IMG/VR virus record: IMGVR_UViG_3300042289_000986
Location: 1-64,000 of that record
Length of the DNA stretch: 64,000 bases
Reading direction: 5' to 3' (one strand)
Positions 1 to 64,000 of the stretch are shown piece after piece. The number at the start of each line of letters is the position of its first letter. Position 1 is the first letter of the stretch. The translations under genes and the position numbers were made by a program. The notes beneath the pieces are model-generated. The model was not told the origin of the DNA. It did not search any database and saw nothing but the letters and a program-made list of their open reading frames with translations.

Positions 1-143
1 CAGCAAGTAGTGATTGGAACACATCTTTCAACAGAAGTACAATCTTGGCAGCAGCAAGTAGTGATTGGAACACATCTTTCAACAGAAGTACAATCTTGGC
101 AGCAGCAAGTAGTGATTGGAACACATCTTTCAACAGAAGTACA
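1..143 (+). repeat. 51-bp coding tandem repeat (LAAASSDWNTSFNRSTI), ~2.8 copies visible
   Basis: Identical units start at 1, 52 and 103. Confidence 0.95.
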
Positions 144-1106
144 TTTTTAACAACAGCAAGTGGCAACTTTTTATTACAAGGGGGTAATACATTTAACGGA
201 GATGTATCTCTTGGTACAACAAATTCAAACAGTTTAATATTTCAAACAAATAATTTACAAAGAGCTATTATAACTAGTTCGGGCAATTTTGGGATCGGTA
301 AATCCAACCCTTCGACAATTCTTGATGTCAATGGCACGGTTACTGCCGTGGGATTTAGCGGCCCTCTGACGGGTAACGTTACAGGAAATTTGACAGGCAC
401 AGCCAGTGACGTAGCTGACAATGCAATAACCAATCTAAAACTTGCAGACAATTCAGTAACCAGTTCAAAAATTCTCAATGGTACAATTGTCAATGCCGAT
501 ATCAACGATTCCGCAGCTATTGCTGGAACGAAGATTACACCGAGTTTTGGTTCACAAGATGTAACTACAAGCGGATCGCTACGCGCATCATCCTCAGTTG
601 ATAATAATGACTTTATCAGAATACGAATGAATAGTGCAGATAATAGCTTCGGTATTATCGAAGCTATGTGGGACAATAATCCGGTTTTACCAGCAAATGT
701 TTGCATAAATCCAAATGGGGGCAACATAGGAATTGCCACTAACAATCCTGTTGCTACTTTAGATATTAATGGATCGATTGGAGAAAGTAAAACAAACATA
801 TTAATTATATCAAACACTCTAACACTTCCTTTAAATACAGCAACCTTTTTTACTGTATCTTTAAATAATAATATTACAACAATGACATTTGTCTCTCCAC
901 CTGCTAATCCCAGAGTATATTCATTTGTGTTACAATTTACAGCCGATGGAACACCAAGAACTGTTGTATGGCCAGTGACAGTGAAATGGACTGGAGGTAT
1001 AGCACCAACATTAACTTCTACAAATGGTAAAGTAGATACTTTTACATTTGTAACTCATGATGGTGGGACTAATTACTTCGGATTTATAAGCGGTCAAAAC
1101 TCATAA
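3..1106 (+). CDS. Tail fibre protein (5' truncated by window)
   Basis: Frame open from base 3. GNFGIG/GNIGIATNNP fibre motifs, ADNAITNLKL repeats and a C-terminal 'WPVTVKWTGGIAPTLT..VDTFTF' tip domain. Confidence 0.75.
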   Translation, partial: ASSDWNTSFNRSTILAAASSDWNTSFNRSTILAAASSDWNTSFNRSTFLTTASGNFLLQGGNTFNGDVSLGTTNSNSLIFQTNNLQRAIITSSGNFGIGKSNPSTILDVNGTVTAVGFSGPLTGNVTGNLTGTASDVADNAITNLKLADNSVTSSKILNGTIVNADINDSAAIAGTKITPSFGSQDVTTSGSLRASSSVDNNDFIRIRMNSADNSFGIIEAMWDNNPVLPANVCINPNGGNIGIATNNPVATLDINGSIGESKTNILIISNTLTLPLNTATFFTVSLNNNITTMTFVSPPANPRVYSFVLQFTADGTPRTVVWPVTVKWTGGIAPTLTSTNGKVDTFTFVTHDGGTNYFGFISGQNS

Positions 1107-1109
1107 AAT

Positions 1110-1574
1110 ATGAAATTATATTGTTACACAGAAGATGGAGAAACAGCAACTGGAGCACAACCGCTTCCGGTAAATTGGCAAAATGTTTCTAATTTTGATT
1201 TACTGGATGACCAAGATTTAAAACAATATGGGTGGTTGCCATATGTACAAGTTTCTGAAAACAAAGAAGTTTTTGTCAGTTCAACGAGAGAAATCTTGGA
1301 AGACAAAGTTGTAGAGACAGTTATTACTAGAGATAAAACACCTGAAGAAATACAAGAACAAGAACAATTCAATTTACAAAATAGATGGAATGAAATCCGC
1401 ACACAAAGAAATAATTTATTAAAAGAATCTGATATATATGTTTTAGTTGACAGGTGGAATAGTATGTCTGTAGAACAACAACAAAGTTGGTCTGAATATA
1501 GACAAGCTTTGAGAAATTTGCCTCAAAGTCATACTAATCCACAAGAAATTATTTTTCCAATTAAGCCAAATTAA
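1110..1574 (+). CDS. Tail fibre assembly chaperone
   Basis: IRTQRNNLLKESD...WSEYRQALRNLPQ motif, directly after the fibre gene. Confidence 0.8.
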   Translation: MKLYCYTEDGETATGAQPLPVNWQNVSNFDLLDDQDLKQYGWLPYVQVSENKEVFVSSTREILEDKVVETVITRDKTPEEIQEQEQFNLQNRWNEIRTQRNNLLKESDIYVLVDRWNSMSVEQQQSWSEYRQALRNLPQSHTNPQEIIFPIKPN

Positions 1575-1576
1575 AT

Positions 1577-4500
1577 ATGGGATTTGTTGCAAGAAAAACT
1601 TTATTAGGCAGGGCATCTACTACACCTAGAATCAATGGTTTTCTTTATGCATGGGGAAATAATAGTTCTGGTCAAATAGGGGCACCTTTACCTGAAGCAT
1701 TAAATGTTCCAGCTGAGGCTTCATGGACTGCTGTTAGTTGTGGTTCCCACACAGTAGCAATTCGTTCTGATGGTCTTTTATTTACTTGGGGAGGTAATAG
1801 TCATGGTCAATTAGGAGATGGTACTAGAGTAAATAAATCATCTCCAGTACAAATAGGAACTAGCACTTGGACTGCTGTTAGTCTTGCGAGTAAACACACA
1901 TTAGCAATACGTTCTGATGGTAGTTTATTTACTTGGGGACGGAACAATTATGGTCAACTAGGTGACGGCACTACTGTAGATAAATCCTCTCCAGTGCAGA
2001 TAGGATCTAGTTCTTGGACTGCTGTTAGTGGTGGTCGTTATAACACAGCAGCCATACGCACTGGTGGTAGTTTATTTATGTGGGGGCTTGGAAATAACGG
2101 TCAATTAGGAGATGGTACTACAGTATCCAAATCTTCTCCGGTACAGATAGGATCTAGTTCTTGGACTGCTGTTAGTTGTGGTAATAACATCATAGCAGCA
2201 ATACGTTTTGGTGGTAGTCTATTTACTTGGGGGGGTTCCGGTGAGGGTGCATTAGGAAACGGTACTACTTTTTCTAGTTCATCTCCGGTACAGATAGGAT
2301 ATAGTACTTGGACTGCTGTTAGTTGTGGATCGTATCATATGGCAGCAATACGTACAGGCGGCAATTTATTTACTTGGGGATGGAACTATTTTGGTCAATT
2401 GGGAGATGGCACTAGAGTAAATAAATCTTCTCCAGTGCAGATAGGGTCTAGTAATTGGACTGCTGTTAGTGGTGGTCATCGACATACAGCAGCAATACGT
2501 TCTGATGGTAGTCTATTTACTTGGGGAGAAAATGGTGGTAAGCTAGGAGATGGTACTTCTGTAAGTAAATCATCTCCAGTGCAAATAGGAACTAGCAGTT
2601 GGACTGCTGTTAGTAGTGGCCTCAATGAAACACTTGCAATACAAACAACAGGGGCCTTACTTGGTTGGGGATGGAACGGTATAGGTGTATTAGGAGATGG
2701 TACTACAGTATCCAAATCTTCTCCAGTAGCAGTAGCTCAAATTCCTTTAAATTGGACTGCTATTAGTGCTGGTTTCAACCATGCAGCAGCAATACGTTCT
2801 GATGGTCGTTTATTTACTTGGGGACGTAATAGTTTGGGTCAACTAGGTGACGGCACTACTGTAGATAAATCCTCTCCAGTACAGATAGGATCTAGTACTT
2901 GGACAGCTGTTGATTGTAAATCTTATCAAGTGGGAGCTATACGTTCTGATGGTCGTTTATTTATGTGGGGGCGTGGAAATTACGGTGCATTGGGTGATGG
3001 TACTTATGCAAATAAATCATCTCCAGTACAAATAGGAACTAGCACTTGGACTGCTGTTAGTTGTGGTGGATCTCACACAGCAGCAATACGTTCTGATGGT
3101 CGTTTATTTACTTGGGGACGAGGTGCTAATGGTCAACTAGGTGACGGCACTACTTTAAATAAACCATCTCCAGTACAGATAGGATCTAGTTCTTGGACTG
3201 CTGTTAGTTGTAGTATTAACCACACAGTAGCCATACGTTCTGGCGGTAGTTTGTTTACCTGGGGGCGTAATAATTACGGTCAACTAGGTGACGGCACTAC
3301 TGTAAACAAATCCTCTCCAGTACAGATAGGAACTAGTTCGTGGACTGCTGTTGGTTGTGGAAGTATTCACACATTAGCAATACGTTCTGATGGTCGTTTA
3401 TTTACTTGGGGACGAGGTGCTAATGGTCAACTAGGTGACGGCACTACTGTAGATAAATCCTCTCCAGTACAGATAGGATCTAGTTCTTGGACTGCTGTTA
3501 GAGGTGGATTCGAACACACAGCAGCCATACGCACTGGTGGTAGTTTATTTACTTGGGGACGAAACGCTCAGGGTCAACTAGGGGATGGTACTACTGTAAA
3601 CAAATCATCTCCAGTACAAATAGGATCTAGTTCATGGACAGCTGTTAGTTGTGGTAGTTACCACACAGCAGCAATACGTTCTGGTGGTAGTTTATTTACT
3701 TGGGGGCGTAATAATTACGGTCAACTAGGTGATGGTACTAAAGTGAATAAGCTATCTCCAACCTCTATTAATATAATTCAGGGTATTCCAGTACAAATAG
3801 GATCTAGTTCTTGGACTGCTGTTAGTTGTGGTGGATCTCACACAGCAGCAATACGTTCTGATGGTCGTTTATTTACTTGGGGAAGTAACATTTATGGTCA
3901 ACTAGGTAATAATTCTACTGTAAATGAATCATCTCCAGTACAGATAGGATCTAGTTCATGGACAGCTGTTAGTTGTGGTTCTAACCACACATTAGCTATC
4001 CGCTCTGGTGGTAGTTTATTTACCTGGGGGAGTAACAATATTGGTCAACTAGGTGATGGCACTACTGTAAACAAATCCTCTCCAGTACAGATAGGAACTA
4101 GTTCGTGGACTGCTGTTAGTGGTGGTGGTAGTCACACAGCAGCTATACGTTCTGATGGTTTTTTATTCACTTGGGGATGGAACAGTCTTGGTCAATTAGG
4201 AAATGGTACTACGGTCTCTAGTTCATCTCCGGTACAGATAGGATCTAGTTCATGGACAGCTGTTGAATGTGGATTCGAACACACAGCAGCAATACGTTCT
4301 GGTGGTAGTTTATTTACTTGGGGACAAAACAGTCTTGGTCAATTAGGAAATGGTACTACTTTTTCTAGTTCATCTCCGGTACAGATAGGATCTAGTACTT
4401 GGACAGCTGTTAGTTGTGGTTCTAACCACACATTAGCAATACGTTCTGGTGGTAGTTTATTTGCTTGGGGGGTTAACAGTTTGGGTCAACTAGGTGATGG

Positions 4501-4744
4501 TAGTACTGTAGGTAAATCATCTCCAGTACAGATAGGATCTAGTACTTGGACTGCTGTTAGAGGTGGAGGACAACACACAGCAGCAATACGTTCTGGTGGT
4601 AGTTTATTCACTTGGGGATGGAACTATTTTGGTCAACTAGGGGATGGTACTAGAGTAAACAAATCCTCTCCAGTACAGATAGGAACTAGTTCGTGGACTG
4701 CTGTTAGTGGTGGTGGTAGTCACACAGCAGCTATACTCAACTAA
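1577..4744 (+). CDS. RCC1/BLIP-II-like repeat beta-propeller protein (21 blades)
   Basis: ~50-aa repeats WTAVSCGxxHTAAIRSDGxLFTWGxNxxGQLGDGTxxNKSSPVQIG. Confidence 0.92.
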   Translation: MGFVARKTLLGRASTTPRINGFLYAWGNNSSGQIGAPLPEALNVPAEASWTAVSCGSHTVAIRSDGLLFTWGGNSHGQLGDGTRVNKSSPVQIGTSTWTAVSLASKHTLAIRSDGSLFTWGRNNYGQLGDGTTVDKSSPVQIGSSSWTAVSGGRYNTAAIRTGGSLFMWGLGNNGQLGDGTTVSKSSPVQIGSSSWTAVSCGNNIIAAIRFGGSLFTWGGSGEGALGNGTTFSSSSPVQIGYSTWTAVSCGSYHMAAIRTGGNLFTWGWNYFGQLGDGTRVNKSSPVQIGSSNWTAVSGGHRHTAAIRSDGSLFTWGENGGKLGDGTSVSKSSPVQIGTSSWTAVSSGLNETLAIQTTGALLGWGWNGIGVLGDGTTVSKSSPVAVAQIPLNWTAISAGFNHAAAIRSDGRLFTWGRNSLGQLGDGTTVDKSSPVQIGSSTWTAVDCKSYQVGAIRSDGRLFMWGRGNYGALGDGTYANKSSPVQIGTSTWTAVSCGGSHTAAIRSDGRLFTWGRGANGQLGDGTTLNKPSPVQIGSSSWTAVSCSINHTVAIRSGGSLFTWGRNNYGQLGDGTTVNKSSPVQIGTSSWTAVGCGSIHTLAIRSDGRLFTWGRGANGQLGDGTTVDKSSPVQIGSSSWTAVRGGFEHTAAIRTGGSLFTWGRNAQGQLGDGTTVNKSSPVQIGSSSWTAVSCGSYHTAAIRSGGSLFTWGRNNYGQLGDGTKVNKLSPTSINIIQGIPVQIGSSSWTAVSCGGSHTAAIRSDGRLFTWGSNIYGQLGNNSTVNESSPVQIGSSSWTAVSCGSNHTLAIRSGGSLFTWGSNNIGQLGDGTTVNKSSPVQIGTSSWTAVSGGGSHTAAIRSDGFLFTWGWNSLGQLGNGTTVSSSSPVQIGSSSWTAVECGFEHTAAIRSGGSLFTWGQNSLGQLGNGTTFSSSSPVQIGSSTWTAVSCGSNHTLAIRSGGSLFAWGVNSLGQLGDGSTVGKSSPVQIGSSTWTAVRGGGQHTAAIRSGGSLFTWGWNYFGQLGDGTRVNKSSPVQIGTSSWTAVSGGGSHTAAILN

Positions 4745-4799
4745 ATTATTTAATATTATTTTTTCTTGATTTAAAAGTAAAATATACTAATATAAGTAT

Positions 4800-5873
4800 A
4801 TGCATCTTATTGATCAGCAGTTAAATTTAATGGTTCGAGGCCGATTTGACGAAGCATGGAAAATAAGCGAAAAATTGGAACAATTAGATCCTGAAGATTT
4901 AAGACACAAATTCAATAGAGGTTGGTTTTTAATTAATCAAGGAAAGTTTCAAGAAGGCTTTCAAAGCTTAGAAGCAGGTAGATTTTTAAAAGTCTACGGA
5001 GACGGATATCCACCGACCACTCAACCTTTATGGAACCAACAAAATTTAAAAAACAAAACAATTATTATTAATCTGGAAGGAGGATTGGGGGATCAAATAA
5101 TACATGCAAGGTTTGCTAAAGATGTTAAACAAAGAGGAGGTAAATGTATATTGTGTTGTGATGCAAGATTACATTCCATATTATCTAGAATAGAAGGTGT
5201 AGAAGGATGTATACAACTAAAAGATATACCATCAACAAAACATCATTATTGGCTTCCAGGTTTTAGTTGTGCATGGGTTTTTGGGCACACCTTTGAAACA
5301 CTACCAAATGATCCATATATACAACCAAATCCGTTAAGTGTTGAACAATGGAAGAATTTAATAAATTCAAAAAAAATTAAAGTTGGTATCAGATGGTCAG
5401 GTAATACAAAATTTGAACATCAACAGTTTAGAATATTTCCACCAGAAAATTTAATTAATTTTTACAAATATAAAGACATACAATTCTATAGTTTGCAAAG
5501 AGATACAGACACAAGAGAATTACCAGAAGATATTGTTGATCTGCAATATTTGCTTATATCTATGGAAGATACGGCTGCTGCAATAGCTAATCTCGATTTG
5601 GTTATAACATCATGTACTAGTATTGCCCACCTTGCATCAGCTATGGGTAAACCGACATGGATTATTGTACCAATACTACCATATCATATTTGGGCTTATG
5701 GGGATGAAACAAGTCCTTGGTATCAAGATACAACAAGAATTTATCGACAACAAAAATTCAGCAATTGGGATAGAACATTTGTTAAACTAGAAAAAGATTT
5801 AGTTAAAAAATTTAATCTAACAACGACAAACAAAAAAGTTAAAAGATTATTACAAAACGAAAAAAATTCTTAA
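4800..5873 (+). CDS. TPR-containing GT9-like glycosyltransferase
   Basis: EGGLGDQI, VGIRWSGN and DTAAAIANLDLVITSCTSIAHLASAMGKPTW motifs. Confidence 0.8.
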   Translation: MHLIDQQLNLMVRGRFDEAWKISEKLEQLDPEDLRHKFNRGWFLINQGKFQEGFQSLEAGRFLKVYGDGYPPTTQPLWNQQNLKNKTIIINLEGGLGDQIIHARFAKDVKQRGGKCILCCDARLHSILSRIEGVEGCIQLKDIPSTKHHYWLPGFSCAWVFGHTFETLPNDPYIQPNPLSVEQWKNLINSKKIKVGIRWSGNTKFEHQQFRIFPPENLINFYKYKDIQFYSLQRDTDTRELPEDIVDLQYLLISMEDTAAAIANLDLVITSCTSIAHLASAMGKPTWIIVPILPYHIWAYGDETSPWYQDTTRIYRQQKFSNWDRTFVKLEKDLVKKFNLTTTNKKVKRLLQNEKNS

Positions 5874-5899
5874 TAGACTGAATACAAAAAAATAAAAAC

Positions 5900-6496
5900 A
5901 TGAAAAAGAAATTTAATAGACTAAACATGGGATGTGGGTTTAAAAAACTCAAAGGTTACTGGAATGTAGATGTATGTGAAAAATGTGAACCTGATGAAGT
6001 GTTTGACTTTGAAGAACTTAAATGGCCTTGGGAAGATAATAGTTTTGAGAGAATTCATGCTAACAATTGTTTAGAACACCTTGGTCAAACCCCTAAAAGT
6101 TTTCTCAATGTTATAAAAGAAATGTACAGAATTAGCAAAGATGGCTGTACATGGGATATAAATGTCCCACACCATCGTTGCGATAATTATTGGAACGACT
6201 TTACCCATGTAAGAGTCATAACCCCTGTTACATTTGCACTTTTCGATCAAGAAAAAAATACAAAATCAATTAAGCAAAATCTTAGCGATAGTGTTTTCGG
6301 TTTAACTTACGATATAGATTTAGAAGTTAAAGATGTTCAATTCCACCTGACTCATCTTTTTAATAATAGAGAAACTAACAATAACACTCATCCATCAGGT
6401 TATCGCCAATTAGATGTTGATTTAAACACTATGGCGAATGTAGCTGAATCAGTTACAATAATTGTTGAAGTACATAAACCGGGCCGAAAAAAATAA
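5900..6496 (+). CDS. SAM-dependent methyltransferase-like protein
   Basis: LNMGCG, NVD, LEHL, EMYRI and DFTH motifs. Confidence 0.75.
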   Translation: MKKKFNRLNMGCGFKKLKGYWNVDVCEKCEPDEVFDFEELKWPWEDNSFERIHANNCLEHLGQTPKSFLNVIKEMYRISKDGCTWDINVPHHRCDNYWNDFTHVRVITPVTFALFDQEKNTKSIKQNLSDSVFGLTYDIDLEVKDVQFHLTHLFNNRETNNNTHPSGYRQLDVDLNTMANVAESVTIIVEVHKPGRKK

Positions 6497-6536
6497 AGTT
6501 GATTTTTTTTTATTTTAGGTTAAATTATATACACAT

Positions 6537-7325
6537 ATGAAAACTTTACATTTTGTAGCAGGATTACCCAGAAGCGGTTCTACTTTTATTATTAATCTTT
6601 TAAAGCAAAATCCGAAATTGGATGGAGCAGCAGTTAGTTCATTGTGTTCTATTTTGTATCAAGCCAATATTAACTGGGATAAACTAGAAGCAAATAGAGA
6701 ATATCCTAATCAAGAAGCAAAAATCAACACCCTGAAAGGAATTTTAGAAGGTTATCATAAAGGATCTAACAAAGATATTATTTTTGATAAAGACAGAATG
6801 TGGGTATCAAAAATATCTCTTCTTGAAGAACTTTTACAAAGAGAAGTTAAAATTTTATGCCCAGTGAGAAATCCTGCTGAAATTCTTTCTTCCTTTGAAA
6901 GAATATACAGGAACAATCCTTTAACCCCTACTGCACCGGAACAAGAAGGAAGACAAACTATAGCATCAAGAGCTTTATATTATTCAGGACCAGAAGGTGT
7001 ATTAGGCATAAGCCACGCTTTAATTAAAGATGCTATTGTTTCTGGCTATTTGGATAGATTGTTGTTTGTTGATTATAACAAATTCTGCAATAATCCAAAA
7101 GCACAAATGAATCGCATTTACGACTTTTTTGAGTTGCCATCATTCAAGCACAATTTTCAAAAAATTGAACAAACAGAGCAGTATAATGATATTGCTACAG
7201 GTCATGTAAATTTACATAAGATTAAACCAGCAGTTGAAAAAACAACCGTAAACTGTGTGGAATATTTAGGACTTGATTTATACGAGCAGTATAATAGAGA
7301 GACATTTTGGGATGCTTGGATTTAA
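6537..7325 (+). CDS. Sulfotransferase family protein
   Basis: GLPRSGST PAPS-binding loop and VRNPAEILSS motif. Confidence 0.85.
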   Translation: MKTLHFVAGLPRSGSTFIINLLKQNPKLDGAAVSSLCSILYQANINWDKLEANREYPNQEAKINTLKGILEGYHKGSNKDIIFDKDRMWVSKISLLEELLQREVKILCPVRNPAEILSSFERIYRNNPLTPTAPEQEGRQTIASRALYYSGPEGVLGISHALIKDAIVSGYLDRLLFVDYNKFCNNPKAQMNRIYDFFELPSFKHNFQKIEQTEQYNDIATGHVNLHKIKPAVEKTTVNCVEYLGLDLYEQYNRETFWDAWI

Positions 7326-7430
7326 TAACGAAAGAATCAAAAATATATATTATCGTTTAAGATAAATTTTGTGTTATTGTGTTAGAATAAATTTTATATT
7401 TAATACTATGTATAAGAAATAAGTAATAAT

Positions 7431-8243
7431 GTGAATTCTCAAACAGTATTAATGTCATTGGCTAGTGCTTCTAGTGGCATACAATTCATTCCTATTGTTA
7501 TTGGTGATGAATTTGATAACATAATAATATTTTCGCCAACTGATAATTCGCCAGTTCCTCTTACTGCCGTAACTCTTGGACAAACATTTTTCAGTCAAAC
7601 AAATATTACAACGTATGCTCCATTTACTTTGACCTTAGATCCATCTGCATTGGATGTTGATAATAAAATTTATAAAATTGAATATAATTTTGGTGATGGT
7701 AATATTATTACTCAAAATTATTATTATTCAAACACAGGTGTTGATACAATGAATTTGGCTTATTCGGCGGAACCAGGCGATCCTCGAAATTACATCAAAC
7801 AAAATACGTTCTTTTTATCTGATACAAATACAAAATACATAACCGTTGAAGTTAAAATATATTCACTAGGATTTAGTGATTTTAAACAATACTTTGTTAA
7901 TCTTGTATTAGATCCCCCAAATTTAGATGGTAATATTTCTGAAAATAGATATTTTGAAAATCTTCATTTAATTTCTACAAGAATGTTTGGACCTGATGAT
8001 AAGATATTTTATGTATTTGAAAGTGATGTTCCAAATTATCTTTTACCTGCATTGGTTAAGTGGGAAAATAAAGAAGAAAACACCAACATTAATATACAAA
8101 GTAATCAATTTCGACCATATAAATTATTACAACCTTTTGAAAAAGAAGATGTTACAAGTGTTGAAACCAAAGTACCAATTTCCTTTGTTTCTCCACAAAC
8201 GCCAAACACAAATATTGCTGACATAGGAATGGATGACATATGA
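7431..8243 (+). CDS. Putative virion structural protein (PKD-like YNFGDG)
   Basis: ORF in the tail module with a YNFGDG motif. Confidence 0.5.
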   Translation: MNSQTVLMSLASASSGIQFIPIVIGDEFDNIIIFSPTDNSPVPLTAVTLGQTFFSQTNITTYAPFTLTLDPSALDVDNKIYKIEYNFGDGNIITQNYYYSNTGVDTMNLAYSAEPGDPRNYIKQNTFFLSDTNTKYITVEVKIYSLGFSDFKQYFVNLVLDPPNLDGNISENRYFENLHLISTRMFGPDDKIFYVFESDVPNYLLPALVKWENKEENTNINIQSNQFRPYKLLQPFEKEDVTSVETKVPISFVSPQTPNTNIADIGMDDI

Positions 8244-8968
8244 GTTTATATAATCAAGATCAAACAACCGGAAAACTTTGGTTAAGAAACGTTATTGGAA
8301 ATATTGATAGTGCGAATAACGTTTTGTCGGCCATATATGAAAAATATTCAGAAGAAACTCAATTTTATAATGAATTAATTAATAATGAAATTTATAGATT
8401 TGATGTTTTTTATGATTGTGTTTTTATTGAAACAGAAAGTGGGTGTTTTTTTGAAAAAATAAATGTTGATGAAAATTTTTCGCTTCTTCCATATACTAAA
8501 TTTTTCTTTTATAACCCAAGAAAAACAACACCCGTTGATTATTGGTTTGATGAAGTTCAAAATAAAGTGTTTTTTATTGAAATTCAATATGAATCTATTC
8601 TCAATCAAAATTTTAAATTTATATTATATTTTTATGAATTTGATTTAATAACAGGAATTACCAATTTAAAATTAAAAAATAGAATCAATTTAAAATTTAA
8701 AAATTCTGAAATTTGGTCAGATTTTACACCAGAAATTGAAAAACCAAAATTAGCATATAATATTGACACCAAAAATTATAATGTTTCCTTTGTGTTTCGC
8801 GGAAAAGAAAGAGAATTTGCTCTTTTAAGTATTATGCTTCGAAAAGAAGCAGATTTTATAGTATCAAAAATTGATGGAATTGCGCCATTTATAACATTAG
8901 ATCCAGAAAATTCGACATTTTATTCAATTTTAGAGAATGATCCAGAAGCAACAAGCTTTGCAGCATAA
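8240..8968 (+). CDS. Hypothetical virion-module protein
   Basis: ATGA overlap with the upstream gene. Confidence 0.6.
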   Translation: MSLYNQDQTTGKLWLRNVIGNIDSANNVLSAIYEKYSEETQFYNELINNEIYRFDVFYDCVFIETESGCFFEKINVDENFSLLPYTKFFFYNPRKTTPVDYWFDEVQNKVFFIEIQYESILNQNFKFILYFYEFDLITGITNLKLKNRINLKFKNSEIWSDFTPEIEKPKLAYNIDTKNYNVSFVFRGKEREFALLSIMLRKEADFIVSKIDGIAPFITLDPENSTFYSILENDPEATSFAA

Positions 8969-9024
8969 ACTATTTTCACCCAAACTTAATCTTATTTCAA
9001 GATTAAGAAATAAATATTATAAAG

Positions 9025-12000
9025 ATGTCAAATTCTATCAATTTTTATAATGTTCCTCAGATGCATTGGTATCCTGTTGAGCTTAATTTATTAAGCCAAG
9101 AATATAACATCAAGACATATCCATTGATATTTAATAATGGTATAAAATTTCAACTTCAAGAGTGTTTAAATGATTGCAAAGACGTTTCTTTAAACAAAAA
9201 AACAGGTTTATTCTTAACCGATTTAACTAAAATAAATAATTTTTTAGATGACAATGTTGATTTTGCAGAAAAAGAACCATTAAAAACAATCTTAACACCT
9301 TTAGCAAATTTTGATTCAAAAATATTAATTAATACAACTTTATCAAGTTCAACTTTTGGTGTTGAACCTTGGAATAGATTATGTGTTTCCGAAAAAATTA
9401 ATTTTACCGTTGAAGATAATTTTATTTTAAATTTTTACAATGATGGTGGAGATGGATATGTAACAATACAATCTACAACAGATGATAAATACCTTACATG
9501 GCTTGGTGGTAGCGGTCAAGGAAACATTATAATTTATCCCAAAATTTTCCCATCAATTTCTAATCAAAAATTTCGTTATTTGCTTGGAAAAGATAATATC
9601 ATACTCTTTCAATATAAAGAAGAGTTTTCAGAAATTGTTTTGAATGATTCTTTAATTTTGGTGAATCAAGTTTTGAATTCTACTGCTTTTGGTTTAAGTT
9701 CATTACCAGCATTTTTTCAATCAAACATTCCACCTTCGGCAATAATTAAATTAATTTCTTATAAAAAATTAGAACCCAATAAAAAACATCTTAAGAATAG
9801 TTTTCTTGCAAAATATAAAATAGATCCTCTTACTAAAAAAAATCAATTGGACATAGACCCTGAATATGCGAACATGCCATATAGTCAAAATTATTTGGGA
9901 ATTTTTCCTTATGAATATCCGTTAATATCTAATGATAAAGCATTATATCCGTTACATATACATGGACTAAAAAACTATCAAACGCCTGAGTATAACTATG
10001 CATTTTATGCCAAAAATTCAGAAATATTAGAAAATGAGTTGGGAGTAAGAAGAGACTACCATAAAATATTTTCAGGCACAAATCAAACAAACGGATTACC
10101 TCAAATATATTTAGGATATCATTCTGATACCTCTAAAATTGAATTTGAATCAGATAAAGATGTTCCATTTTATTTTGCCCCAACATCAGTTAGAAAAAAA
10201 ATACAAGAATCAAGTTTAATTGAAGATGGTGCTTTGGCGGGTGAAATACCTTTTGTTTCCGATAGAATATTTTTCAAACTAGATGACTATTCACAAACAA
10301 ACGTTGGTCAACCACAGCCACCATCTATAAAAAATATTAATAAAGATATAACCAATGGAACATGGTTGTGTTCTTGGCTTCATTTAAGTTCTAATGGTGA
10401 ATATGTTTGGTTAGATCGTTTTTATAATACTGCATATTATACAGTAAACGAAGCCTTAACATCTAAGGTTTATTCATATAACGAAAAAATAGATCCAACT
10501 GCTCCTTTTGTTATTGATGTTCCTTCAACAATGTATCTAGAACCCGCTGGTTTGTATCGATACTTTCATGTTGGAAAAGAAACCAGAAAATCTTACCTAG
10601 AATATGTTGATGAAATCAACAATGATCCACATTTACCATTAGGTTCCAAATTTTTACACGTAGAAAAATGGAATTCAGATCCATTAACAGATGAATCAAA
10701 ATATAAAAACAATGGTATTTTATATTATAATAAACCAGAAAATTTAAAAAAAGATTATATTCAACTTGACGGAACAAACCATGCCGTATTTCCAGCAAAA
10801 AGTATTTTATTGGAACAAACAAAATTAACAGCATCTTTGTGGATAAATGTTGAAGATTGGAATGCTGTTGAAGGTAATCAAATATTTGGAAATTATTATG
10901 ACAGTGGTTTTGGTTTATTAAACGATTCTTCTTTAACAACTCCAATTATTACTTTAGTAAATGGTAACAACAACAAATATTACAATATAAATTATAGATT
11001 TGGTAAAATTAATGAAGTGGCAATTACTAGACCGGAAATTTTACAAAACGTAGATCCCACAATTTATGTACCCCCAACCAAAGGAAACAACCAAAATCGT
11101 TTTATTTTGAGATTACCAGATTATAGTTTTTGGGTTGTTGATGTGATAAACTATACGGCTACCAAATTTAGTATAGATGACCAAAAATTAGCTGAAATAT
11201 TTTATGGAAATTATATTAATAATGTTTCTCAAATAGAGATTGATAGTCAAGAAAATATATATTTGTTTGATAATATATTAAAAAGATATGTCAAATACAA
11301 CACTTATGGTGTTTATGTTAATGATGTAGAAGTTGAACCAAACATCAACAGAATTGAAATTGATTTAAATGACAACGTTATTCCAATTTATGGAACATTT
11401 TCAATAATAGATAATAAAAATACGGTTTGGCAAATTTTAGGAGGAAATCTTTATAAAGGAACAAACCCACAAGATCTTTCAACAAGTCAAATTTTTGCAA
11501 ACATTGGAAATGTACAATCTTTAACATGTGATGCGGATGGCTATCTTTGGATAGCGCACGAACAAGATACAATAACAAAAATTAATACTAACGAAGAAAA
11601 AATAGAGTTTTCTATTAGAATAGGAAAATACTCATCAACACCAGTTGACCCATGTTTACGAGCAAATGGAATTGTGCGTCATATTCATTTTATAAGAGTT
11701 CCTACTGATGCAAATACAAATATTTGTTATAAAAATAAAAATATAGAAGATAGATTGGTTTTGGTGGATACCTTTGAAAGAACGTTGTATCAATTGGATA
11801 CAAATGGTAATTTGTTAACAAAACTAGATATTACTGCATTGTTTGAAAAAAATGATCCGATAATATATTGTGAAGGAGACATTACGGGATATCAAAACAT
11901 TCGCAAGTTTAAAACAATCAATAAAAAGTTTGCATGGAAAATTAAAATTGCTGATATTAATAGGTATGAGCCACAACTATATAGTTTAGATTATGAACTA

Positions 12001-12546
12001 AGTGGATTAAACGAAGGATGGCATCATTTTGTTTTAACATTTGATGGCACAGAAGGTTATATTAAAACTTATTTAGATTCAAATTTGATAAAAGAAGTTT
12101 ATTTTGAGCCTAAAAAATATCAAATAAGTTATGATTTTAGAACTTCTTTATTATTGGGAATTCAAACTATAAAAAATACTAATTTAAACGATATAATTCA
12201 GATTAATGACGGTTATAAATTCAGAGGACAGATTGCAGATTTAAGACTTTATGGTAAGTCTTTAACAAATGGAATTATTGAACAAATTTATTATTCTTCT
12301 CAATATGGATCGAATGATAAAACTATGATTTGGAATATGTTAATAGGAAAAAGATCTTATGTCGAAGATGTTAAAAATTGGTTTAAAATGCAAATGCCAG
12401 GTAGCAAAAGTAAATACTACAACATCAATATACATAATTTAAACGTTTCAAATGAAGTAAAAACAATAATAGAAGAAGCTATTAAAACTAACTTATCAAA
12501 AATTGCCCCCGCAAATGCTTCACTATATAAGATAAATTGGACATAA
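9025..12546 (+). CDS. Large virion protein with LamG/ConA-like domain and beta-propeller insert
   Basis: LTASLWIN ... GWHHFVLTFDG ... FRGQIADLRLY LamG motifs. Confidence 0.7.
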   Translation: MSNSINFYNVPQMHWYPVELNLLSQEYNIKTYPLIFNNGIKFQLQECLNDCKDVSLNKKTGLFLTDLTKINNFLDDNVDFAEKEPLKTILTPLANFDSKILINTTLSSSTFGVEPWNRLCVSEKINFTVEDNFILNFYNDGGDGYVTIQSTTDDKYLTWLGGSGQGNIIIYPKIFPSISNQKFRYLLGKDNIILFQYKEEFSEIVLNDSLILVNQVLNSTAFGLSSLPAFFQSNIPPSAIIKLISYKKLEPNKKHLKNSFLAKYKIDPLTKKNQLDIDPEYANMPYSQNYLGIFPYEYPLISNDKALYPLHIHGLKNYQTPEYNYAFYAKNSEILENELGVRRDYHKIFSGTNQTNGLPQIYLGYHSDTSKIEFESDKDVPFYFAPTSVRKKIQESSLIEDGALAGEIPFVSDRIFFKLDDYSQTNVGQPQPPSIKNINKDITNGTWLCSWLHLSSNGEYVWLDRFYNTAYYTVNEALTSKVYSYNEKIDPTAPFVIDVPSTMYLEPAGLYRYFHVGKETRKSYLEYVDEINNDPHLPLGSKFLHVEKWNSDPLTDESKYKNNGILYYNKPENLKKDYIQLDGTNHAVFPAKSILLEQTKLTASLWINVEDWNAVEGNQIFGNYYDSGFGLLNDSSLTTPIITLVNGNNNKYYNINYRFGKINEVAITRPEILQNVDPTIYVPPTKGNNQNRFILRLPDYSFWVVDVINYTATKFSIDDQKLAEIFYGNYINNVSQIEIDSQENIYLFDNILKRYVKYNTYGVYVNDVEVEPNINRIEIDLNDNVIPIYGTFSIIDNKNTVWQILGGNLYKGTNPQDLSTSQIFANIGNVQSLTCDADGYLWIAHEQDTITKINTNEEKIEFSIRIGKYSSTPVDPCLRANGIVRHIHFIRVPTDANTNICYKNKNIEDRLVLVDTFERTLYQLDTNGNLLTKLDITALFEKNDPIIYCEGDITGYQNIRKFKTINKKFAWKIKIADINRYEPQLYSLDYELSGLNEGWHHFVLTFDGTEGYIKTYLDSNLIKEVYFEPKKYQISYDFRTSLLLGIQTIKNTNLNDIIQINDGYKFRGQIADLRLYGKSLTNGIIEQIYYSSQYGSNDKTMIWNMLIGKRSYVEDVKNWFKMQMPGSKSKYYNINIHNLNVSNEVKTIIEEAIKTNLSKIAPANASLYKINWT

Positions 12547-12547
12547 T

Positions 12548-13420
12548 ATGGATAATACTTTTGAAAAAACAGACCAAGGCTGCAACAACATCTTTTTAAT
12601 TGATGAAAGACTTTGTTTGTCAGATTCTATTGGTTTGATTAACAGTAATTTTTTAAAATTATCCGCAGCAGCCAACCAACTCATTCCTTATGCAAATCAA
12701 TTTAATACACTTTATACAAACTTTGCTGCAAATAGTGCCAATTGGAATTTAGGTGCAAGCAACACAGCTAAAGGAAAAAACAAATATAATTCATATTATT
12801 CAACAATTAATAGTTTAAGTGCATCTTGGAATAAACCATTTTCAGTAATCTATCCATATATTCATTCATTAAATGATTGGAACTCAAATACAAATCAGTA
12901 CCAAAATATTGTTAAAAATTGGTTAACATTAAATCATAGACCTTTAGAATTTGTTAATGATCAAATGGTTTATGTAAACGTTAATTTATACAAAATTGAT
13001 ACGTTTAATTATTCTTTTTCAAACAGCTTTTACGAATCTTGCCAAGTTCAAGCACCATCCTCAAGAGTGTGTTGTTCTGGCGCAGGAGGACAAATAGCTG
13101 GTGGAAATGCGGGGTGGCTTAGTAGGTTAATAAGAATAGTTGCAGGAACTACTAACAATTCATGTTCTTTAGTAATACCACATGCGGGTTGTAACATAAA
13201 TTTTAATTGGAAGGGCAGAGGAAAAAGGTGCGTGAATCCTTGGGCAGAATGTGAAAGAAGAATCGTGAATAATTGTGCCACTGGAAACTGTACAAGTTAT
13301 AACAAAAAAACATTATCAGTTTCTGGAACTACTCCAAATTATACTGATAGATATACTGCTAAATGTATTTTGTTAAAATTTAAAAAATTAAACAATAATG
13401 AATGGAGTCTAATACCATGA
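12548..13420 (+). CDS. Cys-rich putative tail protein (paralog 1)
   Basis: CLSDSIGLINSNF N-terminus and SASWNKPFSVIYP; Cys-rich C-terminus. Confidence 0.6.
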   Translation: MDNTFEKTDQGCNNIFLIDERLCLSDSIGLINSNFLKLSAAANQLIPYANQFNTLYTNFAANSANWNLGASNTAKGKNKYNSYYSTINSLSASWNKPFSVIYPYIHSLNDWNSNTNQYQNIVKNWLTLNHRPLEFVNDQMVYVNVNLYKIDTFNYSFSNSFYESCQVQAPSSRVCCSGAGGQIAGGNAGWLSRLIRIVAGTTNNSCSLVIPHAGCNINFNWKGRGKRCVNPWAECERRIVNNCATGNCTSYNKKTLSVSGTTPNYTDRYTAKCILLKFKKLNNNEWSLIP

Positions 13421-14196
13421 ACAGTCTTTATATGTTAACAACATCAAGTTCGATAGGAAACACTCTATCTGCTTTAAATCAAAATTCTTATGAATTAGAC
13501 AAATTAGTATCATCAATTCAATTAAGCGCACAAAAATTTTGGATACCGATGGCTCAATATTATGAGGAGAGAAAAACTTTCTTAAAAGAAGCAACAAAAG
13601 AAACTGCTTTAAATTTTCCAAGATGGGAAACTGCATCATCAACATTTGAAGCAAACAGTGCTAAATGGATAAAACCAATAACAGTTTTTTATCCATATAC
13701 TGAGGGAGAAAATATTGCTTTATATCAACCAAATGTTATTCAAACTAGATTTAAAAATTGGTTGGATGTGTATTATCCAATTTTTAGAAAATCATCACCA
13801 TTACCACATTACGTCGAAGGTCAAAGAATTATTGTGTATAGTTTTAATTTAGAAAAAAGTCAAGCAATTAACTCCACATTCACTTTAAACGATTCTACCA
13901 CATGTACTTCAGCAGCAGTTAACGTGTGTGCTTATTGTTCCCAATGTTTTACAAGCTACGTGCCTTGTCAACAAGGAACTTTCTGGTGTGATGGAAGAGG
14001 GTGTTCCTATTGTCATAGGTGCGGTTCGCTAAGTTGTAATTTTTCAAAAACAAACACAACAAGTAAAACATCATATGTAAGAGCAAATATGGTTGTAAGA
14101 TTAGCAAATTCTCACGAAAAATCAGAAATGAATGCATTTGTTTTTATAGTCAGAGATTGTCAATGGGTTTTTGAAAAAACATTAACACGATCATAA
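13402..14196 (+). CDS. Cys-rich putative tail protein (paralog 2)
   Basis: SIGNTLSALNQN and SAKWIKPITVFYP, similar to the upstream gene; start may be 13417. Confidence 0.6.
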   Translation: MESNTMNSLYMLTTSSSIGNTLSALNQNSYELDKLVSSIQLSAQKFWIPMAQYYEERKTFLKEATKETALNFPRWETASSTFEANSAKWIKPITVFYPYTEGENIALYQPNVIQTRFKNWLDVYYPIFRKSSPLPHYVEGQRIIVYSFNLEKSQAINSTFTLNDSTTCTSAAVNVCAYCSQCFTSYVPCQQGTFWCDGRGCSYCHRCGSLSCNFSKTNTTSKTSYVRANMVVRLANSHEKSEMNAFVFIVRDCQWVFEKTLTRS

Positions 14197-14197
14197 T

Positions 14198-15430
14198 ATG
14201 AATGAAAGAAATATAACATTTAACATAGAACCTCATGAATGTGTTGGAGACTCATTGGGAAAACACAATTTTAATTTTCTTGCATTAGATAGTTTAGTCT
14301 GTAACCTTTCTTCTTTGTTTTTTTCAACAAGCAGAGGAAACACTCCTCTTTTGTTAACATTAAGAGATTTATCTGCAAATCAAAAATCATTTAATGATAA
14401 TTTGAATCAAATGACAAACACATTTCGTTTTGACCGAGCATACACAGGATTAAATTTATTGAGTTCTTATTGGGAAAGAAACGAGACAACAATTTCATAT
14501 CCAAATGATAGAACGGCAGGAAACTATTTTGTTTATAATACTAACGAAACTTTTATGCCATATATGACTGCAACTTGTTTGCGTCACATAAATTTAAATT
14601 ATCCTGCCTCTTCATATAAATTAAACGATTTTTTTAATGTTGTTGTTCCAGTTTATAGTAACTTAGGTAGCGATATAATATCCTACATATATACCGATTT
14701 AAATGGAAGCTCTGTAAGTACACCATCAATGCCTACCTTTTCTTTAGTAAAAGACGTTGGGGTTGGTTATGATTATCGACAAATTGATGCTTATTATTCG
14801 AAAGAAGATAATAATTTTTGGACTAATGTAATAGTTACATTTCAAAATAAAAATCGAAGAGAATGGTCATATTTTGGATTTAATAATGAGGTTGTAAAAA
14901 ATACTTTAAAAGTTAATGGATCAATAGTTCCACCTATTTCTGGAGTTGATCTTAATCCATCAGGAGCAGCAACAATCGAAGTGCCTTATTATAATCCAGA
15001 AACTGGAATAGCTACTAACCTAAAGTTTGTGGAACCAAACCCACCAATAGGACAAAGAACAACCTTAACAAAAGGAGATGCAAGAAGTATAGTGTTTAAT
15101 CAATATTATAACAGAGATTTATATTTTAGTACAGAAGCCATTAGTCAGGGTGGTTCTTTAACATTAACTTTCTTATCACAAGATGGAAAACTTTTCACTT
15201 ACGAATATACAGAAAAAAATAGCGGTATGGCTAGAGGTACTTATCAATCAAAACAAATAGTTCTTGGTTGGAATTTAAATCAAGTTTATGCGAAAGAAGA
15301 TGGTGTAACAGTAAAAACTTGGGTAATGCCAATACCTAAACATGTGGCTGTTAACTTTATCTACAGAGAATATAGAGGAATTGGACCAAAAATCGATGCA
15401 TTTTTGAGAAAAACTGTTCCTATAAAATAA
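14198..15430 (+). CDS. Putative tail protein (paralog 3)
   Basis: CVGDSLGKHNFNF and SSYWERNETTISYP. Confidence 0.6.
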   Translation: MNERNITFNIEPHECVGDSLGKHNFNFLALDSLVCNLSSLFFSTSRGNTPLLLTLRDLSANQKSFNDNLNQMTNTFRFDRAYTGLNLLSSYWERNETTISYPNDRTAGNYFVYNTNETFMPYMTATCLRHINLNYPASSYKLNDFFNVVVPVYSNLGSDIISYIYTDLNGSSVSTPSMPTFSLVKDVGVGYDYRQIDAYYSKEDNNFWTNVIVTFQNKNRREWSYFGFNNEVVKNTLKVNGSIVPPISGVDLNPSGAATIEVPYYNPETGIATNLKFVEPNPPIGQRTTLTKGDARSIVFNQYYNRDLYFSTEAISQGGSLTLTFLSQDGKLFTYEYTEKNSGMARGTYQSKQIVLGWNLNQVYAKEDGVTVKTWVMPIPKHVAVNFIYREYRGIGPKIDAFLRKTVPIK

Positions 15431-15465
15431 GTTGATTATATAAAATTCAAAAATAAATAGAGAAA

Positions 15466-15945
15466 ATGAAAAATCCTTTTTTAAAATGTAGATATGCTCG
15501 CGGTCTAGGAGATATAATAGGGTGTACACTACACAGTAAGTTTTTAAGTTGGTTGCCTTTATTATTAACAGGACAAAAAGAACAGTGTCAAGCTTGTTCA
15601 CAAAGATCACAAGCACTAAATGTTCTTTTCCCTATTCCAATTTGGCGTTTATTTTTTAAAAACCAAAAAGAATTAAATTTATCTTTAAAAAAAGATTTTG
15701 AAGATTTGGGATATGAAGTGACATATAATCCTGAAAACAATGCTTTATCAGCAAATATTCAAAAGGAAAATAGAATAGAAAATAATCAGTATTTAAATCA
15801 TAATGAAGTTCCAGATGAACATAAAAAAGTTGATTTTTCAAAAACTATAAAAAATAACAATGGACAAGAATATAAATTAGTAAATTCAAATAATACAGAA
15901 TTTGAAAATTATTTTATAAAAACAGAAATATATAAATTATCATGA
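15466..15945 (+). CDS. Conserved phage protein (GLGD / CxxC..R...LN motif)
   Basis: RGLGDII...CQACSQRSQALN; TAAATA upstream. Confidence 0.55.
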   Translation: MKNPFLKCRYARGLGDIIGCTLHSKFLSWLPLLLTGQKEQCQACSQRSQALNVLFPIPIWRLFFKNQKELNLSLKKDFEDLGYEVTYNPENNALSANIQKENRIENNQYLNHNEVPDEHKKVDFSKTIKNNNGQEYKLVNSNNTEFENYFIKTEIYKLS

Positions 15946-16415
15946 ACATTACCATCGATACCAACCAATCAACACAAATTCAAATTGTTAATAGTTTAGA
16001 TACTACTAGAGAATTTGGATTATTTTTAAATAAAATTGTAAGCAGCATAAAGATGGCACATTGGTATACTCAAGATTATAATATTCATAAAATTTTAGGA
16101 AATTTATATGATAATTTAAATAATCTTTTTGACAAAATGCAAGAAGAAATTATTGGAACTTCAAAAACTTCGAATGTTTTTTTTCCTAAATTAAATTTAA
16201 TTGTTGATAACATTGAAAGTTTGGAAAATTATCAAGATGATCAAAAAATTATAAACGTGTTCGATCAAACAAAAACTGTTTTAAAAAATTTGTTATGCTC
16301 TTTAGAATTTATACAGTATGTTGATACTGTTCAGTCAGGTATAAATAACACAAAAGAAGAAATTATTTCAGAGCTTAATAAGACTGAATATCTTTTATCT
16401 ATGATAAAATTATAA
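15942..16415 (+). CDS. Ferritin/Dps-like four-helix protein
   Basis: HWYTQDYNIHKILGNLYD...DKMQE motif. Confidence 0.7.
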   Translation: MNITIDTNQSTQIQIVNSLDTTREFGLFLNKIVSSIKMAHWYTQDYNIHKILGNLYDNLNNLFDKMQEEIIGTSKTSNVFFPKLNLIVDNIESLENYQDDQKIINVFDQTKTVLKNLLCSLEFIQYVDTVQSGINNTKEEIISELNKTEYLLSMIKL

Positions 16416-19400
16416 ATTATATTCTTTAAAAATATAATTTCTCATATCAATTTTTTCTTTGTTAGTTAAAAATCTTTTAAAGATAAAGATTTCCATGATT
16501 GCACATTCTGTTGGATATTGACCTCCACCATAAGAACCTATCCACAAACCACCACTATTATTAATACCAACCGAAGAATAAAGAGGAAGGTTTAAACTTT
16601 TTCCATAATCGGTAGTATTCAAATAATATTGTTTATTTATAAATGTTTCAGAGAAACCATTTCTAAATGAAAATTCAAACAAATTAACTTTATTATTGGT
16701 AAATTGTAATTCAGCAATACCATCCTTACTGTAATTTAATTTAATCGGGGTTCCGCTTATTGTTGGAGAAACAGAATCTAAATAAGAATTACCATAACCA
16801 AAAGCATTATTTCCGTATTCTGAGTACAATGAGAAGGTTTCGTTATCAAAATATTGAGCTTGATAATTCAAACCAGAAGATAAAGAAATAGATACCATTG
16901 GCTGATAGTTTTGTTGGGCAAATGTGGTACCAACATTTAAAAATTGACCTACAACGAATATAGTTAATTCGTTTTGATTTGTTAAAAGATACGGAAATAA
17001 CATACTAGCATTCCCATTAAAATATAAAGCAGGTTTTCCGTTTATATAATTTGATGTCAAAATAGGTGCTTCTGTGCTAAACAGACTTTTATAAGATTCA
17101 AAGTGAGAGATTCCACCTTTTTTGTTTAACCATCTTGTAATCGGTTCTCCATTAACTGCATTAATATTTGGATTAACATTGTTTAATGTTCCAAAATCTG
17201 ATTTAAACCATATATCTAAATTTGGAAGAGAACTTGGGATAGTTTGTTTATATAGACCATAATCATATCCAAACAAATCTGTTCTCCATTCTACTAATTC
17301 ACCCTCGTTTACTAATAATCTTTCTTTTCTTTTCTCGTAGTTTTCTGGTGTCAATTCTTTTCTAAATGTTAATGGATATAAATCTGGTTGATTCCATGTT
17401 GGGGGTATTGGCGGCGTCCAAAATTGAAATAAATCGGTAGTTCTACTAACTCCAAACTTATGCTCTTTTTCAATTTCATATGTCGTTTGATAAGGTGTAA
17501 ATTTTTGATTCTCTACTGTTTCATCTATTATACCAGATCTTTTACCTCTACCGTAAGGCTCGTACATCCATCTACTATCAATGCTTGATATTTTAGTTGG
17601 TGTTATTTGATCTTTTTTAGTTAAACCTCTGTTTCTTGGACCATATTTTCCTAAATCTAAAAACAATCTCTCTGACTTTTCATCAATCATAGAAAGATTA
17701 TCATTATCAATAGTTATTGTATAACCCTTTCCTCTATAAGTACTTACACCTAATTTGTCTGGTAATAAATATTCACCAACTTGTTTTTTACTAACTGCAT
17801 TTATGGGAATTGGTACTGTGGCTACCGTTGGGAAGTGGACGTTTGATAAGTTTGCATAAGGCTCATCAGGAACAATTGTAGCTGCGGTGTTATATACAAC
17901 AAAAGTTTCTTCACAACGTTTATTTAAAAATAAATCTTGATTATACGTAAAAGATTTTCTTGCATAGTAATTGTAATAAGAAGGATTAAAAGAAGAATAA
18001 CTTTCTAAAATAATATCACTTGGTTCCTCTGTTATTTCTGCAACGTATTCATAAGGATTATTTTTTATTAAATCTTTTAAACTTGAAAGTTCTTTTGTAA
18101 ATTTAATTTTTTTCCAAGTTAAAGGAGATAACGTAACATTAAAAGTAAATGGTTGATTCCATGTTAAATTTTGATTTAAATATCTTTTGTATACAAGTTC
18201 ATCACCATTTTTTAACAACATTGTTGATATTTCTGGCTGAGTAACACGAACATAATCTTTTATATAACGTGGATTTCCAGAAAATTTGTAAGTTTCTTTA
18301 TTAAAATTATTTTTAGTATCTATATTAGTATAAACTTTTGCCCAAAACGGTTTTCCACCATAAAAAGGACCAACTGCCGATAAGGTAAAATAATTGTTTA
18401 CATAATCCCAACCGTCCAATTTCATGTTAATTGTAAAATCTAATGCTGGTGTGGTAAAATCTTTTCCAACACCAGTACTTCGATATATAACATTACCTTG
18501 GTGTACATAGATTAGATAGTCACCAGGATTTAAAAACATATCCGATGCATCGTTAATTCCAACCCAACCGCCTTCTACGCTTCTAATTGCTTTATTCCAA
18601 GATGGTGCTAATGGAACCTGATTGTTTAATCTATATGCCACATATTCTACAAAATCTTCTGGTTTACCATCACCAGAAACCAAATATCTTTTGAGATTAA
18701 AATACAAACTTCTTCTTGATGCAAGTTTAATGCTAAATTCCTGAGATTGTGTATTATATTCACCAATGTCTGAAACATATATATCAACATTTTGTTTTTT
18801 AATTGTATCTGCTAAATCTAAAGTTCTTTTTTCCGCTTCAAATTTATCAGATTCAGATTCAAACATTTCATCAGTCGTTCCTTGTAAAATGTTTATATCA
18901 CCATTTGTCAAAATTAAAATTTTCTTTTGCGCTCTGGGATTTGGAATATTAAATGCCTGTGGCTGTAATATTGGGTTAGCAATAGTGTAATTTAATTTTG
19001 AACAAAGGTTTCTAATATTTAAAAACTCTGTTTCTGTTGATGGATAATTTAAAATAAATTGAGCTAATTGTAAAGCATCGTAAACGTTTGTAAATTGTTC
19101 TTGCGGATCTTCTGGTACATTAATAGATGTTAAATAAAGATCCATCATTGCTTGATCTTTTGAAAGATATGTTAAAACCGAAGCAGTTGTTCCAAAAGTT
19201 ATGAAAGATATTTGTATGTCTAATTTATTTTTTCCTAAAAAGTTTTGAATTAGTCCAACTAATATTTCTTTTACTGTTGGTAAGTCCAATAATTGTGATT
19301 TACTTTGATCTACGAGAACTACTAAATCTATCGGTTGATCGGAATATATGTATCCTAAAACTTTTTTATATGGATATTTTACAATCAAATAAGGAGATTG

Positions 19401-21851
19401 AGAAACATCTGTTTTATTTTTTCTAAATGAACTTCTATTATAAGTGTATCTTCTTCCTGTTTTTAAAATAAATGGTGTGTTCGTAGCATTTTTCCATTTA
19501 CCTCTCCCCCACCCAATAGGTTTATCATTTAAACTTAATCCGTCTGGATTGTTTTCGTTTAATTGATAAAAAGCAAATTGAGGACTTTGTGAATAATCTA
19601 AATTTCTAGAATCTTTCCATGTGTTTATTGCAAAATCAACACCAACACCATCAGGATCTGCAAAAATAAAATCCGTCATTGCATTATAATCCGTGAAATG
19701 ATCTCCAATGTGTCCTATTGGTGAAAATATAATTGATTTACAATTACATTCTTTCCAATAATCTTTTGTGAAAATTGGAGTTGTATTTAAATAATCTTGA
19801 TCTCCATAATAGTTATGTGATTTTTTCCCATATGGACAGTAATCAGCATGTTCTATAAATTTTATTACTTCATCTAATCGCGTGTCTCTATCTCCCCAAA
19901 CAAACGATATTTTTTCTGATGGATTAATTTTTGTGAATAAACCGAATTGGACCGGACCATCAACATATTCTGCACATTTATCTGCTGATGTAAAATAAAC
20001 TTGGGTACTATCAGTGTAGTAATCCATGACATTCAACCCTTGAGTACCAAGCCAAGCAGCTTCAATGGGTTCTGATGATTTATTGCTTAATTTATAAATT
20101 ACATCGGATTCTTCAAAAGTTCTTCCCGCAACTGCTCCTTGCATTGTTTTAGGTACGTTTACCTCAGATAACAGAATTGGTAAAGCAGTATCTTTTTGAA
20201 TTGTAATTGGAAGATTTGGTAAATTGTTTATCTTTAAAACTGGCCAAAGAAAATTATTTATACCAGTTTCAACTGGCAAGTCTGTATTTTGAAATTTATA
20301 TAAAAACGATTCTTCAATCGGTGTTCGATTTACTTCATCATAAACAGCGAGAGTTTCAGTTTGTTTTTGATATTTTGTAATAGTGTCCGCTTCATTAGAA
20401 AATAATCCAGCATAAGCTCCACTGTTTGATAAATTTGTTTGATTTAAATAGATGGGAGCAATAGAACAAAGAGGTAATCCTGTTGTGTAATAAGTTTGTA
20501 ATAATTCTTTTTTAACATTTGAATCAAGCAAGTTAAATTTATCAAATATATCATCACGAACATTGTATCCTAAAAAGTTATTACCTTTTGACGATAGATT
20601 AAAACCAGGAAACGGAAAAATAAAAGTTTTTTGTGTTTGTCTTTCGATTCTAATATTCATAGAATCATCTACTTGAATTATCTTTTCACCATTAAACCAA
20701 GCACCTTCAACTACACCATTTTTTTCTGTAAAAATTAAATCTGAAACATCAAAAGCAGAACCTGCGGTTGCTCCTGATTCTAAAAAGTTAGCTTCATTTA
20801 AAGGTATTGTTTCAAACGTATTGACAAACTGCAAATTATCTAAACTCTTAGTTCCACTAGGCCATAAAAACCAACTGTTTCCTTCTGGTAATTCCAGAGT
20901 TAATCTTTCATCAGGTTGATAAACATCTTTTAATCTTACAGCCGTCAAACCATAAACATTTTCACCCAAATATTTTTGTGAAGCTTCAATTTGATTATAA
21001 ATTAATGCTGATAAAGAAGATAGTGATGAAGTATCGGTTAGTGTATTGTTTTGAACAAAGCTGTAATTTGCTAATCGAAATGGAAGTTCTGAATTTAATT
21101 CCCCATCATCTTCTCTAATTTCATTTGTCACATATTCTGCAAACAATCTAGACAGAGGATTTTCTGATATTCTTGGTAGAAATCTTGTAGAAAGAATGCC
21201 TTTTATCTCATCGGAAGAAAACCCCTCAAATGGTGTTGTATTAACAAGACTTGCAACATCAACATATTCGTTAATATCAACATCTGGATCGGAATCAAAA
21301 TATGTATTAGCATCATGCAATTCCTCGACTTCAATAAAAAAATTATCTTTTACTGCTGATAAGTCAGGAAATAAATTTAAAATTGGAGATGCAGGAACTT
21401 GTGTAATTGACCCTTCAGTGTTTGTGAATCCTCTTAGTATATATTCATATAAAAGTCTTTCTAAAGCATTGTTAGAACCGACTAAATTATATCTAAGTTT
21501 TGCTTCTTTAACGGCTTCTCTTTTTCTGGATAAGACTATTGATATTTCTTTTAATTTTTTGGCAAAAAACGGGATAGCAAAAATTAATTCTTCTTCGTTT
21601 TTGTAATCAATATCTGCTAAAAATTGATCTTTTTCTTTTTGACCAAAAAGAAAACTTAAGTCCTTTACAAGTTGAATATAATTTTGTTTTAAAGAATCTT
21701 TAAATTCGTTTTTTTCTAATCCTTTGGTAGCATACCAACTAATTAGATATTCATTATATTTTTGTCTAGCTATAGCAGAATTTAAAGTATCCTGATTAGC
21801 TACCCATTCCTTATAAGGTAAAGGTATATTAGTATCAAAAGAAACTGCCAT
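16410..21851 (-). CDS. Very large virion protein with vWA domain and C-terminal LamG-like domain
   Basis: DLVVLVDQSKSQ MIDAS-like motif, ILILTNG, and C-terminal CAIMEIFIFKRFL. Confidence 0.7.
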   Translation of the reverse strand: MAVSFDTNIPLPYKEWVANQDTLNSAIARQKYNEYLISWYATKGLEKNEFKDSLKQNYIQLVKDLSFLFGQKEKDQFLADIDYKNEEELIFAIPFFAKKLKEISIVLSRKREAVKEAKLRYNLVGSNNALERLLYEYILRGFTNTEGSITQVPASPILNLFPDLSAVKDNFFIEVEELHDANTYFDSDPDVDINEYVDVASLVNTTPFEGFSSDEIKGILSTRFLPRISENPLSRLFAEYVTNEIREDDGELNSELPFRLANYSFVQNNTLTDTSSLSSLSALIYNQIEASQKYLGENVYGLTAVRLKDVYQPDERLTLELPEGNSWFLWPSGTKSLDNLQFVNTFETIPLNEANFLESGATAGSAFDVSDLIFTEKNGVVEGAWFNGEKIIQVDDSMNIRIERQTQKTFIFPFPGFNLSSKGNNFLGYNVRDDIFDKFNLLDSNVKKELLQTYYTTGLPLCSIAPIYLNQTNLSNSGAYAGLFSNEADTITKYQKQTETLAVYDEVNRTPIEESFLYKFQNTDLPVETGINNFLWPVLKINNLPNLPITIQKDTALPILLSEVNVPKTMQGAVAGRTFEESDVIYKLSNKSSEPIEAAWLGTQGLNVMDYYTDSTQVYFTSADKCAEYVDGPVQFGLFTKINPSEKISFVWGDRDTRLDEVIKFIEHADYCPYGKKSHNYYGDQDYLNTTPIFTKDYWKECNCKSIIFSPIGHIGDHFTDYNAMTDFIFADPDGVGVDFAINTWKDSRNLDYSQSPQFAFYQLNENNPDGLSLNDKPIGWGRGKWKNATNTPFILKTGRRYTYNRSSFRKNKTDVSQSPYLIVKYPYKKVLGYIYSDQPIDLVVLVDQSKSQLLDLPTVKEILVGLIQNFLGKNKLDIQISFITFGTTASVLTYLSKDQAMMDLYLTSINVPEDPQEQFTNVYDALQLAQFILNYPSTETEFLNIRNLCSKLNYTIANPILQPQAFNIPNPRAQKKILILTNGDINILQGTTDEMFESESDKFEAEKRTLDLADTIKKQNVDIYVSDIGEYNTQSQEFSIKLASRRSLYFNLKRYLVSGDGKPEDFVEYVAYRLNNQVPLAPSWNKAIRSVEGGWVGINDASDMFLNPGDYLIYVHQGNVIYRSTGVGKDFTTPALDFTINMKLDGWDYVNNYFTLSAVGPFYGGKPFWAKVYTNIDTKNNFNKETYKFSGNPRYIKDYVRVTQPEISTMLLKNGDELVYKRYLNQNLTWNQPFTFNVTLSPLTWKKIKFTKELSSLKDLIKNNPYEYVAEITEEPSDIILESYSSFNPSYYNYYARKSFTYNQDLFLNKRCEETFVVYNTAATIVPDEPYANLSNVHFPTVATVPIPINAVSKKQVGEYLLPDKLGVSTYRGKGYTITIDNDNLSMIDEKSERLFLDLGKYGPRNRGLTKKDQITPTKISSIDSRWMYEPYGRGKRSGIIDETVENQKFTPYQTTYEIEKEHKFGVSRTTDLFQFWTPPIPPTWNQPDLYPLTFRKELTPENYEKRKERLLVNEGELVEWRTDLFGYDYGLYKQTIPSSLPNLDIWFKSDFGTLNNVNPNINAVNGEPITRWLNKKGGISHFESYKSLFSTEAPILTSNYINGKPALYFNGNASMLFPYLLTNQNELTIFVVGQFLNVGTTFAQQNYQPMVSISLSSGLNYQAQYFDNETFSLYSEYGNNAFGYGNSYLDSVSPTISGTPIKLNYSKDGIAELQFTNNKVNLFEFSFRNGFSETFINKQYYLNTTDYGKSLNLPLYSSVGINNSGGLWIGSYGGGQYPTECAIMEIFIFKRFLTNKEKIDMRNYIFKEYNL

Positions 21852-21891
21852 AGTTTAAATATTTACTGAAAAAATACTTATATACTATGTT

Positions 21892-22200
21892 TTATGTTGT
21901 CTTTGGATTATTATCTTTGACTTGTTTTATAGATTTATAAAAATCAGAGTTTTGATCCAAAGTTCCTCCCGAATTAATCGTATGCCAAATCATATCTAAT
22001 TGATCAGATATAGCTGGATAATCTTTCATACGACGAAATTTATACATATTTCTTTCTTGTATTTCTTTTGCTTTTAATTCTAGTTGTTCTTTTGTTACTG
22101 GAGCAACCGTTGGTTCAATCCATTCAATTTTATCATTATTAACATTGACAATTGCATTTGGAACCAATTCTTGTATGGCTTGTGCTAGTGCTATATTCAT
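21892..22200 (-). CDS. Tail fibre chaperone-like small protein
   Basis: RMKDYPAISDQLDMIWH...IKQVKDNNPK motif. Confidence 0.7.
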   Translation of the reverse strand: MNIALAQAIQELVPNAIVNVNNDKIEWIEPTVAPVTKEQLELKAKEIQERNMYKFRRMKDYPAISDQLDMIWHTINSGGTLDQNSDFYKSIKQVKDNNPKTT

Positions 22201-22203
22201 AAA

Positions 22204-23094
22204 TTATACCATTACTTCTGTAGCAGACATTATAGTTGGCGTCATAACATATTGGTTTGATGGTGTGTAAACATAAGCTGCCCAGTAATAAGACAATCCG
22301 ATATATGTGTATGCACCACCACCACTACCATTTGAAAAATAAAGAAAATATTCAATGTTATCACCAGCATTTGCTGATATGTCTTGATCCCACACATCAA
22401 TGTTGATCATGTTACCAGTATATCCCCAAGAATAATCTGCTTGATGGGTTGCTAAAAAATTTACATATGGTGGAGATGTGTTGAATTGTGAATGTAAAAA
22501 GGTATCACCAACACCATTAATTCTACGCATTATTGTTACGTAAGGCCAACTAGAATAAGAACCCAACATAAAATTTGCTTTTACGTTAAAAACGCTTCCC
22601 GTTTTTTGTGCTTGAATTGGGACTGAAAAACCAGTATATACGAAATTTGTGTTATTAGTATATGCTAAAAAGTTAGCTTGACTTACATTCTGATTTAAAA
22701 TAGCTCCAGCATATCCCATGTTAGAAGGAGCAATACCATCATCAGCGATTTTAATAGCATTAACTGAACCATCAGCCAACATAAGATTGTTGATGCCTTC
22801 ATTTTTTACAATAATATTTAAATTACTTGCTTCTTCAAATGTTTCTAAACCACCACCAGCACTTAATGTATTGAATTGTAAAGTTGTTCCTTGTGTACCA
22901 TTTACTGCATTAACAGTTCCTTTAAAAATTTTTTCACCTGCTCCCAAGTTAAATGCACTTTTTACACCAGACATTGCTTGATAAAAAGCATTACCAGCAA
23001 CTTTTCGAGTTCTATTATTTCTTACAACCACAAATTGATCGTTAGATTCAACTGTGGATAATTCTATTAATTCGGGTATTCTAACACCTGCCAT
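22204..23094 (-). CDS. Short tail fibre-like protein
   Basis: LADGSVNAIKIADDG repeat and C-terminal head domain; exact TATAAATA upstream. Confidence 0.65.
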   Translation of the reverse strand: MAGVRIPELIELSTVESNDQFVVVRNNRTRKVAGNAFYQAMSGVKSAFNLGAGEKIFKGTVNAVNGTQGTTLQFNTLSAGGGLETFEEASNLNIIVKNEGINNLMLADGSVNAIKIADDGIAPSNMGYAGAILNQNVSQANFLAYTNNTNFVYTGFSVPIQAQKTGSVFNVKANFMLGSYSSWPYVTIMRRINGVGDTFLHSQFNTSPPYVNFLATHQADYSWGYTGNMINIDVWDQDISANAGDNIEYFLYFSNGSGGGAYTYIGLSYYWAAYVYTPSNQYVMTPTIMSATEVMV

Positions 23095-23110
23095 ATTTTA
23101 TATTTATACT

Positions 23111-23356
23111 TTAAAGTAAAATTTCAGCATCACCAGTATCAAGATTTGCTAAAATTGTTTCTAAATTAAAGGAATCACTTTCTGGCGTATATAACTTAAG
23201 TCTTGGAGTTTCTTTTGTTAAATTTATCAATGTTTCGTCAACCACTTGTAAATCTCTTTGGCATGGTTGTATTTCACCATTATATATTGGAAAAAAACCA
23301 TTTTTAGTGTTTAATCCAGCCATATATGTGTAAAGAAACCTAATATTTGAATTCAT
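23111..23356 (-). CDS. Hypothetical protein
   Basis: Start reassigned to MNSNIRF, behind TAAATA. Confidence 0.5.
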   Translation of the reverse strand: MNSNIRFLYTYMAGLNTKNGFFPIYNGEIQPCQRDLQVVDETLINLTKETPRLKLYTPESDSFNLETILANLDTGDAEILL

Positions 23357-23404
23357 CTTATAATATTTATTTGATTTGCGCTTTTTTTCATGTATTATGC
23401 TTAC

Positions 23405-24160
23405 ATGATTAATATTAAATTTTTGACACAAAAAAAAGAATTATTAGAATTTATTGAAAAGCCTTTTCCAGCCAAAAAAATTACACCCGAATGGTTAAAG
23501 AAAATGGGATCATTTCACCCATCAGATATTAAAATCGATGAAATGGGAGATCCTTTGACTACCATTAAAAAATGTATGCCCTTTAATGATGCTAGAACAG
23601 CAGGTTATTTTATTCCATTACCTTGTGATGTATATGTGGAAAGAAACCCACAATTACACATAAAGTGGTCCAGCGACCAATTTGAATTGATTGGTATGCA
23701 CCATAATTGGCAATTTGATGAATACCCCATCCCAAAAGGTTATGAAACAGAAGTTGCATTTAAATGGCTTAATCCTTGGATTATAAAAACACCCAAAAAT
23801 TGGTCTTGTTTATATACACACCCAATTCATTTTGATGAATTACCGTTTCAATCTTTAACTGGATTGGTTGATACTGATAAATTTCCATATCCTGTTAATT
23901 TTCCATTCTTATTAAAAGATGATTTTGAAGGACTTATACCAAAAGGAACTCCATTTATTCAAGTTATCCCATTTAAAAGAGAGAAGTTTGTTTCAACTTA
24001 TTCTTATGATGATGGAAGATATCAAAAACTTTGGTTAAAAGCCAGAACAGTATTTTTTGATAGATACAAAAAATTCTTTAGAACACCCAAAGAATTTTTA
24101 GAAGGTGATGTTGAAAAACCAAAGTGTCCATTTGCTTTTTTACATAACAAAAAAGACTAA
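23405..24160 (+). CDS. Conserved phage protein (KKCMPF..A..AGY family)
   Basis: TIKKCMPFNDARTAGY, GLVDTD and KGTPFIQVIPFKR motifs. Confidence 0.65.
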   Translation: MINIKFLTQKKELLEFIEKPFPAKKITPEWLKKMGSFHPSDIKIDEMGDPLTTIKKCMPFNDARTAGYFIPLPCDVYVERNPQLHIKWSSDQFELIGMHHNWQFDEYPIPKGYETEVAFKWLNPWIIKTPKNWSCLYTHPIHFDELPFQSLTGLVDTDKFPYPVNFPFLLKDDFEGLIPKGTPFIQVIPFKREKFVSTYSYDDGRYQKLWLKARTVFFDRYKKFFRTPKEFLEGDVEKPKCPFAFLHNKKD

Positions 24161-24169
24161 ATATTAATA

Positions 24170-24724
24170 ATGCATAAATTTGATACTGTTATTAATGAAT
24201 TTTTGGGTAGTTTGGCATCTGCTGCTGGTTCGGCTTTAAAAGCCGCTGAAGACCCATCATTCTTGGGACAAACTATTAAAAACTATCAAACAGAAAAAGG
24301 AAAAAAAGAAGGTCAACCATACGGTGTAAACAATCAACCAAAACCTGGTGACATTGCCATTTATCAACAAAACCCAGAAGTTACCGCACACATTGATACA
24401 AAGGTTGCTACTGCCCCATATAAAAAAGAAAATGTAGAATTTTTAGAAGGACAGTTTCAAGTTACATTGATGACACCTGATCGTAAAACTTCACCATATT
24501 CTTTTGTTAAAACAGAAAACAATCCTGATTGGCGAATAGAAAAAGATGAAATCATTCGACGTAACGAAAGTGCTCCTCCGAAAAAACAAGATTTTGTTTT
24601 AACTGAAACTGACCCCAGAACACAAAGACCAGTTCGTCAACAGTTTAAGACAATGGTCGTTGGTAAAAGTACCAAGTTTCCAAATTGGTCAAGTTATAAA
24701 GCTTACGTTAAATCACAAAAATAG
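24170..24724 (+). CDS. Hypothetical protein, possible internal head protein
   Basis: MHKFDTVINEFL N-terminus; TAAATA upstream. Confidence 0.55.
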   Translation: MHKFDTVINEFLGSLASAAGSALKAAEDPSFLGQTIKNYQTEKGKKEGQPYGVNNQPKPGDIAIYQQNPEVTAHIDTKVATAPYKKENVEFLEGQFQVTLMTPDRKTSPYSFVKTENNPDWRIEKDEIIRRNESAPPKKQDFVLTETDPRTQRPVRQQFKTMVVGKSTKFPNWSSYKAYVKSQK

Positions 24725-24757
24725 TTGATTTTTAACTTCACTATAATAAATTAAAAT

Positions 24758-24958
24758 ATGCATTCACAAATCGTTAAAATTTCTTTCGATAAACCAATCT
24801 TTGATTTTTCTAGAAGAGAAAAATTTGTTAATACTCAAATTCAAAAAAACATAGATTTGTTTAATCATAACGGATTTATTGTTTTAGAGCATAATATCTT
24901 AACTAAAAATGATTCTTATGCTTCCGTTGAATTTAAACTTAAAAGAATGGTAGGTTAA
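24758..24958 (+). CDS. Hypothetical protein
   Basis: Short ORF with an upstream promoter-like sequence. Confidence 0.5.
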   Translation: MHSQIVKISFDKPIFDFSRREKFVNTQIQKNIDLFNHNGFIVLEHNILTKNDSYASVEFKLKRMVG

Positions 24959-26043
24959 TTTTTGCGCCATATCCACAAAGGCTCAACAAATATTCCTTCT
25001 TTGTGAGATTTGCTATTAATTCTTTTAGCCATCCTATAGTTTAAATTTTCTTCTTTGCTTGAATTTGGGAGACTAGATATAAAATCATTCATAGGATCGC
25101 ATATACGATTGATGGTATGATTACAATACACATCACTAATATTGATTGCCAGTATACCGTTAGGTTTTAATTTATTCCAACAATCATTTAAAGTTTTAAA
25201 TAAAAACTTTTCGAGCCACACATCAATTTTTTTATATCTTTTCCAACTTTGATTTTCTTCTTGTGTGTATCTTTCAACAATAAAGTATGGTGGACTTGTA
25301 AAAATAGTATCATAGTTACTTTCTAATTTTTCTACAGTTTCTTCCGCAGCACCAACAATCATTTTAATTTCTTTGTTTTGATTGAATGTTTTTATTTGTT
25401 GGTTATATCCTTCAACCAAATTTTGATTTGGATCTATACCAGTATAACTTTTGATATTTTCAGTTACCATCGCACCTGAAAGTCTATCACCCCAACCAGA
25501 ACTAAAATCTAATACATTTTCTGAATTGAATATTTCATATATTGCTTTTGCAGCAGATGGACGAAATTGTGAAGCTATATACTTTCTCATAGCTATACAA
25601 CTTCTTAGAATGTCTGTATTAACTTCTTTTACTTTTAATCCCCACAAAGCATTGCAAAGAGTATAAAAGAATTTTTTTTGTGTCCAATTTCGATATGGTG
25701 ATGGTGAATTAATACAATCACAATGATATCTTAATTCTTGATGAAAATAATTTGATGATTTATTCCCAACATTACATGAGTCTATATACTTGGTTCCCAA
25801 ATCCCACTTGTATTCATATCGAGAAAAAAGACTTGATTCTTTAATTAAGATTTTTGTGTTTAATTCCTTTAGTTTTTCAAAATCTTTCTTGCAATCTTCT
25901 TCAGAAATGTTTACCATAGGCATAGAACAATTTCTTGTTTTATTCCAAATGATTTCTTTTATTTCATCAGACGGTTTTGGATACTTTAAAAGTATATCAG
26001 ACCATTCTGATTCGGTAAAAATTTGCATATACCAATTATCCAC
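24955..26043 (-). CDS. DNA (amino) methyltransferase-like protein
   Basis: VLDFSSGWGDRL SAM-binding motif and FTSPPYF catalytic motif. Confidence 0.8.
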   Translation of the reverse strand: MDNWYMQIFTESEWSDILLKYPKPSDEIKEIIWNKTRNCSMPMVNISEEDCKKDFEKLKELNTKILIKESSLFSRYEYKWDLGTKYIDSCNVGNKSSNYFHQELRYHCDCINSPSPYRNWTQKKFFYTLCNALWGLKVKEVNTDILRSCIAMRKYIASQFRPSAAKAIYEIFNSENVLDFSSGWGDRLSGAMVTENIKSYTGIDPNQNLVEGYNQQIKTFNQNKEIKMIVGAAEETVEKLESNYDTIFTSPPYFIVERYTQEENQSWKRYKKIDVWLEKFLFKTLNDCWNKLKPNGILAINISDVYCNHTINRICDPMNDFISSLPNSSKEENLNYRMAKRINSKSHKEGIFVEPLWIWRKN

Positions 26044-26113
26044 ATAAACAAATGAATGTCAAAGAAATTAAAAAACTATTGACAATTTCTTTGGTATAAA
26101 TAAACTAACAAAC

Positions 26114-26689
26114 ATGCCTAAAAGGAAAAAACGCAAAACACCCGTCAAACGCACCAAGGTTAAATCATACAAATATGAACAACCAGTTCATGTTGAAAAG
26201 AAATATCCTGTAGATCAGTTTGAGGATTTAAAGGGTTGGATGGAATATTATAAACAACATAATAAATTTCCATACAAACAAATTCTTTGTTGTAAATGTC
26301 ACACGGGATTTGCATCGATGAAAGGACTAGGTTGGAAGAAAGCCTTTGAAAGATGTGATGGTGATGCCATGAGAGTTTTAAATGAAACCTATTGCAAAGA
26401 TTGTAGGGAAGTTCAACCAAAAGAAAAGAAAGTAAAAGTTCTTACTAGGGAAGAAATGGAAGCCAGAGCAGAAGAAATTCGTCGCAATCTACCAAAGATA
26501 GATTTACACAAAGAAAGACAAGTTATTGACCTTAGAAAAGACAAAGCAGCTTGTGAGGAACACACACGATTTGCATGTATGCGCCCTGACATTTATCTTG
26601 ACAATGATAAGACTTGCGACTATTGTAGTATAAACAAATGGTGTGCTTGTCCCATCAAAAAGTTTTCAAAACAATATAAAAATAAATGA
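26114..26689 (+). CDS. Basic Cys-rich zinc-binding protein
   Basis: CCKC, CKDC and CDYC...CAC motifs. Confidence 0.6.
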   Translation: MPKRKKRKTPVKRTKVKSYKYEQPVHVEKKYPVDQFEDLKGWMEYYKQHNKFPYKQILCCKCHTGFASMKGLGWKKAFERCDGDAMRVLNETYCKDCREVQPKEKKVKVLTREEMEARAEEIRRNLPKIDLHKERQVIDLRKDKAACEEHTRFACMRPDIYLDNDKTCDYCSINKWCACPIKKFSKQYKNK

Positions 26690-26845
26690 ACATTACTGAA
26701 AAACTGTTGATTATATTGATACTTGTAAGTGCTTTAAATTCTGTTACAATTATTTCATTAGAAAACAAATTAAAAAGTGTGGAGAAAATGGCTTCAGAAT
26801 ATTTTGCGCCCATTCCAGACTACGACATTCAAGGAGAACCCCAAG

Positions 26846-27076
26846 ATGGAAGAACTAAATAAACCAGTAACAAACCCCCAAGGTCCATACAGAATTAAAT
26901 TAACATATAAAGGAATCGATTGTCACATTCAGATGAAAAGCATTAGTGAGTGTGAATTTGATATTCGAGTAAAAACAAAACAAAAAATGACGGAATCTGA
27001 TTTGTTTGGGCTTAAAGAATATTTGGATGCCGAAGGCTTTACTAATGAGGCTAGAAAACATAATCTTATGTGGTAA
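26846..27076 (+). CDS. Hypothetical protein
   Basis: Internal ATG (MEELNK) chosen as start. Confidence 0.5.
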   Translation: MEELNKPVTNPQGPYRIKLTYKGIDCHIQMKSISECEFDIRVKTKQKMTESDLFGLKEYLDAEGFTNEARKHNLMW

Positions 27077-27084
27077 GTGATTAT

Positions 27085-27384
27085 ATGAGTGAAAAATGCT
27101 GCCAAAACAAAAAAGACTGTTGTAAGAACCAACCACAACAACAAAACTTAAACGACTATATGAAATTGGGTTTTTCTTTTTGGCTTACGCTAGTTTTTGT
27201 AGGACTAAAACTATTCGGTGCAATTGATTGGTCTTGGTTGTGGGTTCTTTCTCCACTATGGATTGGATACGGCTTTATTTTTGTTTTAATTATGAGCTAT
27301 GTTTTCTTATCAGCTTTGACAAGACAAACCGCAAGACTCAAATTCAAGATTACAAAAAAACAAAAAGAAAAAGCAGAAGATTAA
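27085..27384 (+). CDS. Small membrane protein (IDWSWLWVLSPLW family)
   Basis: LKLFGAIDWSWLWVLSPLW transmembrane motif. Confidence 0.7.
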   Translation: MSEKCCQNKKDCCKNQPQQQNLNDYMKLGFSFWLTLVFVGLKLFGAIDWSWLWVLSPLWIGYGFIFVLIMSYVFLSALTRQTARLKFKITKKQKEKAED

Positions 27385-28760
27385 AGAGCAGCTTCAATAC
27401 CTTGTAAATGATTTTCCCAAGCTCTTTCATGAAGAGCCAAGTATCTTTTCATTTCTCTTTCTTCTAATACAGCTTCTAAATCTTCAGGCATTTCTCTATC
27501 TAAATCTTCGGCCATAATGTTCAGATAATCATTTTTTCTTTCCTTTGACAGCTTAACAAAAGTCTTGGCTGGAATATTATAACCTGCCGAAATGTATTCG
27601 TACTGATCCATTTGACTTAAATTTAAAAACTGCTCTTCCTCAAAATATCTAGCTAATCTTTCTAGCTTTACCATCTTATTTTCTTCTTCATTTGACAATG
27701 GTTTATATTTGAAATATCCTTGTTTTCCTTTTAATTCAGGCATCCAGCTTTCAATCGTTGACCAAGGTTCAGCCGTTCTAGTACCATTTGGCGCGGGAGT
27801 TAAAGCATATTGTCCATCGCGTGTCACACCGATTGCTGTAATAACATATGGGTCATTAGCTACCGCTTCTGATCCTTTGGTTTCTTTAAATCCTGTATTT
27901 CTTTTTTTAGACCATGTGTAATAAAAAGTCCATTTTTGATACGTTCTATAACTCATGAACATATTAGTACCACCCCCAACTATTGACCATGTTGTACACC
28001 AGTTAGCGGGTCTTTTCCCATCTGGTGTTCTTACATCATTCATGTCAATCAATGCATTTCCAATGCTAATAGCTTCATTTGTGTTAGCAACATACCAAAT
28101 TGCAACTTCATCGTCATTGTAAACTGGTTTTTTTGTTATGTTTACTTTGGCTCCAACATCAACCTTATCTTCACTTTCAATGTGTTGATGAAGAAATTCG
28201 GTTAATTCAACATAACTTTTATATTTTGAAACATCTTCCGATCCCTCGATGCCTTGTTCTTTTAATTCGACAAATTGTTCATAAGCATCTACAACATCTT
28301 TTGGTAAAAGAGTTCTTTTTCCATCATTTATCCATTTTGCAACAATAGAAGCTTCTATTTTGGGTGCTGCGGGATCTAATGTCAAAAGTCTATTTGCTTC
28401 TTGTCTGTCGGGTACAAATTTTAAAACTTCGACAGAATTTAAATCACGGATTGTGACTTCAAGTTTTTCCAGACTATCAAACTGGCGGGGAAAATCTTTT
28501 GTCTGAGAATTGTTTTTATTTTTAAATTTTAAAAATTGTTTATATAAAGAAATTAAATAGTTTACATCAGGATTTTGATTAGCAAAAATAACACCCAAAG
28601 CTTGAGCATCGTTCTTTTGTCCTGTTGGATCAATTGCTATGAATTGATTTATTATTTCTTCTGGAACATTTAATGTCTTGAGTTTTTCAACAACATCTTT
28701 GGCCTTTTCAACAACAAGACCATATAAACTTTCCAGTATTATTGTGTCTTTATCTCTCAT
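27381..28760 (-). CDS. Hypothetical protein, putative internal head protein
   Basis: MRDKDTIILESLY propeptide-like N-terminus; internal IDPT/LDPA repeat; NWCTT motif. Confidence 0.6.
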   Translation of the reverse strand: MRDKDTIILESLYGLVVEKAKDVVEKLKTLNVPEEIINQFIAIDPTGQKNDAQALGVIFANQNPDVNYLISLYKQFLKFKNKNNSQTKDFPRQFDSLEKLEVTIRDLNSVEVLKFVPDRQEANRLLTLDPAAPKIEASIVAKWINDGKRTLLPKDVVDAYEQFVELKEQGIEGSEDVSKYKSYVELTEFLHQHIESEDKVDVGAKVNITKKPVYNDDEVAIWYVANTNEAISIGNALIDMNDVRTPDGKRPANWCTTWSIVGGGTNMFMSYRTYQKWTFYYTWSKKRNTGFKETKGSEAVANDPYVITAIGVTRDGQYALTPAPNGTRTAEPWSTIESWMPELKGKQGYFKYKPLSNEEENKMVKLERLARYFEEEQFLNLSQMDQYEYISAGYNIPAKTFVKLSKERKNDYLNIMAEDLDREMPEDLEAVLEEREMKRYLALHERAWENHLQGIEAAL

Positions 28761-29947
28761 TCTTGATCTTTATATTGTTCTTCTTTTTCTTCTCCAGTTT
28801 CAGGATCTAAATTAAATTCTTGACTCATTTCATCAATAATTTCTTTTACAATTTCTCTGGCTCTTGGTCCATTTGTTTCAATTTCTCTTAAATCATCGAT
28901 AGGAAGACGCATCAATTGTTGATAGATATAATATTTGTGTTTAACAAAAGGTGCAGGAATTAAATCTAGAATTCTTTTAAGTTGAGCTTGAGCAAATCTT
29001 ACAGTTCTTGTTTCGTCTTCAAGGCTTGCTGTTTGTTCTGCTCCTCTCAATTCGTCCATCATAGAAATATATTGCATGATACCTTTTATGATTTCATGAA
29101 TAAGAAAACTGAATGTTATGCCTCTGGCTTTGATTACATATTTTCCTTCACCTTCTTCACCGCGACCACTTTCAGGCATTGCTTGTGCGCTACCCAATGC
29201 AGCTTCAGGGTTTTGTGCTGCTTGTCCTGCAAATTCAGTTGGTGTAGCATAATATAAAACCTGAACAATTGATGAGATTACACCATACATATCAGCAATT
29301 TCTGTACTCATTTGATTGAGTTCATCACGAACCAAATTGTATGAATATAAATGGTTGAAAGCTTCTCCAAATTTTAAAACATCGGCAAATTTTTTTCTTT
29401 GTTTGATTTCTTCTTCACCCATAATTTCCATTGCAAGAGCAATGTTTGTTTTTTCTTGATCAGTCAAGTCTTCACTTTCAAGAGTAGAATCTTCTTCTTC
29501 TTGTCTCATTTCTTCTTCTCTTGTTTGAGCTTCTAAATCTGTAATAGCATCTTCCAATTCTGCTCCATCAATTTTGGCATCAATTTTTAAAACACCATCA
29601 TTGATTGCTTCTTTAATTGGTTTCATTTCATCCAGATCCAAAACCAATTTCACTGCTAATTCTTCAAGTCTTGGTTTGTTTTGACTTTCAATTTGTTTTA
29701 TTCTTTGTAAAAGTCTAACAACTGTTTCTGTAATAGGATAATTTCCAAGTTGTTCCACATCGACGTTTGCATAGTTAGCCAAACGATCCAAGATCTTTTC
29801 ATAATTTTGAGAATAAAGCATGTGCTTGTAATCCTCAACAGTTTGATCTTGAGCTAAATTACTGGGATGATAATATTTTTTTGGATATCTTTCTCCAATT
29901 TCAATATCTTCCAATAACCCATTTATTTTATTATTGTAAAATTTCAT
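28757..29947 (-). CDS. Acidic hypothetical protein (ARGITFSFLIHEIIKG motif)
   Basis: Long ORF in an operon with ATGA overlaps. Confidence 0.6.
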   Translation of the reverse strand: MKFYNNKINGLLEDIEIGERYPKKYYHPSNLAQDQTVEDYKHMLYSQNYEKILDRLANYANVDVEQLGNYPITETVVRLLQRIKQIESQNKPRLEELAVKLVLDLDEMKPIKEAINDGVLKIDAKIDGAELEDAITDLEAQTREEEMRQEEEDSTLESEDLTDQEKTNIALAMEIMGEEEIKQRKKFADVLKFGEAFNHLYSYNLVRDELNQMSTEIADMYGVISSIVQVLYYATPTEFAGQAAQNPEAALGSAQAMPESGRGEEGEGKYVIKARGITFSFLIHEIIKGIMQYISMMDELRGAEQTASLEDETRTVRFAQAQLKRILDLIPAPFVKHKYYIYQQLMRLPIDDLREIETNGPRAREIVKEIIDEMSQEFNLDPETGEEKEEQYKDQE

Positions 29948-30159
29948 GATAATCCGTGACGTTTGTTAAATGCTTCAATCTCTCTTTGTTTTCTATTTTT
30001 ACGAGCATCTGGATTTGGTTGGTGACCTGGTTTTGGTCTGCGGAATGGAGCCTTGCTTGGTTTTGTATCAGGCTTGGTTGTTGGTTTTGTATCAGGCTTG
30101 GTTGGCGTTTCGACAGGTTGTTCTTCCAAAATACGTAAAATGATTTTTTTCAGATTCAT
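29944..30159 (-). CDS. Small Pro/Lys-rich protein (TKP repeats)
   Basis: PTKPDTKPTTKPDTKP; TAAATA upstream. Confidence 0.6.
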   Translation of the reverse strand: MNLKKIILRILEEQPVETPTKPDTKPTTKPDTKPSKAPFRRPKPGHQPNPDARKNRKQREIEAFNKRHGLS

Positions 30160-30220
30160 ATAAGATATTTAGTGTTTTAAATGTCAAAATAAGTATAAGT
30201 ATCTTGTAAATATAAAAGAT

Positions 30221-31561
30221 ATGAAATTCGATACTTTGGCTAAAAAGATTTATTTGGAAGCAAGAGGACCAGATGAACCCGAAAGAGAATTGCCAGAACG
30301 AGCAACCGCTACAGGAGAATTTAACATTGGTGCGGCTGGAGCCAGAAATATTACATTCCTTCCAAAAAAATCATCACCAGAAGAAGTTGCGGTTTCTAGA
30401 GGACGCAGTAGAGAAGTAGGTACTGATTTTAAATTGGATCAAGGTAAAAAAATTACACTTACAGGAGATTTAGATAAAAGAAAATCTATTTTATACGGGG
30501 TTGCTGCTGGTGAAGCCTTTAAAAGATTAAAAGCCCAAGATTTTACACCCAAAACCACACACGAAGCAGAATCCGTCAGAGAATTTATGGAGCGCGGTAT
30601 GGACGAAAAACTCGCAGATGCTCAATATTTAATGGGAAGAGTTTTTAGAAATCTTATCAGTCTTTATGATTTAGATCAAAAAGGAGGTGAAGGTGCTGTA
30701 AAAGCAGAGAAAAAAATAAAAATTTTATCAGATGAAGGAGACGTATTAACCGTCACTACAATTCCTTTATTGGCAAAAGAAACATTAAAATTATTTAAAG
30801 ATGGAATTGCCAAAGATTTAATAGAAAATCATGGCTTATCCAAAGCATTTTTAATCGATCAAAATAATATCTTATCGCCAGTTCCTCCCAGAGGAAATCA
30901 AGAAACGCCTAGTCTTTTAAGTATTCGTTTAGGTTGGAAACGTTTAATAGCAGGATTAATTCAACTCACAGGAACAAAAGGAAAAGAATTTGTTAAATGG
31001 AGTAGAACAACAAGACAAGAACAACCAAAAATCAATCTTCTTGCTTTGGATTATCGTTCAACTCCTACCAATTGGATTATTCATACTATTAAAAGAGTTA
31101 AAGATCCAGAAAAAGGAGCATATCTGCGACAACTTCATAAAACAGAAGGTGATAAACCAAGTCCTCGTTTAAAAACAGATTGGCCAAGTGAAAACGAAGG
31201 AATAAATCTTCTTCCATTAAAATTTGTTGATGGTGTTCCACAATATGGTATTCAATTAACTGAAAAAGAAATGAAACTTTCATCAGTGGCAGAAACTTTA
31301 GAATTAGTTGGTTATGATACTATTTGGGATGTTATATATGCTTGGAATAAAGGCGATGCCACATTCCAAATTCCAAATACAAACAAAACAATTAATTTAA
31401 AAAATTTAAATATTTCTAGATATAGATTATCAGAACCACCAAAGGAAAAACGTAAAACTGTAGAAAAAATTGCAAAGAATGTTGTAAGACCAGAATACAG
31501 ACCGCTTCCAAAAGATTCCGATAATCAATTAGATTTAGACTTTAACCCAGAAAAAAAATGA
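30221..31561 (+). CDS. Hypothetical protein, putative internal head protein
   Basis: MKFDTLAKKIYLE N-terminus; TAAATA upstream. Confidence 0.6.
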   Translation: MKFDTLAKKIYLEARGPDEPERELPERATATGEFNIGAAGARNITFLPKKSSPEEVAVSRGRSREVGTDFKLDQGKKITLTGDLDKRKSILYGVAAGEAFKRLKAQDFTPKTTHEAESVREFMERGMDEKLADAQYLMGRVFRNLISLYDLDQKGGEGAVKAEKKIKILSDEGDVLTVTTIPLLAKETLKLFKDGIAKDLIENHGLSKAFLIDQNNILSPVPPRGNQETPSLLSIRLGWKRLIAGLIQLTGTKGKEFVKWSRTTRQEQPKINLLALDYRSTPTNWIIHTIKRVKDPEKGAYLRQLHKTEGDKPSPRLKTDWPSENEGINLLPLKFVDGVPQYGIQLTEKEMKLSSVAETLELVGYDTIWDVIYAWNKGDATFQIPNTNKTINLKNLNISRYRLSEPPKEKRKTVEKIAKNVVRPEYRPLPKDSDNQLDLDFNPEKK

Positions 31562-31923
31562 AATCAAAAGACCAAATCAAACTAGAATCTCTTTATGAAC
31601 AAGTTGTAAATGAATTGTTTACAGGTATGGGCATATCTGAATTGAAACCAAAATTAGAAGATGCTGGTTATGTTTATGATCAAGAATCCGACACGTTTAA
31701 ATCTCCTGTCAGTAATCAATCTTTGAGTTTTTCTGATGCAGTTAAAGAATATGAAGAAAAAGGACAATCTGATGAAGAATCTTCAGAACAATCCTCAGAA
31801 GAAGAATTAGATACACCAATTGAAAAGAAAGCAGATGCAATGCTTTCTCAAGGCGCACCACAAGATGGTATGTCAGATCAACAAGTCAAAGTGATTGAAG
31901 ATCTTTTAGACGAAAAAAATTAA
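31558..31923 (+). CDS. Acidic hypothetical protein
   Basis: MKSKDQIKLESLY N-terminus. Confidence 0.6.
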   Translation: MKSKDQIKLESLYEQVVNELFTGMGISELKPKLEDAGYVYDQESDTFKSPVSNQSLSFSDAVKEYEEKGQSDEESSEQSSEEELDTPIEKKADAMLSQGAPQDGMSDQQVKVIEDLLDEKN

Positions 31924-32783
31924 CTTCTTTTTTTAAACCAAGAAGAAAAACTTTCTTGAACTTCATTAGTTGACTTTTTATACTTTATAAAAGCATCAAC
32001 TAATCTTTTAGAACGTTCTCCATATGGATCAGAATGAACTGCTGGCGTAGGTTCATTTATTATATCATCCATTTCGTTTGGTAAATGTTTTATTTTGTTA
32101 TTTTTCAATGAATTTACAAATAATTCTATTGAATTTTTTGTTTTAATGGCTTTTAAAGTTTCTGGATCTATTTGATCAAAACTAGTTATTGCTCTTATAG
32201 TCATTAAATGATCTAAAATATCTGCACAAAAATACGACACATCTTCATCAGGTTCAGAATTCGTAAAACGAATATGTTCTTCAGAACCTATCCAAGTAAG
32301 AAGGTCCAACATATCCTTTAAAATTTTAACTGGAAAAACACTATAGTTTAATACTCCTTCTTCTTCCATTTTAAGTAATAAAAATTTAATTCTATTACCA
32401 TTTGTCAAAGCTTGATAAATTTTTGATTCTATTTTATCTAACAAATTATTTTTGATAAGATCAATAATGTAAATTTGAGAAAAATTAGGATCTTCCGCAA
32501 TCATTTCAATAAATGAATCAGGAACTTTTAATCCTTTTTCTTTCATTTTTAAAACAAATTGAAATATTTTTGGTTGTTTAGATTGATGAAAAGTTGAATA
32601 TCCAAATCTTTCTTTTGTATCTTTTACAATATAATCAATGATAGTTTGTGGAAGTTCCAATCCCTTATCAATCAAATAGTTTGCATAATCATAGGAATAT
32701 CCTCTATCTACAATTCCTTTTAAATTCTCTGGTTTGTTGGATTTTTGAATCAAATCCATTGCAATTCTATTCAGCTTTGCCAT
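31920..32783 (-). CDS. Helical-repeat hypothetical protein (paralog B)
   Basis: Start reassigned to MAKLNRI by paralogy with 32785-33720. Confidence 0.65.
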   Translation of the reverse strand: MAKLNRIAMDLIQKSNKPENLKGIVDRGYSYDYANYLIDKGLELPQTIIDYIVKDTKERFGYSTFHQSKQPKIFQFVLKMKEKGLKVPDSFIEMIAEDPNFSQIYIIDLIKNNLLDKIESKIYQALTNGNRIKFLLLKMEEEGVLNYSVFPVKILKDMLDLLTWIGSEEHIRFTNSEPDEDVSYFCADILDHLMTIRAITSFDQIDPETLKAIKTKNSIELFVNSLKNNKIKHLPNEMDDIINEPTPAVHSDPYGERSKRLVDAFIKYKKSTNEVQESFSSWFKKRS

Positions 32784-32784
32784 A

Positions 32785-33720
32785 TTATTTCTTTTTAAAG
32801 AAACTGGAGAAGCTCTCGTCAAACTTATTAACCTTTCTCCAATCAGGTTTTAATACTTTTTGATCTGTTACTTTGCTTTTGATTTCTTCAGGTAATTCTT
32901 TGACATATGGAAGAATGAAGTGAGCAAACTTGTTTACTGTTTTTGAATCTCTTAAAATAATTTGAATTAATTTTCTGCTTATTTGTTTATAGCTTTTAAT
33001 CAAGCCATTTTCAATTAATCTTCTAACCAAAACATAAACAGTATCACTAACTCCAATGTGGGGAGATATTTTTTCAGCCATTGCGTTCCATTGTTCCAAA
33101 GAAAGCAAACTGACATCCAAATCTTTTGCCAAAAATTCACGTATGAATTTGGTAATTGCGTTTTCATTTTTGATGATTGAATTAAACAATTCTTGATCTA
33201 ATGTTGTTTCAGGATCATAGTCATACTTTTGAAGAGCATATTCAGCCGTAGTTACAGGACTATTGTAAACAATTTGCATAAATGTTTCAGGAACTTCAAG
33301 TCCTCTCATTTCCATTTTTAAAACTATTTCTAATATTTTTTCAGCAAATCCAAAATCTTGTAATTGATTATTAGCCCTTTCAGTTATTGAATCCATAACT
33401 ATTTCGGGTATCGGTGTATCAGAATCTATTGCATCCGATACATATTTGATTGCCAAAGTAGTATCTTTACAAATATTTTTTATAAATCCTTCAGGAACTT
33501 CCATTCCTTTCTCATCCATTTTTTTTACCAATTCGAGCGTAGTTCTTGGTTGTCCCTTTTCGATTATCCAATCGGTAACAACAGATGGTAATTCATCCCC
33601 AAATCCTATCAAATATTTTGCATAATCATAAGCATATCCTCTTGCTACAATACCCTTTAAGTTTTCTGGTTTATTGGATTTACGAAGAGCAGCCAATATG
33701 ATTCTATTCAGTTTTGCCAT
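32785..33720 (-). CDS. Helical-repeat hypothetical protein (paralog A)
   Basis: MAKLNRI..KSNKPENLKGIV; C-terminal ESFSSFFKKK. Confidence 0.65.
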   Translation of the reverse strand: MAKLNRIILAALRKSNKPENLKGIVARGYAYDYAKYLIGFGDELPSVVTDWIIEKGQPRTTLELVKKMDEKGMEVPEGFIKNICKDTTLAIKYVSDAIDSDTPIPEIVMDSITERANNQLQDFGFAEKILEIVLKMEMRGLEVPETFMQIVYNSPVTTAEYALQKYDYDPETTLDQELFNSIIKNENAITKFIREFLAKDLDVSLLSLEQWNAMAEKISPHIGVSDTVYVLVRRLIENGLIKSYKQISRKLIQIILRDSKTVNKFAHFILPYVKELPEEIKSKVTDQKVLKPDWRKVNKFDESFSSFFKKK

Positions 33721-33882
33721 ATTAAGAATATTTATTCAATACTCTTTGGTTTTTGTATAAAATGATTGCTGTGAACAATATTAACCCAATAAATATCACA
33801 AACTTCCAACCTTTTAAATCTTGCACAAGCAGACATTATCAGATAAGATGGGGGTTTACAAGATAAATAATATTAGCTTTTA

Positions 33883-34278
33883 ATGAGAACCCATGACGAA
33901 AAATTGATGGAAGGTGCATATCGTAAAATATATGTAAAAGAAAATGTTTCCAGTATACAAGAACCCATTCTTATTTGGCTTACTAAAAGAATCGGAAGCA
34001 ATGCACAACAAGACAATGAATATCGTCCTTTGCTTTTGAAACTTTTAAAAAAATTAATTAGTAAAGAACAAAAAAGAAAAGTCAGCAAAAATTCTTCTCC
34101 TATTGCTGCTGGTATTCCTGTAAAAATTTCTACAGCCCAAGTTCCAATCACACCTGATTCATTTCCAAAAGCATCACTTAAAAAAGAATCGTTTGAAAAT
34201 CTTCTCAAAGAATCTTTGACACCTGATGAACTTGAAGAACTTTTTACGGATAGTGAAGAGTCAGAGTCGGTTCAATAA
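33883..34278 (+). CDS. Hypothetical protein
   Basis: MRTHDEKLMEGAY N-terminus; TAAATA upstream. Confidence 0.55.
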   Translation: MRTHDEKLMEGAYRKIYVKENVSSIQEPILIWLTKRIGSNAQQDNEYRPLLLKLLKKLISKEQKRKVSKNSSPIAAGIPVKISTAQVPITPDSFPKASLKKESFENLLKESLTPDELEELFTDSEESESVQ

Positions 34279-34642
34279 AAGCAGCTTCTGTTACATGAAG
34301 TTTGGGATAAGCAATTTCTGCAATCGATTTGGGATCATATAAAGGATAGCGAGCCACAACAAAACTTCCTTGAGCAGGATCATAAACAAAGGTCATGTTC
34401 TTGTAAACAAATACCAGAATGGCATGACCCAACAATCTTCCATTAAACTGTATACCAATCGTACGTGTCCAAATATAAGGTTCCAATCTTTCTTGAGCAT
34501 CCAATAACATCTTCATATGTAAAGTATAAACCAAGCAACCATTCTCCAACTCATGAAATATCTTTTTTTCTCCTGCTTTGTAGTTGGGTAAGAATAGAAA
34601 GAAACAAGCCACCAATATTATTACTGGAAGCAATCTTAACAT
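34244..34642 (-). CDS. Signal/anchor-containing protein, possible Cys-His-Asp hydrolase fold
   Basis: Hydrophobic N-terminus; NGC, GHA and YDP motifs. Confidence 0.5.
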   Translation of the reverse strand: MLRLLPVIILVACFFLFLPNYKAGEKKIFHELENGCLVYTLHMKMLLDAQERLEPYIWTRTIGIQFNGRLLGHAILVFVYKNMTFVYDPAQGSFVVARYPLYDPKSIAEIAYPKLHVTEAAFIEPTLTLHYP

Positions 34643-34654
34643 AAATATATTTAT

Positions 34655-35875
34655 ATGCGATCAAAGGATCAAATCATTTTGGAAGAAATTTATACAAGAG
34701 AAATCTTGAATGAAAAAAGAAAAGAAAGACTTCTTCCCATGTTTAACAAGATTATTCAAAAGTTTGCCGATCTTCCTGAAGGGTTTCCTCTTCAATACCA
34801 AGAGTCCTCGATAAAATCTGAATTTGGTGCAAAAGATAAAACCGAAGAAGAATACAAGAAAGAAATTAAAGAATACAACATTGAAGAACTAACTTTTGAT
34901 TTTCAACAGTTAATAAAAAATGTTTCTGTTTTGGCAAAAAAAGAAAACTTGGTCATGATAATTTTGAAAAAAGTGGTTTTAGATATGGAAACAATGTGGA
35001 AAGACATGGAAAGATATGGGGTGGTTTTTGATAGACAATTGGATGAAGATGGACAAGAAATGACAAGTTCCAAAGAAGAGTATGAAGACTATTTAAAAAG
35101 AATTCCTCGTTCAATTTCAACGTCCATACAACACTGGCTTTCTTTACCCATACCAAAACTGCAAACTTATTTAAAAAATGTCAGTCCCAATGAACAATGG
35201 TATGTGGTGGCTCGAACTGTGGATGAAATGGAAAACGAATGGAAACAAAGTGCAGGTCAATGGATTGATGTCACCGATGATATGAAGAAAGGAAACATCA
35301 AAGAGTTTATAAATTTTGGAAACATGGGTTGGTTTACTTTAATGCGTCCCTATTGTGAACAAGAAGGAAAAGCAATGGGTCACTGTGGTAACAAAGGAGC
35401 ATTTGCACACACCGATACTGTTTTGTCATTACGAGAAATGAAAAAACAAAAAGATGGAATTCTTTTGGCCAAACCTTATTTGACTTTTATTTTACAGTCA
35501 GGAGAATTTTTAGGAGAAATGAAAGGTAGAGGAAACCAAAAACCACAAGAAAAATACCACCCTTATATTCTGAGTCTTTTGACTCACAAAGAAAATGGCA
35601 AGTATCTAATCAAAGACATCGAAGGAGGTGGTTATCTTCCAGAAAAAAACTTTGATATTGAAGATTTTTCCTATGAAAACCTTGTCAAGCTGACCAACGA
35701 AAGACCATATATGGTGGCAAAAAGAATAAGAAATTATGAATCATTTTATTTAACAGATAAAAAAGAAGTTCCAGAAAAAATGATCAAGGCAGTGATGGCA
35801 AGTAAAAATAAAGATAAGGTTTTATTGGACGTTCCCCAAGCCCAAAGAGAAAAAATATTTCCTCCGACTACCTAA
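34655..35875 (+). CDS. Hypothetical protein with PcfJ-like motif
   Basis: EGKAMGHCG and EMKGRGNQKP; MRSKDQIILEEIY N-terminus. Confidence 0.6.
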   Translation: MRSKDQIILEEIYTREILNEKRKERLLPMFNKIIQKFADLPEGFPLQYQESSIKSEFGAKDKTEEEYKKEIKEYNIEELTFDFQQLIKNVSVLAKKENLVMIILKKVVLDMETMWKDMERYGVVFDRQLDEDGQEMTSSKEEYEDYLKRIPRSISTSIQHWLSLPIPKLQTYLKNVSPNEQWYVVARTVDEMENEWKQSAGQWIDVTDDMKKGNIKEFINFGNMGWFTLMRPYCEQEGKAMGHCGNKGAFAHTDTVLSLREMKKQKDGILLAKPYLTFILQSGEFLGEMKGRGNQKPQEKYHPYILSLLTHKENGKYLIKDIEGGGYLPEKNFDIEDFSYENLVKLTNERPYMVAKRIRNYESFYLTDKKEVPEKMIKAVMASKNKDKVLLDVPQAQREKIFPPTT

Positions 35876-35876
35876 A

Positions 35877-36098
35877 TCACAATACATGGGCAAACTTTTG
35901 ATCCATCATGGCAACAAAAGACTTGTCCGTTTTCAATGACTTTACTTCATTTTGCAATTCTCTTAATTGCTTAACAAACTCTCGCGCCCGACAAGCACTG
36001 ATACTGATACTATCCAGACCCAAACGATCTGCATATTTCAATTGAATAGCGAGCAACGGTTCGATATTATCGATTAGTTCCTTGACTTTAGTTTTCAT
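35877..36098 (-). CDS. Hypothetical protein
   Basis: Start MKTKVKE just downstream of tRNA-Leu. Confidence 0.5.
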   Translation of the reverse strand: MKTKVKELIDNIEPLLAIQLKYADRLGLDSISISACRAREFVKQLRELQNEVKSLKTDKSFVAMMDQKFAHVL

Positions 36099-36104
36099 AA
36101 AAGA

Positions 36105-36188
36105 TGGTAGCGAAGGAGGGACTCGAACCCTCACGGCTTGCGCCGACAGATTTTAAGTCTGTTGTGTCTGCCATTTCACCACTTCGCC
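36105..36188 (-). tRNA. tRNA-Leu (TAA)
   Basis: GGCGAAG acceptor, ACAGA-CTTAAAA-TCTGT anticodon arm, long variable arm, GGTTCGAGTCC, encoded CCA. Confidence 0.95.
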
Positions 36189-36248
36189 ATATTTAAAGAG
36201 CTTACGTTAGTTTTGTTCATTCGTCAAGGGTAAATATTTTATAATAAC

Positions 36249-36683
36249 ATGTTTTTATTCCCTTTTATTAGATCTTTTTACAGAACGCCTAACGTAAAAA
36301 CGACTACCACCAGACAAACTACTACAGTTACAAATGGTGTTACTACTTCTACCAAAACCGATAGTTTTGTAACTACCCTTCGTAGTCGTTATGGTTATAA
36401 TTCTGTTTCTACTTCAACCAGAGTTTCTACAACCACATCAAAGGGAAATGTTTGGCAAGCACCCCCAACGACAAACAATCCTGAACCACCTAGAACTGCA
36501 TCGGTGGCAACAAATTTAACACAAAGAACACGCAATTCCGCAATGGCATATGTAGAATCTGCTCCACCTAGAACAACTACTACAACCACAACCACAACCA
36601 CTACTATAAAAAAGCGTCCTGTTCAACCTCGTTGGCGTTTAGTTCCTGTTGGATGGGGTAGATGGGTGTGGAGAAGATATTAA
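36249..36683 (+). CDS. Thr-rich basic protein (paralog 1)
   Basis: TAAATA upstream; paralogous to the next gene. Confidence 0.7.
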   Translation: MFLFPFIRSFYRTPNVKTTTTRQTTTVTNGVTTSTKTDSFVTTLRSRYGYNSVSTSTRVSTTTSKGNVWQAPPTTNNPEPPRTASVATNLTQRTRNSAMAYVESAPPRTTTTTTTTTTTIKKRPVQPRWRLVPVGWGRWVWRRY

Positions 36684-36699
36684 AGGATAAATAAATTAT

Positions 36700-37125
36700 A
36701 TGGCAACAATTTTTAATTTTCGTTTTTCTCCCAGAGACAGTTATAAAATGACCGTCAATAAACCGTCGAAAACCACGACCACTTCTGGAAATAAATTCAC
36801 AACGGGCATTACCACAACAACAAAAGAAACGACCTCGTTTACAACAACTTTACGCCATCGTTTCGGTTACAATGCGGTGACAACAGCAACGACAACAACA
36901 ACGGTTACACAGGCTCCTCCGCTCGTTAACAATGCAGCACCAGTGGCGCCCGGTGCCCCTGCAAACCTCTATCAATTGGAGAATGCATTTGCTCAACCTC
37001 CAGTTCCTCGTACCTCCACAACAGTCAGTACAACAACAACGGTTACCAAGGCAGTCAAACCTCGTTGGCGTTTATTACCCGTCAAACGTGGAAGAAGCAT
37101 TAGTTGGGTTTGGAGACAAGGATAA
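36700..37125 (+). CDS. Thr-rich basic protein (paralog 2)
   Basis: Shares TTLRxRxGYN and PRWRLxPV..WVWR with the previous gene. Confidence 0.7.
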   Translation: MATIFNFRFSPRDSYKMTVNKPSKTTTTSGNKFTTGITTTTKETTSFTTTLRHRFGYNAVTTATTTTTVTQAPPLVNNAAPVAPGAPANLYQLENAFAQPPVPRTSTTVSTTTTVTKAVKPRWRLLPVKRGRSISWVWRQG

Positions 37126-37328
37126 AATAGCCCTCTTTCAAGGCTATTTATACTCAAAAAAGTGCCTAAAAATACCCAAAAAGTGGGTAAAAGTGGGGAA
37201 AAATGGGTCAAAAAACCATAAAAAATATCCATCTTTTTAAAGGTTACTCTGTAGAATAGAAAAAAAAGTCAAAATAACCCAATGCGTTTGACTTTTAATA
37301 AAAAAATGGTATAGTATGAAAAAATACT

Positions 37329-37967
37329 ATGGATAACGAAACCAATCTTATTGAGGTTCCTCCTGACGAACAAGTACAACAGATTATCGATTCTGTAATT
37401 AATAGAATCAAACAAGACTTTCCTGATGCATTTGAAAAGGATCTCAAGTTCCAAAGCTTTCTGACCTTGGATAGCTTCAAGAACCTCTTTGAAACCCTTG
37501 CAGCAGAACTCATCGAACTTAATAAGAAAGAAGAAACCCCCTATAACCTCCGAGACATGATTACGTCTCTGTATGCAGAAGCCCATAAGAAAATCTATGG
37601 ATTCAAAGGAACACCAGAAAACGAAGATCTGGCAGCAATGGCCGTAGAATATGTTCTACTCCACCTATCAGCCGAAACTCTCTTTGAAGACGAAACCTTA
37701 CAAGTAGAAGAAGAACAAAAGTTCAATGAAGCCTTTCAACTCATAGAAAAAGAAATCCAATCAGAAAAAGACCAATCTATACTTGCTTCCAAGTTAGTCG
37801 ATACAATACAAAAAACAGAATTCAAAAGCGAATATACCAGAGACAGACTCATATCTGAAACCGCTACCTATATAGAAGAATATTTTACAACAAATAAGAT
37901 AGATGGAACAACATTCTTTGAAGAATTTCAAAAGAATTTCTTTATCAATCCAGAAGAAATAGCTTAA
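37329..37967 (+). CDS. Highly acidic hypothetical protein
   Basis: Glu/Asp-rich ORF behind TTGACT-N16-TATAGT. Confidence 0.65.
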   Translation: MDNETNLIEVPPDEQVQQIIDSVINRIKQDFPDAFEKDLKFQSFLTLDSFKNLFETLAAELIELNKKEETPYNLRDMITSLYAEAHKKIYGFKGTPENEDLAAMAVEYVLLHLSAETLFEDETLQVEEEQKFNEAFQLIEKEIQSEKDQSILASKLVDTIQKTEFKSEYTRDRLISETATYIEEYFTTNKIDGTTFFEEFQKNFFINPEEIA

Positions 37968-38050
37968 TTTGTTTTAATAGAACATCGTGTAAAAATACAA
38001 CATGGTGTAGCATTACTGCATTATATACCCTCAAAACGATAAATATATAT

Positions 38051-38221
38051 GTGAAAAATCACATAGAAGATGATATCAAACATCTTCAAAATAAACTTAA
38101 AGAACTTTCAACCAAGTCGAAAAGATTCTTCTGTAATAAGAAAGAAGTTGAAAGAGAGTTTCTTGATATATACTTTAAACTAAAAGCTAAACAACAAGAA
38201 CTCCAAGAATTGTCCAAATAA
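38051..38221 (+). CDS. Small coiled-coil protein
   Basis: 56-aa ORF with GTG start; TAAATA upstream. Confidence 0.4.
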   Translation: MKNHIEDDIKHLQNKLKELSTKSKRFFCNKKEVEREFLDIYFKLKAKQQELQELSK

Positions 38222-38833
38222 GAAAGGAGTATATTTTACCGTCCAACAATTCTTTTTATTCCCCTATGGACATACTTGGATACCTTTCATTACTCTTCTG
38301 TGTTTATCTCTGTATAAGAATATTCTTAGAGGATGAATTATAATAAGATTTCTCTATATCATATTATATATTCCCTTATATAATTCTTATTATATTATTA
38401 TTAATCTTAATCTTAAAACAAAAAATATCTTATTACACTTAGTTGCAACAAGAAATTTTTGGAAAAATTTTGGGAAAAAATTTTGAAAAATCAGAGCCAA
38501 TGCTCAATACAAGAAAATATGTTATTGATAATTGGTTTTCATATAGGTTGTAATTAACTTGGAAATCTCTTGACCAAAGATTGTTTCAAACGATTGTTTG
38601 AATCCCCCGAAATACTTCTTCCCCATGTTTATGAATGTATCAGGTCTTAGGGGACTTGGCAATGTTTTTTTTAAATATTCACAAGAAAGTATGAATCTTA
38701 TTTTCTTGTCGGCGCAAGACGCCGAAATTCTATTTGAAAATCATGAAACATATTTTCTTGTTGGAAAAAACCGTTACGAAAAGTACGAAAAAATCCTTTG
38801 ACAGGTAAGATCTTTTCTTGTAGCTTTGTTTTC

Positions 38834-39211
38834 ATGGACCAAGAACCTGTCTTTGTACTAGCTCAGAACATCAATACCATTAATAGCCTTAAGGGATGGA
38901 TATATAATCCGCCTGTATTCTTTGTACTATTTGCATGGGTGATGGCAACTATTGTCAGTGTTAAGATTATGGATACAAAACCTTTTAAATGGGTTTTAGT
39001 CTTGACAGTTCTTCTTATTATCTTTAGAGTATTACCCATGCATAACACAACACCTGTAATGACTGAGGAACAAATTACTCAAGTTGCTACTCAAGTGGCG
39101 AATATGAATGTTACGAACAGTGTGCCCTTGCCTTCTGTTGTGCCTGTGGCAACACCTGTCAGGGTGGCTACTCCTAACCAAACACCATCAGCACAATTGA
39201 TTAATAACTAA
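38834..39211 (+). CDS. Membrane protein (2 TM)
   Basis: Two hydrophobic segments; ATG just after TTGACA-N17-TAGCTT. Confidence 0.6.
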   Translation: MDQEPVFVLAQNINTINSLKGWIYNPPVFFVLFAWVMATIVSVKIMDTKPFKWVLVLTVLLIIFRVLPMHNTTPVMTEEQITQVATQVANMNVTNSVPLPSVVPVATPVRVATPNQTPSAQLINN

Positions 39212-39212
39212 T

Positions 39213-39416
39213 ATGAAAAAAGGATTTCAATTTATGAGTGAATATGCAGACGAAGAATATGGATGGGAACCCAAGCCTCATGTGAACATTCATGGAGAAT
39301 GGGTTCCTATGGATGATGTCCAATTCGAGAACATTGAAGAGGATATGCTCGGAAGGGATACTGTAACTGTAACCTATAATGGAGAAAGGTTCAAATCTTT
39401 GATCACTCTGCGTTAA
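39213..39416 (+). CDS. Hypothetical protein
   Basis: FENIEEDMLGRD motif; operonic spacing. Confidence 0.55.
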   Translation: MKKGFQFMSEYADEEYGWEPKPHVNIHGEWVPMDDVQFENIEEDMLGRDTVTVTYNGERFKSLITLR

Positions 39417-39476
39417 TGCAACATGGTGTAAAAATAACACTTGATGTTACCTCAAAACGTGATATAATGTATTAAT

Positions 39477-39653
39477 ATGAATAGTGGATTCTGGTGGAAC
39501 AAAAACTGTATGAAGGCAGATGATAGTTTCTGGCCTCATCTTTCTAAAGATTCAAGAAAGCAAATGCTTGGAACTTATGATGAATTTCTTCGTACTCAAA
39601 AGAAAATGAAGAGAGTAAAGATTTCTGATGAAGAGGAAGGAGGTGAAGAATAA
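39477..39653 (+). CDS. Small hypothetical protein
   Basis: 58-aa ORF after TTGATG..TATAAT, abutting the next gene. Confidence 0.5.
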   Translation: MNSGFWWNKNCMKADDSFWPHLSKDSRKQMLGTYDEFLRTQKKMKRVKISDEEEGGEE

Positions 39654-39875
39654 ATGACAAAGGAAGTTCGCTATAACTTGGTTGATTTTACTGATGGTGA
39701 GATCAATCGTAATACGCCTAGAGATATCAAGATGGAAGTTCTGTCCGAATATATCAACCCTGAGAAATATGCTTTCTTGGGCTTCGATAACAACGGCTCC
39801 ATCCTCCGTCTCCGTCCTCGCTTTCACAACGTTCGTGATCGCAAGGGCCGCTTTGCAGTTCGCCGCAAGAAGTAA
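39654..39875 (+). CDS. Small basic protein with RDxxGRF tail
   Basis: FHNVRDRKGRF; followed by a terminator. Confidence 0.6.
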   Translation: MTKEVRYNLVDFTDGEINRNTPRDIKMEVLSEYINPEKYAFLGFDNNGSILRLRPRFHNVRDRKGRFAVRRKK

Positions 39876-39918
39876 TTTGGGCTGAATCAGGGCGACCATA
39901 GGGGTCGTAAAAAACACA

Positions 39919-39959
39919 AAAGGTCCTGTGAGTTAATTCTCGCAGGACCTTTCTTTTTT
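39919..39959 (+). terminator. Rho-independent terminator
   Basis: AGGTCCTGTGAG/CTCGCAGGACCT stem plus T-tract. Confidence 0.85.
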
Positions 39960-40151
39960 GTCAAGGATATTTTTTGATAGAGGGTTATCGTGAAACTTAT
40001 TTTCTTGTTGGAGGGCATTCAAACGAACGTTTTTTTACAGAGATGGACAGAGATGACGACAAGAAAACATGAATCTTATTTTCTTGTCGATTTCGCCCAC
40101 CCTGAAAAAACCTGTTGACCCCTGAATGTACACCTGATATTAATGGTGACG

Positions 40152-40319
40152 ATGAAAACACCAACCACACAAGAAGCCAAAGAGATGATTCTCTGGCTCT
40201 GGAACAAGGACACTCTCATCGATGAGTTTCCTGAAACCGAAATCCGCCGCAAAGAAGTCCGAGCGGCTCTTATTCAATGGGCCAAAAATTCCATTGACAC
40301 CGAAACCACCAGCCACTAA
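40152..40319 (+). CDS. Small hypothetical protein
   Basis: 55-aa ORF directly behind a cassette promoter. Confidence 0.5.
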   Translation: MKTPTTQEAKEMILWLWNKDTLIDEFPETEIRRKEVRAALIQWAKNSIDTETTSH

Positions 40320-40328
40320 AACACCACC

Positions 40329-40496
40329 ATGACAACTAACGAACTCGTCCGTCATATCTTCTTCAAACTCGATGAGGAAGAGAATGGTTACAATGTTCCC
40401 AAGATGCAACGATTCGAAGACGGGATCGTTTGTGTCTTCGGAAAAAAAGTCTTGACCATTTCCGTGTCAGACATTACTGATGCATACAAACAATAA
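40329..40496 (+). CDS. Small hypothetical protein
   Basis: 55-aa ORF with operonic spacing. Confidence 0.45.
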   Translation: MTTNELVRHIFFKLDEEENGYNVPKMQRFEDGIVCVFGKKVLTISVSDITDAYKQ

Positions 40497-40503
40497 ACCC
40501 AAT

Positions 40504-40671
40504 ATGAAAAAACTAAACAAAGAACAAAGGAAGGCTCAACGCCTTCGTCGCAAGTTGGACAACTACATCACCGAGTTGCATAAACTCTACAAGGCACACC
40601 TTGAGGAACTTAATGCTCTCTCCGTCGATCTTTCTCGTTTCGAGAATGGTCATGAACCTCTACCCCGCTAA
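40504..40671 (+). CDS. Small hypothetical protein
   Basis: MKKLNKEQRK ORF. Confidence 0.5.
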   Translation: MKKLNKEQRKAQRLRRKLDNYITELHKLYKAHLEELNALSVDLSRFENGHEPLPR

Positions 40672-40848
40672 TCTTATGCATCAATACAAAGTCCACCTGC
40701 CCCAACGAAACAACTGGGATGAAGACTGTGACATGATGGAGTCTTTCTATCTATCAGGCATCAACAGCAAACCTTACTACGACGAAGAAGACAATCTTCC
40801 TTCGTCGCTCGATGACATTCCGATTAACATAGAAGGAAGCGAAACGGA

Positions 40849-41025
40849 ATGAAGAAGCTCACCCTCGTTCTTTCTTTGTTCTGGGCAACCTTGTTCTGGG
40901 TCTTGCTCGTCTATCTGATCTTCAACTTGATTGGTTGTGCGCCGAAAGAACCTTGGTGGAAGAAACACGGCTACGATCCTAAACAACAAATTGATCTGAC
41001 CTTGGTTCCCGACATCATCCCATAG
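40849..41025 (+). CDS. Small putative lipoprotein
   Basis: MKK plus hydrophobic stretch plus LIGC lipobox-like motif. Confidence 0.5.
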   Translation: MKKLTLVLSLFWATLFWVLLVYLIFNLIGCAPKEPWWKKHGYDPKQQIDLTLVPDIIP

Positions 41026-41043
41026 AATTCCTCTCGCGCAAAC

Positions 41044-41076
41044 AAAGGCCACTGTCGAAAGATGGTGGCCTTTTTT
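41044..41076 (+). terminator. Rho-independent terminator
   Basis: GGCCACTGTC-GAAA-GATGGTGGCC plus T-tract. Confidence 0.85.
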
Positions 41077-41216
41077 GTTTTTACCATGTGGGCCTTGTGG
41101 TCCCTGTGGTCCGGTTAACCCCTTACAAGAAAACATGAATCTTATTTTCTTGTTGAATGCACCCACGGGCAAAAAAAGTTCTTGCCACGGGCGCGGGAAT
41201 TTGTCATGCTCTCCCC

Positions 41217-41387
41217 ATGTTCAAAAGAACCTACACCTACCATTACATCGAGGCTGACAAAAACCATCCTCATCAATTTGAAAAAAAATTTAAAAAAATC
41301 CTTGACACTTTGCTGAATCCTGATTATGTTCGCGCTGTTGAAAAGATTGCAAAGATTTATTCCAAGCAAAATTATCTTTACAACTAA
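41217..41387 (+). CDS. Small hypothetical protein
   Basis: MFKRTYTY ORF behind a cassette promoter. Confidence 0.45.
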   Translation: MFKRTYTYHYIEADKNHPHQFEKKFKKILDTLLNPDYVRAVEKIAKIYSKQNYLYN

Positions 41388-41414
41388 CCACCAACCAACT
41401 AACCTAAAACCACA

Positions 41415-43430
41415 ATGAAACTAAGCACCACCACCAACACCATCGAACGTATCGGAAACGTGTCCAACGAGGCGCAATTCCGTATGAAAACAAGTCAGAA
41501 GGCATTTCAAATCCTCTCTGACCTCTACTCCGACAAACCTCTCGCCATCGTGCGTGAGTTGGGTTGCAACGCCGCTGACAGTATGACTGCTGCTGGCAAA
41601 GCCGACCAACCCTTCCACATTCATCTTCCGAACACCTTGGAACCTTGGCTTGCCATTGAAGATTTCGGGACGGGTATCTCGCATGATGACATCTACGAGA
41701 TTTACACTGTCTATTTTGCTTCGACCAAGACCAACAGCAACAGTCAGATCGGTTGCTTGGGATTGGGTAGCAAGTCTCCTTTCTGCTATACCGATAACTT
41801 CTCCGTGACTTCTACTCACAATGGAGTTCGTCGTATCTACAATGCTTACTTCAACGAGGAAGGCACTCCTGCAATCGCACTCATGTCAACCGAGAATCAT
41901 TCTGGTTCCAATGGTGTGAAGATTCAAATTCCTGTGAAGTCCACAGACTTCCAAGACTTCCTTGTTGCTACGCAAAAAGCCTTCCGCTTCTTCGACGTTA
42001 AGCCAACGATCAGTGGCGGCAAGTTGGATTGGGGCGTGGAAACTCCGTTGTTCAAATCGGACGATTGGGCTTTCTTTGAGAAGATGGCAGACCGCTATCA
42101 TGGTCAATCCTTCGCCATCATGGGTGGCGTGACCTATCCTATCGACACCTATCAAGTGCGCGATGAAGAAGGCGAGTATCAGCAAATGCTTCGCAACGGA
42201 TTGGTCTTGAAGTTCGCTATGGGTGAGTTGGACTTCACTCCTGCAAGGGATGCTCTGTCCTATACGCCTATGACAATCAAGGCAGTTCATGACAAACTTG
42301 CCAAGGTCAAGAAAGAGTTGCCTGTCAAGGTGACTGAAATGATCGACAGCAAAGAGACGTTGCTTGAAGCTATCCGCGCCACGTTGTTCTTCATCGACAA
42401 GTTCTACTTCCTCAACGTCAATCGTATCGGCGTGAAGAAAGATGAAATGAAGATCACTTGGAAAGGTATCGACATTACCGAACCTACTGGCTTTTTCAAA
42501 AAGCTCGCGCCTGACATGGAGTTGTTCAGCAAACGTAGTTGGCATCGTCGCAAGATCAGTGTCAGCACTCAACCACAATTCGGTAGCGACATCGAATGGT
42601 TCCGTAATGACGTTGTTCGTGGTGGCGAGCGTCGAGTTCGTGGATACGTTTCTTCCAGTGGCAAGACTGTCATGGTTTTCAATCAGACCGATTATGACAA
42701 TCTTCTCAAAAACAAGTTCACATCCGATATGTTCAAAGCGGTATCTTCGTTGCCTTCTCCTACTGCTCAACGCAAAGTGCGTAGCAATGGAACAGTTGTG
42801 CAAAAAGCCAAGGAAGATATTACTACCTATACCTTCGGGGAAATGCACAAAGAGAAGTGGGAGAGTGAAGTGATCGAACCTTCCGACACTCTGCCTAAAT
42901 ACTACTTTGTCAAAGAGACTGATGGTTGGGGATTGAAGCTCAAGCTCAACGGCATCCGAGTTCTTTCTACCAAGGGAGAGTTGGCAAACATCCTCGCCGC
43001 TTTCGGTATCTCGCGTGATGAAGTCTGCATGGTTTCGTCGCGTGAGGAAAAGAAAGTTCTCCAACGTGGAGGATGCGAGAATCTTGCAACGTGGTGGAAC
43101 GCTAACATCAAAGTCGAGTTCGATGCCGATGAGTTGAAAACTCTTGAAGAATACGAGTTCTATCACATGGACAAGATCACAAGTCATAAGAAGTTCAAAG
43201 ACCTTGACGATTCCAATTCCATCAAAGTCGCGCTCAACACGCTCAAGACTTTGAAAGCAAAGTATGTCAAACTCAAAGACATCACTCATTCCTTGGAAAA
43301 CTTCAAGAGTGGAAAGAAAGTCAAGTTCCCTCTTAATGAAGCGGAAGCGATTGTGTTTGACTTCATCCGTAATTGCGGTCACTACGATTGCGACAAGTAT
43401 CTGGTGCTTGCCAAGGCACTTGAAAAATAA
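41415..43430 (+). CDS. rIIA: RIIA-like protein (N-terminal GHKL ATPase)
   Basis: LYSDKPLAIVRELGCNAADS, DFGTG and GCLGLGSKSPFCYTD motifs; followed by rIIB. Confidence 0.9.
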   Translation: MKLSTTTNTIERIGNVSNEAQFRMKTSQKAFQILSDLYSDKPLAIVRELGCNAADSMTAAGKADQPFHIHLPNTLEPWLAIEDFGTGISHDDIYEIYTVYFASTKTNSNSQIGCLGLGSKSPFCYTDNFSVTSTHNGVRRIYNAYFNEEGTPAIALMSTENHSGSNGVKIQIPVKSTDFQDFLVATQKAFRFFDVKPTISGGKLDWGVETPLFKSDDWAFFEKMADRYHGQSFAIMGGVTYPIDTYQVRDEEGEYQQMLRNGLVLKFAMGELDFTPARDALSYTPMTIKAVHDKLAKVKKELPVKVTEMIDSKETLLEAIRATLFFIDKFYFLNVNRIGVKKDEMKITWKGIDITEPTGFFKKLAPDMELFSKRSWHRRKISVSTQPQFGSDIEWFRNDVVRGGERRVRGYVSSSGKTVMVFNQTDYDNLLKNKFTSDMFKAVSSLPSPTAQRKVRSNGTVVQKAKEDITTYTFGEMHKEKWESEVIEPSDTLPKYYFVKETDGWGLKLKLNGIRVLSTKGELANILAAFGISRDEVCMVSSREEKKVLQRGGCENLATWWNANIKVEFDADELKTLEEYEFYHMDKITSHKKFKDLDDSNSIKVALNTLKTLKAKYVKLKDITHSLENFKSGKKVKFPLNEAEAIVFDFIRNCGHYDCDKYLVLAKALEK

Positions 43431-43482
43431 TTGAAAAATTCCATTGACAAATAACAACAAACCATATAACCTAATAAACGAT

Positions 43483-44469
43483 ATGAATAAGCATACCACA
43501 GCAGTTACTATCACAGGCAACGGCAAGATCGCCGCTGTCATCGACGGCACGGCATACTCCGTGGAAACCGATCACCCGAACCATGCCAAGGCACTTGACG
43601 CTATTCGCAATAGCGATTGGGAAACCTTCTTGGATTGTGTTGACCTCTCTCGCAAGGTTCGTGACTACGTTCACAACACCAACGTCGAGATTAAGGATGG
43701 CATGATCGTGTTCGATGGTGAATCTGTTCACAACACCTTGACCAAACGAGTCATTAGCTTCATGCAACAAGACTTGCCTTTCAAGCCTATGCTCAACTTC
43801 CTCTGCAATCTCATGGACAATCCTTCCAAGAGAGCGGTTGACGAGTTGTATGACTTCCTTGAAGCAGGTGAGTTGCCCATCACTGAAGATGGTCACTTCC
43901 TCGCCTTCAAGAATGTCAAAGCAGACTACAAGGACATTTACTCTGGCAAGTTTGACAATGCGGTTGGTGCTATCTGTGAAATGAAGCGCAACCAAGTTGA
44001 CGAGGACAAAGATCGCACTTGCAGTTACGGATTGCACTTCTGCTCTATTGCGTATCTCCCTCACTTCCGAGATTGTAATGGTGGTAAGACCATGATCGTG
44101 AAGATCAATCCCAAGGACGTTGTTGCTATTCCCGCCGATTACAACAACACCAAAGGACGCACTTGCCGCTACGAAGTTGTTGGTGAATACACCGAAAACT
44201 GGCGCGAGAAGTTGGGTCGCAACGAAAGCGGTTGGGACGCTCCACTCTACTCATCCGATGGTGGGGAGTATGAGGACGAGGATTCCGATTGGAATGATTG
44301 CTGCGATGATGGCAATTGCTACTGCAACGAAGATGATCAATCCTATGATGATCACTTGGATGAAGTCAGCAACGGATACTCTCCCGATGTTTATGGAGTC
44401 AAACCCACTGGTCAAAAGTTCTACAACCTCCGTGGGGATGATGGGAAGTTCCAAAAGAAGAATGTGTAG
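43483..44469 (+). CDS. rIIB: RIIB-like protein
   Basis: ITEDGHFLAFK, RTCSYGLHFC and VKINPKDVVAIPADYNNTKGRTCRYEVV motifs. Confidence 0.9.
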   Translation: MNKHTTAVTITGNGKIAAVIDGTAYSVETDHPNHAKALDAIRNSDWETFLDCVDLSRKVRDYVHNTNVEIKDGMIVFDGESVHNTLTKRVISFMQQDLPFKPMLNFLCNLMDNPSKRAVDELYDFLEAGELPITEDGHFLAFKNVKADYKDIYSGKFDNAVGAICEMKRNQVDEDKDRTCSYGLHFCSIAYLPHFRDCNGGKTMIVKINPKDVVAIPADYNNTKGRTCRYEVVGEYTENWREKLGRNESGWDAPLYSSDGGEYEDEDSDWNDCCDDGNCYCNEDDQSYDDHLDEVSNGYSPDVYGVKPTGQKFYNLRGDDGKFQKKNV

Positions 44470-44579
44470 GGTTAGTGTTATTGCATTGTGGTGTGGTTGC
44501 TGAAAGGCAAAGGGGGAGGGAAGTCTGGGCTTCTCTCCCCCAACACCATGAATCATATTTTCTTGTTAAGTATTTTCAT

Positions 44580-44652
<73 letters not shown>

Positions 44653-44657
44653 CATCA

Positions 44658-44729
44658 GGGATGGTAGCTCAAAGGTAGAGCAGTGCCCTTTTAAGGCATT
44701 GGTTGTGAGTTCGATCCTCACCCATCCCA
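44658..44729 (+). tRNA. tRNA-Lys (TTT)
   Basis: Cloverleaf; GTGCC-CTTTTAA-GGCAT. Confidence 0.93.
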
Positions 44730-44732
44730 TTC

Positions 44733-44757
44733 AACCCGTCAATCGACGGGTTTTTTT
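44733..44757 (+). terminator. Rho-independent terminator
   Basis: ACCCGTC/GACGGGT plus T-tract. Confidence 0.85.
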
Positions 44758-45135
44758 GTATCTTCCCGAAGTCAATTTCGGGAACATCACGAAACAAATT
44801 TCAGGATCATCGAGCCGAACAAGAAAAGATGAATCATATTTTCTTGTAGAGTGTTGTGGTATGGTCAAATATTTATCGAAAACGTTTGACACTTTGCCAG
44901 CTTTATGCTTTAATCTTTCTTGTAATGAAGAAATTCATGCTACCAATAAGTGTTGTGTTGGAATATTTCGTCAGTTTGACGGAACGATTCCTCCACAGGA
45001 AACAAAAGCCATCTTTCATGGCTCTTAGCGTGGTGGAGTTCACCCAAGAAAATTGGCTTGACGGAGTTGTTCGTCAAGGTAGAATTCTTGATCACCTCTA
45101 CTACTACAACCAAAACAACTAAACAGAAAGAGAAG

Positions 45136-45321
45136 ATGAAACATATACCAACATTGTCGATTGTATTCTTTAAAGATACAGGTCTTTACGGATACGAGTA
45201 TGACGATATCAACGGCCTTACTCAAACTGAGTATGGTTACCTCTCAGTGGATGCTGCCCTTGGCGATGCATTCAAACGCCTCAAGACTTTCACAGTCTTG
45301 GAGGATGTCGAAACCAAGTAA
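45136..45321 (+). CDS. Small hypothetical protein
   Basis: ORF in a plus-strand operon. Confidence 0.5.
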   Translation: MKHIPTLSIVFFKDTGLYGYEYDDINGLTQTEYGYLSVDAALGDAFKRLKTFTVLEDVETK

Positions 45322-45333
45322 GAATAAATCCAA

Positions 45334-45633
45334 ATGAAAAAGAATGGTCTTCTTACTCAAGAAGAACGTCAGGATTATGGGAAAGGGTTTGGAAGCAAAC
45401 CCAATTTCCTCGAAGCTCTTTTCGCTCTTCAGCAAACGTATCCAGAGTGTTACATCGAGGCATGGACACCTGAAGACTACGAAGCCAAGGCTGGTCGTGA
45501 AATCACAATCCGTGAGGCTATGATTGTTTCCAATTACCTCTACAACTATGTGGATGCTAACAAAGGAACGACTTGGAATAAGATCGAAAAATATGTGAAG
45601 AAAACTCTTGACGATCATAGCGACCTTGAATAG
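45334..45633 (+). CDS. Hypothetical protein
   Basis: ORF in a plus-strand operon. Confidence 0.6.
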   Translation: MKKNGLLTQEERQDYGKGFGSKPNFLEALFALQQTYPECYIEAWTPEDYEAKAGREITIREAMIVSNYLYNYVDANKGTTWNKIEKYVKKTLDDHSDLE

Positions 45634-45645
45634 GCTGCAATCGTT

Positions 45646-45858
45646 ATGAACCGCTACAACATCAAAGTCACGATCAGTCTGAACGTCCTCGCGGAAAATT
45701 CGAACGATGTTCTTGACTGTGTGAATGAACTCGACTACAACTTCCTCGAAACAACTGGTAAATGTTTTCTCGAACGCTTCGAGATGGCAGATACTGAAAT
45801 CATGGAAGTTCAACCACTAACCAAAAAAGAAATGAAGGAGATTAAAAGTTATGCCTAA
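45646..45858 (+). CDS. Small acidic hypothetical protein
   Basis: ORF in a plus-strand operon. Confidence 0.55.
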   Translation: MNRYNIKVTISLNVLAENSNDVLDCVNELDYNFLETTGKCFLERFEMADTEIMEVQPLTKKEMKEIKSYA

Positions 45859-46369
45859 CTATTGCACAAACGTTCTCATGCTGAATGAGGATAGTAACGA
45901 TTCAATCTGGGATGTCCTCAGAGATTACATTTCCAATGGAAGATTGGACTTCGAGTTGATTCGTCCGATGCCTGATGAATTGCGCGGAACCACATCTCCA
46001 ACACCAAAAGACACTGATCCTGCTACCAAGGAAGCACTCATACAAAAGTATGGCGCGGATAACTGGTGGGATTGGTGTGTGCAAAACTGGGGAACCAAAT
46101 GGAACTGCGACATGGATGCGGAGAAAAATCAAAGCAAACATTGCATGACAATGGATACTGCATGGAGTCCTCCGATTCCGATTGTGGCGCAACTCTCAAA
46201 GCTAACTGGTCGGGAGTTTCGCTTGACCTATATTGAAGAAGGGGTGGACTTCTGCGGAGAATACTTCAGCTATCCAAACTGGTTGAAGAATCACGACCAT
46301 GAACACTCTCCGATCAGTAGCGCACCCAAGAAACTTCAAAAGGAACTCGTTAGTGAATGGACATGGTAA
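45851..46369 (+). CDS. YubB/DUF1281 ferredoxin-like (Api92-like) protein
   Basis: MPNYCTN, WWDWCVQNWGTKWN and DTAWSPP motifs. Confidence 0.85.
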   Translation: MPNYCTNVLMLNEDSNDSIWDVLRDYISNGRLDFELIRPMPDELRGTTSPTPKDTDPATKEALIQKYGADNWWDWCVQNWGTKWNCDMDAEKNQSKHCMTMDTAWSPPIPIVAQLSKLTGREFRLTYIEEGVDFCGEYFSYPNWLKNHDHEHSPISSAPKKLQKELVSEWTW

Positions 46370-46373
46370 CCTT

Positions 46374-46607
46374 ATGAAAAAAACAATTCAAGAAAAAATA
46401 AACGAAGCCTACGAAGAACTTAGAGAAATTGCGCTCGAACTTGCTGATGACTTAGAAATCTCCCAAGAAATTGATGGCAACTATGCTTGCTTCATCGACA
46501 AGGAAATCTATACAACATTCCAGAAGATGAATGAGAAGATCAACAAGCTCCACGACAAACAGAAAGAGCAAGATGCCAAACAATTGAAATTCGCACTCAA
46601 GCGATGA
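46374..46607 (+). CDS. Hypothetical protein
   Basis: Operonic ORF. Confidence 0.5.
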   Translation: MKKTIQEKINEAYEELREIALELADDLEISQEIDGNYACFIDKEIYTTFQKMNEKINKLHDKQKEQDAKQLKFALKR

Positions 46608-46813
46608 AAAAGAAAAAAGATCAAAAGACTCCTACCGATATTTTAAATTGGTGCGAGAGTCAAGAAGAAAAAACTAAAAAAACAATTGATCATCTATTGG
46701 ATCATGAAGATTGGCAGGATGAAAAAACAAAAAAAGCCTTGACGATTGCTTCACAAATCCTTAAAAGTATAGATGAACTGAAACAAGCAACCTTAGATAT
46801 CATCATTAAATGA
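46604..46813 (+). CDS. Hypothetical protein
   Basis: ATGA overlap. Confidence 0.5.
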   Translation: MKKKKDQKTPTDILNWCESQEEKTKKTIDHLLDHEDWQDEKTKKALTIASQILKSIDELKQATLDIIIK

Positions 46814-46829
46814 AACTTATTTTCTTGTA

Positions 46830-47048
46830 ATGAAAACCATGACTAAAAACCTCACACGAAAACTTTTTAATCTGCCGACAAAAAATGTTCGTAGGCAGAT
46901 GAAGAAGGCAACCAAAAAATATCTTGTGGTCAACGATCACAATCCACATGATGTTTTTGAAATCGAAGCAACCAATCCTAACACCGCTGCTCATGCTGCC
47001 CTCACGCATCTTGGCTGGTGGTTGGCCGAGGATCAATACATCCGCTAA
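46830..47048 (+). CDS. Hypothetical protein
   Basis: Starts immediately after a repeat half-site. Confidence 0.5.
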   Translation: MKTMTKNLTRKLFNLPTKNVRRQMKKATKKYLVVNDHNPHDVFEIEATNPNTAAHAALTHLGWWLAEDQYIR

Positions 47049-47049
47049 C

Positions 47050-47253
47050 ATGATTACAAAAGACAAACGTGGTAACAATGTTGCTGTTGGTAATGTTGTG
47101 AAACTTGGCAGGAAAAAAGATCGTTATCGCATTATCAAAATCATTCAAGTGGATAGTGGGGTTGAGGGAGAAACTTATCCTATTTTTGAATTGCTTTCAC
47201 TCGAACCTCAAACTATCTTCCGTGGCGAACACCAAATCGAACTATCATACTAA
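47050..47253 (+). CDS. Small SH3/KOW-like protein
   Basis: KDKRGNNVAVGNVV, similar to 50300-50533. Confidence 0.45.
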   Translation: MITKDKRGNNVAVGNVVKLGRKKDRYRIIKIIQVDSGVEGETYPIFELLSLEPQTIFRGEHQIELSY

Positions 47254-47254
47254 C

Positions 47255-47422
47255 ATGAAAAAGAACCAACTGATGAACCGAGTGATTGACTATGCTCTCT
47301 GCTACCTCAATTCCAATTGGGATGATTGGGTCGAAGAAGACTTGGGATTGTCAAATGAACAATTTCAAAAAATTATCCAACAGTTTCAAAAAAGTCTTGA
47401 CGAGAAACCAACCAGCGTCTAA
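47255..47422 (+). CDS. Small hypothetical protein
   Basis: Operonic ORF. Confidence 0.45.
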   Translation: MKKNQLMNRVIDYALCYLNSNWDDWVEEDLGLSNEQFQKIIQQFQKSLDEKPTSV

Positions 47423-47434
47423 CCTTATTACGTC

Positions 47435-47740
47435 ATGAAAAAACCAAACACCACAAAACTCAAAGCTATGGCTCGCAATATCAAGCAAAGGATCATTGCT
47501 CGCCAAATCAAACACCTCAATCGTAGTGCCATGTCTGGTGATTACGAACTCCTCAAGATGCATAGCAACGACCTCACGGATGTTCTGTTCATCTGTGGAC
47601 AAATCCTCAATGGCAATTACATAATTGCTCTTGATACTTGGGGTGACTTGGACACTCAAATCCGAGACATCTTTTCCATTCGCTTTATCAATATCCTTGA
47701 AAAAGCGGCTGACTACGAATACCATTTCAACGCACTCTAA
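47435..47740 (+). CDS. Hypothetical protein
   Basis: Operonic ORF. Confidence 0.55.
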   Translation: MKKPNTTKLKAMARNIKQRIIARQIKHLNRSAMSGDYELLKMHSNDLTDVLFICGQILNGNYIIALDTWGDLDTQIRDIFSIRFINILEKAADYEYHFNAL

Positions 47741-47811
47741 CAATATGCTTGTAATCTTTCTTGCAATCATTATACTCTGTTACTACGAAAAGCACGGATC
47801 ACTTTAATATT

Positions 47812-48288
47812 ATGGGATATACACACTACTGGAACTTCGATCCTAACAAGATCGAGAACACCGAAACGCTTCGCAAGAAGTTTAAACGAGCCAGCAAGCA
47901 AATTAAATCATTTGCAAACTGGTTGCCTAACAAAGGGATCAAGATCTGCGGTGGACTTGGAGATGGTAAACCTATCTTCAACGAAACCGAAATCTGGTTC
48001 AATGGAGATGGATCAGAGAAACTCGATCATGAAACGTTTAACCTTCATTGGTCGCGTCCTACTACTCATGGTAGACACAGCGACTTCTGCAAGACCGCCC
48101 GTAAACCTTACGATCTCTTGGTCTGCTTTGCTCTTCTCACATTTGCTGAGATCTTCCCAGAAGCATTCGAGTTCTCCTCCGATGGAGACATGGAAGATAC
48201 TGAGTGGCAAGAAGGCGTAGAGTATTATGAATTGTATACAGGTAAGACCGCCAAGATTCCTCAAAGCATGATGAAACAAGCAGCTTAA
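47812..48288 (+). CDS. Conserved phage protein (MGYTHYW / FCKTARKPYD family)
   Basis: Characteristic motifs. Confidence 0.75.
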   Translation: MGYTHYWNFDPNKIENTETLRKKFKRASKQIKSFANWLPNKGIKICGGLGDGKPIFNETEIWFNGDGSEKLDHETFNLHWSRPTTHGRHSDFCKTARKPYDLLVCFALLTFAEIFPEAFEFSSDGDMEDTEWQEGVEYYELYTGKTAKIPQSMMKQAA

Positions 48289-48295
48289 CAACTCT

Positions 48296-48368
48296 GGGGT
48301 GGTAGCTCAATGGTTAGAGCAGTCGGCTCATAATCGATTGGTTGGGGGTTCGAATCCCTCCCGCCCCA
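48296..48368 (+). tRNA. tRNA with CAT anticodon (likely Ile2/lysidine type, or elongator Met)
   Basis: GTCGG-CTCATAA-TCGAT; D arm resembles bacterial Ile2; paired 1:72. Confidence 0.9.
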
Positions 48369-48376
48369 CAAATATT

Positions 48377-48598
48377 ATGACAAAAAAAGAAAAACAAATG
48401 GAGAAGTACATCAAGGATCTTTGCCGCGATGCAGATGTTGAATACGATCCTGAATTCGGATCTCACATGGACGATGAAAAACTTAACGAACTACTACGAC
48501 AAGATATCCAAAAACAATTGGACTACATGGTTCAAGAGGGTTTTTGTGAACAAGTGGGAGATAAATACATCTGTAGGGAAAACCCTACTGATCTTTAG
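48377..48598 (+). CDS. Hypothetical protein
   Basis: ORF after the tRNA. Confidence 0.5.
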   Translation: MTKKEKQMEKYIKDLCRDADVEYDPEFGSHMDDEKLNELLRQDIQKQLDYMVQEGFCEQVGDKYICRENPTDL

Positions 48599-48956
48599 TA
48601 TTATTATCTTTTCGGCTGTATGTGCAATCATCGTCATTACATATCTGGGGGTCAGTGCAGTGGTGCGCTGGTTGGGTGATGACTGATAGCATTTTCGCCC
48701 GAACACAAATTACGGAATTAAAAAGCAATGAAGTTCAACGCATCTTTATCCTCTCGCCTTAAGGCGTAATCAAAATGCGCCGTGGCGAAAGGTTTTATGA
48801 AAGCAAAACTGAAACAAAACATAACGAGAAGATTGGATCAAGTAGTTCTTCTTCTCAGTAACCCTAACTATGATCCTATCAGGGATGGCTTCTTCCTCCC
48901 ATTCTTCAGGGCATTCTTTCTCAATAAGATTGTTTATAAATAAACTCTTGTTACAA

Positions 48957-48999
48957 TGCAACACTGTGTTAGAATGCAACATGGTGTCGCATACCCGCA
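48957..48999 (+). repeat. 43-bp repeat, copy 1 (TGCAACA-type), followed by purine-pyrimidine alternation
   Basis: One mismatch to 52263-52305. Confidence 0.9.
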
Positions 49000-49046
49000 C
49001 GTAGCGCATACGTGCGCGTAGGCATACGCTATAGAAAAATACAACA

Positions 49047-49448
49047 ATGATATCAACCGCTCTATCAGATCAAATGGTGTTTCAAACCTTTACGATGGTA
49101 AAGGCAAAGAACAACAAGACTTCACCATTCAAAGTTGATGGTTTGATTTGTTTTGGAAAACTCATTCATGAATCCAAGACAGCCAAATACTACAAGTATG
49201 CAAATGGTGTCGTGCAAAAGAAATACAAAGTCAAAGATCAAACAGCACTCAATACCAAGAAAGTAACAGTCAGCAATGATAGGGAAGGAGAGCTTTTGAT
49301 TGAAACCATGCTTAAACCTATGGGAATCAAACGCAGACTCTATCGTGTCCCCAATGATGGACTTCCATACAGCGCAAAAGGCAACTTTACCCGCAATGGA
49401 AACATTCCAAAGCACAGAGCCAAGATCATTGACGTATATTTGCAATGA
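49047..49448 (+). CDS. Basic hypothetical protein
   Basis: ORF; start uncertain. Confidence 0.5.
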   Translation: MISTALSDQMVFQTFTMVKAKNNKTSPFKVDGLICFGKLIHESKTAKYYKYANGVVQKKYKVKDQTALNTKKVTVSNDREGELLIETMLKPMGIKRRLYRVPNDGLPYSAKGNFTRNGNIPKHRAKIIDVYLQ

Positions 49449-49735
49449 AATCCATGAATGAATATCGAAAACATGGAATGAAATCCAATTCTCATTTAAA
49501 GCGGAATTGAGTTTCAAGAAACTTATTTTCTTGTTTGAGGTGCTATTGATGTGAAAGTCGCCTCTCATGAAACTTATTTTCTTGTAAATCCCACTCTCCC
49601 GTAAAAAGTCCTTGTCTGGGTTCATGATTCGGTTATTCTAAGGACGCTTCGGAGGCCCCGTTAAGCCATCGAAAGATGGTTGAGCTACGGAGAAGGGTGA
49701 GTGGGAATAAAACACCACTCACCCTTCAATTTTTA

Positions 49736-49808
49736 GTCCGTGTAGTGAAAAAGGACATCACACAGATCCCCGAAATCTGAATTCCAGCTTCGATTGCTGG
49801 CACGGACA
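49736..49808 (+). tRNA. Atypical tRNA-Arg (CCG)
   Basis: Perfectly paired cloverleaf; anticodon loop CCCCGAA; T-loop TTCGATT. Confidence 0.8.
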
Positions 49809-49813
49809 TTTTT

Positions 49814-49849
49814 AGCCCATCTCTTAAAAGGGATGGGCTTCTTCTTTTT
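49814..49849 (+). terminator. Rho-independent terminator
   Basis: AGCCCATC/GATGGGCT plus T-rich tail. Confidence 0.75.
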
Positions 49850-49981
49850 CCGCAGAAATGTTCGAGGCGGAACGGCTGTGTTCGAGCATCAAAAGAAAAG
49901 GTGAATCATATTTTCTTGTTGTGTTCGAGATTCAGGAAAAAAGTTCTTGTGAACTCGAACCTATCAGGTAATCTCATCAAC

Positions 49982-50047
49982 GGGCTGACTCATCCCCGAA
50001 GGGTGAGAGTTGCAACAGACAAAAATAGAGGAATTAACCTCCAGCCC
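49982..50047 (+). ncRNA. Candidate small structured RNA
   Basis: GGGCTG/CAGCCC closing stem with two internal hairpins, at a predicted TSS. Confidence 0.5.
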
Positions 50048-50065
50048 AAAACTTTCTTTGACAAT

Positions 50066-50187
50066 TTGAGTGCGTGGTGAAAACCTCGTTATGAATAGTG
50101 CTAAAAAATAACTCGCCCATAATTATACACCGACAGGATTAGGCGAAAGTCGGGGAAGCAATAATCCACGTTAGCACACGCACTCAA
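50066..50187 (+). ncRNA. Candidate multi-pseudoknot ncRNA
   Basis: 11-bp closing stem plus five further complementary pairs; 4 nt upstream of tRNA-Cys. Confidence 0.6.
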
Positions 50188-50191
50188 CATC

Positions 50192-50262
50192 GCACCTTTA
50201 GCCAAGTGGTAAGGCAGGAGTCTGCAAAACTCCCATCGTTGGTTCAAATCCAACAAGGTGCT
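50192..50262 (+). tRNA. tRNA-Cys (GCA)
   Basis: GGAGT-CTGCAAA-ACTCC; U73 discriminator. Confidence 0.93.
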
Positions 50263-50299
50263 TGACATTAAACCAAACAACTGATAGAAATAAAAACTC

Positions 50300-50533
50300 A
50301 TGAAAAAAGAATCACGAATATCTTATGGCATAGATACCACAGCAATGTTCTGCAAAGATGAAAAAGGAAGAACATTGCGCGTTGGAGATAGTATCTTCAC
50401 TCGCGGTGGTGCTACTGGTTTCAAAATAAACAAAATCATTTTTAGCGAAGGAAAACCTATGCTGGAATTGATTAGACCATCTTATCGTTTGGCATCTGAA
50501 TGTCGATTGGACACTGGAAAAGAAAACTCTTGA
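50300..50533 (+). CDS. Small SH3/KOW-like protein
   Basis: KDEKGRTLRVGDSI. Confidence 0.45.
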   Translation: MKKESRISYGIDTTAMFCKDEKGRTLRVGDSIFTRGGATGFKINKIIFSEGKPMLELIRPSYRLASECRLDTGKENS

Positions 50534-50567
50534 CACTTCCAAGCAAACCAACTAAACATACACACTC

Positions 50568-50795
50568 ATGAAAACACCATTACTATTCAAAGAAACAGAT
50601 GCCTACATCTTGATGGCACTCACCTTCATCCTTGGAATCATCCTCACGTTCCTTGCTTGCATGATCTTTATGGCCGCGCCATTGAAGAAACAAGCAGTCG
50701 AGCGCGGATTTGCGGAATGGCAAGTCACGGACACTTCCATCGGTGCAACCAAATTCGTGTGGAAAGATAACAATCTTGCTCGCTTCTCATTCTAA
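50568..50795 (+). CDS. Small membrane protein
   Basis: One TM segment and AVERGFAEW motif. Confidence 0.55.
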   Translation: MKTPLLFKETDAYILMALTFILGIILTFLACMIFMAAPLKKQAVERGFAEWQVTDTSIGATKFVWKDNNLARFSF

Positions 50796-51001
50796 TGAAA
50801 AAAGAAACTGACAGCAAAATGGTCATGGTTCACAATGACCAACTCAAGAGTCTTATCACAATTGCATCGGAAGCATTGAATTGTTTGAATGAATATGCGG
50901 GTGATGATTCCGAAACTTACCAACATCTTAAAAAACAATTTGAAAAGTGGAATCGCTATGATTACAAATAATTTTTAGGATTGGTGTAGTCATAACAAAA
51001 G

Positions 51002-51032
51002 AAAGGCACAGGCGAAAGTCTGTGCCTTTTTT
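51002..51032 (+). terminator. Rho-independent terminator
   Basis: GGCACAGGC-GAAA-GTCTGTGCC plus T-tract. Confidence 0.85.
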
Positions 51033-51133
51033 CTTTTCCCCGTATGAGAAGTCGTTCGCATAGGGCAACCCAGAACACAAGAAAAGATGAATCATATTTT
51101 CTTGTAGTGTTCGAGATTCAGGAAAAAAAGTCC

Positions 51134-51162
51134 TTGTCAGGTTCGAGGTAATTGCTTACTCT
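51134..51162 (+). promoter_or_regulatory. Representative cassette promoter (TTGTCA-N17-TACTCT) with A-tract UP element
   Basis: Equivalent -35 boxes at about 40115, 41182, 49612, 49947, 51968, 52980, 54927 and 55396. Confidence 0.7.
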
Positions 51163-51171
51163 TTGCGCGTT

Positions 51172-51813
51172 ATGAAATTCACCACCATCACACAAGCAAC
51201 CGCAATCGTTCACACACTATCCGCACCGAGCAAGATGCCTGGTCATGCTTATTCAATCCCTGCCTTTCGTTGCAAGGTCGGTTCTTTGCTTCGCAAGATC
51301 AAGGGAAGCATTTGCTCCAAGTGCTATGCTCTCAAGGGTCGTTACATTTTCCAAAACGTCATTGATGCTATGGAAAAACGTTTTCAGTCTTTGACTAATC
51401 CTCTGTGGGTTGATGCCATGACATTCCTTATCAATAAAAAGGAAAAGAGTGGATTCTTTCGCTGGCATGACAGCGGAGATTTACAAGACATCGACCACCT
51501 GCAAAAGATTGTGCAAGTTGCAAAGAATCTTCCGTCAATCAAATTCTGGCTTCCCACCAGAGAATACGGCATCGTCTCTGACTACATCGCAAAGGTTGAA
51601 AATTCTTTTCCCGACAACCTCTGTGTTCGTCTCTCTGCCTATATGCTTGATGGTAAAACTCCCGATTCCGTCGCGCAACGCTTGGGGGTTCAAGTGAGCG
51701 GTGTATCCAAGGATGGATATACTTGCCCCGCTTCCAAGCAAAACAATATCTGTGGAGATTGTCGAGCTTGTTGGGACAGGTCGGTTTATTGCATTAGCTA
51801 CAAGCAACACTGA
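51172..51813 (+). CDS. GP88-like Cys-rich protein
   Basis: PSKMPG, CSKCYA, FRWHDSGD and CGDCRACW motifs. Confidence 0.8.
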   Translation: MKFTTITQATAIVHTLSAPSKMPGHAYSIPAFRCKVGSLLRKIKGSICSKCYALKGRYIFQNVIDAMEKRFQSLTNPLWVDAMTFLINKKEKSGFFRWHDSGDLQDIDHLQKIVQVAKNLPSIKFWLPTREYGIVSDYIAKVENSFPDNLCVRLSAYMLDGKTPDSVAQRLGVQVSGVSKDGYTCPASKQNNICGDCRACWDRSVYCISYKQH

Positions 51814-51833
51814 CGAATAGAAAATCCCTTCTC

Positions 51834-51870
51834 AAAGCCCTCTGTCGAAAGACAGGGGGTTTTTTCTTTT
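51834..51870 (+). terminator. Rho-independent terminator
   Basis: CCCTCTGTC-GAAA-GACAGGGGG plus T-tract. Confidence 0.85.
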
Positions 51871-52005
51871 GTATATACTGACATCAACTTTACTTGATAT
51901 TTTCAGGAGATAAAGAAAAGATGAATCATATTTTCTTGTCGTGTTCGAGGTTCAGGAAAAAAAGTTCTTGCCATAGTTCTTTTAAAATGATTCAATGTCC
52001 GTGTT

Positions 52006-52278
52006 ATGAAAACACCTAAAGAAAACTCTGATTGTCCCAAGTGCAAAGTTGGCAAACTCGTATCTGTCATCGACAAACAACAGATCATCTCAATGGGGGA
52101 AGTCATTGAAGTCCCATCATTCGGGTTCTACGAGTGCAGTCGTTGCCGCCGCACTACCTTGATTGCCAAGGAAATTCAAAAGGCGATGCAGTATCTGGAC
52201 TATTATCATTACAACTACAGCAACGAACCCTTCGAGCTTTACCCAGTAAAGACGAGTAAATTTGCAACAGTGTGTTAG
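52006..52278 (+). CDS. YgiT/MqsA-type zinc-finger protein
   Basis: CPKC...CSRC. Confidence 0.55.
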   Translation: MKTPKENSDCPKCKVGKLVSVIDKQQIISMGEVIEVPSFGFYECSRCRRTTLIAKEIQKAMQYLDYYHYNYSNEPFELYPVKTSKFATVC

Positions 52279-52305
52279 AATGCAACATGGTGTCGCATAC
52301 CCGCA
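52263..52305 (+). repeat. 43-bp repeat, copy 2
   Basis: Matches 48957-48999. Confidence 0.9.
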
Positions 52306-52385
52306 GGTGACGCATATACGTATACGCGCACACGCGATTAGATAATCCAGAAACTTATTTTCTTGTAAGCGAAAAATTAAATAAA

Positions 52386-52697
52386 ATGAAAACGAAACTT
52401 AAACTACCAGAAACTCAAATTGCAAAGTTCGTTCCAATATCAGATATCATTCCCAAAGATTGGCATGGCTGGTTCTATGATGTGATTAGCCGAGATGCAC
52501 CCTTCAATTGGGGAGACAACAATAGAACGCTCATAGATGCAATCTCCTTTGGACACCATGCGGAAGATGTATTGGACATGGAAGAGTCCTTTGGAGACAA
52601 TACTGAAGAGAATGGAAATATCAAAGGCCGCGAAGAGTTCTTCGATATTCTCAATGCATTGGCAAAGAAGAATATCTATGTAGATTTAGAAAATTAG
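52386..52697 (+). CDS. Hypothetical protein
   Basis: ORF followed by a terminator. Confidence 0.6.
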   Translation: MKTKLKLPETQIAKFVPISDIIPKDWHGWFYDVISRDAPFNWGDNNRTLIDAISFGHHAEDVLDMEESFGDNTEENGNIKGREEFFDILNALAKKNIYVDLEN

Positions 52698-52718
52698 TAG
52701 ATAGGTGTGTTGTGTGTT

Positions 52719-52753
52719 GGGGTGGTGGTTGAAAAACCATCACCCCTTTTTTT
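52719..52753 (+). terminator. Rho-independent terminator
   Basis: GGGGTGGTGG/CCATCACCCC plus T-tract. Confidence 0.85.
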
Positions 52754-53064
52754 GTAGTTGAATATCAATAGGTTATATCCAATAACCTATATTTAATAAC
52801 CCAAACTCATTAGGATGTGAGAATTGGGAAACTTATTTTCTTGTTTGATCTTCTCCTCGCCAGGAATTCCGCGACATCTGATAAAACAAAATCGTCTTCT
52901 TCGCCTGGACAATTTTCAGGATCAAAAGAAAGCATGAATCTTATTTTCTTGTAGAGTGTTCCCACGGGAAAAAAATCCGTTGCATCGGCTGTGCCTTCTG
53001 CTATTGTTGGCCTTGTCGAAAGACACAAACACAAACAAACAACCAAACAAAATAGACAAAAGTT

Positions 53065-53607
53065 ATGGCTAACATCAAAATCAATGCCCTCGATATCTTG
53101 AGGGAATCCACCACGAACGGATGCAAATTCATCTCGTTCCTCTACATGACCAAAGGCACGGGCGAAACCTCGCGTTACACGCTTAACTTTGGTATCGACT
53201 ACAAGGCAGCTTGCGAAGCGGACAAAATCGCTCTGGAAGCCTATCAGCCGAGCAACGACATTGAAGCCGAAGCCAAGGGGCAAATGCTTCAGTCGCTCAC
53301 CGAAACGCTCACCCAAGGCGTGAGCAGCAGCTACACGCAAAAAGATACGTTCGATAACATCGGCAAAGGTATTCGCCAACACAAGGAAACTGGTGAAATC
53401 TACCTCTACGGATTCGTCCAACAAAAGGAGCAAGTTGCTCCTCCGACAAATCCGAAGAAGCCTGTCAACAGCCGTCCTCTGACTCTGGCAAAGCGTGACA
53501 TTGAAAAGGCTCTGGAGTTTAAGCGCAACAAATTCGGTCAATTCATCCTTACCCCCGAAAACATCGCAGGTGTTAAGGTCTGCGGCGATCTGATCGAATT
53601 GCACTAA
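53065..53607 (+). CDS. Hypothetical protein
   Basis: Single-gene cassette with strong codon bias. Confidence 0.7.
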   Translation: MANIKINALDILRESTTNGCKFISFLYMTKGTGETSRYTLNFGIDYKAACEADKIALEAYQPSNDIEAEAKGQMLQSLTETLTQGVSSSYTQKDTFDNIGKGIRQHKETGEIYLYGFVQQKEQVAPPTNPKKPVNSRPLTLAKRDIEKALEFKRNKFGQFILTPENIAGVKVCGDLIELH

Positions 53608-53624
53608 ACCCTCCCGCTCAAACC

Positions 53625-53654
53625 AACCCGCTCCCGAAAGGGGGCGGGTTTTTT
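53625..53654 (+). terminator. Rho-independent terminator
   Basis: CCCGCTCCC-GAAA-GGGGGCGGG plus T-tract. Confidence 0.9.
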
Positions 53655-53802
53655 GTTTGAGTTACACTTTCTCTCTGTCCGAAATCATTTGGTTCGATTC
53701 CACCTCTCAAAAGAAAGCATGAATCTTATTTTCTTGTAGACTCGAACCTCCCGTAAAAAATTCCTTTTCCCTCGATCAGTCCCATCTACACTCGCAGACG
53801 TT

Positions 53803-54174
53803 ATGACTAATTCAATTCCATCCACACTCAAGCTGGAAGATATTCAAGGTATCGCAGACTTGACGGCAAAGTTTCTCAACCTGTCGATTCGTCCTCGCGC
53901 AATCATCAAGGACACTCGCAACGGCAAAGCTTACACCCACAAGGGTTGGTTCTCTCTGCCAAAATGGGCTTGGAATCGTGGGGATCGTTACGTCACCTAC
54001 TACGTTGTCCATGAGGTTTGTCACTTCTATGCAGGTGGCATTGATCATGGAACCCTGTTCAAGAAGGTAGAGGACAAGGCTCTTGCTTACTGGGGAATCT
54101 ACATCAAACGAAACAAAGTATACCCCAAGAAAATCTTCAATGGGCCTTGTCAAAACGACCCGATTGATTGCTGA
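53803..54174 (+). CDS. SprT/YgjP-like zinc metalloprotease
   Basis: VVHEVCH...HG..F motif. Confidence 0.7.
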   Translation: MTNSIPSTLKLEDIQGIADLTAKFLNLSIRPRAIIKDTRNGKAYTHKGWFSLPKWAWNRGDRYVTYYVVHEVCHFYAGGIDHGTLFKKVEDKALAYWGIYIKRNKVYPKKIFNGPCQNDPIDC

Positions 54175-54196
54175 CAAGTCTGGTGTTGTTGTGATC

Positions 54197-54228
54197 AACC
54201 CATCGTCCGAAAGGGCGGTGGGTTTTTT
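54197..54228 (+). terminator. Rho-independent terminator
   Basis: CCCATCGTCC-GAAA-GGGCGGTGGG plus T-tract. Confidence 0.85.
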
Positions 54229-54368
54229 CTTTCATACCAACACACACACATCAAACACAGATTTCACGGGCACACAAAAAAGGATGAATCTTATTTTCTT
54301 GTAGAGTGTCCCCAACGGGCAAAAAACTTCTTCCCTTCCTGACCATTCCACATACACTCATCCTCGTT

Positions 54369-54776
54369 ATGGGAACACGACTATATCCAATCACCAACGA
54401 CCACAGCATCCTTGAGGCACTCGCAGAAGTGCCAAAGGGAACAATGGAGCGTCTCACGAAGATGCAAGCCAACCACAAGGAACTCCTCGATGCCGCCCGT
54501 TCGCGTGGCGAGGGTATCTACGATCTGGAGCACGAACTCTGGTGCGAGATCAACGACAATCCCGACATGGGGCCAATGGACAACTTCCACACTTTCGGGT
54601 GGGGCAAGCTCCGTAGTGGAGTCTACGAACTCCTTGAGGCCAACCCCGACAAGTGGGAAGGCGAAACCTACAGCGGCTCCTGCACGGACGCAGACCTCTG
54701 TGCCCAAATGCTCTTGGCGCAAGGGGTGGTTACCTCCGTCTCACCAAGCGATATCGGCGGCTTGGCTTGGGGCTAA
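54369..54776 (+). CDS. Hypothetical protein
   Basis: Single-gene cassette. Confidence 0.65.
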   Translation: MGTRLYPITNDHSILEALAEVPKGTMERLTKMQANHKELLDAARSRGEGIYDLEHELWCEINDNPDMGPMDNFHTFGWGKLRSGVYELLEANPDKWEGETYSGSCTDADLCAQMLLAQGVVTSVSPSDIGGLAWG

Positions 54777-54794
54777 ACCAACCCAACTCACACG

Positions 54795-54826
54795 AACCCT
54801 CACGGAGAAATCCGTGGGGGTTTTTT
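54795..54826 (+). terminator. Rho-independent terminator
   Basis: CCCTCACGGA-GAAA-TCCGTGGGGG plus T-tract. Confidence 0.85.
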
Positions 54827-54964
54827 CTTTCCCTGATCGAACCTCGAAGCAGATCCTGAACTTCGAGCATCAAAAGAATTGAAGAATCTTATTTTCTTGT
54901 TGTTTCGAGATTCAGGAAAAAAGTCCTTCCCATCCTGATCGAACCAACTATAGTGATTATCGTT

Positions 54965-55255
54965 ATGAGAAAAAACACCACACCCGATATGCTGAACCCC
55001 AACACCATCCTGTTCAACATCGCATCCCGCACCTGTATGAAGCTCTCTCCCAAAAAGGAGGAGAGGGTTCTTGGTTACATCTATAACGTCATGAACGGTG
55101 ACGGACTCTACGACAATGCCAGCAAGGAGGTAATCCTTGAGGCATACATTGACCAAGAGAGCGGTGGTCGCCCAGACGTAACATGGGCGCACCTCATCGC
55201 TGAAGCCTTGGACGATATCCAAGGCACAGGCGTCCTCCAAGAATTCCGCCTGTAG
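54965..55255 (+). CDS. Hypothetical protein
   Basis: Single-gene cassette. Confidence 0.6.
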   Translation: MRKNTTPDMLNPNTILFNIASRTCMKLSPKKEERVLGYIYNVMNGDGLYDNASKEVILEAYIDQESGGRPDVTWAHLIAEALDDIQGTGVLQEFRL

Positions 55256-55273
55256 CCTTCAACCACTCACAAG

Positions 55274-55305
55274 ACCCATCGCTCGAAAGGGCGGTGGGTT
55301 TTTTT
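55274..55305 (+). terminator. Rho-independent terminator
   Basis: Near-copy of the 54197 terminator. Confidence 0.85.
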
Positions 55306-55433
55306 GTGCCTACACCACAGGACCACCTGCAACCCAGAACAAAAGAAAGAGTGAATCATATTTTCTTGTAAAGTATCCCCACCAGAAAAAAACCTTTGAC
55401 CCCTGATCGTTTCTATCTATACTCATCATCGTT

Positions 55434-55658
55434 ATGAGAAACCAAAACATCACACCAAGCACATCAGTTTCTGATCTCATTCATATGATGGCAAACGCAG
55501 CCACCACCGGAGCAACCTGTGGAGGTCACACCAAGTCCCGAATGAACTGGAAGTTCTTCGAGGAATACAAGGAGGAACTTGAAAACTCTGGGGGAGTTGC
55601 TCCTTCGATGGACGAACTCTACGACCTCGGAATCTTCAACGGAAAGGGGGCATGGTAA
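55434..55658 (+). CDS. Hypothetical protein
   Basis: Behind TTGACC-N16-TATACT. Confidence 0.6.
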   Translation: MRNQNITPSTSVSDLIHMMANAATTGATCGGHTKSRMNWKFFEEYKEELENSGGVAPSMDELYDLGIFNGKGAW

Positions 55659-55855
55659 TGAGAGCCACCGAATTCAGATGCAAGGGTCACCATTTCCGTG
55701 TGGAAGAATCCTTCTGTGGTGATACCCCAAACAATAACGTCTGGGTATTGAACAGAGCAAAGACCAACTGGGATTGGAAGCTGCTCACCAACTACGACTA
55801 CGATCATCTTGTTCGTAGACTCAAACGAGTAGGCATCGACTACTTCAAAGACTGA
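55658..55855 (+). CDS. Hypothetical protein
   Basis: TAATG overlap. Confidence 0.55.
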   Translation: MRATEFRCKGHHFRVEESFCGDTPNNNVWVLNRAKTNWDWKLLTNYDYDHLVRRLKRVGIDYFKD

Positions 55856-55876
55856 TCATCTTCAACCTCCGATCAC

Positions 55877-55908
55877 AACCCACTGCTGGCAACGGCAGTG
55901 GGTTTTTT
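55877..55908 (+). terminator. Rho-independent terminator
   Basis: CCCACTGCTG-GCAA-CGGCAGTGGG plus T-tract. Confidence 0.85.
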
Positions 55909-56111
55909 CTTTCCCACATCTGTCCAGCCCGTCACCTGCGCTCACAAGAAAATATGATTCATCTCTTCTTGTTGTCCCAGTTGAACAGTGGTTCTAACCC
56001 ACCCACCAGTTCTTATGACAACCAAAGGTTCCCATCAGTAGAACAATCTATTCTTTATGACACTCGCGGCGGTTGTCCACCAACCACTCATCATCTATCA
56101 TTGATACTGTT

Positions 56112-56312
56112 ATGAAATCATCACACAGCAAACGAGTCGGTAACCTCATCAACAAAGCACTCCTCTCTGGACTCTTCTGGAACAAGGAGACAACCATCGG
56201 AGGTATACTCTACCCTCACGATAAGACCATGCCACCCTTGGCTTGGCACCGTTCAGATAGAGGCTTCCATCCTACGAGGAGATACCTAAAGAAGTTTGGG
56301 ATCACCCCATAG
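56112..56312 (+). CDS. Hypothetical protein
   Basis: GTTATG start, followed by a terminator. Confidence 0.5.
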   Translation: MKSSHSKRVGNLINKALLSGLFWNKETTIGGILYPHDKTMPPLAWHRSDRGFHPTRRYLKKFGITP

Positions 56313-56331
56313 ACTTCCACCTCGAAGTCAG

Positions 56332-56361
56332 ACCCACTGCTCGCAAGGGCAGTGGGTTTTT
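56332..56361 (+). terminator. Rho-independent terminator
   Basis: Near-copy of the 55877 terminator. Confidence 0.85.
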
Positions 56362-56581
56362 CTTTGCACTCGTTCCACTTCGAACCACCTTCTCTTCTCA
56401 AAGACGTTTTAAAAAAATCGTGTTTCCTGAAAACACGTTTCATTCGAAGACCCCCTCTGCAAAAATATCTCTATGACAAACATTGTGTCATAGGTGTCAT
56501 AGGGGGCAATGCCCCCCTGTATATAGGGGTAGGGTATATAAGGTACCTTACCTATAGCTTATTGAGAATGGTTCTCATTTA

Positions 56582-57052
56582 CTATTTAAAATCAGTTCGT
56601 AAATCTTTTTGGGGAACAAAGAAGGCAGGTTCTCCATTATTGGGATTTCGGACATATTTTTTATCCAGAGCATCATCTCCTTTGATATATCCCTTTACTG
56701 TGTAATTGGGCATATTACCTGTAATAAGGACAAAGTTTTGATTGAGTTTACCTTTGTCTTTTTTTCTAATGATTAGGCATCCATGATCAATATTGGTATA
56801 TCTTACTTGCCAATTGGTTCCTACATCGGGAGCACTGAAGGTATTGACCGATCCTACCCATTCTTCTCCAATGTATTTGGCAAAGGCTAATTCGGCTCCT
56901 GCTGCTTCGATGTCATTAGACCACCAGTTTCCACCTATGGGTGGTCCATGATGGCTCAAGTCTCGGAGTTCTCGGAATAGATTGGTGAGTCTTCTTTTGA
57001 CTCCCATGATAGCTGCTTGTTCTGCTTCTTCTTTGGTAAGGGTTATTTTCAT
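56582..57052 (-). CDS. Conserved phage protein, possible PD-(D/E)xK nuclease-like
   Basis: AELAFAK, PDV..WQVR and FFVPQKDL motifs. Confidence 0.55.
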   Translation of the reverse strand: MKITLTKEEAEQAAIMGVKRRLTNLFRELRDLSHHGPPIGGNWWSNDIEAAGAELAFAKYIGEEWVGSVNTFSAPDVGTNWQVRYTNIDHGCLIIRKKDKGKLNQNFVLITGNMPNYTVKGYIKGDDALDKKYVRNPNNGEPAFFVPQKDLRTDFK

Positions 57053-57706
57053 TTAGAATTTGAGTGCCATCTGGTATTCTTTTTTCTTTTCTTTTTTAAC
57101 CTTTGCTATAGTTTTATCAAACATTGGATCGTTTGTATCATACAGTTTTCCAATTTCTGGTTTATGATTTTTGGGAAATCTTCTCCATATATGATTTGCA
57201 TATATTTTTGATCTTTTATTGACACACCTGTAAACCAATTTTGAATTGTAACCATTTGAGGTTAAATCAAACATTCCTTCGTAAAAGTTTAAGAGGTATC
57301 CTTCTTTGTCGAATTTTCCGATAAGTCCCTTGAACTTCAAACTTTTTCTTCCCATGACTCCTACTTTGTTAGTTCCCTTTTTTCTTTCCAGTTCATTGTG
57401 TTCTTGGGGAGTCAGATATTGCAGGTTATAGTATGCATTGTTGGTTTTATCTGGACTTCTATGATGGACATGGTAGTTGCTATAATCTTCTCTGTAATCA
57501 AAGGTTATTTTTACCAATCTATGAACCAAAAATGATTTGTGTCCTTTGTTGTAGAATTTAACTTCGTGATATCCTAGTCTGTTGATATGTCCATACAATT
57601 TTTTCTTATCTTCTCGACGGCGGATATTTCCTTTGTTTGATACTTCGTATAAATGTTTAAATTCTTCTAAGAAGACAGGTTTCCAAATTTCGTTAATAGT
57701 TTCCAT
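57053..57706 (-). CDS. NUMOD4-HNH homing endonuclease
   Basis: EIWKPV...YEVSNKGNIR, VHRLV and VHH...NNAYYNLQYLT..HN; start reassigned to METINE. Confidence 0.85.
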   Translation of the reverse strand: METINEIWKPVFLEEFKHLYEVSNKGNIRRREDKKKLYGHINRLGYHEVKFYNKGHKSFLVHRLVKITFDYREDYSNYHVHHRSPDKTNNAYYNLQYLTPQEHNELERKKGTNKVGVMGRKSLKFKGLIGKFDKEGYLLNFYEGMFDLTSNGYNSKLVYRCVNKRSKIYANHIWRRFPKNHKPEIGKLYDTNDPMFDKTIAKVKKEKKKEYQMALKF

Positions 57707-57758
57707 ATTATTTAATATACCAAAAAATTTTCTAAAAGCAATATAAATAATAAGGCGA

Positions 57759-58157
57759 ATGAACTTTTCCGATTTTGTCAGTAAAAAGTATGAGGGTGCC
57801 GGGTTTTTATTTTTGACACCAGACAATCAAACCTTGTTACTACAAAAGCATAACAAGAAATGGAGTTTGGTTGGAGGTCATTCGGAAAAAGGAGAAACTC
57901 CTTATCAAACAGCCCAAAGAGAATGTAAGGAAGAGATTGGTTTTCTTCCCAAGGGGGAAGTTGTGAACATGATCAAATATACAAAAAGAGAGACAAAGGG
58001 TTCTTGTTTCTCATTCATCATGAGAATTTCGGAACCCTTTGTCCCTAGTTTATCTTTCGAACACGCTGATTATAAATGGATACCCCTTAAAAGGATGTCC
58101 GAATATAATTTATCAAAGGCTGTTCGTGACCTATACCCTCTTCTTAAGAAGAATTAG
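57759..58157 (+). CDS. Nudix hydrolase
   Basis: GGHSEKGETPYQTAQRECKEEIG Nudix box; TATAAATA upstream. Confidence 0.9.
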   Translation: MNFSDFVSKKYEGAGFLFLTPDNQTLLLQKHNKKWSLVGGHSEKGETPYQTAQRECKEEIGFLPKGEVVNMIKYTKRETKGSCFSFIMRISEPFVPSLSFEHADYKWIPLKRMSEYNLSKAVRDLYPLLKKN

Positions 58158-58351
58158 GCTTGGTCTTGGGAAACAACTGGAGCAGCAGCTTGTTCAGCAG
58201 GAACCTTAACCACATCGATGTGGGAGAAGGTTCTGTTGCCTTGGTGAACAACTACAGGGAGCAAGGTGACACCGTGTTCCTTGAGGACTGCTTCGATTGC
58301 TTCTTTGGCAGCTTTGATTTCGTTTTCGAGTTGGTTGTTTTCTGTACTCAT
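58154..58351 (-). CDS. Small hypothetical protein
   Basis: ORF behind a TTGACA promoter on the minus strand. Confidence 0.55.
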   Translation of the reverse strand: MSTENNQLENEIKAAKEAIEAVLKEHGVTLLPVVVHQGNRTFSHIDVVKVPAEQAAAPVVSQDQA

Positions 58352-58419
58352 AGAGTAATAAATTTACACTAAATTATATATTTGTCAAACATTTATTTTA
58401 GGGTAAATATAAAATACAC

Positions 58420-58578
58420 ATGAAAAAAATTTCCTTTAAAGAATATCTTTTGGAAAAGAAGAAAAGAAAAAAGAAATATAAGAGTAAAAAAAGGGGAACC
58501 TATATGGTTGGACCAATTGGCTTTTATCATACTTTTCCATCGGAAACCAATGCAGGAGATGGGTCAGGAGTAAATTAA
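58420..58578 (+). CDS. Small basic protein (MKKISFKEYLLE)
   Basis: 52-aa Lys-rich ORF; TAAATA upstream. Confidence 0.55.
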   Translation: MKKISFKEYLLEKKKRKKKYKSKKRGTYMVGPIGFYHTFPSETNAGDGSGVN

Positions 58579-58581
58579 TAT

Positions 58582-59052
58582 ATGAGAAACAAAGATGCAA
58601 TGTTATTGGAAACCTGTTACAACAAGGTCAAAGGATTGGTCAAAGAAGGAGTTGAAGACATGGAATTTATTTCTCCTGTTGATGTCGATTATATCGATAC
58701 CGATAGCCAAGAAGTAAAAGATCTTTCCCATCTCAATGTTCAAAATGACAGCATTGTGATTGACAAAAAAAATGATGAAGTAACCATCAAATACAAGATT
58801 GAAATAGAATACCGCAAATACGGCATTAAGAATATGTATGCCTATGGTTTTAAACTCTTGCCTTTCAAGTTCACGGTAATGGACGAAGAGTTCGAAGAAA
58901 AGGTAATCAAAGAAATGCCTGAAACAGATTTATCAGATGCCCAATTTGAAACATCACATCTGGAAGGTAAACAATTTTATCCCACAAGTATAAAACTTTT
59001 CGTGGATAAAGATTTGAATATCGTTCCAGAAAAGTGTATTGTAGAATTTTAA
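58582..59052 (+). CDS. Hypothetical protein, putative internal head protein
   Basis: MRNKDAMLLETCY N-terminus. Confidence 0.6.
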   Translation: MRNKDAMLLETCYNKVKGLVKEGVEDMEFISPVDVDYIDTDSQEVKDLSHLNVQNDSIVIDKKNDEVTIKYKIEIEYRKYGIKNMYAYGFKLLPFKFTVMDEEFEEKVIKEMPETDLSDAQFETSHLEGKQFYPTSIKLFVDKDLNIVPEKCIVEF

Positions 59053-59080
59053 TTGACAATTTCTGAATCCATAGTAAAGT

Positions 59081-59422
59081 ATGGACATGAACATTTTTTC
59101 CAAAATCTATAACAAATTCAAATGTGCTTCCGATAAAACTTTGATCGAAGCCGATTACTATAATGGTTCAGAAAATGATATCGAAAATATTTTGTTGGAA
59201 CTGAGAAAATTAGTCAATCCCAGTATTTGTCCTTGCAAGGTTGGTGCTGTCCGTGACCGTATCAACTTTTTGATTTCCGAAGGTTTACAAATTGCCAACT
59301 TTTATGATGCTCAACCTGTGAGTAACAAGGTCGATGAAGAAGAATTGGAAGAGTTCTTCAATAAAAAAATCAAAACAAAAAAACCAACCAAGAAAAAATC
59401 CAATGGCAGGAAAGGGCGATAA
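59081..59422 (+). CDS. Hypothetical protein
   Basis: Behind a TTGACA promoter. Confidence 0.55.
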   Translation: MDMNIFSKIYNKFKCASDKTLIEADYYNGSENDIENILLELRKLVNPSICPCKVGAVRDRINFLISEGLQIANFYDAQPVSNKVDEEELEEFFNKKIKTKKPTKKKSNGRKGR

Positions 59423-59552
59423 ACCTCGTAATTGTTTTTCCAATCAATTCAAAAGTAATTTTGATTTGATTGTTTGGAAAAAGAAAAAAACAAAAAAATC
59501 AGTGAGTAAAGAAAGTTCTAAAACTCTCAAGAGACAAACTATCGTCTATTAG
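59403..59552 (+). CDS. Small basic protein (MAGKGDKPR)
   Basis: Overlapping ORF with a characteristic N-terminus. Confidence 0.5.
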   Translation: MAGKGDKPRNCFSNQFKSNFDLIVWKKKKTKKSVSKESSKTLKRQTIVY

Positions 59553-60185
59553 TTTTGCTTTGTAGTCAAAAATTTTCCCCAAATAACCGGAGTTTCTCAG
59601 TACCTTAAAAGCTAAATTTCCAACTGAATATTCTCCTTCTTTTTGAAGTCCGTCTACTCTCATTTTTTTAATTTCTTTTTTGAGACTTTCAACATCATCC
59701 AAACTTCTTTTTTGGGTAACAACCAAATCTATTTTTTGTTTGAACTTATCAGCTTTTTTAATGACATCAGGGTCTTTAACTGTGCGAGTTACTTTGGTAG
59801 GTTGAATAACCCAATTGTCTTTGAGCAAATCATAAATTCCTTTACCCTTTAATTTGGTTTCTTTGTCTTTCATGTTAACTTCGACTTTGTAACCTTTGAT
59901 AAAAATGTTATGTTCTTTATTGAAAAGTTTTGATTTCAATTCCAAATATTCTTCCACAGGCTCGTCACAAATTTTTTCTTTTACATCAATGATAATATGC
60001 AAATCAACATCACTGGTTGGTGTCCATTTGTAGGTGGCCAAAGATCCTGTAAAATAAATGTCTTTAATTTCCACCATATCTTCCAAGTCTTTTGTTACCC
60101 AATCAGCAATTTCCAAAAGTTTTCTTTTTATTGATGGAATTATTTTTTCGTTTTTGGTCCAGATTAAATCGTTTAAAGAATTCAT
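59499..60185 (-). CDS. Nucleotidyltransferase (pol-beta superfamily)
   Basis: FTGSLA...SDVDLH (GS + DxD) and EYSVGNLAFKVLR motifs. Confidence 0.8.
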   Translation of the reverse strand: MNSLNDLIWTKNEKIIPSIKRKLLEIADWVTKDLEDMVEIKDIYFTGSLATYKWTPTSDVDLHIIIDVKEKICDEPVEEYLELKSKLFNKEHNIFIKGYKVEVNMKDKETKLKGKGIYDLLKDNWVIQPTKVTRTVKDPDVIKKADKFKQKIDLVVTQKRSLDDVESLKKEIKKMRVDGLQKEGEYSVGNLAFKVLRNSGYLGKIFDYKAKLIDDSLSLESFRTFFTH

Positions 60186-60376
60186 TGATTATTTTAAAAT
60201 TGTGTGTATATTTATTTACATGACTGATCAAGAAAAAAAAGAACTTAAAAAACAAATGGATCTAGAAATCAAAGAAGGAATTAAAAAAATGTTAGCTGAA
60301 GCAGAGGTTATCAGAAAAAATTTACAAAAAGAAGGATCTGATAGTAAATAATTGTAAGTATAAAAAATAACACCAC

Positions 60377-60589
60377 ATGTTGTTAACAAAATATATAGCA
60401 TTTTCTACTTTTGTTGTCGGGTTTGCCAGTTTGGTTGTTGAAAAAGTAACCGAAGGACAATCATTATGGTGGCCGTTTGTTCTCTTGAGTGGAAGTGTTT
60501 TGTTTATGTTGTTTATCTATCATTTTTTCATTTACTGTGCATGTAATGCTGCGGAACGATTCAATCTTATAGAAAAAAAGAATGATTAA
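60377..60589 (+). CDS. Small membrane protein (2 TM)
   Basis: Hydrophobic segments. Confidence 0.5.
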   Translation: MLLTKYIAFSTFVVGFASLVVEKVTEGQSLWWPFVLLSGSVLFMLFIYHFFIYCACNAAERFNLIEKKND

Positions 60590-60797
60590 ATTGGATGAGT
60601 ATGTTGTTCTAGAGAACAACATTTTTTATTTTGACTTGGAAGAATACAATCAAGCAAATTCAGATTTGCCGATTGATGAAACTGACAGTATTCGTTTTCA
60701 ATATGAAAACCAAAAATACATGGGTAAAGTTTTCAGTTGTGGTAGTTTGAAAAATAAAATTTTTACCATTCAAGTAATCAAAAAAATTGACAAATAA
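60582..60797 (+). CDS. Hypothetical protein
   Basis: Operonic ORF. Confidence 0.5.
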   Translation: MIKLDEYVVLENNIFYFDLEEYNQANSDLPIDETDSIRFQYENQKYMGKVFSCGSLKNKIFTIQVIKKIDK

Positions 60798-60823
60798 GCG
60801 AATATATTATACAATGTTTTTGT

Positions 60824-61765
60824 ATGTTGAAATATACCGCTCTTAATTATGATGATGTTTATTTGATTCCAAAATATTCTGAACTGGAATCGAGAAAACT
60901 TGCTGACACTTCAATTCAATTGGGTAATCATAAATTTAAATTACCAGTTGTTCCATCAAACATGAAGACAGTAATTCATGCTGACTGGTGTAAATGGTTG
61001 AGCGACAACGGTTACTTTTATATGATGCACCGTTTTGATTCGGTGACAGTTCCTTTTGTCAAAAAAGCAAACGAAGAAGGTTATAAATTTGTCAGTATCA
61101 GTACAGGCGTAAACCAAGACTCCGAAGATGAACTTGTTGAAATTCACAAGAATGGTTGGAGATTAGATTACATTACGATTGATGTTGCTCATGGACATCA
61201 TATCAAAGTTAAAAAAACGATTGATAAAATTCGTAATATTTTTCCCAATGTTTTTATTATTGCAGGAAACGTAACAACACCAAGTGGTGTCCGTTATTTG
61301 GAGGATGCTGGAGCAGATGCTACTCGCATTGGCATTGGACCTGGCAAGGCTTGCACGACAAAATTCCAAACAGGCTTTCATGTTCCCATGTTTACTGCGC
61401 TCATTGAATGTGCAAAGTTTGCTAATAAACCAATGTTTGGTGATGGTGGAATCAATCATTATGGAGATATTGCCAAGGCATTAGTTGCTGGTGCAGATTG
61501 GGTTATGGCAGGATCTATGTTTGCTGCCTGTGATGATTCCCCTGCATTGGTTGTGAATGGTAGAAAAGTTTATTATGGATCTGCCAGTGCTTACAACAAA
61601 GGACATGATAACCATATCGAAGGAACAATCTTGGATTTGGAGCCTCATAAATCTTTGGAAGAAAGATTGCGTGAAATGACCCAAGCACTCCAAAGCTCTA
61701 TCAGTTATGCGGGTGGAAAAGATTTGAGTTGTTTTAATCAAACTGAATATATTAGTATCAAATAA
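60824..61765 (+). CDS. guaC: GMP reductase
   Basis: IDVAHGH, AGNV, GIGPGKACTT, DGGI and LQSSISYAGG; short length without CBS domains. Confidence 0.9.
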   Translation: MLKYTALNYDDVYLIPKYSELESRKLADTSIQLGNHKFKLPVVPSNMKTVIHADWCKWLSDNGYFYMMHRFDSVTVPFVKKANEEGYKFVSISTGVNQDSEDELVEIHKNGWRLDYITIDVAHGHHIKVKKTIDKIRNIFPNVFIIAGNVTTPSGVRYLEDAGADATRIGIGPGKACTTKFQTGFHVPMFTALIECAKFANKPMFGDGGINHYGDIAKALVAGADWVMAGSMFAACDDSPALVVNGRKVYYGSASAYNKGHDNHIEGTILDLEPHKSLEERLREMTQALQSSISYAGGKDLSCFNQTEYISIK

Positions 61766-61780
61766 TATAAGTATATGTGA

Positions 61781-63523
61781 ATGGCATATACTCTTTCTAA
61801 TGTTTTATCAACTGAACCGTTTAATTGTAATGTAGGTTATAACAATTCTTGGATTGAGGTAAAAAATGATGCAAATAGAGATTTGTTTGCACAAGCATCT
61901 TATATCACAAACTTTGATGATTTTACAGTAGCACTTTCTGCTGGAAATGTTGATATCGGTGCAGTCGAAATCAAAGATTGGAATTCAAATTTAAGAGCCG
62001 ATGTAACAACATCTGATGGATTAAACGCATTAAGAGTTTTATCCCAAGATTTAGAATCTTCTGTTGATGATATCACCATTGGTGATAAAAATGGAAATCT
62101 TGCATACGTTACCAATAGTGCATTAAATGTATTTGTAACCAATGGTATTAGTGCAGTTTCTCTTACAAATCAATTAACAGGTATTACTGTTTTAAATCCA
62201 ATTACAGCAGTTAATGCTAATATAACAAACACAGTAGCAATTAGTACAACTCAAACTTTACCTATTTCTGGTTCAGTTACTGTTTTAAATCCCGTTACAC
62301 AAGTTACTACATCCCAAGAACCTACTCAACTTGATGCCTTTGGAAGATTAAGAACATCTTCTCCCATGACTTTATTTGATTCAAGTCATAGATATAGAGA
62401 TAATAATTTATGGTCTACATTATCAGCAAATAATGGTTCGGTTTCATTCAACGAATTACAGGGATTAATGGAGTTAAATGTCACCAATACGTCAGGGGCT
62501 AGTGCAATAAGAGAAACAACAAAAGTGTTTTCCTATCAACCGGGTAAGTCATTGTTAGTCATGAACACCTTTGTCATGGCTCCTTCTACAAATAATTTAA
62601 GACAAAGAGTAGGTTATTTTGGACAAGATAATGGTATCTATTTTCAACTAGATGATGGTGTAATGAGCTTTGTTGAAAGAACTTTAGTTAACGGTTCTCC
62701 TTCTTCAGAAACTATAGTACCTAAATCAGCTTGGAATGGTGACAGATTAGATGGAACTGGACCTTCTGGATTTACTTTAGATATTACAAAAGCACAAATT
62801 TTGTGGATGGATATTGAATGGCTTGGTTTAGGAACGGTAAGAACTGGGTTTGTTATCGATGGTAAATTTATTGTTTGTCATTCATTTCACCATGCTAACA
62901 GAATTGCTTCAACTTATATTACTACAGCATCTTTGCCTCTGAGATATGAGATTGTTAATAAAGGAACTACAACAGGTGGTACTAAAACACTAAAACAAGT
63001 ATGTTCCACTGTAATATCAGAAGGTGGTTATGAATTGAGAGGTTTGCAACAGGCAGTATCTATTCCAATTAATGCAGCAAGAACCTTTGCGGCTACAAAT
63101 ACATATTATCCGATAATTTCAATTAAATTAAAAACAACTCCAGATAGACTCGATGCAATTATTATTTTAACGGCTTTATCAATTTTAGGAAAAGGAAATA
63201 ACATCAACTACAACTGGCAAGTAAAAGCAAGCGGAGATACATCAGGAGGAAGTTGGGTTGATGCTGGAGTTGATAGTGCAGTGCAATATAATATTACAGG
63301 AACAAGCTATGCGGGTGGAAGAATTTTAGCAAGTGGTTTCATAAATGCTTCTAATCAAGGTTCTCCGAATTTGGATATTCTTAAAGAAGCTTTGTTTAAA
63401 TTTCAATTAGAACGAAACAATTTAACGAAGACTCCTTTTGAATTAACTTTGGTTGCTGCATCAGATGCCACTAATAATGCTGGTATGTTTGCTTCAATGG
63501 ATTGGGAAGAGATTAGTAGATAA
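61781..63523 (+). CDS. Virion structural protein (DAFGRLR family)
   Basis: DAFGRLRTSSP, YQPGKS, DIEWLGLG and LPLRYE motifs. Confidence 0.7.
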   Translation: MAYTLSNVLSTEPFNCNVGYNNSWIEVKNDANRDLFAQASYITNFDDFTVALSAGNVDIGAVEIKDWNSNLRADVTTSDGLNALRVLSQDLESSVDDITIGDKNGNLAYVTNSALNVFVTNGISAVSLTNQLTGITVLNPITAVNANITNTVAISTTQTLPISGSVTVLNPVTQVTTSQEPTQLDAFGRLRTSSPMTLFDSSHRYRDNNLWSTLSANNGSVSFNELQGLMELNVTNTSGASAIRETTKVFSYQPGKSLLVMNTFVMAPSTNNLRQRVGYFGQDNGIYFQLDDGVMSFVERTLVNGSPSSETIVPKSAWNGDRLDGTGPSGFTLDITKAQILWMDIEWLGLGTVRTGFVIDGKFIVCHSFHHANRIASTYITTASLPLRYEIVNKGTTTGGTKTLKQVCSTVISEGGYELRGLQQAVSIPINAARTFAATNTYYPIISIKLKTTPDRLDAIIILTALSILGKGNNINYNWQVKASGDTSGGSWVDAGVDSAVQYNITGTSYAGGRILASGFINASNQGSPNLDILKEALFKFQLERNNLTKTPFELTLVAASDATNNAGMFASMDWEEISR

Positions 63524-63534
63524 TTTACTTTTTT

Positions 63535-64000
63535 ATGATTCTCTGTTTATCAGATATTCATTTAGGAAGTCCAATATGTCAGGCAGAATTGACATTAAAA
63601 ATATTAGAAGATTGCGAGTACGATAAACTTATAATTTGTGGTGATCTTTTAGATTCTTATAACATTCATAGACTTTGTAAAAAACAATGGAAAGTTTTAT
63701 CTGCCTTGAGGAAAATATCCAAAACTAAAGAGTGCATTTTCATTAAAGGAAATCACGATAAAAGTTTGGAAACCGTAAGTGCTTTGCTTGGTTTTGATTT
63801 TAAATTGGAACACATTGAAAAGATTGGTGGTAAAAAGTTTTATTTTGTTCATGGGGATAAATGGGATTATATAATTCAATTAAGACCATTGTTAACTGAA
63901 ATCGCATCGGGAATTTATTATTTTTTACAAAAAATAGATAAGACCCAAAAGTTTACAAGAAAATTAAAAAAGAAAATTAAAACTTGGAGATCATCTGCTG
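63535..64000 (+). CDS. Calcineurin-like metallophosphoesterase (LpxH-like), 3' truncated
   Basis: Read by hand, absent from the ORF track: SDIHLG, CGDLLD, KGNHD and VHGD. Confidence 0.85.
   Translation, partial: MILCLSDIHLGSPICQAELTLKILEDCEYDKLIICGDLLDSYNIHRLCKKQWKVLSALRKISKTKECIFIKGNHDKSLETVSALLGFDFKLEHIEKIGGKKFYFVHGDKWDYIIQLRPLLTEIASGIYYFLQKIDKTQKFTRKLKKKIKTWRSSA

What the first reader, a model, noticed from the sequence alone, without database searches (positions are those of the whole stretch)
24170..59052. Shared N-terminal propeptide on unrelated late proteins: a putative injected-protein address code
Seen, class 1 M[RK]x[KH]Dxxx[LM]ExxY: MRDKDTIILESLY (28760-), MKSKDQIKLESLY (31558), MRTHDEKLMEGAY (33883), MRSKDQIILEEIY (34655), MRNKDAMLLETCY (58582), each followed by VVE/VNE/VKE/LNE. 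Class 2: MKFDTLAKKIYLE (30221), MHKFDTVINE (24170), MKFYNNKINGLLE (29947-), MNLKKIILRILEE (30159-), MKKISFKEYLLE (58420) and MNFSDFVSKKYE (Nudix). Most follow TAAATA or lie in operons that do. Known: T4 internal proteins have a short capsid-targeting sequence cleaved after Glu by gp21. Inference: about ten packaged, co-injected effectors, possibly including the factor that binds the 29-bp palindrome.
Basis: partly seen in the sequence, partly recalled or inferred. Interest (0 to 1): 0.7.

Follow-up and report, generated by a model that had tools for sequence, protein, structure and literature searches.

The report
Shared capsid-address leader on phage proteins
A lake-water relative of phage T4 puts the same 20-residue N-terminal tag on many unrelated late proteins; it most likely addresses them into the phage head and is then cut off, so the tag would flag proteins that travel with the DNA into the host.

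Summary
Class 1 is real and far beyond chance. M[RK]xKDxxxLExxY sits at Met1 of all five named window ORFs. The 211.6-kb genome, a complete uncultivated T4-like lake phage, has 3 more strict copies, 1 weak hit and 3 divergent ones, and none is internal.

The tag is widespread. It heads 116 non-redundant cargo N-termini in viral contigs and 305 clusters among 1.84 billion proteins, and 144 of the best 150 matches start at residue 1. Conservation is at protein level and stops at residue about 20. LLE ends at residue 10, and a second [LIVM]xE ends at 18-20 in 70%; T4 internal-protein propeptides have these motifs at residues 10 and 19.

The genome encodes a T4-type prohead protease with the GELNHP and GVSSR motifs, where T4 gp21's catalytic His and Ser lie. 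Most tagged genes follow TAAATA-type late boxes. In two cargo families the Glu ending the leader is invariant, and distant orthologues carry other leaders, some T4-like 10-mers, ending at that same Glu.

Class 2 is heterogeneous. A refined M-x(0-3)-[KNH]FD...[LI]xE class is supported; the rest is loose.

Best reading: a capsid-targeting, protease-cleaved propeptide. Packaging, cleavage and injection remain untested.

The parts
27381..28760 (-). Class-1 gene, 459 aa. Leader MRDKDTIILESLYGLVVE is encoded at 28707-28760. Third gene of the leftward late operon.
   Evidence: E18 is invariant in 13 orthologues. The cargo model has pLDDT 77.7 and no fold match.
31558..31923 (+). Class-1 gene, 121 aa, acidic. 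Leader MKSKDQIKLESLYEQVVNE is encoded at 31558-31614. Its ATG overlaps the stop of the 30221 gene.
   Evidence: The G005 orthologue MKNKDQIFLESLYNKVIQE sits at the same position.
33883..34278 (+). Class-1 gene, 131 aa. Leader MRTHDEKLMEGAYRKIYVKE is encoded at 33883-33942. It is the most divergent window copy.
   Evidence: GATAAATA box at 33864-33869.
34655..35875 (+). Class-1 gene, 406 aa. Leader MRSKDQIILEEIYTREILNE is encoded at 34655-34714. Cargo has a PcfJ-like fold.
   Evidence: At least 1000 homologues; E20 is invariant in a 50-sequence alignment; distant orthologues carry other leaders that end at the same Glu. Model pLDDT 86.7; PcfJ-like phage proteins match at E 1.5e-6.
58582..59052 (+). 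Class-1 gene, 156 aa. Leader MRNKDAMLLETCYNKVKGLVKE is encoded at 58582-58647.
   Evidence: Homologous to a 159-aa class-1 protein of L006 (E 3e-12). Variant box AGTAAATT at 58571-58576.
24170..24724 (+). Class-2 gene, 184 aa. The 10-residue leader MHKFDTVINE (24170-24199) resembles the T4 CTS.
   Evidence: The G003 orthologue starts MIVNFDAKVDQILNE and the homology begins right after that Glu. T4 ipII and ipIII start MKTYQEFIAE. Box at 24158-24163.
30221..31561 (+). Class-2 gene, 446 aa. Leader MKFDTLAKKIYLE (30221-30259) is followed by Ala.
   Evidence: Orthologues keep M[KN]F[DN]...[LIVF]xE followed by Ala: MNFDKLIKKYITE, MKFDKFINQYISE, MNFNKLAKKIYFE. Box TGTAAATA at 30207-30212.
28757..29947 (-). 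Class-2 gene, 396 aa, acidic. Leader MKFYNNKINGLLE is encoded at 29909-29947.
   Evidence: The G005 orthologue starts MKFDKVLKKINE, and the conserved I[ED]IGE core begins 1-2 residues after the Glu.
29944..30159 (-). Small basic, Pro-rich protein, 71 aa. N-terminus MNLKKIILRILEE (30121-30159). First gene of the leftward late operon. Only loosely leader-like.
   Evidence: The G005 orthologue MNLENFILKVLEE is followed by the same QPVETPTKP. Box ACTAAATA at 30166-30171.
58420..58578 (+). Small basic protein, 52 aa. N-terminus MKKISFKEYLLE (58420-58455) is followed by a Lys/Arg tract. It is the positional counterpart of small basic proteins that carry the class-1 leader in relatives.
   Evidence: Same build (leader, then poly-K/R, then Gly/aromatic, then acidic tail) as P0063 and the L006/L091 67-aa protein, and the same place just upstream of the 156/159-aa class-1 gene. 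BLAST itself is not significant. Box at 58404-58409.
57759..58157 (+). N-terminus MNFSDFVSKKYE. Doubtful member: it has no [LIVMF]xE.
   Evidence: TATAAATA box at 57744-57749.
30160..30220 (.). Divergent late-promoter region between the two leader-gene operons.
   Evidence: Boxes at 30166-30171 (leftward) and 30207-30212 (rightward).

Best explanation
The class-1 leader, M[KR]xKDQILLExxYxx[IV]Lx(x)E, is an N-terminal amphipathic helix of about 20 residues. I read it as a capsid-targeting propeptide, the functional equivalent of the T4 internal-protein CTS.

Proposed mechanism:
1. The tagged genes are transcribed late.
2. The helix docks the cargo onto the scaffolding core (the gp22 homologue) of the assembling prohead.
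3. The phage's T4-type S77 prohead protease cuts after Glu in [LIV]xE, at residue 10 and/or 18-20.
4. This leaves the mature cargo free inside the head, from where much of it probably leaves with the DNA at infection.

A second, shorter leader, M-x(0-3)-[KN]FD...[LI]xE followed by Ala, is closer to the T4 CTS and does the same job for other proteins.

Shown here: the tag, its strictly N-terminal place, its sharp end at a Glu, its attachment to hundreds of unrelated cargos, the late-type boxes, and the co-occurring protease.
Inferred, not shown: docking, cleavage, packaging and injection.
For: 1. Position. All 8 strong profile hits in the genome are at Met1. 174 of 176 pattern hits in viral contigs start ORFs of at least 40 aa. 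144 of the best 150 hits among 1.84 billion proteins start at residue 1, and at least four of the other six have a Met at the leader start behind a mis-called upstream start. 305 clusters reach E <= 1e-3.

2. A sharp module boundary. Information content falls to background after residue about 20. LLE ends at residue 10 in 109 of 116. A second [LIVM]xE ends at 18, 19 or 20 in 81 of 116, against a background of 1.4% per position. T4 ipII and ipIII have IAE at 8-10, ipII has KLE at 17-19, and ipI has ITE at 17-19. T4 IP propeptides are 10-19 residues long and are cut at L/I-X-E by gp21 (PMC9026906).

3. Orthologue evidence. E20 is invariant among 50 homologues of the 34655 protein at 28-84% identity. 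E18 is invariant in the 28760 family. In 60 of 65 distinct N-termini of the 34655 family a [LIVMF]xE precedes the first conserved core motif, by 1-7 residues in 55 of them. This holds whether the leader is class 1, a degenerate class 1, or a T4-like 10-mer such as MKLFEVYLTE, MKVFEVSLFE or MRARDFLIE.

4. The machinery is present. The genome has a PF03420 protease (E 3e-29) with GELNHP and GVSSR, a gp22-like scaffold gene and a gp23 major capsid protein. All 5 complete genomes of about 200 kb that carry the leader have the protease and 2-7 leader genes each; the reversed-pattern control gave 0. The clade's capsid protein is conserved up to WC[IL][EN]E at about residue 60 and is variable after it, as expected of a gp21-type site. 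The protease N-terminus keeps Y.LLVE with E10 invariant.

5. Late expression signal. TAA[AG]TA lies within 30 nt upstream of 85 of 136 unique leaders, peaking 12-14 nt before the ATG. 21% of all ORFs in the related loci have this box, and 19% of genes in the own genome have TAAATA within 40 nt. The same box precedes head genes.

6. Modular cargo. Pfam finds GNAT, PolyA_pol nucleotidyltransferase, HD, PARP, GP88, RHS and DUF5661 among 105 cargos, and nothing for most. The window's own GP88 copy lacks the leader. The cargos of 34655 and 28760 are unrelated (hhalign probability 0.3%). 263 of 266 cargos have no membrane-like segment.
Against: There is no proteomic or experimental datum. Cleavage and packaging rest on analogy.

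Conservation continues past the first LLE site, with Y13 invariant and [IV]16 and L17 strongly conserved. The T4 10-residue CTS does not need this. It could mean that the helix is part of a mature, uncut interaction module.

30% of members lack a [LIVM]xE at 18-20, for example the 101396 family.

Class 1 has no sequence similarity to the T4 CTS, and no cultured phage carries it. The closest cultured capsid protein is only about 35% identical.

61% of cargos are net acidic, whereas the T4 IPs are described as basic (PMC9026906).
Confidence: 0.62

Rival explanations
1. The leader is an uncut interaction helix. It lets many late proteins bind one common partner that has nothing to do with the capsid, for example the sliding clamp (Q-I-L-L-E-x-A-Y loosely resembles a PIP box, Qxx[LIM]xx[FY][FY]), RNA polymerase or a host factor.
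For: The helix is amphipathic and its conservation runs through both putative cut sites: K4, D5 and Y13 are invariant. The AlphaFold model of the 34655 protein shows one continuous helix over residues 4-38. A half-leader occurs at the C-terminus of distant orthologues of the 30221 protein.
Against: The tag is strictly at Met1 in hundreds of families, which a portable binding motif does not need. Q6 is present in only 72%, and the first aromatic of a PIP box is A, L or I. This reading explains neither the invariant Glu at the module boundary nor the replacement of the leader by T4-type 10-mers that end at the same Glu in orthologues. To my knowledge, T4 clamp-binding motifs are C-terminal.
Confidence: 0.14
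2. Late promoter plus leader is chiefly a mobile recombination cassette. The shared 5' sequence lets cargo genes be shuffled or duplicated, as proposed for promoter/stem-loop cassettes in T4-type genomes. On this view the peptide has little function of its own.
For: There are tandem arrays of up to 8 leader genes (L042) and 5 (L064). A leader-like remnant sits at the 3' end of the gene upstream of a class-1 gene in G005. The box-to-ATG distance is stereotyped.
Against: Synonymous sites vary freely while the residues stay fixed. The peptide is kept across 305 clusters from many samples. Conservation stops at a Glu, not at a nucleotide boundary. Shuffling may well happen as well, but it does not explain selection on the peptide.
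Confidence: 0.07
3. The proteins are diverged paralogues of one ancestral protein, and the N-terminus is simply its best conserved part.
For: Several members are short, acidic, low-complexity proteins for which homology cannot be excluded.
Against: The cargos include unrelated Pfam folds: GNAT, nucleotidyltransferase, HD, PARP, GP88. Profile-profile comparison of two cargo families gives probability 0.3%. Cargo lengths run from 54 to 774 aa. The same cargo family occurs with other leaders or with none.
Confidence: 0.05
4. The leader does target proteins to the prohead, but the cargos are assembly or core components that are degraded or stay in the head. They would then not be injected effectors.
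For: T4 gp67, gp68 and gp22 are core proteins processed by the same protease (PMC9026906). Many cargos here are short and acidic, like gp67 and gp68. Class-2-like leaders sit on small genes beside the head module, at 192747-193070(-) and 194610-195131(-) of the genome.
Against: Enzyme domains among the cargos (GNAT, PARP-like, nucleotidyltransferase, HD, PcfJ-like) and the high turnover of cargos between related genomes fit effectors better than conserved assembly parts.
Confidence: 0.1

Closest known systems
Capsid targeting sequence (CTS) of phage T4 internal proteins IPI, IPII and IPIII, removed by the gp21 prohead protease
   Same: Both are N-terminal, 10-19 residues long, and end in [L/I]xE at residues 10 and/or about 19. 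Both are shared by otherwise unrelated proteins. In both cases the genome has an S77 protease, a gp22-type scaffold, a gp23-type capsid protein and TATAAATA-type late promoters. The literature describes the T-even IPs as a diverse set of proteins with only a conserved CTS (PMC3012670).
   Different: Class 1 has no sequence similarity to MKTYQEFIAE. It is conserved over about 20 residues, including an invariant Tyr after the first putative cut site. It is carried by hundreds of cargo clusters and by 9-12 genes per genome, and it coexists with a second, more T4-like leader class. The T4 CTS has been shown by experiment; this one has not.
Propeptides of head and ejection proteins of giant phages (phiKZ, 201phi2-1, SPN3US), cut at S/A-X-E by gp175-type proteases
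   Same: Many head-internal proteins are processed after Glu by a diverged relative of T4 gp21, and many of them are ejected into the host (PMC9026906).
   Different: PMC9026906 reports few cleavage determinants beyond the Glu motif and describes no shared leader sequence. Here the leader is a sharply defined sequence family.
N-terminal packaging signal of DarB in phage P1
   Same: An N-terminal stretch of up to 30 residues is enough to send a reporter protein into the capsid, and the cargo is an anti-restriction protein delivered with the DNA (PMC9024508).
   Different: The P1 Dar proteins share no consensus N-terminus (same paper). Whether the DarB signal is cut off was not checked. Here one consensus is shared by all cargos.
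Cargo-loading peptides of encapsulins, and MuF-domain fusions of phage toxins (from my own knowledge, not tested here)
   Same: A short portable address, or an adaptor domain, attaches diverse cargos to the inside of an HK97-fold shell.
   Different: Encapsulin tags are mostly C-terminal and are not cut. MuF is a whole domain. Neither depends on a prohead protease.

Membership tests
T4-type capsid targeting propeptide (CTS) | Located at the extreme N-terminus, starting at Met1 | tested here: met
   all 8 strong genome hits, 174 of 176 contig hits, and 144 of the best 150 database hits are at residue 1.
T4-type capsid targeting propeptide (CTS) | Short (10-19 residues) and ending in the gp21 motif L/I-X-E | tested here: met
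   LLE ends at residue 10 in 109 of 116. [LIVM]xE ends at 18-20 in 81 of 116, against 1.4% per position. The boundary Glu is invariant in two orthologue families.
T4-type capsid targeting propeptide (CTS) | The genome encodes a gp21-type (S77) prohead protease and a gp22/gp23-type head module | tested here: met
   Also 5 of 5 complete relatives that carry the leader.
T4-type capsid targeting propeptide (CTS) | Shared by proteins that are otherwise unrelated | tested here: met
T4-type capsid targeting propeptide (CTS) | Sequence similarity to the T4 CTS MKTYQEFIAE | tested here: not met
   Class 1 shares only the length and the terminal [LI]xE. Class 2 (MHKFDTVINE, MKFD...LxE followed by Ala) resembles it in pattern: an aromatic at residue 3-4, a hydrophobic residue at 7-8, and Glu then Ala at the end. 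That similarity carries no statistical weight.
T4-type capsid targeting propeptide (CTS) | Sufficient to package a reporter, and removed by the protease in the prohead | not testable with these tools
   Needs virion proteomics or reporter fusions. The complex prediction gave no answer.
T4-type capsid targeting propeptide (CTS) | Late expression | tested here: inconclusive
   Late-type boxes lie upstream of most members, and the same box precedes head genes. No transcript data were examined.
PIP-box / clamp-binding motif | Qxx[LIM]xx[FY][FY] | tested here: not met
   Q6 is present in 72%, L9 in 99%, position +6 is A/L/I and not aromatic, Y13 in 100%.
Sec/Tat signal peptide or membrane anchor | Hydrophobic core of at least 10-15 residues after a short charged N-region | tested here: not met
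   The leader is amphipathic and charged. Only 3 of 266 members have any membrane-like window, and none of those lies in the leader.
PcfJ-like proteins (cargo of the 34655 gene only) | Structural similarity to PcfJ-like phage and plasmid proteins | tested here: inconclusive
   Foldseek against viral models: PcfJ-like proteins at E 1.5e-6 and 6.6e-5, with TM 0.2-0.3. AlphaFold DB clusters: E about 3e-3. Pfam finds nothing.

The most novel reading that the evidence does not exclude
A sequence-defined, portable head-address tag marks several hundred unrelated cargo families in a widespread freshwater T4-like clade. That would be the largest known repertoire of phage-packaged, co-injected proteins, and it could be read straight from metagenomes. 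The two coexisting tag classes, with the class-1 core occasionally at a C-terminus, might sort cargo to different sites, copy numbers or release times inside the head.
Probability: 0.4. Interest if true: 0.8.

Novelty: new variant of a known kind. Interest (0 to 1): 0.68.

Why it matters
If the tag is a capsid address, a 20-residue profile is enough to list, from sequence alone, the proteins that an entire uncultivated phage clade carries into its host at the first moment of infection. In T4 and P1 this class of protein holds anti-restriction and host-takeover factors. Most of the cargos here have no known family, and those that do look like modifying enzymes: GNAT, PARP-like, nucleotidyltransferase, HD and PcfJ-like. 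They are therefore a ready-made candidate list for new counter-defence functions. The tag also offers a second, natural and well-conserved handle for studying how prohead cores recognise cargo. It shows that the T4 CTS principle extends far beyond the T-even phages.

Tried and rejected
- Complex prediction of scaffold + protease + leader: no answer (score 0.00). It is evidence neither for nor against binding.
- tblastn of a 24-residue leader against 50,697 cultured-phage records: no match at E <= 10. megablast of window 27381-35875: none.
- Pfam and PHROGs on the ten named proteins: nothing above threshold. PHROGs on 105 cargos: few hits, mostly unnamed families.
- Fold searches for the 28760 protein and the Atlas search for the 58582 protein: no usable match.
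- Weak MYST/HAT1-like PDB hits for the 34655 model (E 7e-3, TM about 0.2): not accepted as a fold assignment.
- Generic N-terminal [LIVM]xE as the definition of class 2: not enriched, so replaced by the [KNH]FD pattern.
- BLAST between the 58420 protein and P0063: not significant because of low complexity. That link rests on protein build and gene order only.
- Full-text search for the leader peptide (KDQILLE and variants) in 8.4 million papers: no hit. Topic searches found only T4, P1 and giant-phage CTS work.
- Quick scan for a recurrent 29-bp palindrome in the window: nothing recurrent. Not pursued.
- Neighbourhood of a distant homologue (L132): only a tandem paralogue with another short Glu-ended leader, and no wider leader family could be seen in 21 kb.

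Full report
WHAT THE WINDOW IS
The window is the first 64 kb of a 211,587-bp viral contig with direct terminal repeats. The contig is 32% G+C and is rated complete. It is a T4-type phage. It has a PF03420 prohead protease at 189352-190023 (E 3e-29) that is 32% identical to T4 gp21 and keeps the GELNHP and GVSSR motifs. It has a gp22-like helical scaffold gene at 190279-191175, and a gp23 capsid protein at 191214-192671 (Pfam E 1e-92; 27% identical to T4). No cultured phage is close: the best capsid match is about 35% identical, to marine cyanomyoviruses. The DNA recurs in at least 20 lake-water metagenome runs.

THE OBSERVATION, CLASS 1
A profile built from them finds 8 copies in the six-frame translation of the genome, at E 7e-9 to 4e-6. 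Every one starts at the first Met of an ORF and none is internal. The ninth hit, MAKKDQTSLEKLY, is N-terminal too. Three further divergent copies turned up by eye: MNRKDLNMLSEAYENEILKE at 82700(-), MRKDDISINEAYLKV at 73229(+), and the half-leader MNDPLANAYLKILEE at 101947(+).

Beyond residue 22 the proteins are unrelated. Synonymous codons differ freely between copies, so selection acts on the peptide.

HOW WIDESPREAD IT IS
174 of the 176 matches start ORFs of at least 40 aa.
- After removing redundancy there are 116 different cargo sequences, 54 to 774 aa long.
- There are tandem runs of up to eight tagged genes, in L042.
- A 30-column profile searched against 1.84 billion representative proteins gave 305 clusters at E <= 1e-3. 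144 of the best 150 matches begin at residue 1. At least four of the other six have a Met at the leader start behind a mis-called upstream start.
- Neither the cultured-phage collection nor the searchable literature contains the motif.

ANATOMY OF THE TAG
Per-column information is high from M1 to about residue 17-20 and at background from residue 21 onward. K4, D5, E10 and Y13 are fixed; the scan pattern itself required all four, so their constancy in this set is partly built in. Positions the pattern left free are also conserved: Q6 72%, L8 81%, A/L/I at 12, I/V at 16 81%, L/I/V at 17.

LLE ends at residue 10 in 109 of 116. A second [LIVM]xE ends at residue 18, 19 or 20 in 81 of 116, against a per-position background of 1.4%.

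T4's own leaders, read from the T4 record, have the same layout. ipII and ipIII start MKTYQEFIAE followed by Ala. ipII has a second KLE at 17-19. ipI ends its leader with ITE at 17-19. The review PMC9026906 states that IP propeptides are 10-19 residues long, that they target the proteins to the core, and that gp21 removes them at L/I-X-E.

ORTHOLOGUE EVIDENCE (the strongest argument)
The cargo of the 34655 gene belongs to a family with at least 1000 members. In a 50-sequence alignment at 28-84% identity, the Glu that ends the leader (E20) is an invariant column, although the rest of the leader is not conserved.

Listing the N-termini shows a series of leaders:
- class 1: MRSKDQILLENIY..ILNE
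- variant class 1: MRDNDSLILEGAYLEVLEE
- degenerate forms: MLRSQENLILGSLYYDIIEE
- unrelated leaders: MEYNLQKLCEQRLLEE, MKYKDFYEDLLVE
- T4-like 10-mers: MKLFEVYLTE, MKVFEVSLFE, MRARDFLIE

In 60 of 65 distinct N-termini a [LIVMF]xE precedes the first conserved core motif (RY..MF or NY..MF), by 1-7 residues in 55 of them. So the class-1 leader occupies exactly the slot that a T4-type CTS occupies in orthologues. The 28760 family likewise has an invariant E18.

CONTEXT
- All five complete genomes of about 200 kb that carry the leader also carry the S77 protease, with 2-7 leader genes each. The reversed-pattern control gave zero.
- In six genomes of the clade the capsid protein is conserved up to WC[IL][EN]E at about residue 60 and is variable and Gly/Ser-rich after it. 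This is the expected picture of a gp21-type maturation site, and T4's site is at Glu65.
- The protease itself starts with an invariant Y.LLVE (E10), like the LIE-9 site noted for T4 gp21.
- TAA[AG]TA lies within 30 nt upstream of 85 of 136 unique leaders, peaking 12-14 nt before the ATG. 21% of all ORFs in the related loci have this box, and 19% of genes in the own genome have TAAATA within 40 nt. The same box precedes head-module genes.
- In the window the boxes are at 33864, 34642, 58571, 24158, 30207, 30166, 58404 and 57744.

CARGO
Pfam recognises few of the 105 cargos tested: GP88 (3), GNAT acetyltransferases (2), a PolyA_pol-type nucleotidyltransferase, HD, PARP, DUF5661 and RHS. PHROGs adds little.
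- The 34655 cargo models well (pLDDT 86.7) and resembles PcfJ-like phage proteins (E 1.5e-6, low TM).
- The 28760 cargo has no match, and the two are unrelated.
- The window's own GP88 homologue (51172-51813) has no leader, while a relative has leader plus GP88.
- Only 3 of 266 cargos have a membrane-like segment.

CLASS 2
A narrower pattern is.
- M-x(0-3)-[KNH]FD at residues 2-5 occurs 27 times in 2,230 unique ORFs of related loci, against 4.4 expected.
- 24 of the 27 are followed by [LIVMF]xE within 14 residues, against 30 of 105 internal cases.
- 20 of the 27 have late-type boxes.

This pattern was chosen after the fact, but orthologues back it:
- 30221 has MKFDTLAKKIYLE, against MNFDKLIKKYITE, MKFDKFINQYISE and MNFNKLAKKIYFE, each followed by Ala.
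- 29947(-) has MKFYNNKINGLLE, against MKFDKVLKKINE.
- 24170 has MHKFDTVINE, against MIVNFDAKVDQILNE.
In each case homology of the mature part begins right after the Glu.

The 52-aa protein at 58420 (MKKISFKEYLLE, then a poly-K/R tract) has the build and the gene position of small basic proteins that carry the class-1 leader in relatives. It lies just upstream of the homologous 156/159-aa class-1 gene. This suggests the leaders are interchangeable, but the link rests on build and gene order only.

The 30159(-) protein and the Nudix gene are weak candidates.

VERDICT
Five of its defining features were tested and met. Sequence similarity to the T4 CTS is not met for class 1. The functional features cannot be tested here.

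I therefore describe it as working like a T4 CTS and as a new sequence variant of that kind. Packaging, cleavage and injection are inferred. The complex prediction gave no answer. The link to a palindrome-binding factor is unsupported.

Noticed in passing
window 34642-34657; 24158-24172; 30166-30159(-); general: The TAAATA-type box usually starts only 11-14 nt before the ATG, and no Shine-Dalgarno sequence fits between them. If transcription starts a few bases after the box, as in T4, many late mRNAs of this clade would have almost no 5' leader.
   Followed up: partly
L125:1495-2820 (+) C-terminus; P0291 and P0292 C-termini: Distant orthologues of the 30221 protein end in a copy of the class-1 core: ESLEAAYDQVLIKE, ESLENVYGKLLVESTK, ESLETVYEKVILTESNQ. 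The window copy does not. This could be a C-terminal address, or a remnant of recombination with the class-1 gene that follows.
   Followed up: partly
L042:3158-9200 (-); L064:8652-11993 (-): There are tandem arrays of eight (L042) and five (L064) consecutive genes that all start with the class-1 leader. This recalls the hypervariable internal-protein loci of the T-even phages.
   Followed up: partly
L088:74-247 (+); P0021, P0040, P0049, P0119: Several class-1 cargos are tiny, extremely Cys-rich, metallothionein-like peptides, with up to 12 Cys in 58 aa.
   Followed up: no
window 40000-56000: This block has a higher G+C content (42-46%, against about 30% on either side). It holds five tRNA genes (Arg, Lys, Met, Arg, Cys), many short ORFs, a 671-aa protein with a weak HATPase_c_3 hit, and a GP88-family gene without a leader. 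No leader genes and few late boxes lie here.
   Followed up: partly
window 31920-32783 (-) and 32785-33720 (-): Two adjacent genes (287 and 311 aa) share nearly the same N-terminus, MAKLNRI...KSNKPENLKGIV.RGY.YDYA. They are a tandem duplicate pair, with a late-type box ahead of the upstream copy. Neither matches a known family.
   Followed up: no
G004:C1:147021-148568 (-), locus L122: In one relative the prohead protease match is split into two parts about 1.1 kb apart inside a single open frame of about 600 aa. This suggests an intein or a large inserted domain in the protease gene.
   Followed up: no
window 29944-30159 (-): This 71-aa protein is very basic and Pro-rich, with TKPDTKP repeats. 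It is the first gene of a late operon whose other two genes carry leaders, and may be a DNA-associated internal peptide.
   Followed up: no
L132:8088-11710: In an unrelated 86-kb phage contig the PcfJ-like cargo family occurs as two tandem paralogues. Each has its own short Glu-ended leader: MLISEMIELLE and MKVFEVSLFE, both followed by Ala.
   Followed up: partly

What the first reader, a model, noticed from the sequence alone, without database searches (positions are those of the whole stretch)
36249..37125. Pair of Thr-rich cationic proteins with Trp/Arg-rich C-terminal hairpins
Seen: two ~140-aa paralogs, each with only 3 acidic residues. They have a Phe-rich N-terminus, long Thr runs, conserved SFxTTLRxRxGYNxVxTxT, a Pro-rich linker and an ending V.PRWRL.PV..GR..WVWR. 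Each follows TAAATA. Inference: Thr-lined beta-strands plus an antimicrobial-peptide-like tail suggest a membrane-active (lysis or ejection), fibril-forming or glycosylated virion protein of a family I do not recognise.
Basis: partly seen in the sequence, partly recalled or inferred. Interest (0 to 1): 0.6.

Follow-up and report, generated by a model that had tools for sequence, protein, structure and literature searches.

The report
Polycationic Thr-rich late-gene pair, orphan family
Two neighbouring genes of an uncultured 212-kb T4-like phage encode real, conserved, extremely basic, threonine-rich proteins with Trp/Arg-rich ends. They belong to no known family, appear to be switched on late in infection, and are an exchangeable accessory cassette whose function is still only inferred.

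Summary
ORF A (36249-36683, 144 aa) and ORF B (36700-37125, 141 aa) are true paralogues, scoring 20 sd above composition-preserving shuffles. Both have pI about 12, 0-3 acidic residues and 27-34% Thr+Ser. Both have aromatic/Arg-rich N-termini and a conserved PRWRLxPV..G..W.WR ending.

They are real genes. The pair is syntenic in five phage lineages, indels are in frame, and dN/dS is about 0.16-0.34.

The window is the start of a 211,587-bp distant T4-like phage with gp55, gp20, gp21 and gp23 homologues. TAAATA is this phage's T4-type late-promoter core. It lies 4-20 nt before 49 of 266 ORFs, against 2.4 at random positions, and those ORFs include tail sheath, portal and tail fibres. A and B are therefore probably late genes.

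No Pfam, PHROG, PDB-fold or T4 internal-protein relationship was found. An exhaustive HMMER search of 1.84 billion proteins found only this clade.

The pair behaves as a sharply bounded exchangeable cassette. Against relative L004 the flanks are 96-100% identical, while the cassette is about 63% identical with dS about 1.2. A relative whose rIIA is 86% identical lacks the pair at this locus.

My best guess, at low confidence, is a packaged polyanion-binding (DNA-associated) accessory virion protein pair. A membrane-active role remains open. Expression could not be tested.

The parts
36231..36236 (+). TAAATA, the T4-type late-promoter core, 12 nt before the ATG of gene A. It sits within the conserved CGTCAAGrGTAAATATTTTATA.
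   Evidence: The motif is conserved in all five lineages.
36249..36683 (+). Gene A: 144 aa, pI 11.9, net charge +18, 26% Thr.
   Evidence: Orthologues occur in L004, L007-L012, L013 and L014.
36573..36605 (+). Run of 11 Thr codons in A (residues 109-119). The tract varies in length and sequence between orthologues.
36627..36680 (+). C-terminal Trp/Arg-rich beta-hairpin of A (PRWRLVPVGWGRWVWRRY). This is the best-predicted part of the model.
   Evidence: E129-135 and E138-143, pLDDT 72-83; near invariant.
36688..36693 (+). TAAATA late-promoter core 6 nt before the ATG of gene B. It sits within the conserved AAGGATAAATAaATTATATG.
36700..37125 (+). Gene B: 141 aa, pI 11.7, net charge +15, 23% Thr.
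36910..37011 (+). Pro/Ala-rich linear motif of B, QAPPLVNNAAPVAPGAPxNLYQLxxxFxQPPVPR. The first 17 residues are invariant in five lineages although synonymous sites are saturated.
37060..37122 (+). C-terminal Trp/Arg-rich beta-hairpin of B (PRWRLLPVKRGRSISWVWRQG).
   Evidence: (E123-130 and E133-140, pLDDT 84-87).
37125..37149 (+). Weak hairpin just after the stop of B. It may be a transcript end, but it is not significant.
   Evidence: -8.3 kcal/mol, z -1.06. It was not called by the terminator scan.
36105..36188 (-). tRNA-Leu(UAA) immediately upstream on the opposite strand. It marks the left boundary of the variable cassette.
37288..37315 (+). Sigma-70-like promoter (TTGACT-16-TATAGT with TG) for the next gene at 37329. 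It marks the right flank, where an early-type block begins.
   Evidence: It is conserved in the relatives.

Best explanation
A and B are an ancient tandem duplicate pair of late-transcribed, polycationic accessory proteins of a distant T4-like phage. They have almost no acidic residues and are probably beta-rich or partly disordered.

Proposed mechanism (inferred, not shown): each gene is read from its own gp55-type late promoter. The proteins have no export signal and stay in the cytoplasm. Their charge of +13 to +19 draws them to polyanions.

I think they are most likely taken into the prohead and stay with the packaged DNA as internal, possibly ejected, virion proteins. That would be the same job as the T4 internal proteins, done by an unrelated protein.

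Under this reading:
- The invariant Pro-rich motif of B and the Trp/Arg hairpins would be docking sites on a conserved partner or on nucleic acid.
- The near absence of Glu would spare them from the Glu-specific S77 prohead protease.
- Cassette exchange between otherwise near-identical phages, and loss in some relatives, would mark the pair as a host-adaptation or arms-race accessory, not a core part.
For: Shown:
- Real, constrained genes kept as a pair in five lineages.
- pI about 12, with 0-3 acidic residues against 13-21 basic ones.
- TAAATA precedes 49 of 266 ORFs at -20 to -4, against 2.4 +/- 1.5 at random positions. Those ORFs include tail sheath, portal and tail fibres.
- The genome has a gp55 homologue, an S77 prohead protease, a gp23 capsid protein and an acidic scaffold-like protein with net charge -13 and 16 [LI]xE motifs.
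- No sigma-70-type promoter was called for A or B, whereas the next gene has one.
- Against L004 the flanks have dS 0.05-0.16 while A and B have dS 1.2-1.3 and dN/dS 0.28. The break points fall at the ATG of A and the stop of B.
- L032, with rIIA 86% identical, lacks the pair at the syntenic locus.
- 17 residues of B are invariant despite saturated dS.

Against: - No virion proteomics, expression or localisation data exist.
- There is no homology to T4 IPII or IPIII (hhalign probability 0.1%).
- There is no shared cleavable capsid-targeting sequence. The N-termini are the least conserved part.
- The proteins are Arg/Trp/Thr-rich, whereas T4 IPs are Lys-rich with 11-25 acidic residues and pI 8.9-9.5.
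- Strictly conserved Trp next to Arg is more typical of membrane-interface or carbohydrate binding than of duplex-DNA binding.
- The genes lie about 150 kb from the head module.
- The late-promoter assignment rests on a motif, not on mapped transcripts.
Confidence: 0.3

Rival explanations
1. Envelope-active late proteins. After holin and endolysin action, the aromatic/Arg-rich N-termini and the C-terminal Trp/Arg beta-hairpin bind LPS or anionic lipids and destabilise the outer membrane. This would be a disruptin-like lysis accessory of beta type. Alternatively they act on the membrane during ejection.
For: - Late-promoter motif.
- Extreme cationicity with conserved W/R.
- Both termini resemble Trp/Arg antimicrobial peptides. 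This is a resemblance from general knowledge, not a test.
- The phiKT gp28 disruptin shows that a cytoplasmically made cationic peptide can replace spanins (10.1101/515445).
- The only lysozyme domain found sits in a 504-aa frame that looks gp5-like, and Amidase_2 and SLT searches were blank. The lysis set is therefore unidentified.
- A neighbouring late gene, 34244-34642, encodes a membrane-anchored protein.
Against: - The proteins are 141-144 aa and predicted beta. The disruptin is a 56-aa amphipathic helix.
- The strands are Thr-rich on both faces, without an alternating hydrophobic face.
- The matches to pore-state gasdermin and MAC hairpins are at background level, Z 7.7 or below and Foldseek E 0.16 or above.
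- The pair is absent at the syntenic locus of a close relative, which is odd for a needed lysis step.
- No known lysis gene lies next to it.
Confidence: 0.2
2. External virion accessory protein. This could be a decoration, whisker or adhesin, or a fibril-forming beta protein. It would stick the particle to anionic polysaccharide on the host surface, with Thr-rich sheets and Trp contacting sugars.
For: - Late-promoter motif.
- The only other Thr-rich proteins of the genome are the collagen-like tail fibres, at 13-21% Thr.
- Allele exchange and presence/absence are typical of host-recognition modules.
- The pair lies at the end of a late block that holds large RCC1, laminin-G and VWA proteins.
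Against: - No similarity to any fibre, decoration or Ig-like family.
- A search of the phage's own genome with A found only A and B.
- No oligomer signal. The A+B complex job gave no answer.
- A net charge of +13 to +19 with no acidic residues is unusual for exposed virion proteins.
Confidence: 0.15
3. Non-virion late cytoplasmic protein that binds RNA or DNA. Possible roles include an arginine-rich nucleic-acid chaperone, a condensate former, a regulator of late mRNAs, or an inhibitor of a host defence that senses nucleic acid.
For: - Arg-rich, low-complexity, partly disordered composition. The model shows pLDDT below 50 for A residues 68-104 and for B residues 77-82 and 89-97.
- No export signal.
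- Accessory, fast-exchanging distribution as in anti-defence genes.
Against: - No known RNA- or DNA-binding domain.
- Anti-defence genes of T4-like phages are mostly early, whereas these carry only the late motif.
Confidence: 0.2
4. Not functional genes: chance ORFs in low-complexity DNA.
For: Low-complexity composition. Antisense ORFs are also open.
Against: - dN/dS is 0.16-0.34 with dS above 1.
- Indels are in frame and motifs are invariant in five lineages.
- A conserved promoter-like motif stands before each gene.
Confidence: 0.02

Closest known systems
T4 internal head proteins IPI, IPII, IPIII
   Same: - Small basic proteins of a T4-type phage, made late.
- ipII and ipIII are adjacent genes.
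- The class is known to be highly diverse between related phages (PMC3012670).
- The genes lie away from the head module and, in T4, near tRNA genes.
   Different: - No sequence relationship (hhalign probability 0.1%).
- No MKTYQEFIAE-type cleavable targeting sequence.
- T4 IPs are Lys-rich with 11-25 acidic residues and pI 8.9-9.5. A and B are Arg/Thr/Trp-rich with 0-3 acidic residues and pI about 12.
- Packaging of A and B is untested.
Disruptin gp28 of coliphage phiKT
   Same: - Late, cytoplasmically made, strongly cationic orphan protein without a membrane-targeting signal.
- Character like an antimicrobial peptide (10.1101/515445).
   Different: - gp28 is 56 aa, has charge +7, is predicted to be an amphipathic helix and lies in the lysis cassette.
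- A and B are 141-144 aa, have charge +13 to +19, are predicted beta, come as a pair, and are not next to recognised lysis genes.
Trp/Arg-rich antimicrobial peptides (lactoferricin core, tritrpticin, indolicidin, designed RW peptides). Resemblance recalled from general knowledge.
   Same: Short stretches of alternating W and R, as in GRWVWRR and PRWRL. The predicted hairpin would put Trp on one face.
   Different: - Here the stretch is the last 18-21 residues of a 140-aa protein.
- There are no disulfides.
- Activity is untested, and there is no homology.
Small basic DNA-condensing virion proteins (Microviridae protein J, baculovirus P6.9, adenovirus VII/mu). Analogy from general knowledge.
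   Same: Arg/Ser/Thr-rich and nearly free of acidic residues, with Pro-rich spacers and an aromatic C-terminal end.
   Different: - Different virus groups and sizes.
- No homology.
- As far as I know, no such protein has been described in a tailed phage head.

Membership tests
T4 internal proteins (IPI/IPII/IPIII) | Detectable sequence or profile similarity to IPII or IPIII | tested here: not met
   hhalign of the 11-sequence A/B profile against T4 IPIII and IPII gave probability 0.1-0.15% over 5 aligned columns.
T4 internal proteins (IPI/IPII/IPIII) | Shared N-terminal capsid-targeting sequence, cleaved after Glu by the prohead protease | tested here: not met
   T4 IPs start MKTYQEFIAE or MKTFKEF. 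A and B start with a variable aromatic/Arg stretch. Seven of the eight orthologues tallied have 0-1 acidic residues, and five have none.
T4 internal proteins (IPI/IPII/IPIII) | Present inside the head and ejected with the DNA | not testable with these tools
   This needs virion proteomics of a cultured relative.
Disruptin (phiKT gp28 type) | Small (under about 80 aa) cationic peptide with a predicted amphipathic helix | tested here: not met
   A and B are cationic. However, they are 141-144 aa and predicted all-beta apart from two short helical turns in B.
Disruptin (phiKT gp28 type) | Complements a spanin defect and disrupts the outer membrane | not testable with these tools
   This needs a lysis complementation assay.
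Spanins (two-component or unimolecular) | N-terminal transmembrane domain (i-spanin), or lipobox Cys (o-spanin or u-spanin) | tested here: not met
   There is no Cys in any orthologue, and no hydrophobic segment. GRAVY is -0.1 to -0.7.
Beta-barrel membrane proteins and beta pore-forming proteins | Fold match above background, with strands of alternating hydrophobic residues | tested here: not met
   The best matches are pore-state gasdermin, RCD-1 and C8 hairpins at Z 6.1-7.7 and rmsd 7-11 A. The tool states this is the usual background. Foldseek E-values are 0.16 or above. The strands are Thr/Ser-rich on both faces.
Any Pfam-A or PHROG family | HMM match | tested here: not met
   No families were found at E 0.01 or below.
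T4-type late genes (gp55-dependent) | (T)ATAAATA-type -10 element just upstream, with a gp55 homologue in the genome | tested here: met
   GTAAATAT stands before A and ATAAATAA before B. The motif is about 20-fold enriched before ORFs and precedes sheath, portal and fibre genes. A gp55 homologue is present at E 3e-9. Transcript starts were not mapped.

The most novel reading that the evidence does not exclude
A and B found a new class of phage protein: protamine-like, acid-free, Thr/Arg-rich beta-hairpin polycations. They would be packaged in a tailed-phage head or released at lysis, with Trp/Arg 'zipper' ends gripping DNA or the host envelope. They would be traded between phages as an allelic cassette, which would make them a functional counterpart of the T4 internal proteins or of disruptins, built on an entirely different scaffold.
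Probability: 0.2. Interest if true: 0.65.

Novelty: categorically new. Interest (0 to 1): 0.42.

Why it matters
If the pair is packaged, it would show that distant T4-like phages solved the internal-protein problem with an unrelated, Glu-free polycation. It would also add a second example of an exchangeable cargo locus. If it is membrane-active, it would be a beta-type counterpart of the only known disruptin, and a natural source of Trp/Arg hairpin peptides. Either way it is a clean case of a clade-restricted orphan family with strong purifying selection, an invariant Pro-rich linear motif and cassette-like exchange. As it stands it remains an orphan of unknown function in an uncultured phage, so the practical weight is modest.

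Tried and rejected
- Pfam and PHROG scans of A, B and eight neighbours: nothing.
- blastn of 34-40 kb against 50,697 phage records: only the tRNA matched.
- ESM Atlas search: no usable feature hit, and structural rows all had TM below 0.5.
- AlphaFold2 models have modest confidence, pLDDT 58 and 67.
- Foldseek against BFVD and PDB, and VIA-align against 48,161 chains: only background matches to long-hairpin proteins.
- Complex prediction for A+B: no answer (score 0.06, mark 0.32). This counts neither for nor against binding.
No expression or read-level test was done, and read laying was not used.
- hhalign against T4 IPII and IPIII: nothing.
- JGI metagenome scan: only the L004 lineage again.
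- GTDB genome scan: no relative, so no host clue.
- Literature search for the sample code GROS21: irrelevant hits only.
- P0006, a 754-aa Cys-rich repeat protein, matched only through its poly-Thr tract. I rejected it as a compositional false positive.
- The terminator after B is weak and not significant.
- A spanin, holin or outer-membrane-protein reading was rejected because there is no transmembrane segment, Cys or signal peptide.
- A diversity-generating mechanism was considered for the divergence. I rejected it because synonymous sites are as diverged as non-synonymous ones over both whole genes.

Full report
**1. The observation**

ORF A (36249-36683, 144 aa) and ORF B (36700-37125, 141 aa) are present as described.
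- They are paralogues beyond composition. BLASTP with compositional adjustment gives 45% identity and E 6e-10.
- The local alignment score is 246, against 59 +/- 9 for 2000 shuffles of B (z = 20).
- Each has 3 acidic residues against 18-21 Lys+Arg, pI 11.7-11.9, 23-26% Thr and no Cys.
- Orthologues have 0-1 acidic residues and pI 12.0.
- The Phe-rich start, the run of 11 Thr in A, the SFxTTLRxRxGYNxV block, the Pro-rich middle and the PRWRLxPV..G..W.WR ending are all there.
- TAAATA lies at 36231-36236 before A and at 36688-36693 before B.

**2. The genes are real**

The pair occurs, in the same order and with the same upstream motifs, in five lineages:
- the window's phage;
- IMG/VR contig 3300031787_000171 (L004);
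- a set of ENA lake-type metagenome scaffolds of up to 175 kb (L007-L012);
- a JGI contig (L013);
- a Logan contig (L014).

A orthologues group with A and B orthologues with B. The duplication is therefore older than the clade.

Indels are in frame. dN/dS is 0.16-0.34 with dS above 1. In B, the 17 residues QAPPLVNNAAPVAPGAP are invariant although synonymous sites in that segment are saturated. The antisense Val-rich ORFs are by-products of the ACN codons.

**3. What genome this is**

The window is bases 1-64000 of a 211,587-bp IMG/VR virus record with terminal repeats. The genome is 32% G+C. It encodes:
- a gp20-type portal, about 30% identical to those of T4-like cyanophages;
- a gp23 capsid protein (307 bits);
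- an S77 (gp21-type) prohead protease (98.7 bits);
- an acidic scaffold-like protein;
- a contractile sheath and collagen-like fibres;
- rIIA and rIIB;
- a homologue of the T4 late sigma factor gp55 (E 3e-9);
- about 21 tRNAs.

It is a distant T4-like phage of an unknown host.

**4. TAAATA is the late-promoter core**

By established knowledge, the T4 late promoter is a lone -10 element, TATAAATA, read by gp55.
- Here TAAATA lies inside -20 to -4 of the ATG at 49 of 266 ORFs. Random positions give 2.4 +/- 1.5.
- The motif is mostly preceded by A or G.
- The genes that carry it include the sheath, portal and three fibre genes. Nearly every gene of the 9-37 kb block also carries it.
- The gap between motif and ATG is only 5-14 nt. 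The late mRNAs would therefore be leaderless or nearly so. This is an inference, since no transcript was mapped.
- No sigma-70-type promoter was called for A or B. The next gene, at 37329, has a good one at 37288-37315, conserved in the relatives.

A and B are thus the last genes of a late block, each with its own late promoter.

**5. No known family**

- Pfam and PHROGs give nothing.
- The word-indexed search of 5.8 billion proteins found only three close clusters.
- An exhaustive HMMER profile search of 1.84 billion representatives has no length window, so it would also see fusions and fragments. It found the B cluster, one further A lineage and one poly-Thr false positive.
- Scans of JGI metagenomes and of 185,579 prokaryotic species genomes added nothing new.

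**6. Structure**

AlphaFold2 on the 9- and 11-sequence alignments gives the same topology for A (pLDDT 58) and B (pLDDT 67).
- The model has four strands of 14-15 residues and a C-terminal hairpin of two shorter strands (6-8 residues), arranged up and down.
- The Pro-rich middle is predicted as unstructured.
- The C-terminal Trp/Arg hairpin is the most confident part, at pLDDT 72-87.
- Fold searches return only background. These are pore-state gasdermin, RCD-1 and complement hairpins (Z 7.7 or below, rmsd 7-11 A), levivirus coats and barrel fragments.
- The strands carry Thr/Ser on both faces, so there is neither a hydrophobic core nor a lipid-facing side.

The proteins probably fold only on a partner, on a polyanion or by self-association.

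**7. Population behaviour**

Against L004 the flanking genes are 96-100% identical in DNA, with dS 0.05-0.16. A and B are 63-64% identical, with dS 1.2-1.3 and dN/dS 0.28.
- Identity falls from 100% to about 50% at the ATG of A and recovers at the stop of B.
- High synonymous divergence with ordinary dN/dS means allele replacement by recombination, not accelerated protein evolution.
- The window's alleles are outliers to all others, at 57-68% amino-acid identity. Its flanks are 98-99% identical to L004.

A more distant relative, L032, has rIIA at 86%, the 73-aa gene at 88% and the 132-aa gene at 61% identity. It lacks A, B and both neighbours (the 406-aa and 212-aa genes) and has a methyltransferase and other genes instead.

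The pair is therefore an accessory cassette in a plastic region, not a core component.

**8. Mechanism**

Shown: late-type promoter motifs, extreme positive charge, no export or membrane signals, conserved Trp/Arg ends, an invariant Pro-rich motif in B, and cassette exchange and loss.

Inferred: the proteins meet polyanions in the cytoplasm. I rank four readings:
- Packaged, DNA-associated internal or ejected accessory proteins, doing the work of T4 internal proteins: 0.3.
- Envelope-active late proteins, like a disruptin but of beta type: 0.2.
- Non-virion nucleic-acid binders: 0.2.
- External adhesin or decoration proteins: 0.15.

The scaffold is acidic, the S77 protease is Glu-specific by established knowledge of T4 gp21, and the Glu-free cargo would escape it. 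It also fits the known diversity of T-even internal proteins (PMC3012670). ipII and ipIII are likewise adjacent genes in T4.

Against it:
- A and B share no homology or targeting sequence with T4 IPs.
- They are Arg/Trp-rich, not Lys-rich.
- Conserved Trp-Arg stretches are classic membrane-interface binders.

The disruptin precedent (10.1101/515445) keeps the lysis reading alive. No free-standing endolysin was recognised.

**9. What could not be done**

- The A+B complex job gave no answer.
- No alternative genetic code was needed.

**10. Verdict**

This is a confirmed, real pair of orphan proteins with unusual composition, probably expressed late, and accessory and exchangeable. It belongs to no known family. 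The function is open, with a low-confidence lean to packaged polyanion-binding proteins. Interest is moderate.

Noticed in passing
window 9000-37200 and genome-wide (list): About 50 ORFs carry TAAATA only 5-14 nt before the ATG. This suggests that this T4-like phage makes leaderless or near-leaderless late mRNAs. The capsid gene instead has a classic AGGAGA Shine-Dalgarno.
   Followed up: partly
window 37165-37260: A non-coding stretch conserved in four lineages has repeated AAAAGTGGG / AAAATGGG units. It lies between gene B and the sigma-70-like promoter at 37288-37315. A terminator-like hairpin for the minus strand lies at 37189-37173.
   Followed up: no
window 34244-34642 (-): A late-motif gene encodes a 132-aa protein with a hydrophobic N-terminal anchor. 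It has a weak language-model lead to transglutaminase-like/DUF553 cysteine-peptidase folds. It has 40 or more relatives in metagenomes, far more than A and B. It could be an exported wall-active enzyme.
   Followed up: partly
window 1577-4744 (+): A 1055-aa protein made almost wholly of RCC1 repeats (WD40_RLD 1194 bits). This is unusual in a phage. It lies next to large laminin-G-like (9025-12546) and VWA-containing (16410-21851, 1813 aa) late proteins.
   Followed up: no
window 31558-31923 and 35700-35775: Further mosaic spots against L004. The 121-aa gene is only 67% identical in protein, with dN/dS 0.72. The 3' end of the 406-aa gene carries a diverged or indel segment. The surrounding genes are 94-99% identical.
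   Followed up: no
window 40000-56000: This block has clearly higher G+C (40-49%, against about 30% elsewhere). It holds rIIA/rIIB, five tRNAs and many small plus-strand ORFs, and looks like an early region of different composition.
   Followed up: no
L021:1196-1653 (genome 65196-65653, outside the window): ARAGORN calls a tmRNA-like gene with tag ADEEMLLAA, next to a cluster of 15 tRNAs including tRNA-Thr(UGU), Pro and Ser. This was not checked with Rfam.
   Followed up: no
genome 190052-190261 (L026:33-242): A 69-aa Lys-rich protein of net charge +15 has its own TAAATA. It lies between the prohead protease and the scaffold-like gene. It is a more conventional candidate for an internal head protein of this phage.
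   Followed up: no
genome 123960-124307 (L031): The only Phage_lysozyme domain found lies inside a 504-aa frame that looks like a gp5 baseplate hub. Amidase_2 and SLT searches were blank. The endolysin, holin and spanin set of this phage is unrecognised.
   Followed up: partly

What the first reader, a model, noticed from the sequence alone, without database searches (positions are those of the whole stretch)
50066..50187. Candidate multi-pseudoknot ncRNA immediately upstream of tRNA-Cys
Seen: closing stem TTGAGTGCGTG(50066)/CACGCACTCAA(50177), stacked on TGCTAA(50099)/TTAGCA(50171). Further crossing complementarities are TTATG(50089)/CATAA(50118), TCGCC(50113)/GGCGA(50142), CCGAC(50130)/GTCGG(50149) and GGATTA(50136)/TAATCC(50162). 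There is no plus-strand ORF, and it ends 4 nt before the tRNA, so RNase P cleavage would release it. I do not recognise it as a hammerhead, twister, pistol, HDV-type ribozyme or riboswitch. Inference: a novel structured RNA (ribozyme, switch or protein decoy).
Basis: partly seen in the sequence, partly recalled or inferred. Interest (0 to 1): 0.78.

Follow-up and report, generated by a model that had tools for sequence, protein, structure and literature searches.

The report
New small structured phage RNA cassette
A 122-base stretch just upstream of a tRNA gene in a freshwater T4-like phage is a real folded RNA gene that matches no known family and turns up as a self-contained cassette in other lake phages, but what it does is still unknown.

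Summary
By itself this is weak evidence: about 17 perfect 11-bp inverted repeats occur in the window, and the fold z-score is -3. Comparison makes the case.

- **Distribution.** The same 122-nt module occurs in three lake-phage contexts with no flanking homology. Close relatives of two carriers lack it at that exact point.
- **Substitutions.** The window and L007 copies differ by nine transitions. A seventh gives G-U on the + strand only. Chance probability is about 3e-5.
- **Core.** The 91-nt core differs at two sites, so the three crossing pseudoknot helices cannot be tested. One proposed helix (TTATG/CATAA) is contradicted.
- **Family.** No Rfam 15 family matches. T4 rnaC/rnaD are positional analogues only.
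- **Context.** In L007 the module lies in an RNA island with GOLLD and a pistol ribozyme. In the window it fills a variable slot between another covarying small RNA and tRNA-Cys.

Best reading: a new orphan small-RNA gene, co-transcribed with tRNA-Cys, released by RNase P and acting in trans. No transcript of the element itself was seen. A ribozyme or ligand-binding role remains open.

The parts
50066..50187 (+). The 122-nt structured RNA module (whole element).
   Evidence: Homology to L007 3378-3499 (92.7%) and L008 1381-1479 stops at these ends, with no flank similarity. An independent 120-kb ENA contig (L013) begins exactly at base 50066. CM R1 scores 162 bits here and finds no second copy in the window.
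50066..50075 (+). P1 5' strand. It pairs with 50178-50187 to form the 10-bp closing helix; an 11th pair, G50076-C50177, is an alternative.
   Evidence: Perfect inverted repeat. 50070/50183 changes from G-C to A-U in L007.
50076..50085 (+). P2: a 3-bp hairpin capped by a GAAA tetraloop (GGU-GAAA-ACC).
   Evidence: Two of its three pairs change on both sides in L007 and L008 (G-C to A-U, U-A to C-G) while the loop stays GAAA.
50086..50097 (+). J2/3, a 12-nt joining strand that holds variable site 50092 (U to C). It can alternatively pair with 50074-50080 ('Palt').
50098..50104 (+). P3 5' strand. It pairs with 50171-50177 (7 bp) and stacks on P1 through the continuous 3' strand.
   Evidence: G50098-C50177 becomes G-U in L007, which is tolerated only on the + strand.
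50105..50170 (+). Near-invariant core. Candidate crossing helices are Pa 50113-50117/50142-50146, Pb 50130-50134/50149-50153 and Pc 50136-50141/50162-50167. The continuous strand 50136-50146 would pair with both flanks.
   Evidence: The helices exist, but all 16 pairs are invariant in the three copies. The nested ensemble favours Pa at 0.93. The only core change in this span is U50123C, in a predicted loop.
50171..50187 (+). 3' strands of P3 (50171-50177) and P1 (50178-50187).
50192..50262 (+). tRNA-Cys(GCA), 4 nt downstream. Its RNase P site would set the 3' side of the element.
   Evidence: ARAGORN; Rfam tRNA at 67.6 bits. It is conserved in L003, L004 and L024, which lack the element.
49982..50047 (+). 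'Module B', a separate 66-nt structured RNA 18 nt upstream: a 6-bp closing stem plus two hairpins. It is the left border of the variable slot.
   Evidence: Conserved in L004, L020 and L024, with two independently covarying pairs (C-G/U-A and A-U/C-G).
49902..49920 (+). Core of a promoter-like repeat (GAATCATATTTTCTTGT...), the likely start of the transcription unit that carries module B, the element and tRNA-Cys.
   Evidence: About 20 copies lie between 38.5 and 56 kb. They sit 30-40 nt upstream of start codons, and one ends 12 nt before tRNA-Arg at 44580. Promoter function is inferred.
49814..49839 (+). Terminator-like hairpin followed by a T-run. It closes the preceding unit, so the element's unit probably starts after it.
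   Evidence: 11-bp stem, 6 G-C pairs.

Best explanation
Window 50066-50187 (+) is a stand-alone small-RNA gene of a previously undescribed family, carried by a freshwater T4-like phage.

**Fold.** A 10-11-bp helix (P1) joins the 5' and 3' ends. A 3-bp GAAA-capped hairpin (P2) and a 7-bp helix (P3) branch from it. P3 encloses a 66-nt (50105-50170), almost invariant core that may form crossing helices.

**Expression and processing (inferred).** The element sits in a variable slot of an RNA-gene island, between a 66-nt structured RNA and tRNA-Cys. It is probably transcribed from the phage promoter-like repeat at about 49900-49920 as part of a multi-RNA precursor. RNase P cleavage at tRNA-Cys +1 would free its 3' side. 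The end-to-end helix P1 would then protect it as a stable RNA that acts in trans, most likely by binding a protein or small ligand through the conserved core.

**Mobility.** It spreads among co-occurring lake phages as a discrete cassette, by recombination at the borders between RNA modules.

**Shown versus inferred.**
- Shown: the module boundaries, presence/absence polymorphism, selection on P1 and P2, + strand polarity, and absence from Rfam.
- Inferred: transcription, RNase P release, stability and trans action.

I put about 0.85 on 'a real structured RNA under selection' and about 0.4-0.45 on the trans-acting stable-RNA mechanism.
For: 1. **Discrete module in unrelated flanks.** L007 3378-3499 and L008 1381-1479 match only window 50065-50187. 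Translated comparison of L007 and the window finds one weak protein match elsewhere.
2. **Presence/absence.**
   - L003 and L004 (97% aa identity in the nearby GP88-like gene) lack it at the exact point.
   - Ten contigs encoding the same 149-aa protein as L008 lack it.
   - Contigs in an RNA run (X19) and a DNA run (X13) show the joined form skipping 140-142 nt.
3. **Selection on RNA structure.** All nine window-versus-L007 differences are transitions.
   - Six form three compensatory pairs, in P1 and P2.
   - One is G-C to G-U.
   - Two lie in predicted loops.
   - Random placement gives three or more double-changed pairs in 3e-5 of trials.
   - Seven of the nine changes fall in the 31 peripheral positions (p = 0.0015).
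4. **Strand.** The G-U pair and the GAAA loop fit only the + strand. All neighbouring RNA genes share that orientation: tRNA-Cys in the window, GOLLD and pistol in L007, tRNA-Asp in L008.
5. **Niche.**
   - The phage has rIIA/rIIB.
   - The element lies among tRNAs and other covarying small RNAs.
   - In L007 it lies in a 2.2-kb non-coding island with GOLLD (141 bits), a pistol ribozyme (47 bits, above threshold) and another RNA with a 17-bp closing stem.
6. **The slot is transcribed in a relative.** RNA-library contigs cover 49689-50050 and 50191-50262, while the flanking coding stretches have zero depth in the same runs.
7. **Not coding, not a leader switch.** There is no ORF on the + strand and no downstream ORF that it could regulate.
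Against: - No read or contig from an RNA library covers the element itself.
- Only three lineages carry it, and two of these (L007 and L008) are 99% alike over 100 nt. The covariation therefore rests on essentially one divergence event set.
- The core is invariant, so its fold is unknown.
- No partner protein or ligand is indicated by the neighbourhood.
- Relatives do without it, so it is dispensable.
- The high identity (92.7%) between otherwise unalignable phages could partly reflect recent transfer rather than constraint.
- In the L007-type sequence a nested fold prefers an alternative hairpin (Palt) over P2.
Confidence: 0.5

Rival explanations
1. It is a self-cleaving or otherwise catalytic RNA of a new class. 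It would cut the multi-RNA precursor at a module border, as the pistol ribozyme next to GOLLD does in L007.
For: - It sits 0-4 nt from the next RNA module in both full copies.
- L007 has a bona fide pistol ribozyme about 350 nt upstream in the same non-coding island.
- A 91-nt near-invariant core with covarying peripheral helices and dense pseudoknot potential is the conservation pattern of small ribozymes.
Against: - No match to hammerhead, twister, twister-sister, pistol, hatchet, hairpin or HDV models, even at E <= 10.
- The strand order of the crossing helices (a b c a' b' c') is not the HDV nested double pseudoknot.
- RNase P already provides the cut at tRNA-Cys, and relatives process the same tRNA without the element.
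- There are no data on RNA ends.
Confidence: 0.2
2. It is a ligand-binding aptamer without an expression platform. It would act as an RNA 'sponge' or sensor for a small molecule, for example a host immune signalling nucleotide.
For: - The compact core is almost invariant, while P1 and P2 are free to covary, as in riboswitch aptamers.
- Five substitutions fit two mutually exclusive 5' hairpins, P2 and Palt, which hints at a conformational switch.
- It is an accessory element gained and lost like phage counter-defence genes.
Against: - No similarity to any riboswitch class in Rfam.
- No regulated ORF downstream.
- No ligand is suggested by the gene neighbourhood.
- The Palt coincidence rests on a single lineage comparison.
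Confidence: 0.1
3. It is a DNA-level selfish element: a miniature inverted-repeat insertion whose 11-bp terminal inverted repeats are recognised by a transposase or nuclease. RNA structure would be incidental.
For: - Perfect 11-bp terminal inverted repeats sit exactly at the module ends.
- It shows presence/absence polymorphism in close relatives and insertion at different sites.
- The P1 'covariation' would also be expected for matched terminal repeats.
Against: - Two compensatory pairs lie in the internal 3-bp GAAA hairpin, which a terminal-repeat model does not explain.
- C50177U breaks the repeat symmetry but keeps a G-U pair.
- There is one copy per genome stretch examined and no target-site duplication.
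- It has the same orientation as the neighbouring RNA genes in all three contexts.
- The interior is far more conserved than the ends, the opposite of a MITE.
Confidence: 0.07
4. It is a cis-acting 5' leader of tRNA-Cys that tunes processing or expression of that tRNA.
For: It lies 4 nt upstream of tRNA-Cys and is presumably on the same transcript.
Against: - The L007 copy has no tRNA within the 5.8 kb fetched and is followed by another structured RNA.
- The L008 copy lies downstream of tRNA-Asp, at the position where relatives have module B.
- Relatives carry the same tRNA-Cys with an empty slot or with a different 345-nt insert.
Confidence: 0.05
5. It is a recently transferred, functionless hitch-hiker, and the apparent structure and covariation are coincidence.
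For: - There are only three lineages with very similar sequences.
- 11-bp inverted repeats are common in this window.
- The single-sequence z-score is modest.
Against: - Three compensated pairs among nine substitutions have p about 3e-5.
- Substitutions avoid the core (p = 0.0015).
- The module boundaries are sharp in three unrelated flanks.
Confidence: 0.08

Closest known systems
Phage T4 stable RNAs rnaC (species 1) and rnaD (species 2) in the tRNA cluster
   Same: These are small (139 and 119 nt) non-coding stable RNAs of unknown function. They are encoded head-to-tail with a tRNA gene (1 nt from tRNA-Arg) in a T4-type phage and matured from a common precursor with tRNAs (annotation in AF158101; processing from established T4 literature). 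The window phage is T4-like (rIIA/rIIB), and the element is 122 nt long and 4 nt from a tRNA.
   Different: There is no sequence or structure similarity. CM R1 scores below 9 bits anywhere in the T4 region. rnaC carries a tRNA-like T-arm and rnaD folds weakly (z = -0.8). The element lies upstream of its tRNA, not downstream.
GOLLD and ROOL RNAs (large ornate RNAs of phages, often beside tRNA genes)
   Same: They share the ecological and genomic niche: lake-derived phage sequence, RNA-gene islands with tRNAs, and unknown function. One copy of the element lies about 430 nt downstream of a GOLLD hit (RF02032, 141 bits) in L007.
   Different: GOLLD and ROOL are 500-800 nt and form multimeric assemblies (bioRxiv 10.1101/2024.12.08.627333). 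The element is 122 nt, is separated from GOLLD by a pistol ribozyme, and occurs without GOLLD in the window.
Small self-cleaving ribozymes found in phage RNA islands (pistol, twister, hatchet, hammerhead, HDV-like)
   Same: Similar size range, a closing helix, pseudoknot potential, a highly conserved core with covarying outer helices, and a location at borders of RNA genes. A pistol ribozyme is a neighbour in L007.
   Different: No model match at E <= 10. The helix topology is not HDV-like. No cleavage site or catalytic evidence exists.
Bacterial Y RNAs (YrlA/Yrn1)
   Same: Roughly 100-130-nt RNAs whose 5' and 3' ends form a long closing stem around a structured module. Some are phage-encoded, and they act by binding a protein (Rsr/Ro).
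   Different: There is no YrlA model hit on the element; the only weak YrlA hit in the window is on two real tRNAs at 44600-44712. The element has no tRNA-like domain, and no Rsr homologue was seen among the proteins checked.

Membership tests
Any Rfam 15 family | Covariance-model score at or above the family's gathering threshold | tested here: not met
   Gathering scan of the whole window found only five tRNAs. E <= 10 scans of 49300-50400 and of 50050-50195 found no credible hit on the element.
Structured RNA under purifying selection (generic) | Compensatory base changes that keep predicted helices | tested here: met
   P1 has one pair and P2 two pairs changed on both sides. P3 has one G-C to G-U change. 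All 88 cells (one sequence at one pair) form standard pairs, against 27-40% when the 3' partners are slid. Random-placement p is about 3e-5. This rests on only 2-3 sequences.
   All 16 pairs are invariant in the three copies. Helix count is enriched over shuffles (7 versus 2.6). The TTATG/CATAA helix is contradicted by U50092C.
tRNA / tmRNA | Cloverleaf or tRNA-like domain with a T-arm | tested here: not met
   ARAGORN and the Rfam tRNA model find nothing at 50066-50187.
T4 rnaC / rnaD | Sequence or structure homology to the T4 species 1 or 2 RNAs | tested here: not met
   CM R1 with filters off over AF158101 68000-76000 gave a best score of 8.8 bits, none on rnaC or rnaD.
T4 rnaC / rnaD | Small non-coding RNA gene abutting a tRNA gene in a T4-type phage | tested here: met
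   rIIA/rIIB homologues at 41415-44469. There is a 4-nt gap to tRNA-Cys. T4 layout is shown.
Known self-cleaving ribozyme classes | Conserved catalytic core recognised by the class model | tested here: not met
   No hammerhead, twister, pistol, hatchet, hairpin or HDV hit at E <= 10. The same library does detect a pistol in L007.
Known self-cleaving ribozyme classes | Site-specific self-cleavage | not testable with these tools
   This needs an in vitro transcription and cleavage assay, or end-specific RNA-seq.
Riboswitch | Aptamer followed by an expression platform and a regulated ORF | tested here: not met
   The element is followed by tRNA-Cys in the window and by another structured RNA in L007. 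No terminator or SD-sequestering hairpin is present.
MITE-like DNA element | Terminal inverted repeats | tested here: met
   Perfect 11-bp repeats at both ends.
MITE-like DNA element | Target-site duplication and multiple copies per genome | tested here: not met
   No duplication is visible at the filled versus empty site. There is a single copy in the 64-kb window and in every locus.
GOLLD RNA | Match to RF02032 | tested here: not met
   No GOLLD hit in window 35000-58000 at E <= 0.5. In L007 the full-model hit ends 428 nt before the element.

The most novel reading that the evidence does not exclude
The element is the founding member of a new class of compact, multiply pseudoknotted functional RNA, either a small ribozyme or a ligand-binding RNA sponge or sensor. 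Lake phages would swap it as a plug-in cassette between slots of their RNA-gene islands. It may have a bistable 5' domain (P2 versus Palt) that gates the closing helix.
Probability: 0.2. Interest if true: 0.85.

Novelty: new member of a known kind. Interest (0 to 1): 0.5.

Why it matters
Phage tRNA and RNA-gene islands hold several orphan structured RNAs (T4 species 1 and 2, GOLLD, ROOL), and after decades none has an established function. This element adds a small, experimentally tractable member. At 122 nt it can be made synthetically. Its borders are sharply defined, its core is almost invariant, and natural 'with' and 'without' phage variants exist for comparison.

It also exposes a variable slot between a second covarying small RNA and tRNA-Cys. 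That slot can be empty, hold this element, or hold an unrelated 345-nt non-coding insert. This suggests phages exchange RNA genes as cassettes, much as they exchange accessory protein genes. If the core proves to be catalytic or ligand-binding, it would be a new functional RNA class.

Tried and rejected
1. **Known RNA family.** Four Rfam scans covering the window, including a 146-nt query at E <= 10, gave nothing.
2. **16S rRNA mimic.** I noticed that ACAGGATTAG and GCGAAAG..GGGGA.GCAA resemble the 16S 760-810 region.
   - Tested against E. coli rrsB, the local score is 21 versus 18.9 +/- 2.3 in shuffles (20% reach it).
   - A shared 10-mer occurs in 15% of shuffles.
   - Rejected as chance.
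3. **Homology to T4 rnaC/rnaD.** Rejected.
4. **HDV-like double pseudoknot.** The strand order does not fit.
5. **Promoter at the TTGACA at 50057-50062.** No -10 hexamer lies at 16-18 nt, and a start there would fall inside the element.
6. **More homologues.**
   - The viral-contig budget (8 scans) went on the homologue hunt: one GP88 related-locus scan and seven pattern scans. One pattern scan was wasted on a mistyped pattern.
   - One metagenome scan and two genome scans were also run. Together these gave only three lineages.
   - blastn against 50,697 GenBank phages found nothing.
   - A search with the spurious antisense ORF as a protein handle found nothing.
   - The CM scan of GP88-family and L007-neighbour relatives (about 190 kb) and of the ten L008-type contigs (65 kb) found no diverged copy.
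7. **Expression.** No RNA run was listed for the element alone. The RNA-library contigs belong to a relative without it.
8. **Shared partner protein.** tblastx of L007 and L008 against the window found only one weak, distant match.
9. **Palindromic AUAAUUAU (50119-50126) as a dimerisation site.** The palindrome is broken in L007 and L008 by U50123C.

Full report
**What the window is.** The window is the first 64 kb of a 211,587-bp viral contig from lake water, IMGVR_UViG_3300042289_000986. PHROGs identifies rIIA (41415-43430) and rIIB (43444-44469), so the phage is T4-like.
- The stretch 40-56 kb has 40-49% G+C, against about 30% elsewhere.
- It is packed with short ORFs and with four of the window's five Rfam-confirmed tRNA genes; the fifth, tRNA-Leu, is at 36105-36188.
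- It holds about 20 copies of a promoter-like repeat, GAATCATATTTTCTTGT. These lie 30-40 nt before start codons, and one ends 12 nt before tRNA-Arg at 44580.

**Checking the observation.** All three + frames have stops. The element ends 4 nt (CATC) before a solid tRNA-Cys at 50192-50262 (67.6 bits).

On its own this is weak evidence:
- Perfect 11-bp inverted repeats with arms within 200 nt occur about 17 times in this A+T-rich window.
- The fold z-score is -3.0 on the + strand and -3.2 on the - strand.
- The inner 100 nt holds 7 helices of at least 5 bp, against 2.6 +/- 1.5 in shuffles (1%).

**Comparative evidence.**

*Carriers.* Exact-word scans of public collections found the same module in only two other places. 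One is L007 3378-3499, on a 121-kb viral contig. The other is L008 1381-1479, a Lake Mendota-type contig that ends inside the element. Similarity to the window covers 50065-50187 for L007 and begins at 50057 for L008, and nothing else aligns. At protein level L007 and the window share one weak match far away.

*Relatives that lack it.*
- L003 and L004 have 97% identity in the GP88-like protein 1 kb downstream. They lack the element exactly at this point: L004 reads ...AAAATTTT-AT-CATC-tRNA.
- Ten contigs that encode the identical 149-aa protein of L008 also lack it.
- Contigs in an RNA library (X19) and a DNA run (X13) show the joined form that skips 140-142 nt.

*Assembly breaks.* Assemblers break at the element. 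A 120-kb contig starts at its first base, another starts just after variable site 58, and L008 ends at base 99. This is what a sequence shared by co-occurring genomes produces.

The element is therefore a discrete cassette that is gained and lost.

**Selection on RNA structure.** The window and L007 copies differ at nine positions, all transitions.
- Six changes form three compensatory pairs: 50070/50183 in the closing helix P1, and 50077/50084 and 50078/50083 in a 3-bp hairpin P2.
- A seventh change (C50177U) turns a G-C pair into G-U. This is allowed only if the + strand is the RNA.
- The remaining two changes (50092, 50123) lie in segments that are unpaired in the model.
- Placing nine transitions at random gives three or more double-changed pairs in 3e-5 of 200,000 trials. 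Seven of nine changes fall in the 31 peripheral positions (p = 0.0015).
- The GAAA loop, the G-U pair and the shared orientation with every neighbouring RNA gene all point to the + strand. Those neighbours are tRNA-Cys here, GOLLD and pistol in L007, and tRNA-Asp in L008.

**Fold.**

*Supported helices.* P1 is 50066-75/50178-87. P2 is 50076-85. P3 is 50098-104/50171-77. Together they form a three-way junction in which P1 and P3 share a continuous 3' strand.

The arrangement is striking. Pb is a hairpin, and 11 contiguous bases of its 14-nt loop (50136-50146) could pair with both flanks. All 16 of these pairs are invariant in the three copies, so they remain untested. A nested ensemble simply prefers Pa.

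*Unexplained.* The five changes at element positions 12, 13, 18, 19 and 27 also fit a mutually exclusive hairpin, 'Palt' (50074-80/50086-92). Palt is weak in the window copy but dominant in the L007 type. This could mean a bistable 5' domain, or it could be coincidence.

**Context.**

*The slot in the window.* Eighteen nucleotides upstream lies a separate 66-nt RNA, 'module B' (49982-50047). It has a closing stem and two hairpins, and two independently covarying pairs across four lineages. The distance from the conserved hairpin-2 word of module B (GAGGAATTAACCTCC, 50028 in the window) to the start of tRNA-Cys is:

| Locus | Distance (nt) | Slot content |
|---|---|---|
| L004 | 34 | empty |
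| window | 164 | this element |
| L020-L022, L024 | 362-365 | an unrelated 345-nt non-coding insert |

In L008 the element instead sits where relatives have module B.

*L007.* The element lies in a 2.2-kb non-coding island. In order, the island holds GOLLD (141 bits, E = 3e-38, just under the gathering score of 150), a pistol ribozyme (47.4 bits, threshold 34.5), about 350 nt of unassigned sequence, the element, and directly after it another RNA with a 17-bp closing stem (z = -4.6).

*Transcription.* RNA-library contigs from a relative cover 49689-50050 and 50191-50262, while the flanking coding stretches have zero depth in those runs. The island is therefore represented as RNA, but the element itself was not observed.

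**What it is not.**
- No Rfam 15 family matches, even at E <= 10.
- It is not a tRNA or tmRNA.
- It is not homologous to T4 rnaC or rnaD, which are the closest positional analogues.
- It is not HDV-like in topology.
- It is not a riboswitch layout, because no platform or regulated ORF follows.
- A resemblance to 16S rRNA that I noticed is not significant.
- A MITE-type reading explains the terminal repeats and the mobility. It does not explain the covarying internal hairpin, the G-U change, the single copy number, or a core that is more conserved than the ends.

**Most likely mechanism.** It is a stand-alone small-RNA gene. It is co-transcribed from the phage promoter-like repeat at about 49900-49920 together with module B and tRNA-Cys. 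RNase P would free it on the 3' side, P1 would stabilise it, and it would act in trans through its conserved core. All of these steps are inferred.

I rate 'a real structured RNA under selection' at about 0.85 and this mechanism at about 0.4-0.45. The rivals are:

| Rival | Confidence |
|---|---|
| New self-cleaving or processing ribozyme | 0.2 |
| Ligand-binding aptamer or sponge | 0.1 |
| Functionless hitch-hiker | 0.08 |
| DNA-level selfish element | 0.07 |
| tRNA-Cys leader | 0.05 |

**Novelty and limits.** This is a new family within a known kind, the orphan structured RNAs of phage tRNA and RNA-gene islands.
- The evidence rests on three lineages, two of which are nearly identical.
- Covariance-model scans of about 190 kb from GP88-family and L007-neighbour relatives, plus the ten L008-type contigs (65 kb), found no diverged copy.

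A sensitive search of the full metagenome collections and a simple in vitro test would decide between the readings.

Noticed in passing
window 49982-50047: 'Module B' is a 66-nt RNA with a 6-bp closing stem and two hairpins. It is conserved in L004, L020 and L024, with two independently covarying pairs, and has no Rfam match. It forms the left border of the variable slot.
   Followed up: partly
window 38500-56000 (e.g. 44549-44567, 49902-49920, 51079-51128, 51912-51970, 54862-54924): About 20 copies of a repeat with core GAATCATATTTTCTTGT lie 30-40 nt upstream of start codons, and one ends 12 nt before tRNA-Arg. It is probably a phage-specific promoter. Some copies share a longer 5' leader of about 60 nt.
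   Followed up: partly
L024 2348-2691 (also L020-L022; diverged copy L048 12011-12268, 83%): An unrelated 345-nt non-coding insert fills the same slot between module B and tRNA-Cys. Its fold z-score is -2.6 and it has no Rfam hit. The diverged copy would allow a covariation test.
   Followed up: partly
L007 1860-4040: A 2.2-kb non-coding RNA island holds GOLLD (2546-2950, 141 bits against a gathering score of 150), a pistol ribozyme (2960-3027, above threshold) directly after it, about 350 nt of unassigned sequence, the element, then an RNA with a 17-bp closing stem (3498-3615, z = -4.6), and about 400 nt more of G+C-rich non-coding sequence.
   Followed up: partly
window 49736-49808 and 49692-49727: ARAGORN calls a tRNA-Arg(CCG) that the Rfam tRNA model does not report even at E <= 10. 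It has a good T-arm but an odd D-arm and C at position 33. It is preceded by a perfect 13-bp hairpin. It may be a degenerate tRNA or a tRNA-like RNA. An RNA-library contig from a relative covers it.
   Followed up: partly
window 50074-50092: Five lineage-specific substitutions fit both P2 and a mutually exclusive 7-bp hairpin (Palt). Palt dominates the predicted ensemble in the L007 and L008 type but not in the window copy.
   Followed up: partly
L013 base 1; L017 base 1; L008 base 1479: Independent assemblies break at the element's first base, just after its variable site 58, and at its base 99. This is consistent with the element being shared by several co-occurring phage genomes in the same lakes.
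   Followed up: partly
window 40000-56000: A 16-kb stretch at 40-49% G+C sits inside a genome of about 30% G+C. It contains rIIA and rIIB, many small ORFs, four of the five Rfam-confirmed tRNAs (plus ARAGORN's doubtful tRNA-Arg CCG) and the promoter-like repeats.
   Followed up: no
window 50264-50299 and 50532-50567: Sigma-70-like promoters of the form TTGACA-N17-TAnAnA end about 9 nt before the ATG of two small genes (50300, 50568). This implies very short leaders.
   Followed up: no
L008 1049/1050 versus L020-L026: There is a further 100-nt presence/absence difference inside the same RNA and small-gene region of the L008-type phages.
   Followed up: no
window 57053-57826 (-), 1577-4744 (+), 60824-61765 (+): An HNH/NUMOD4 homing-endonuclease-like gene, a 1055-aa protein made of RCC1 repeats, and a GMP-reductase/IMPDH-family gene.
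   Followed up: no
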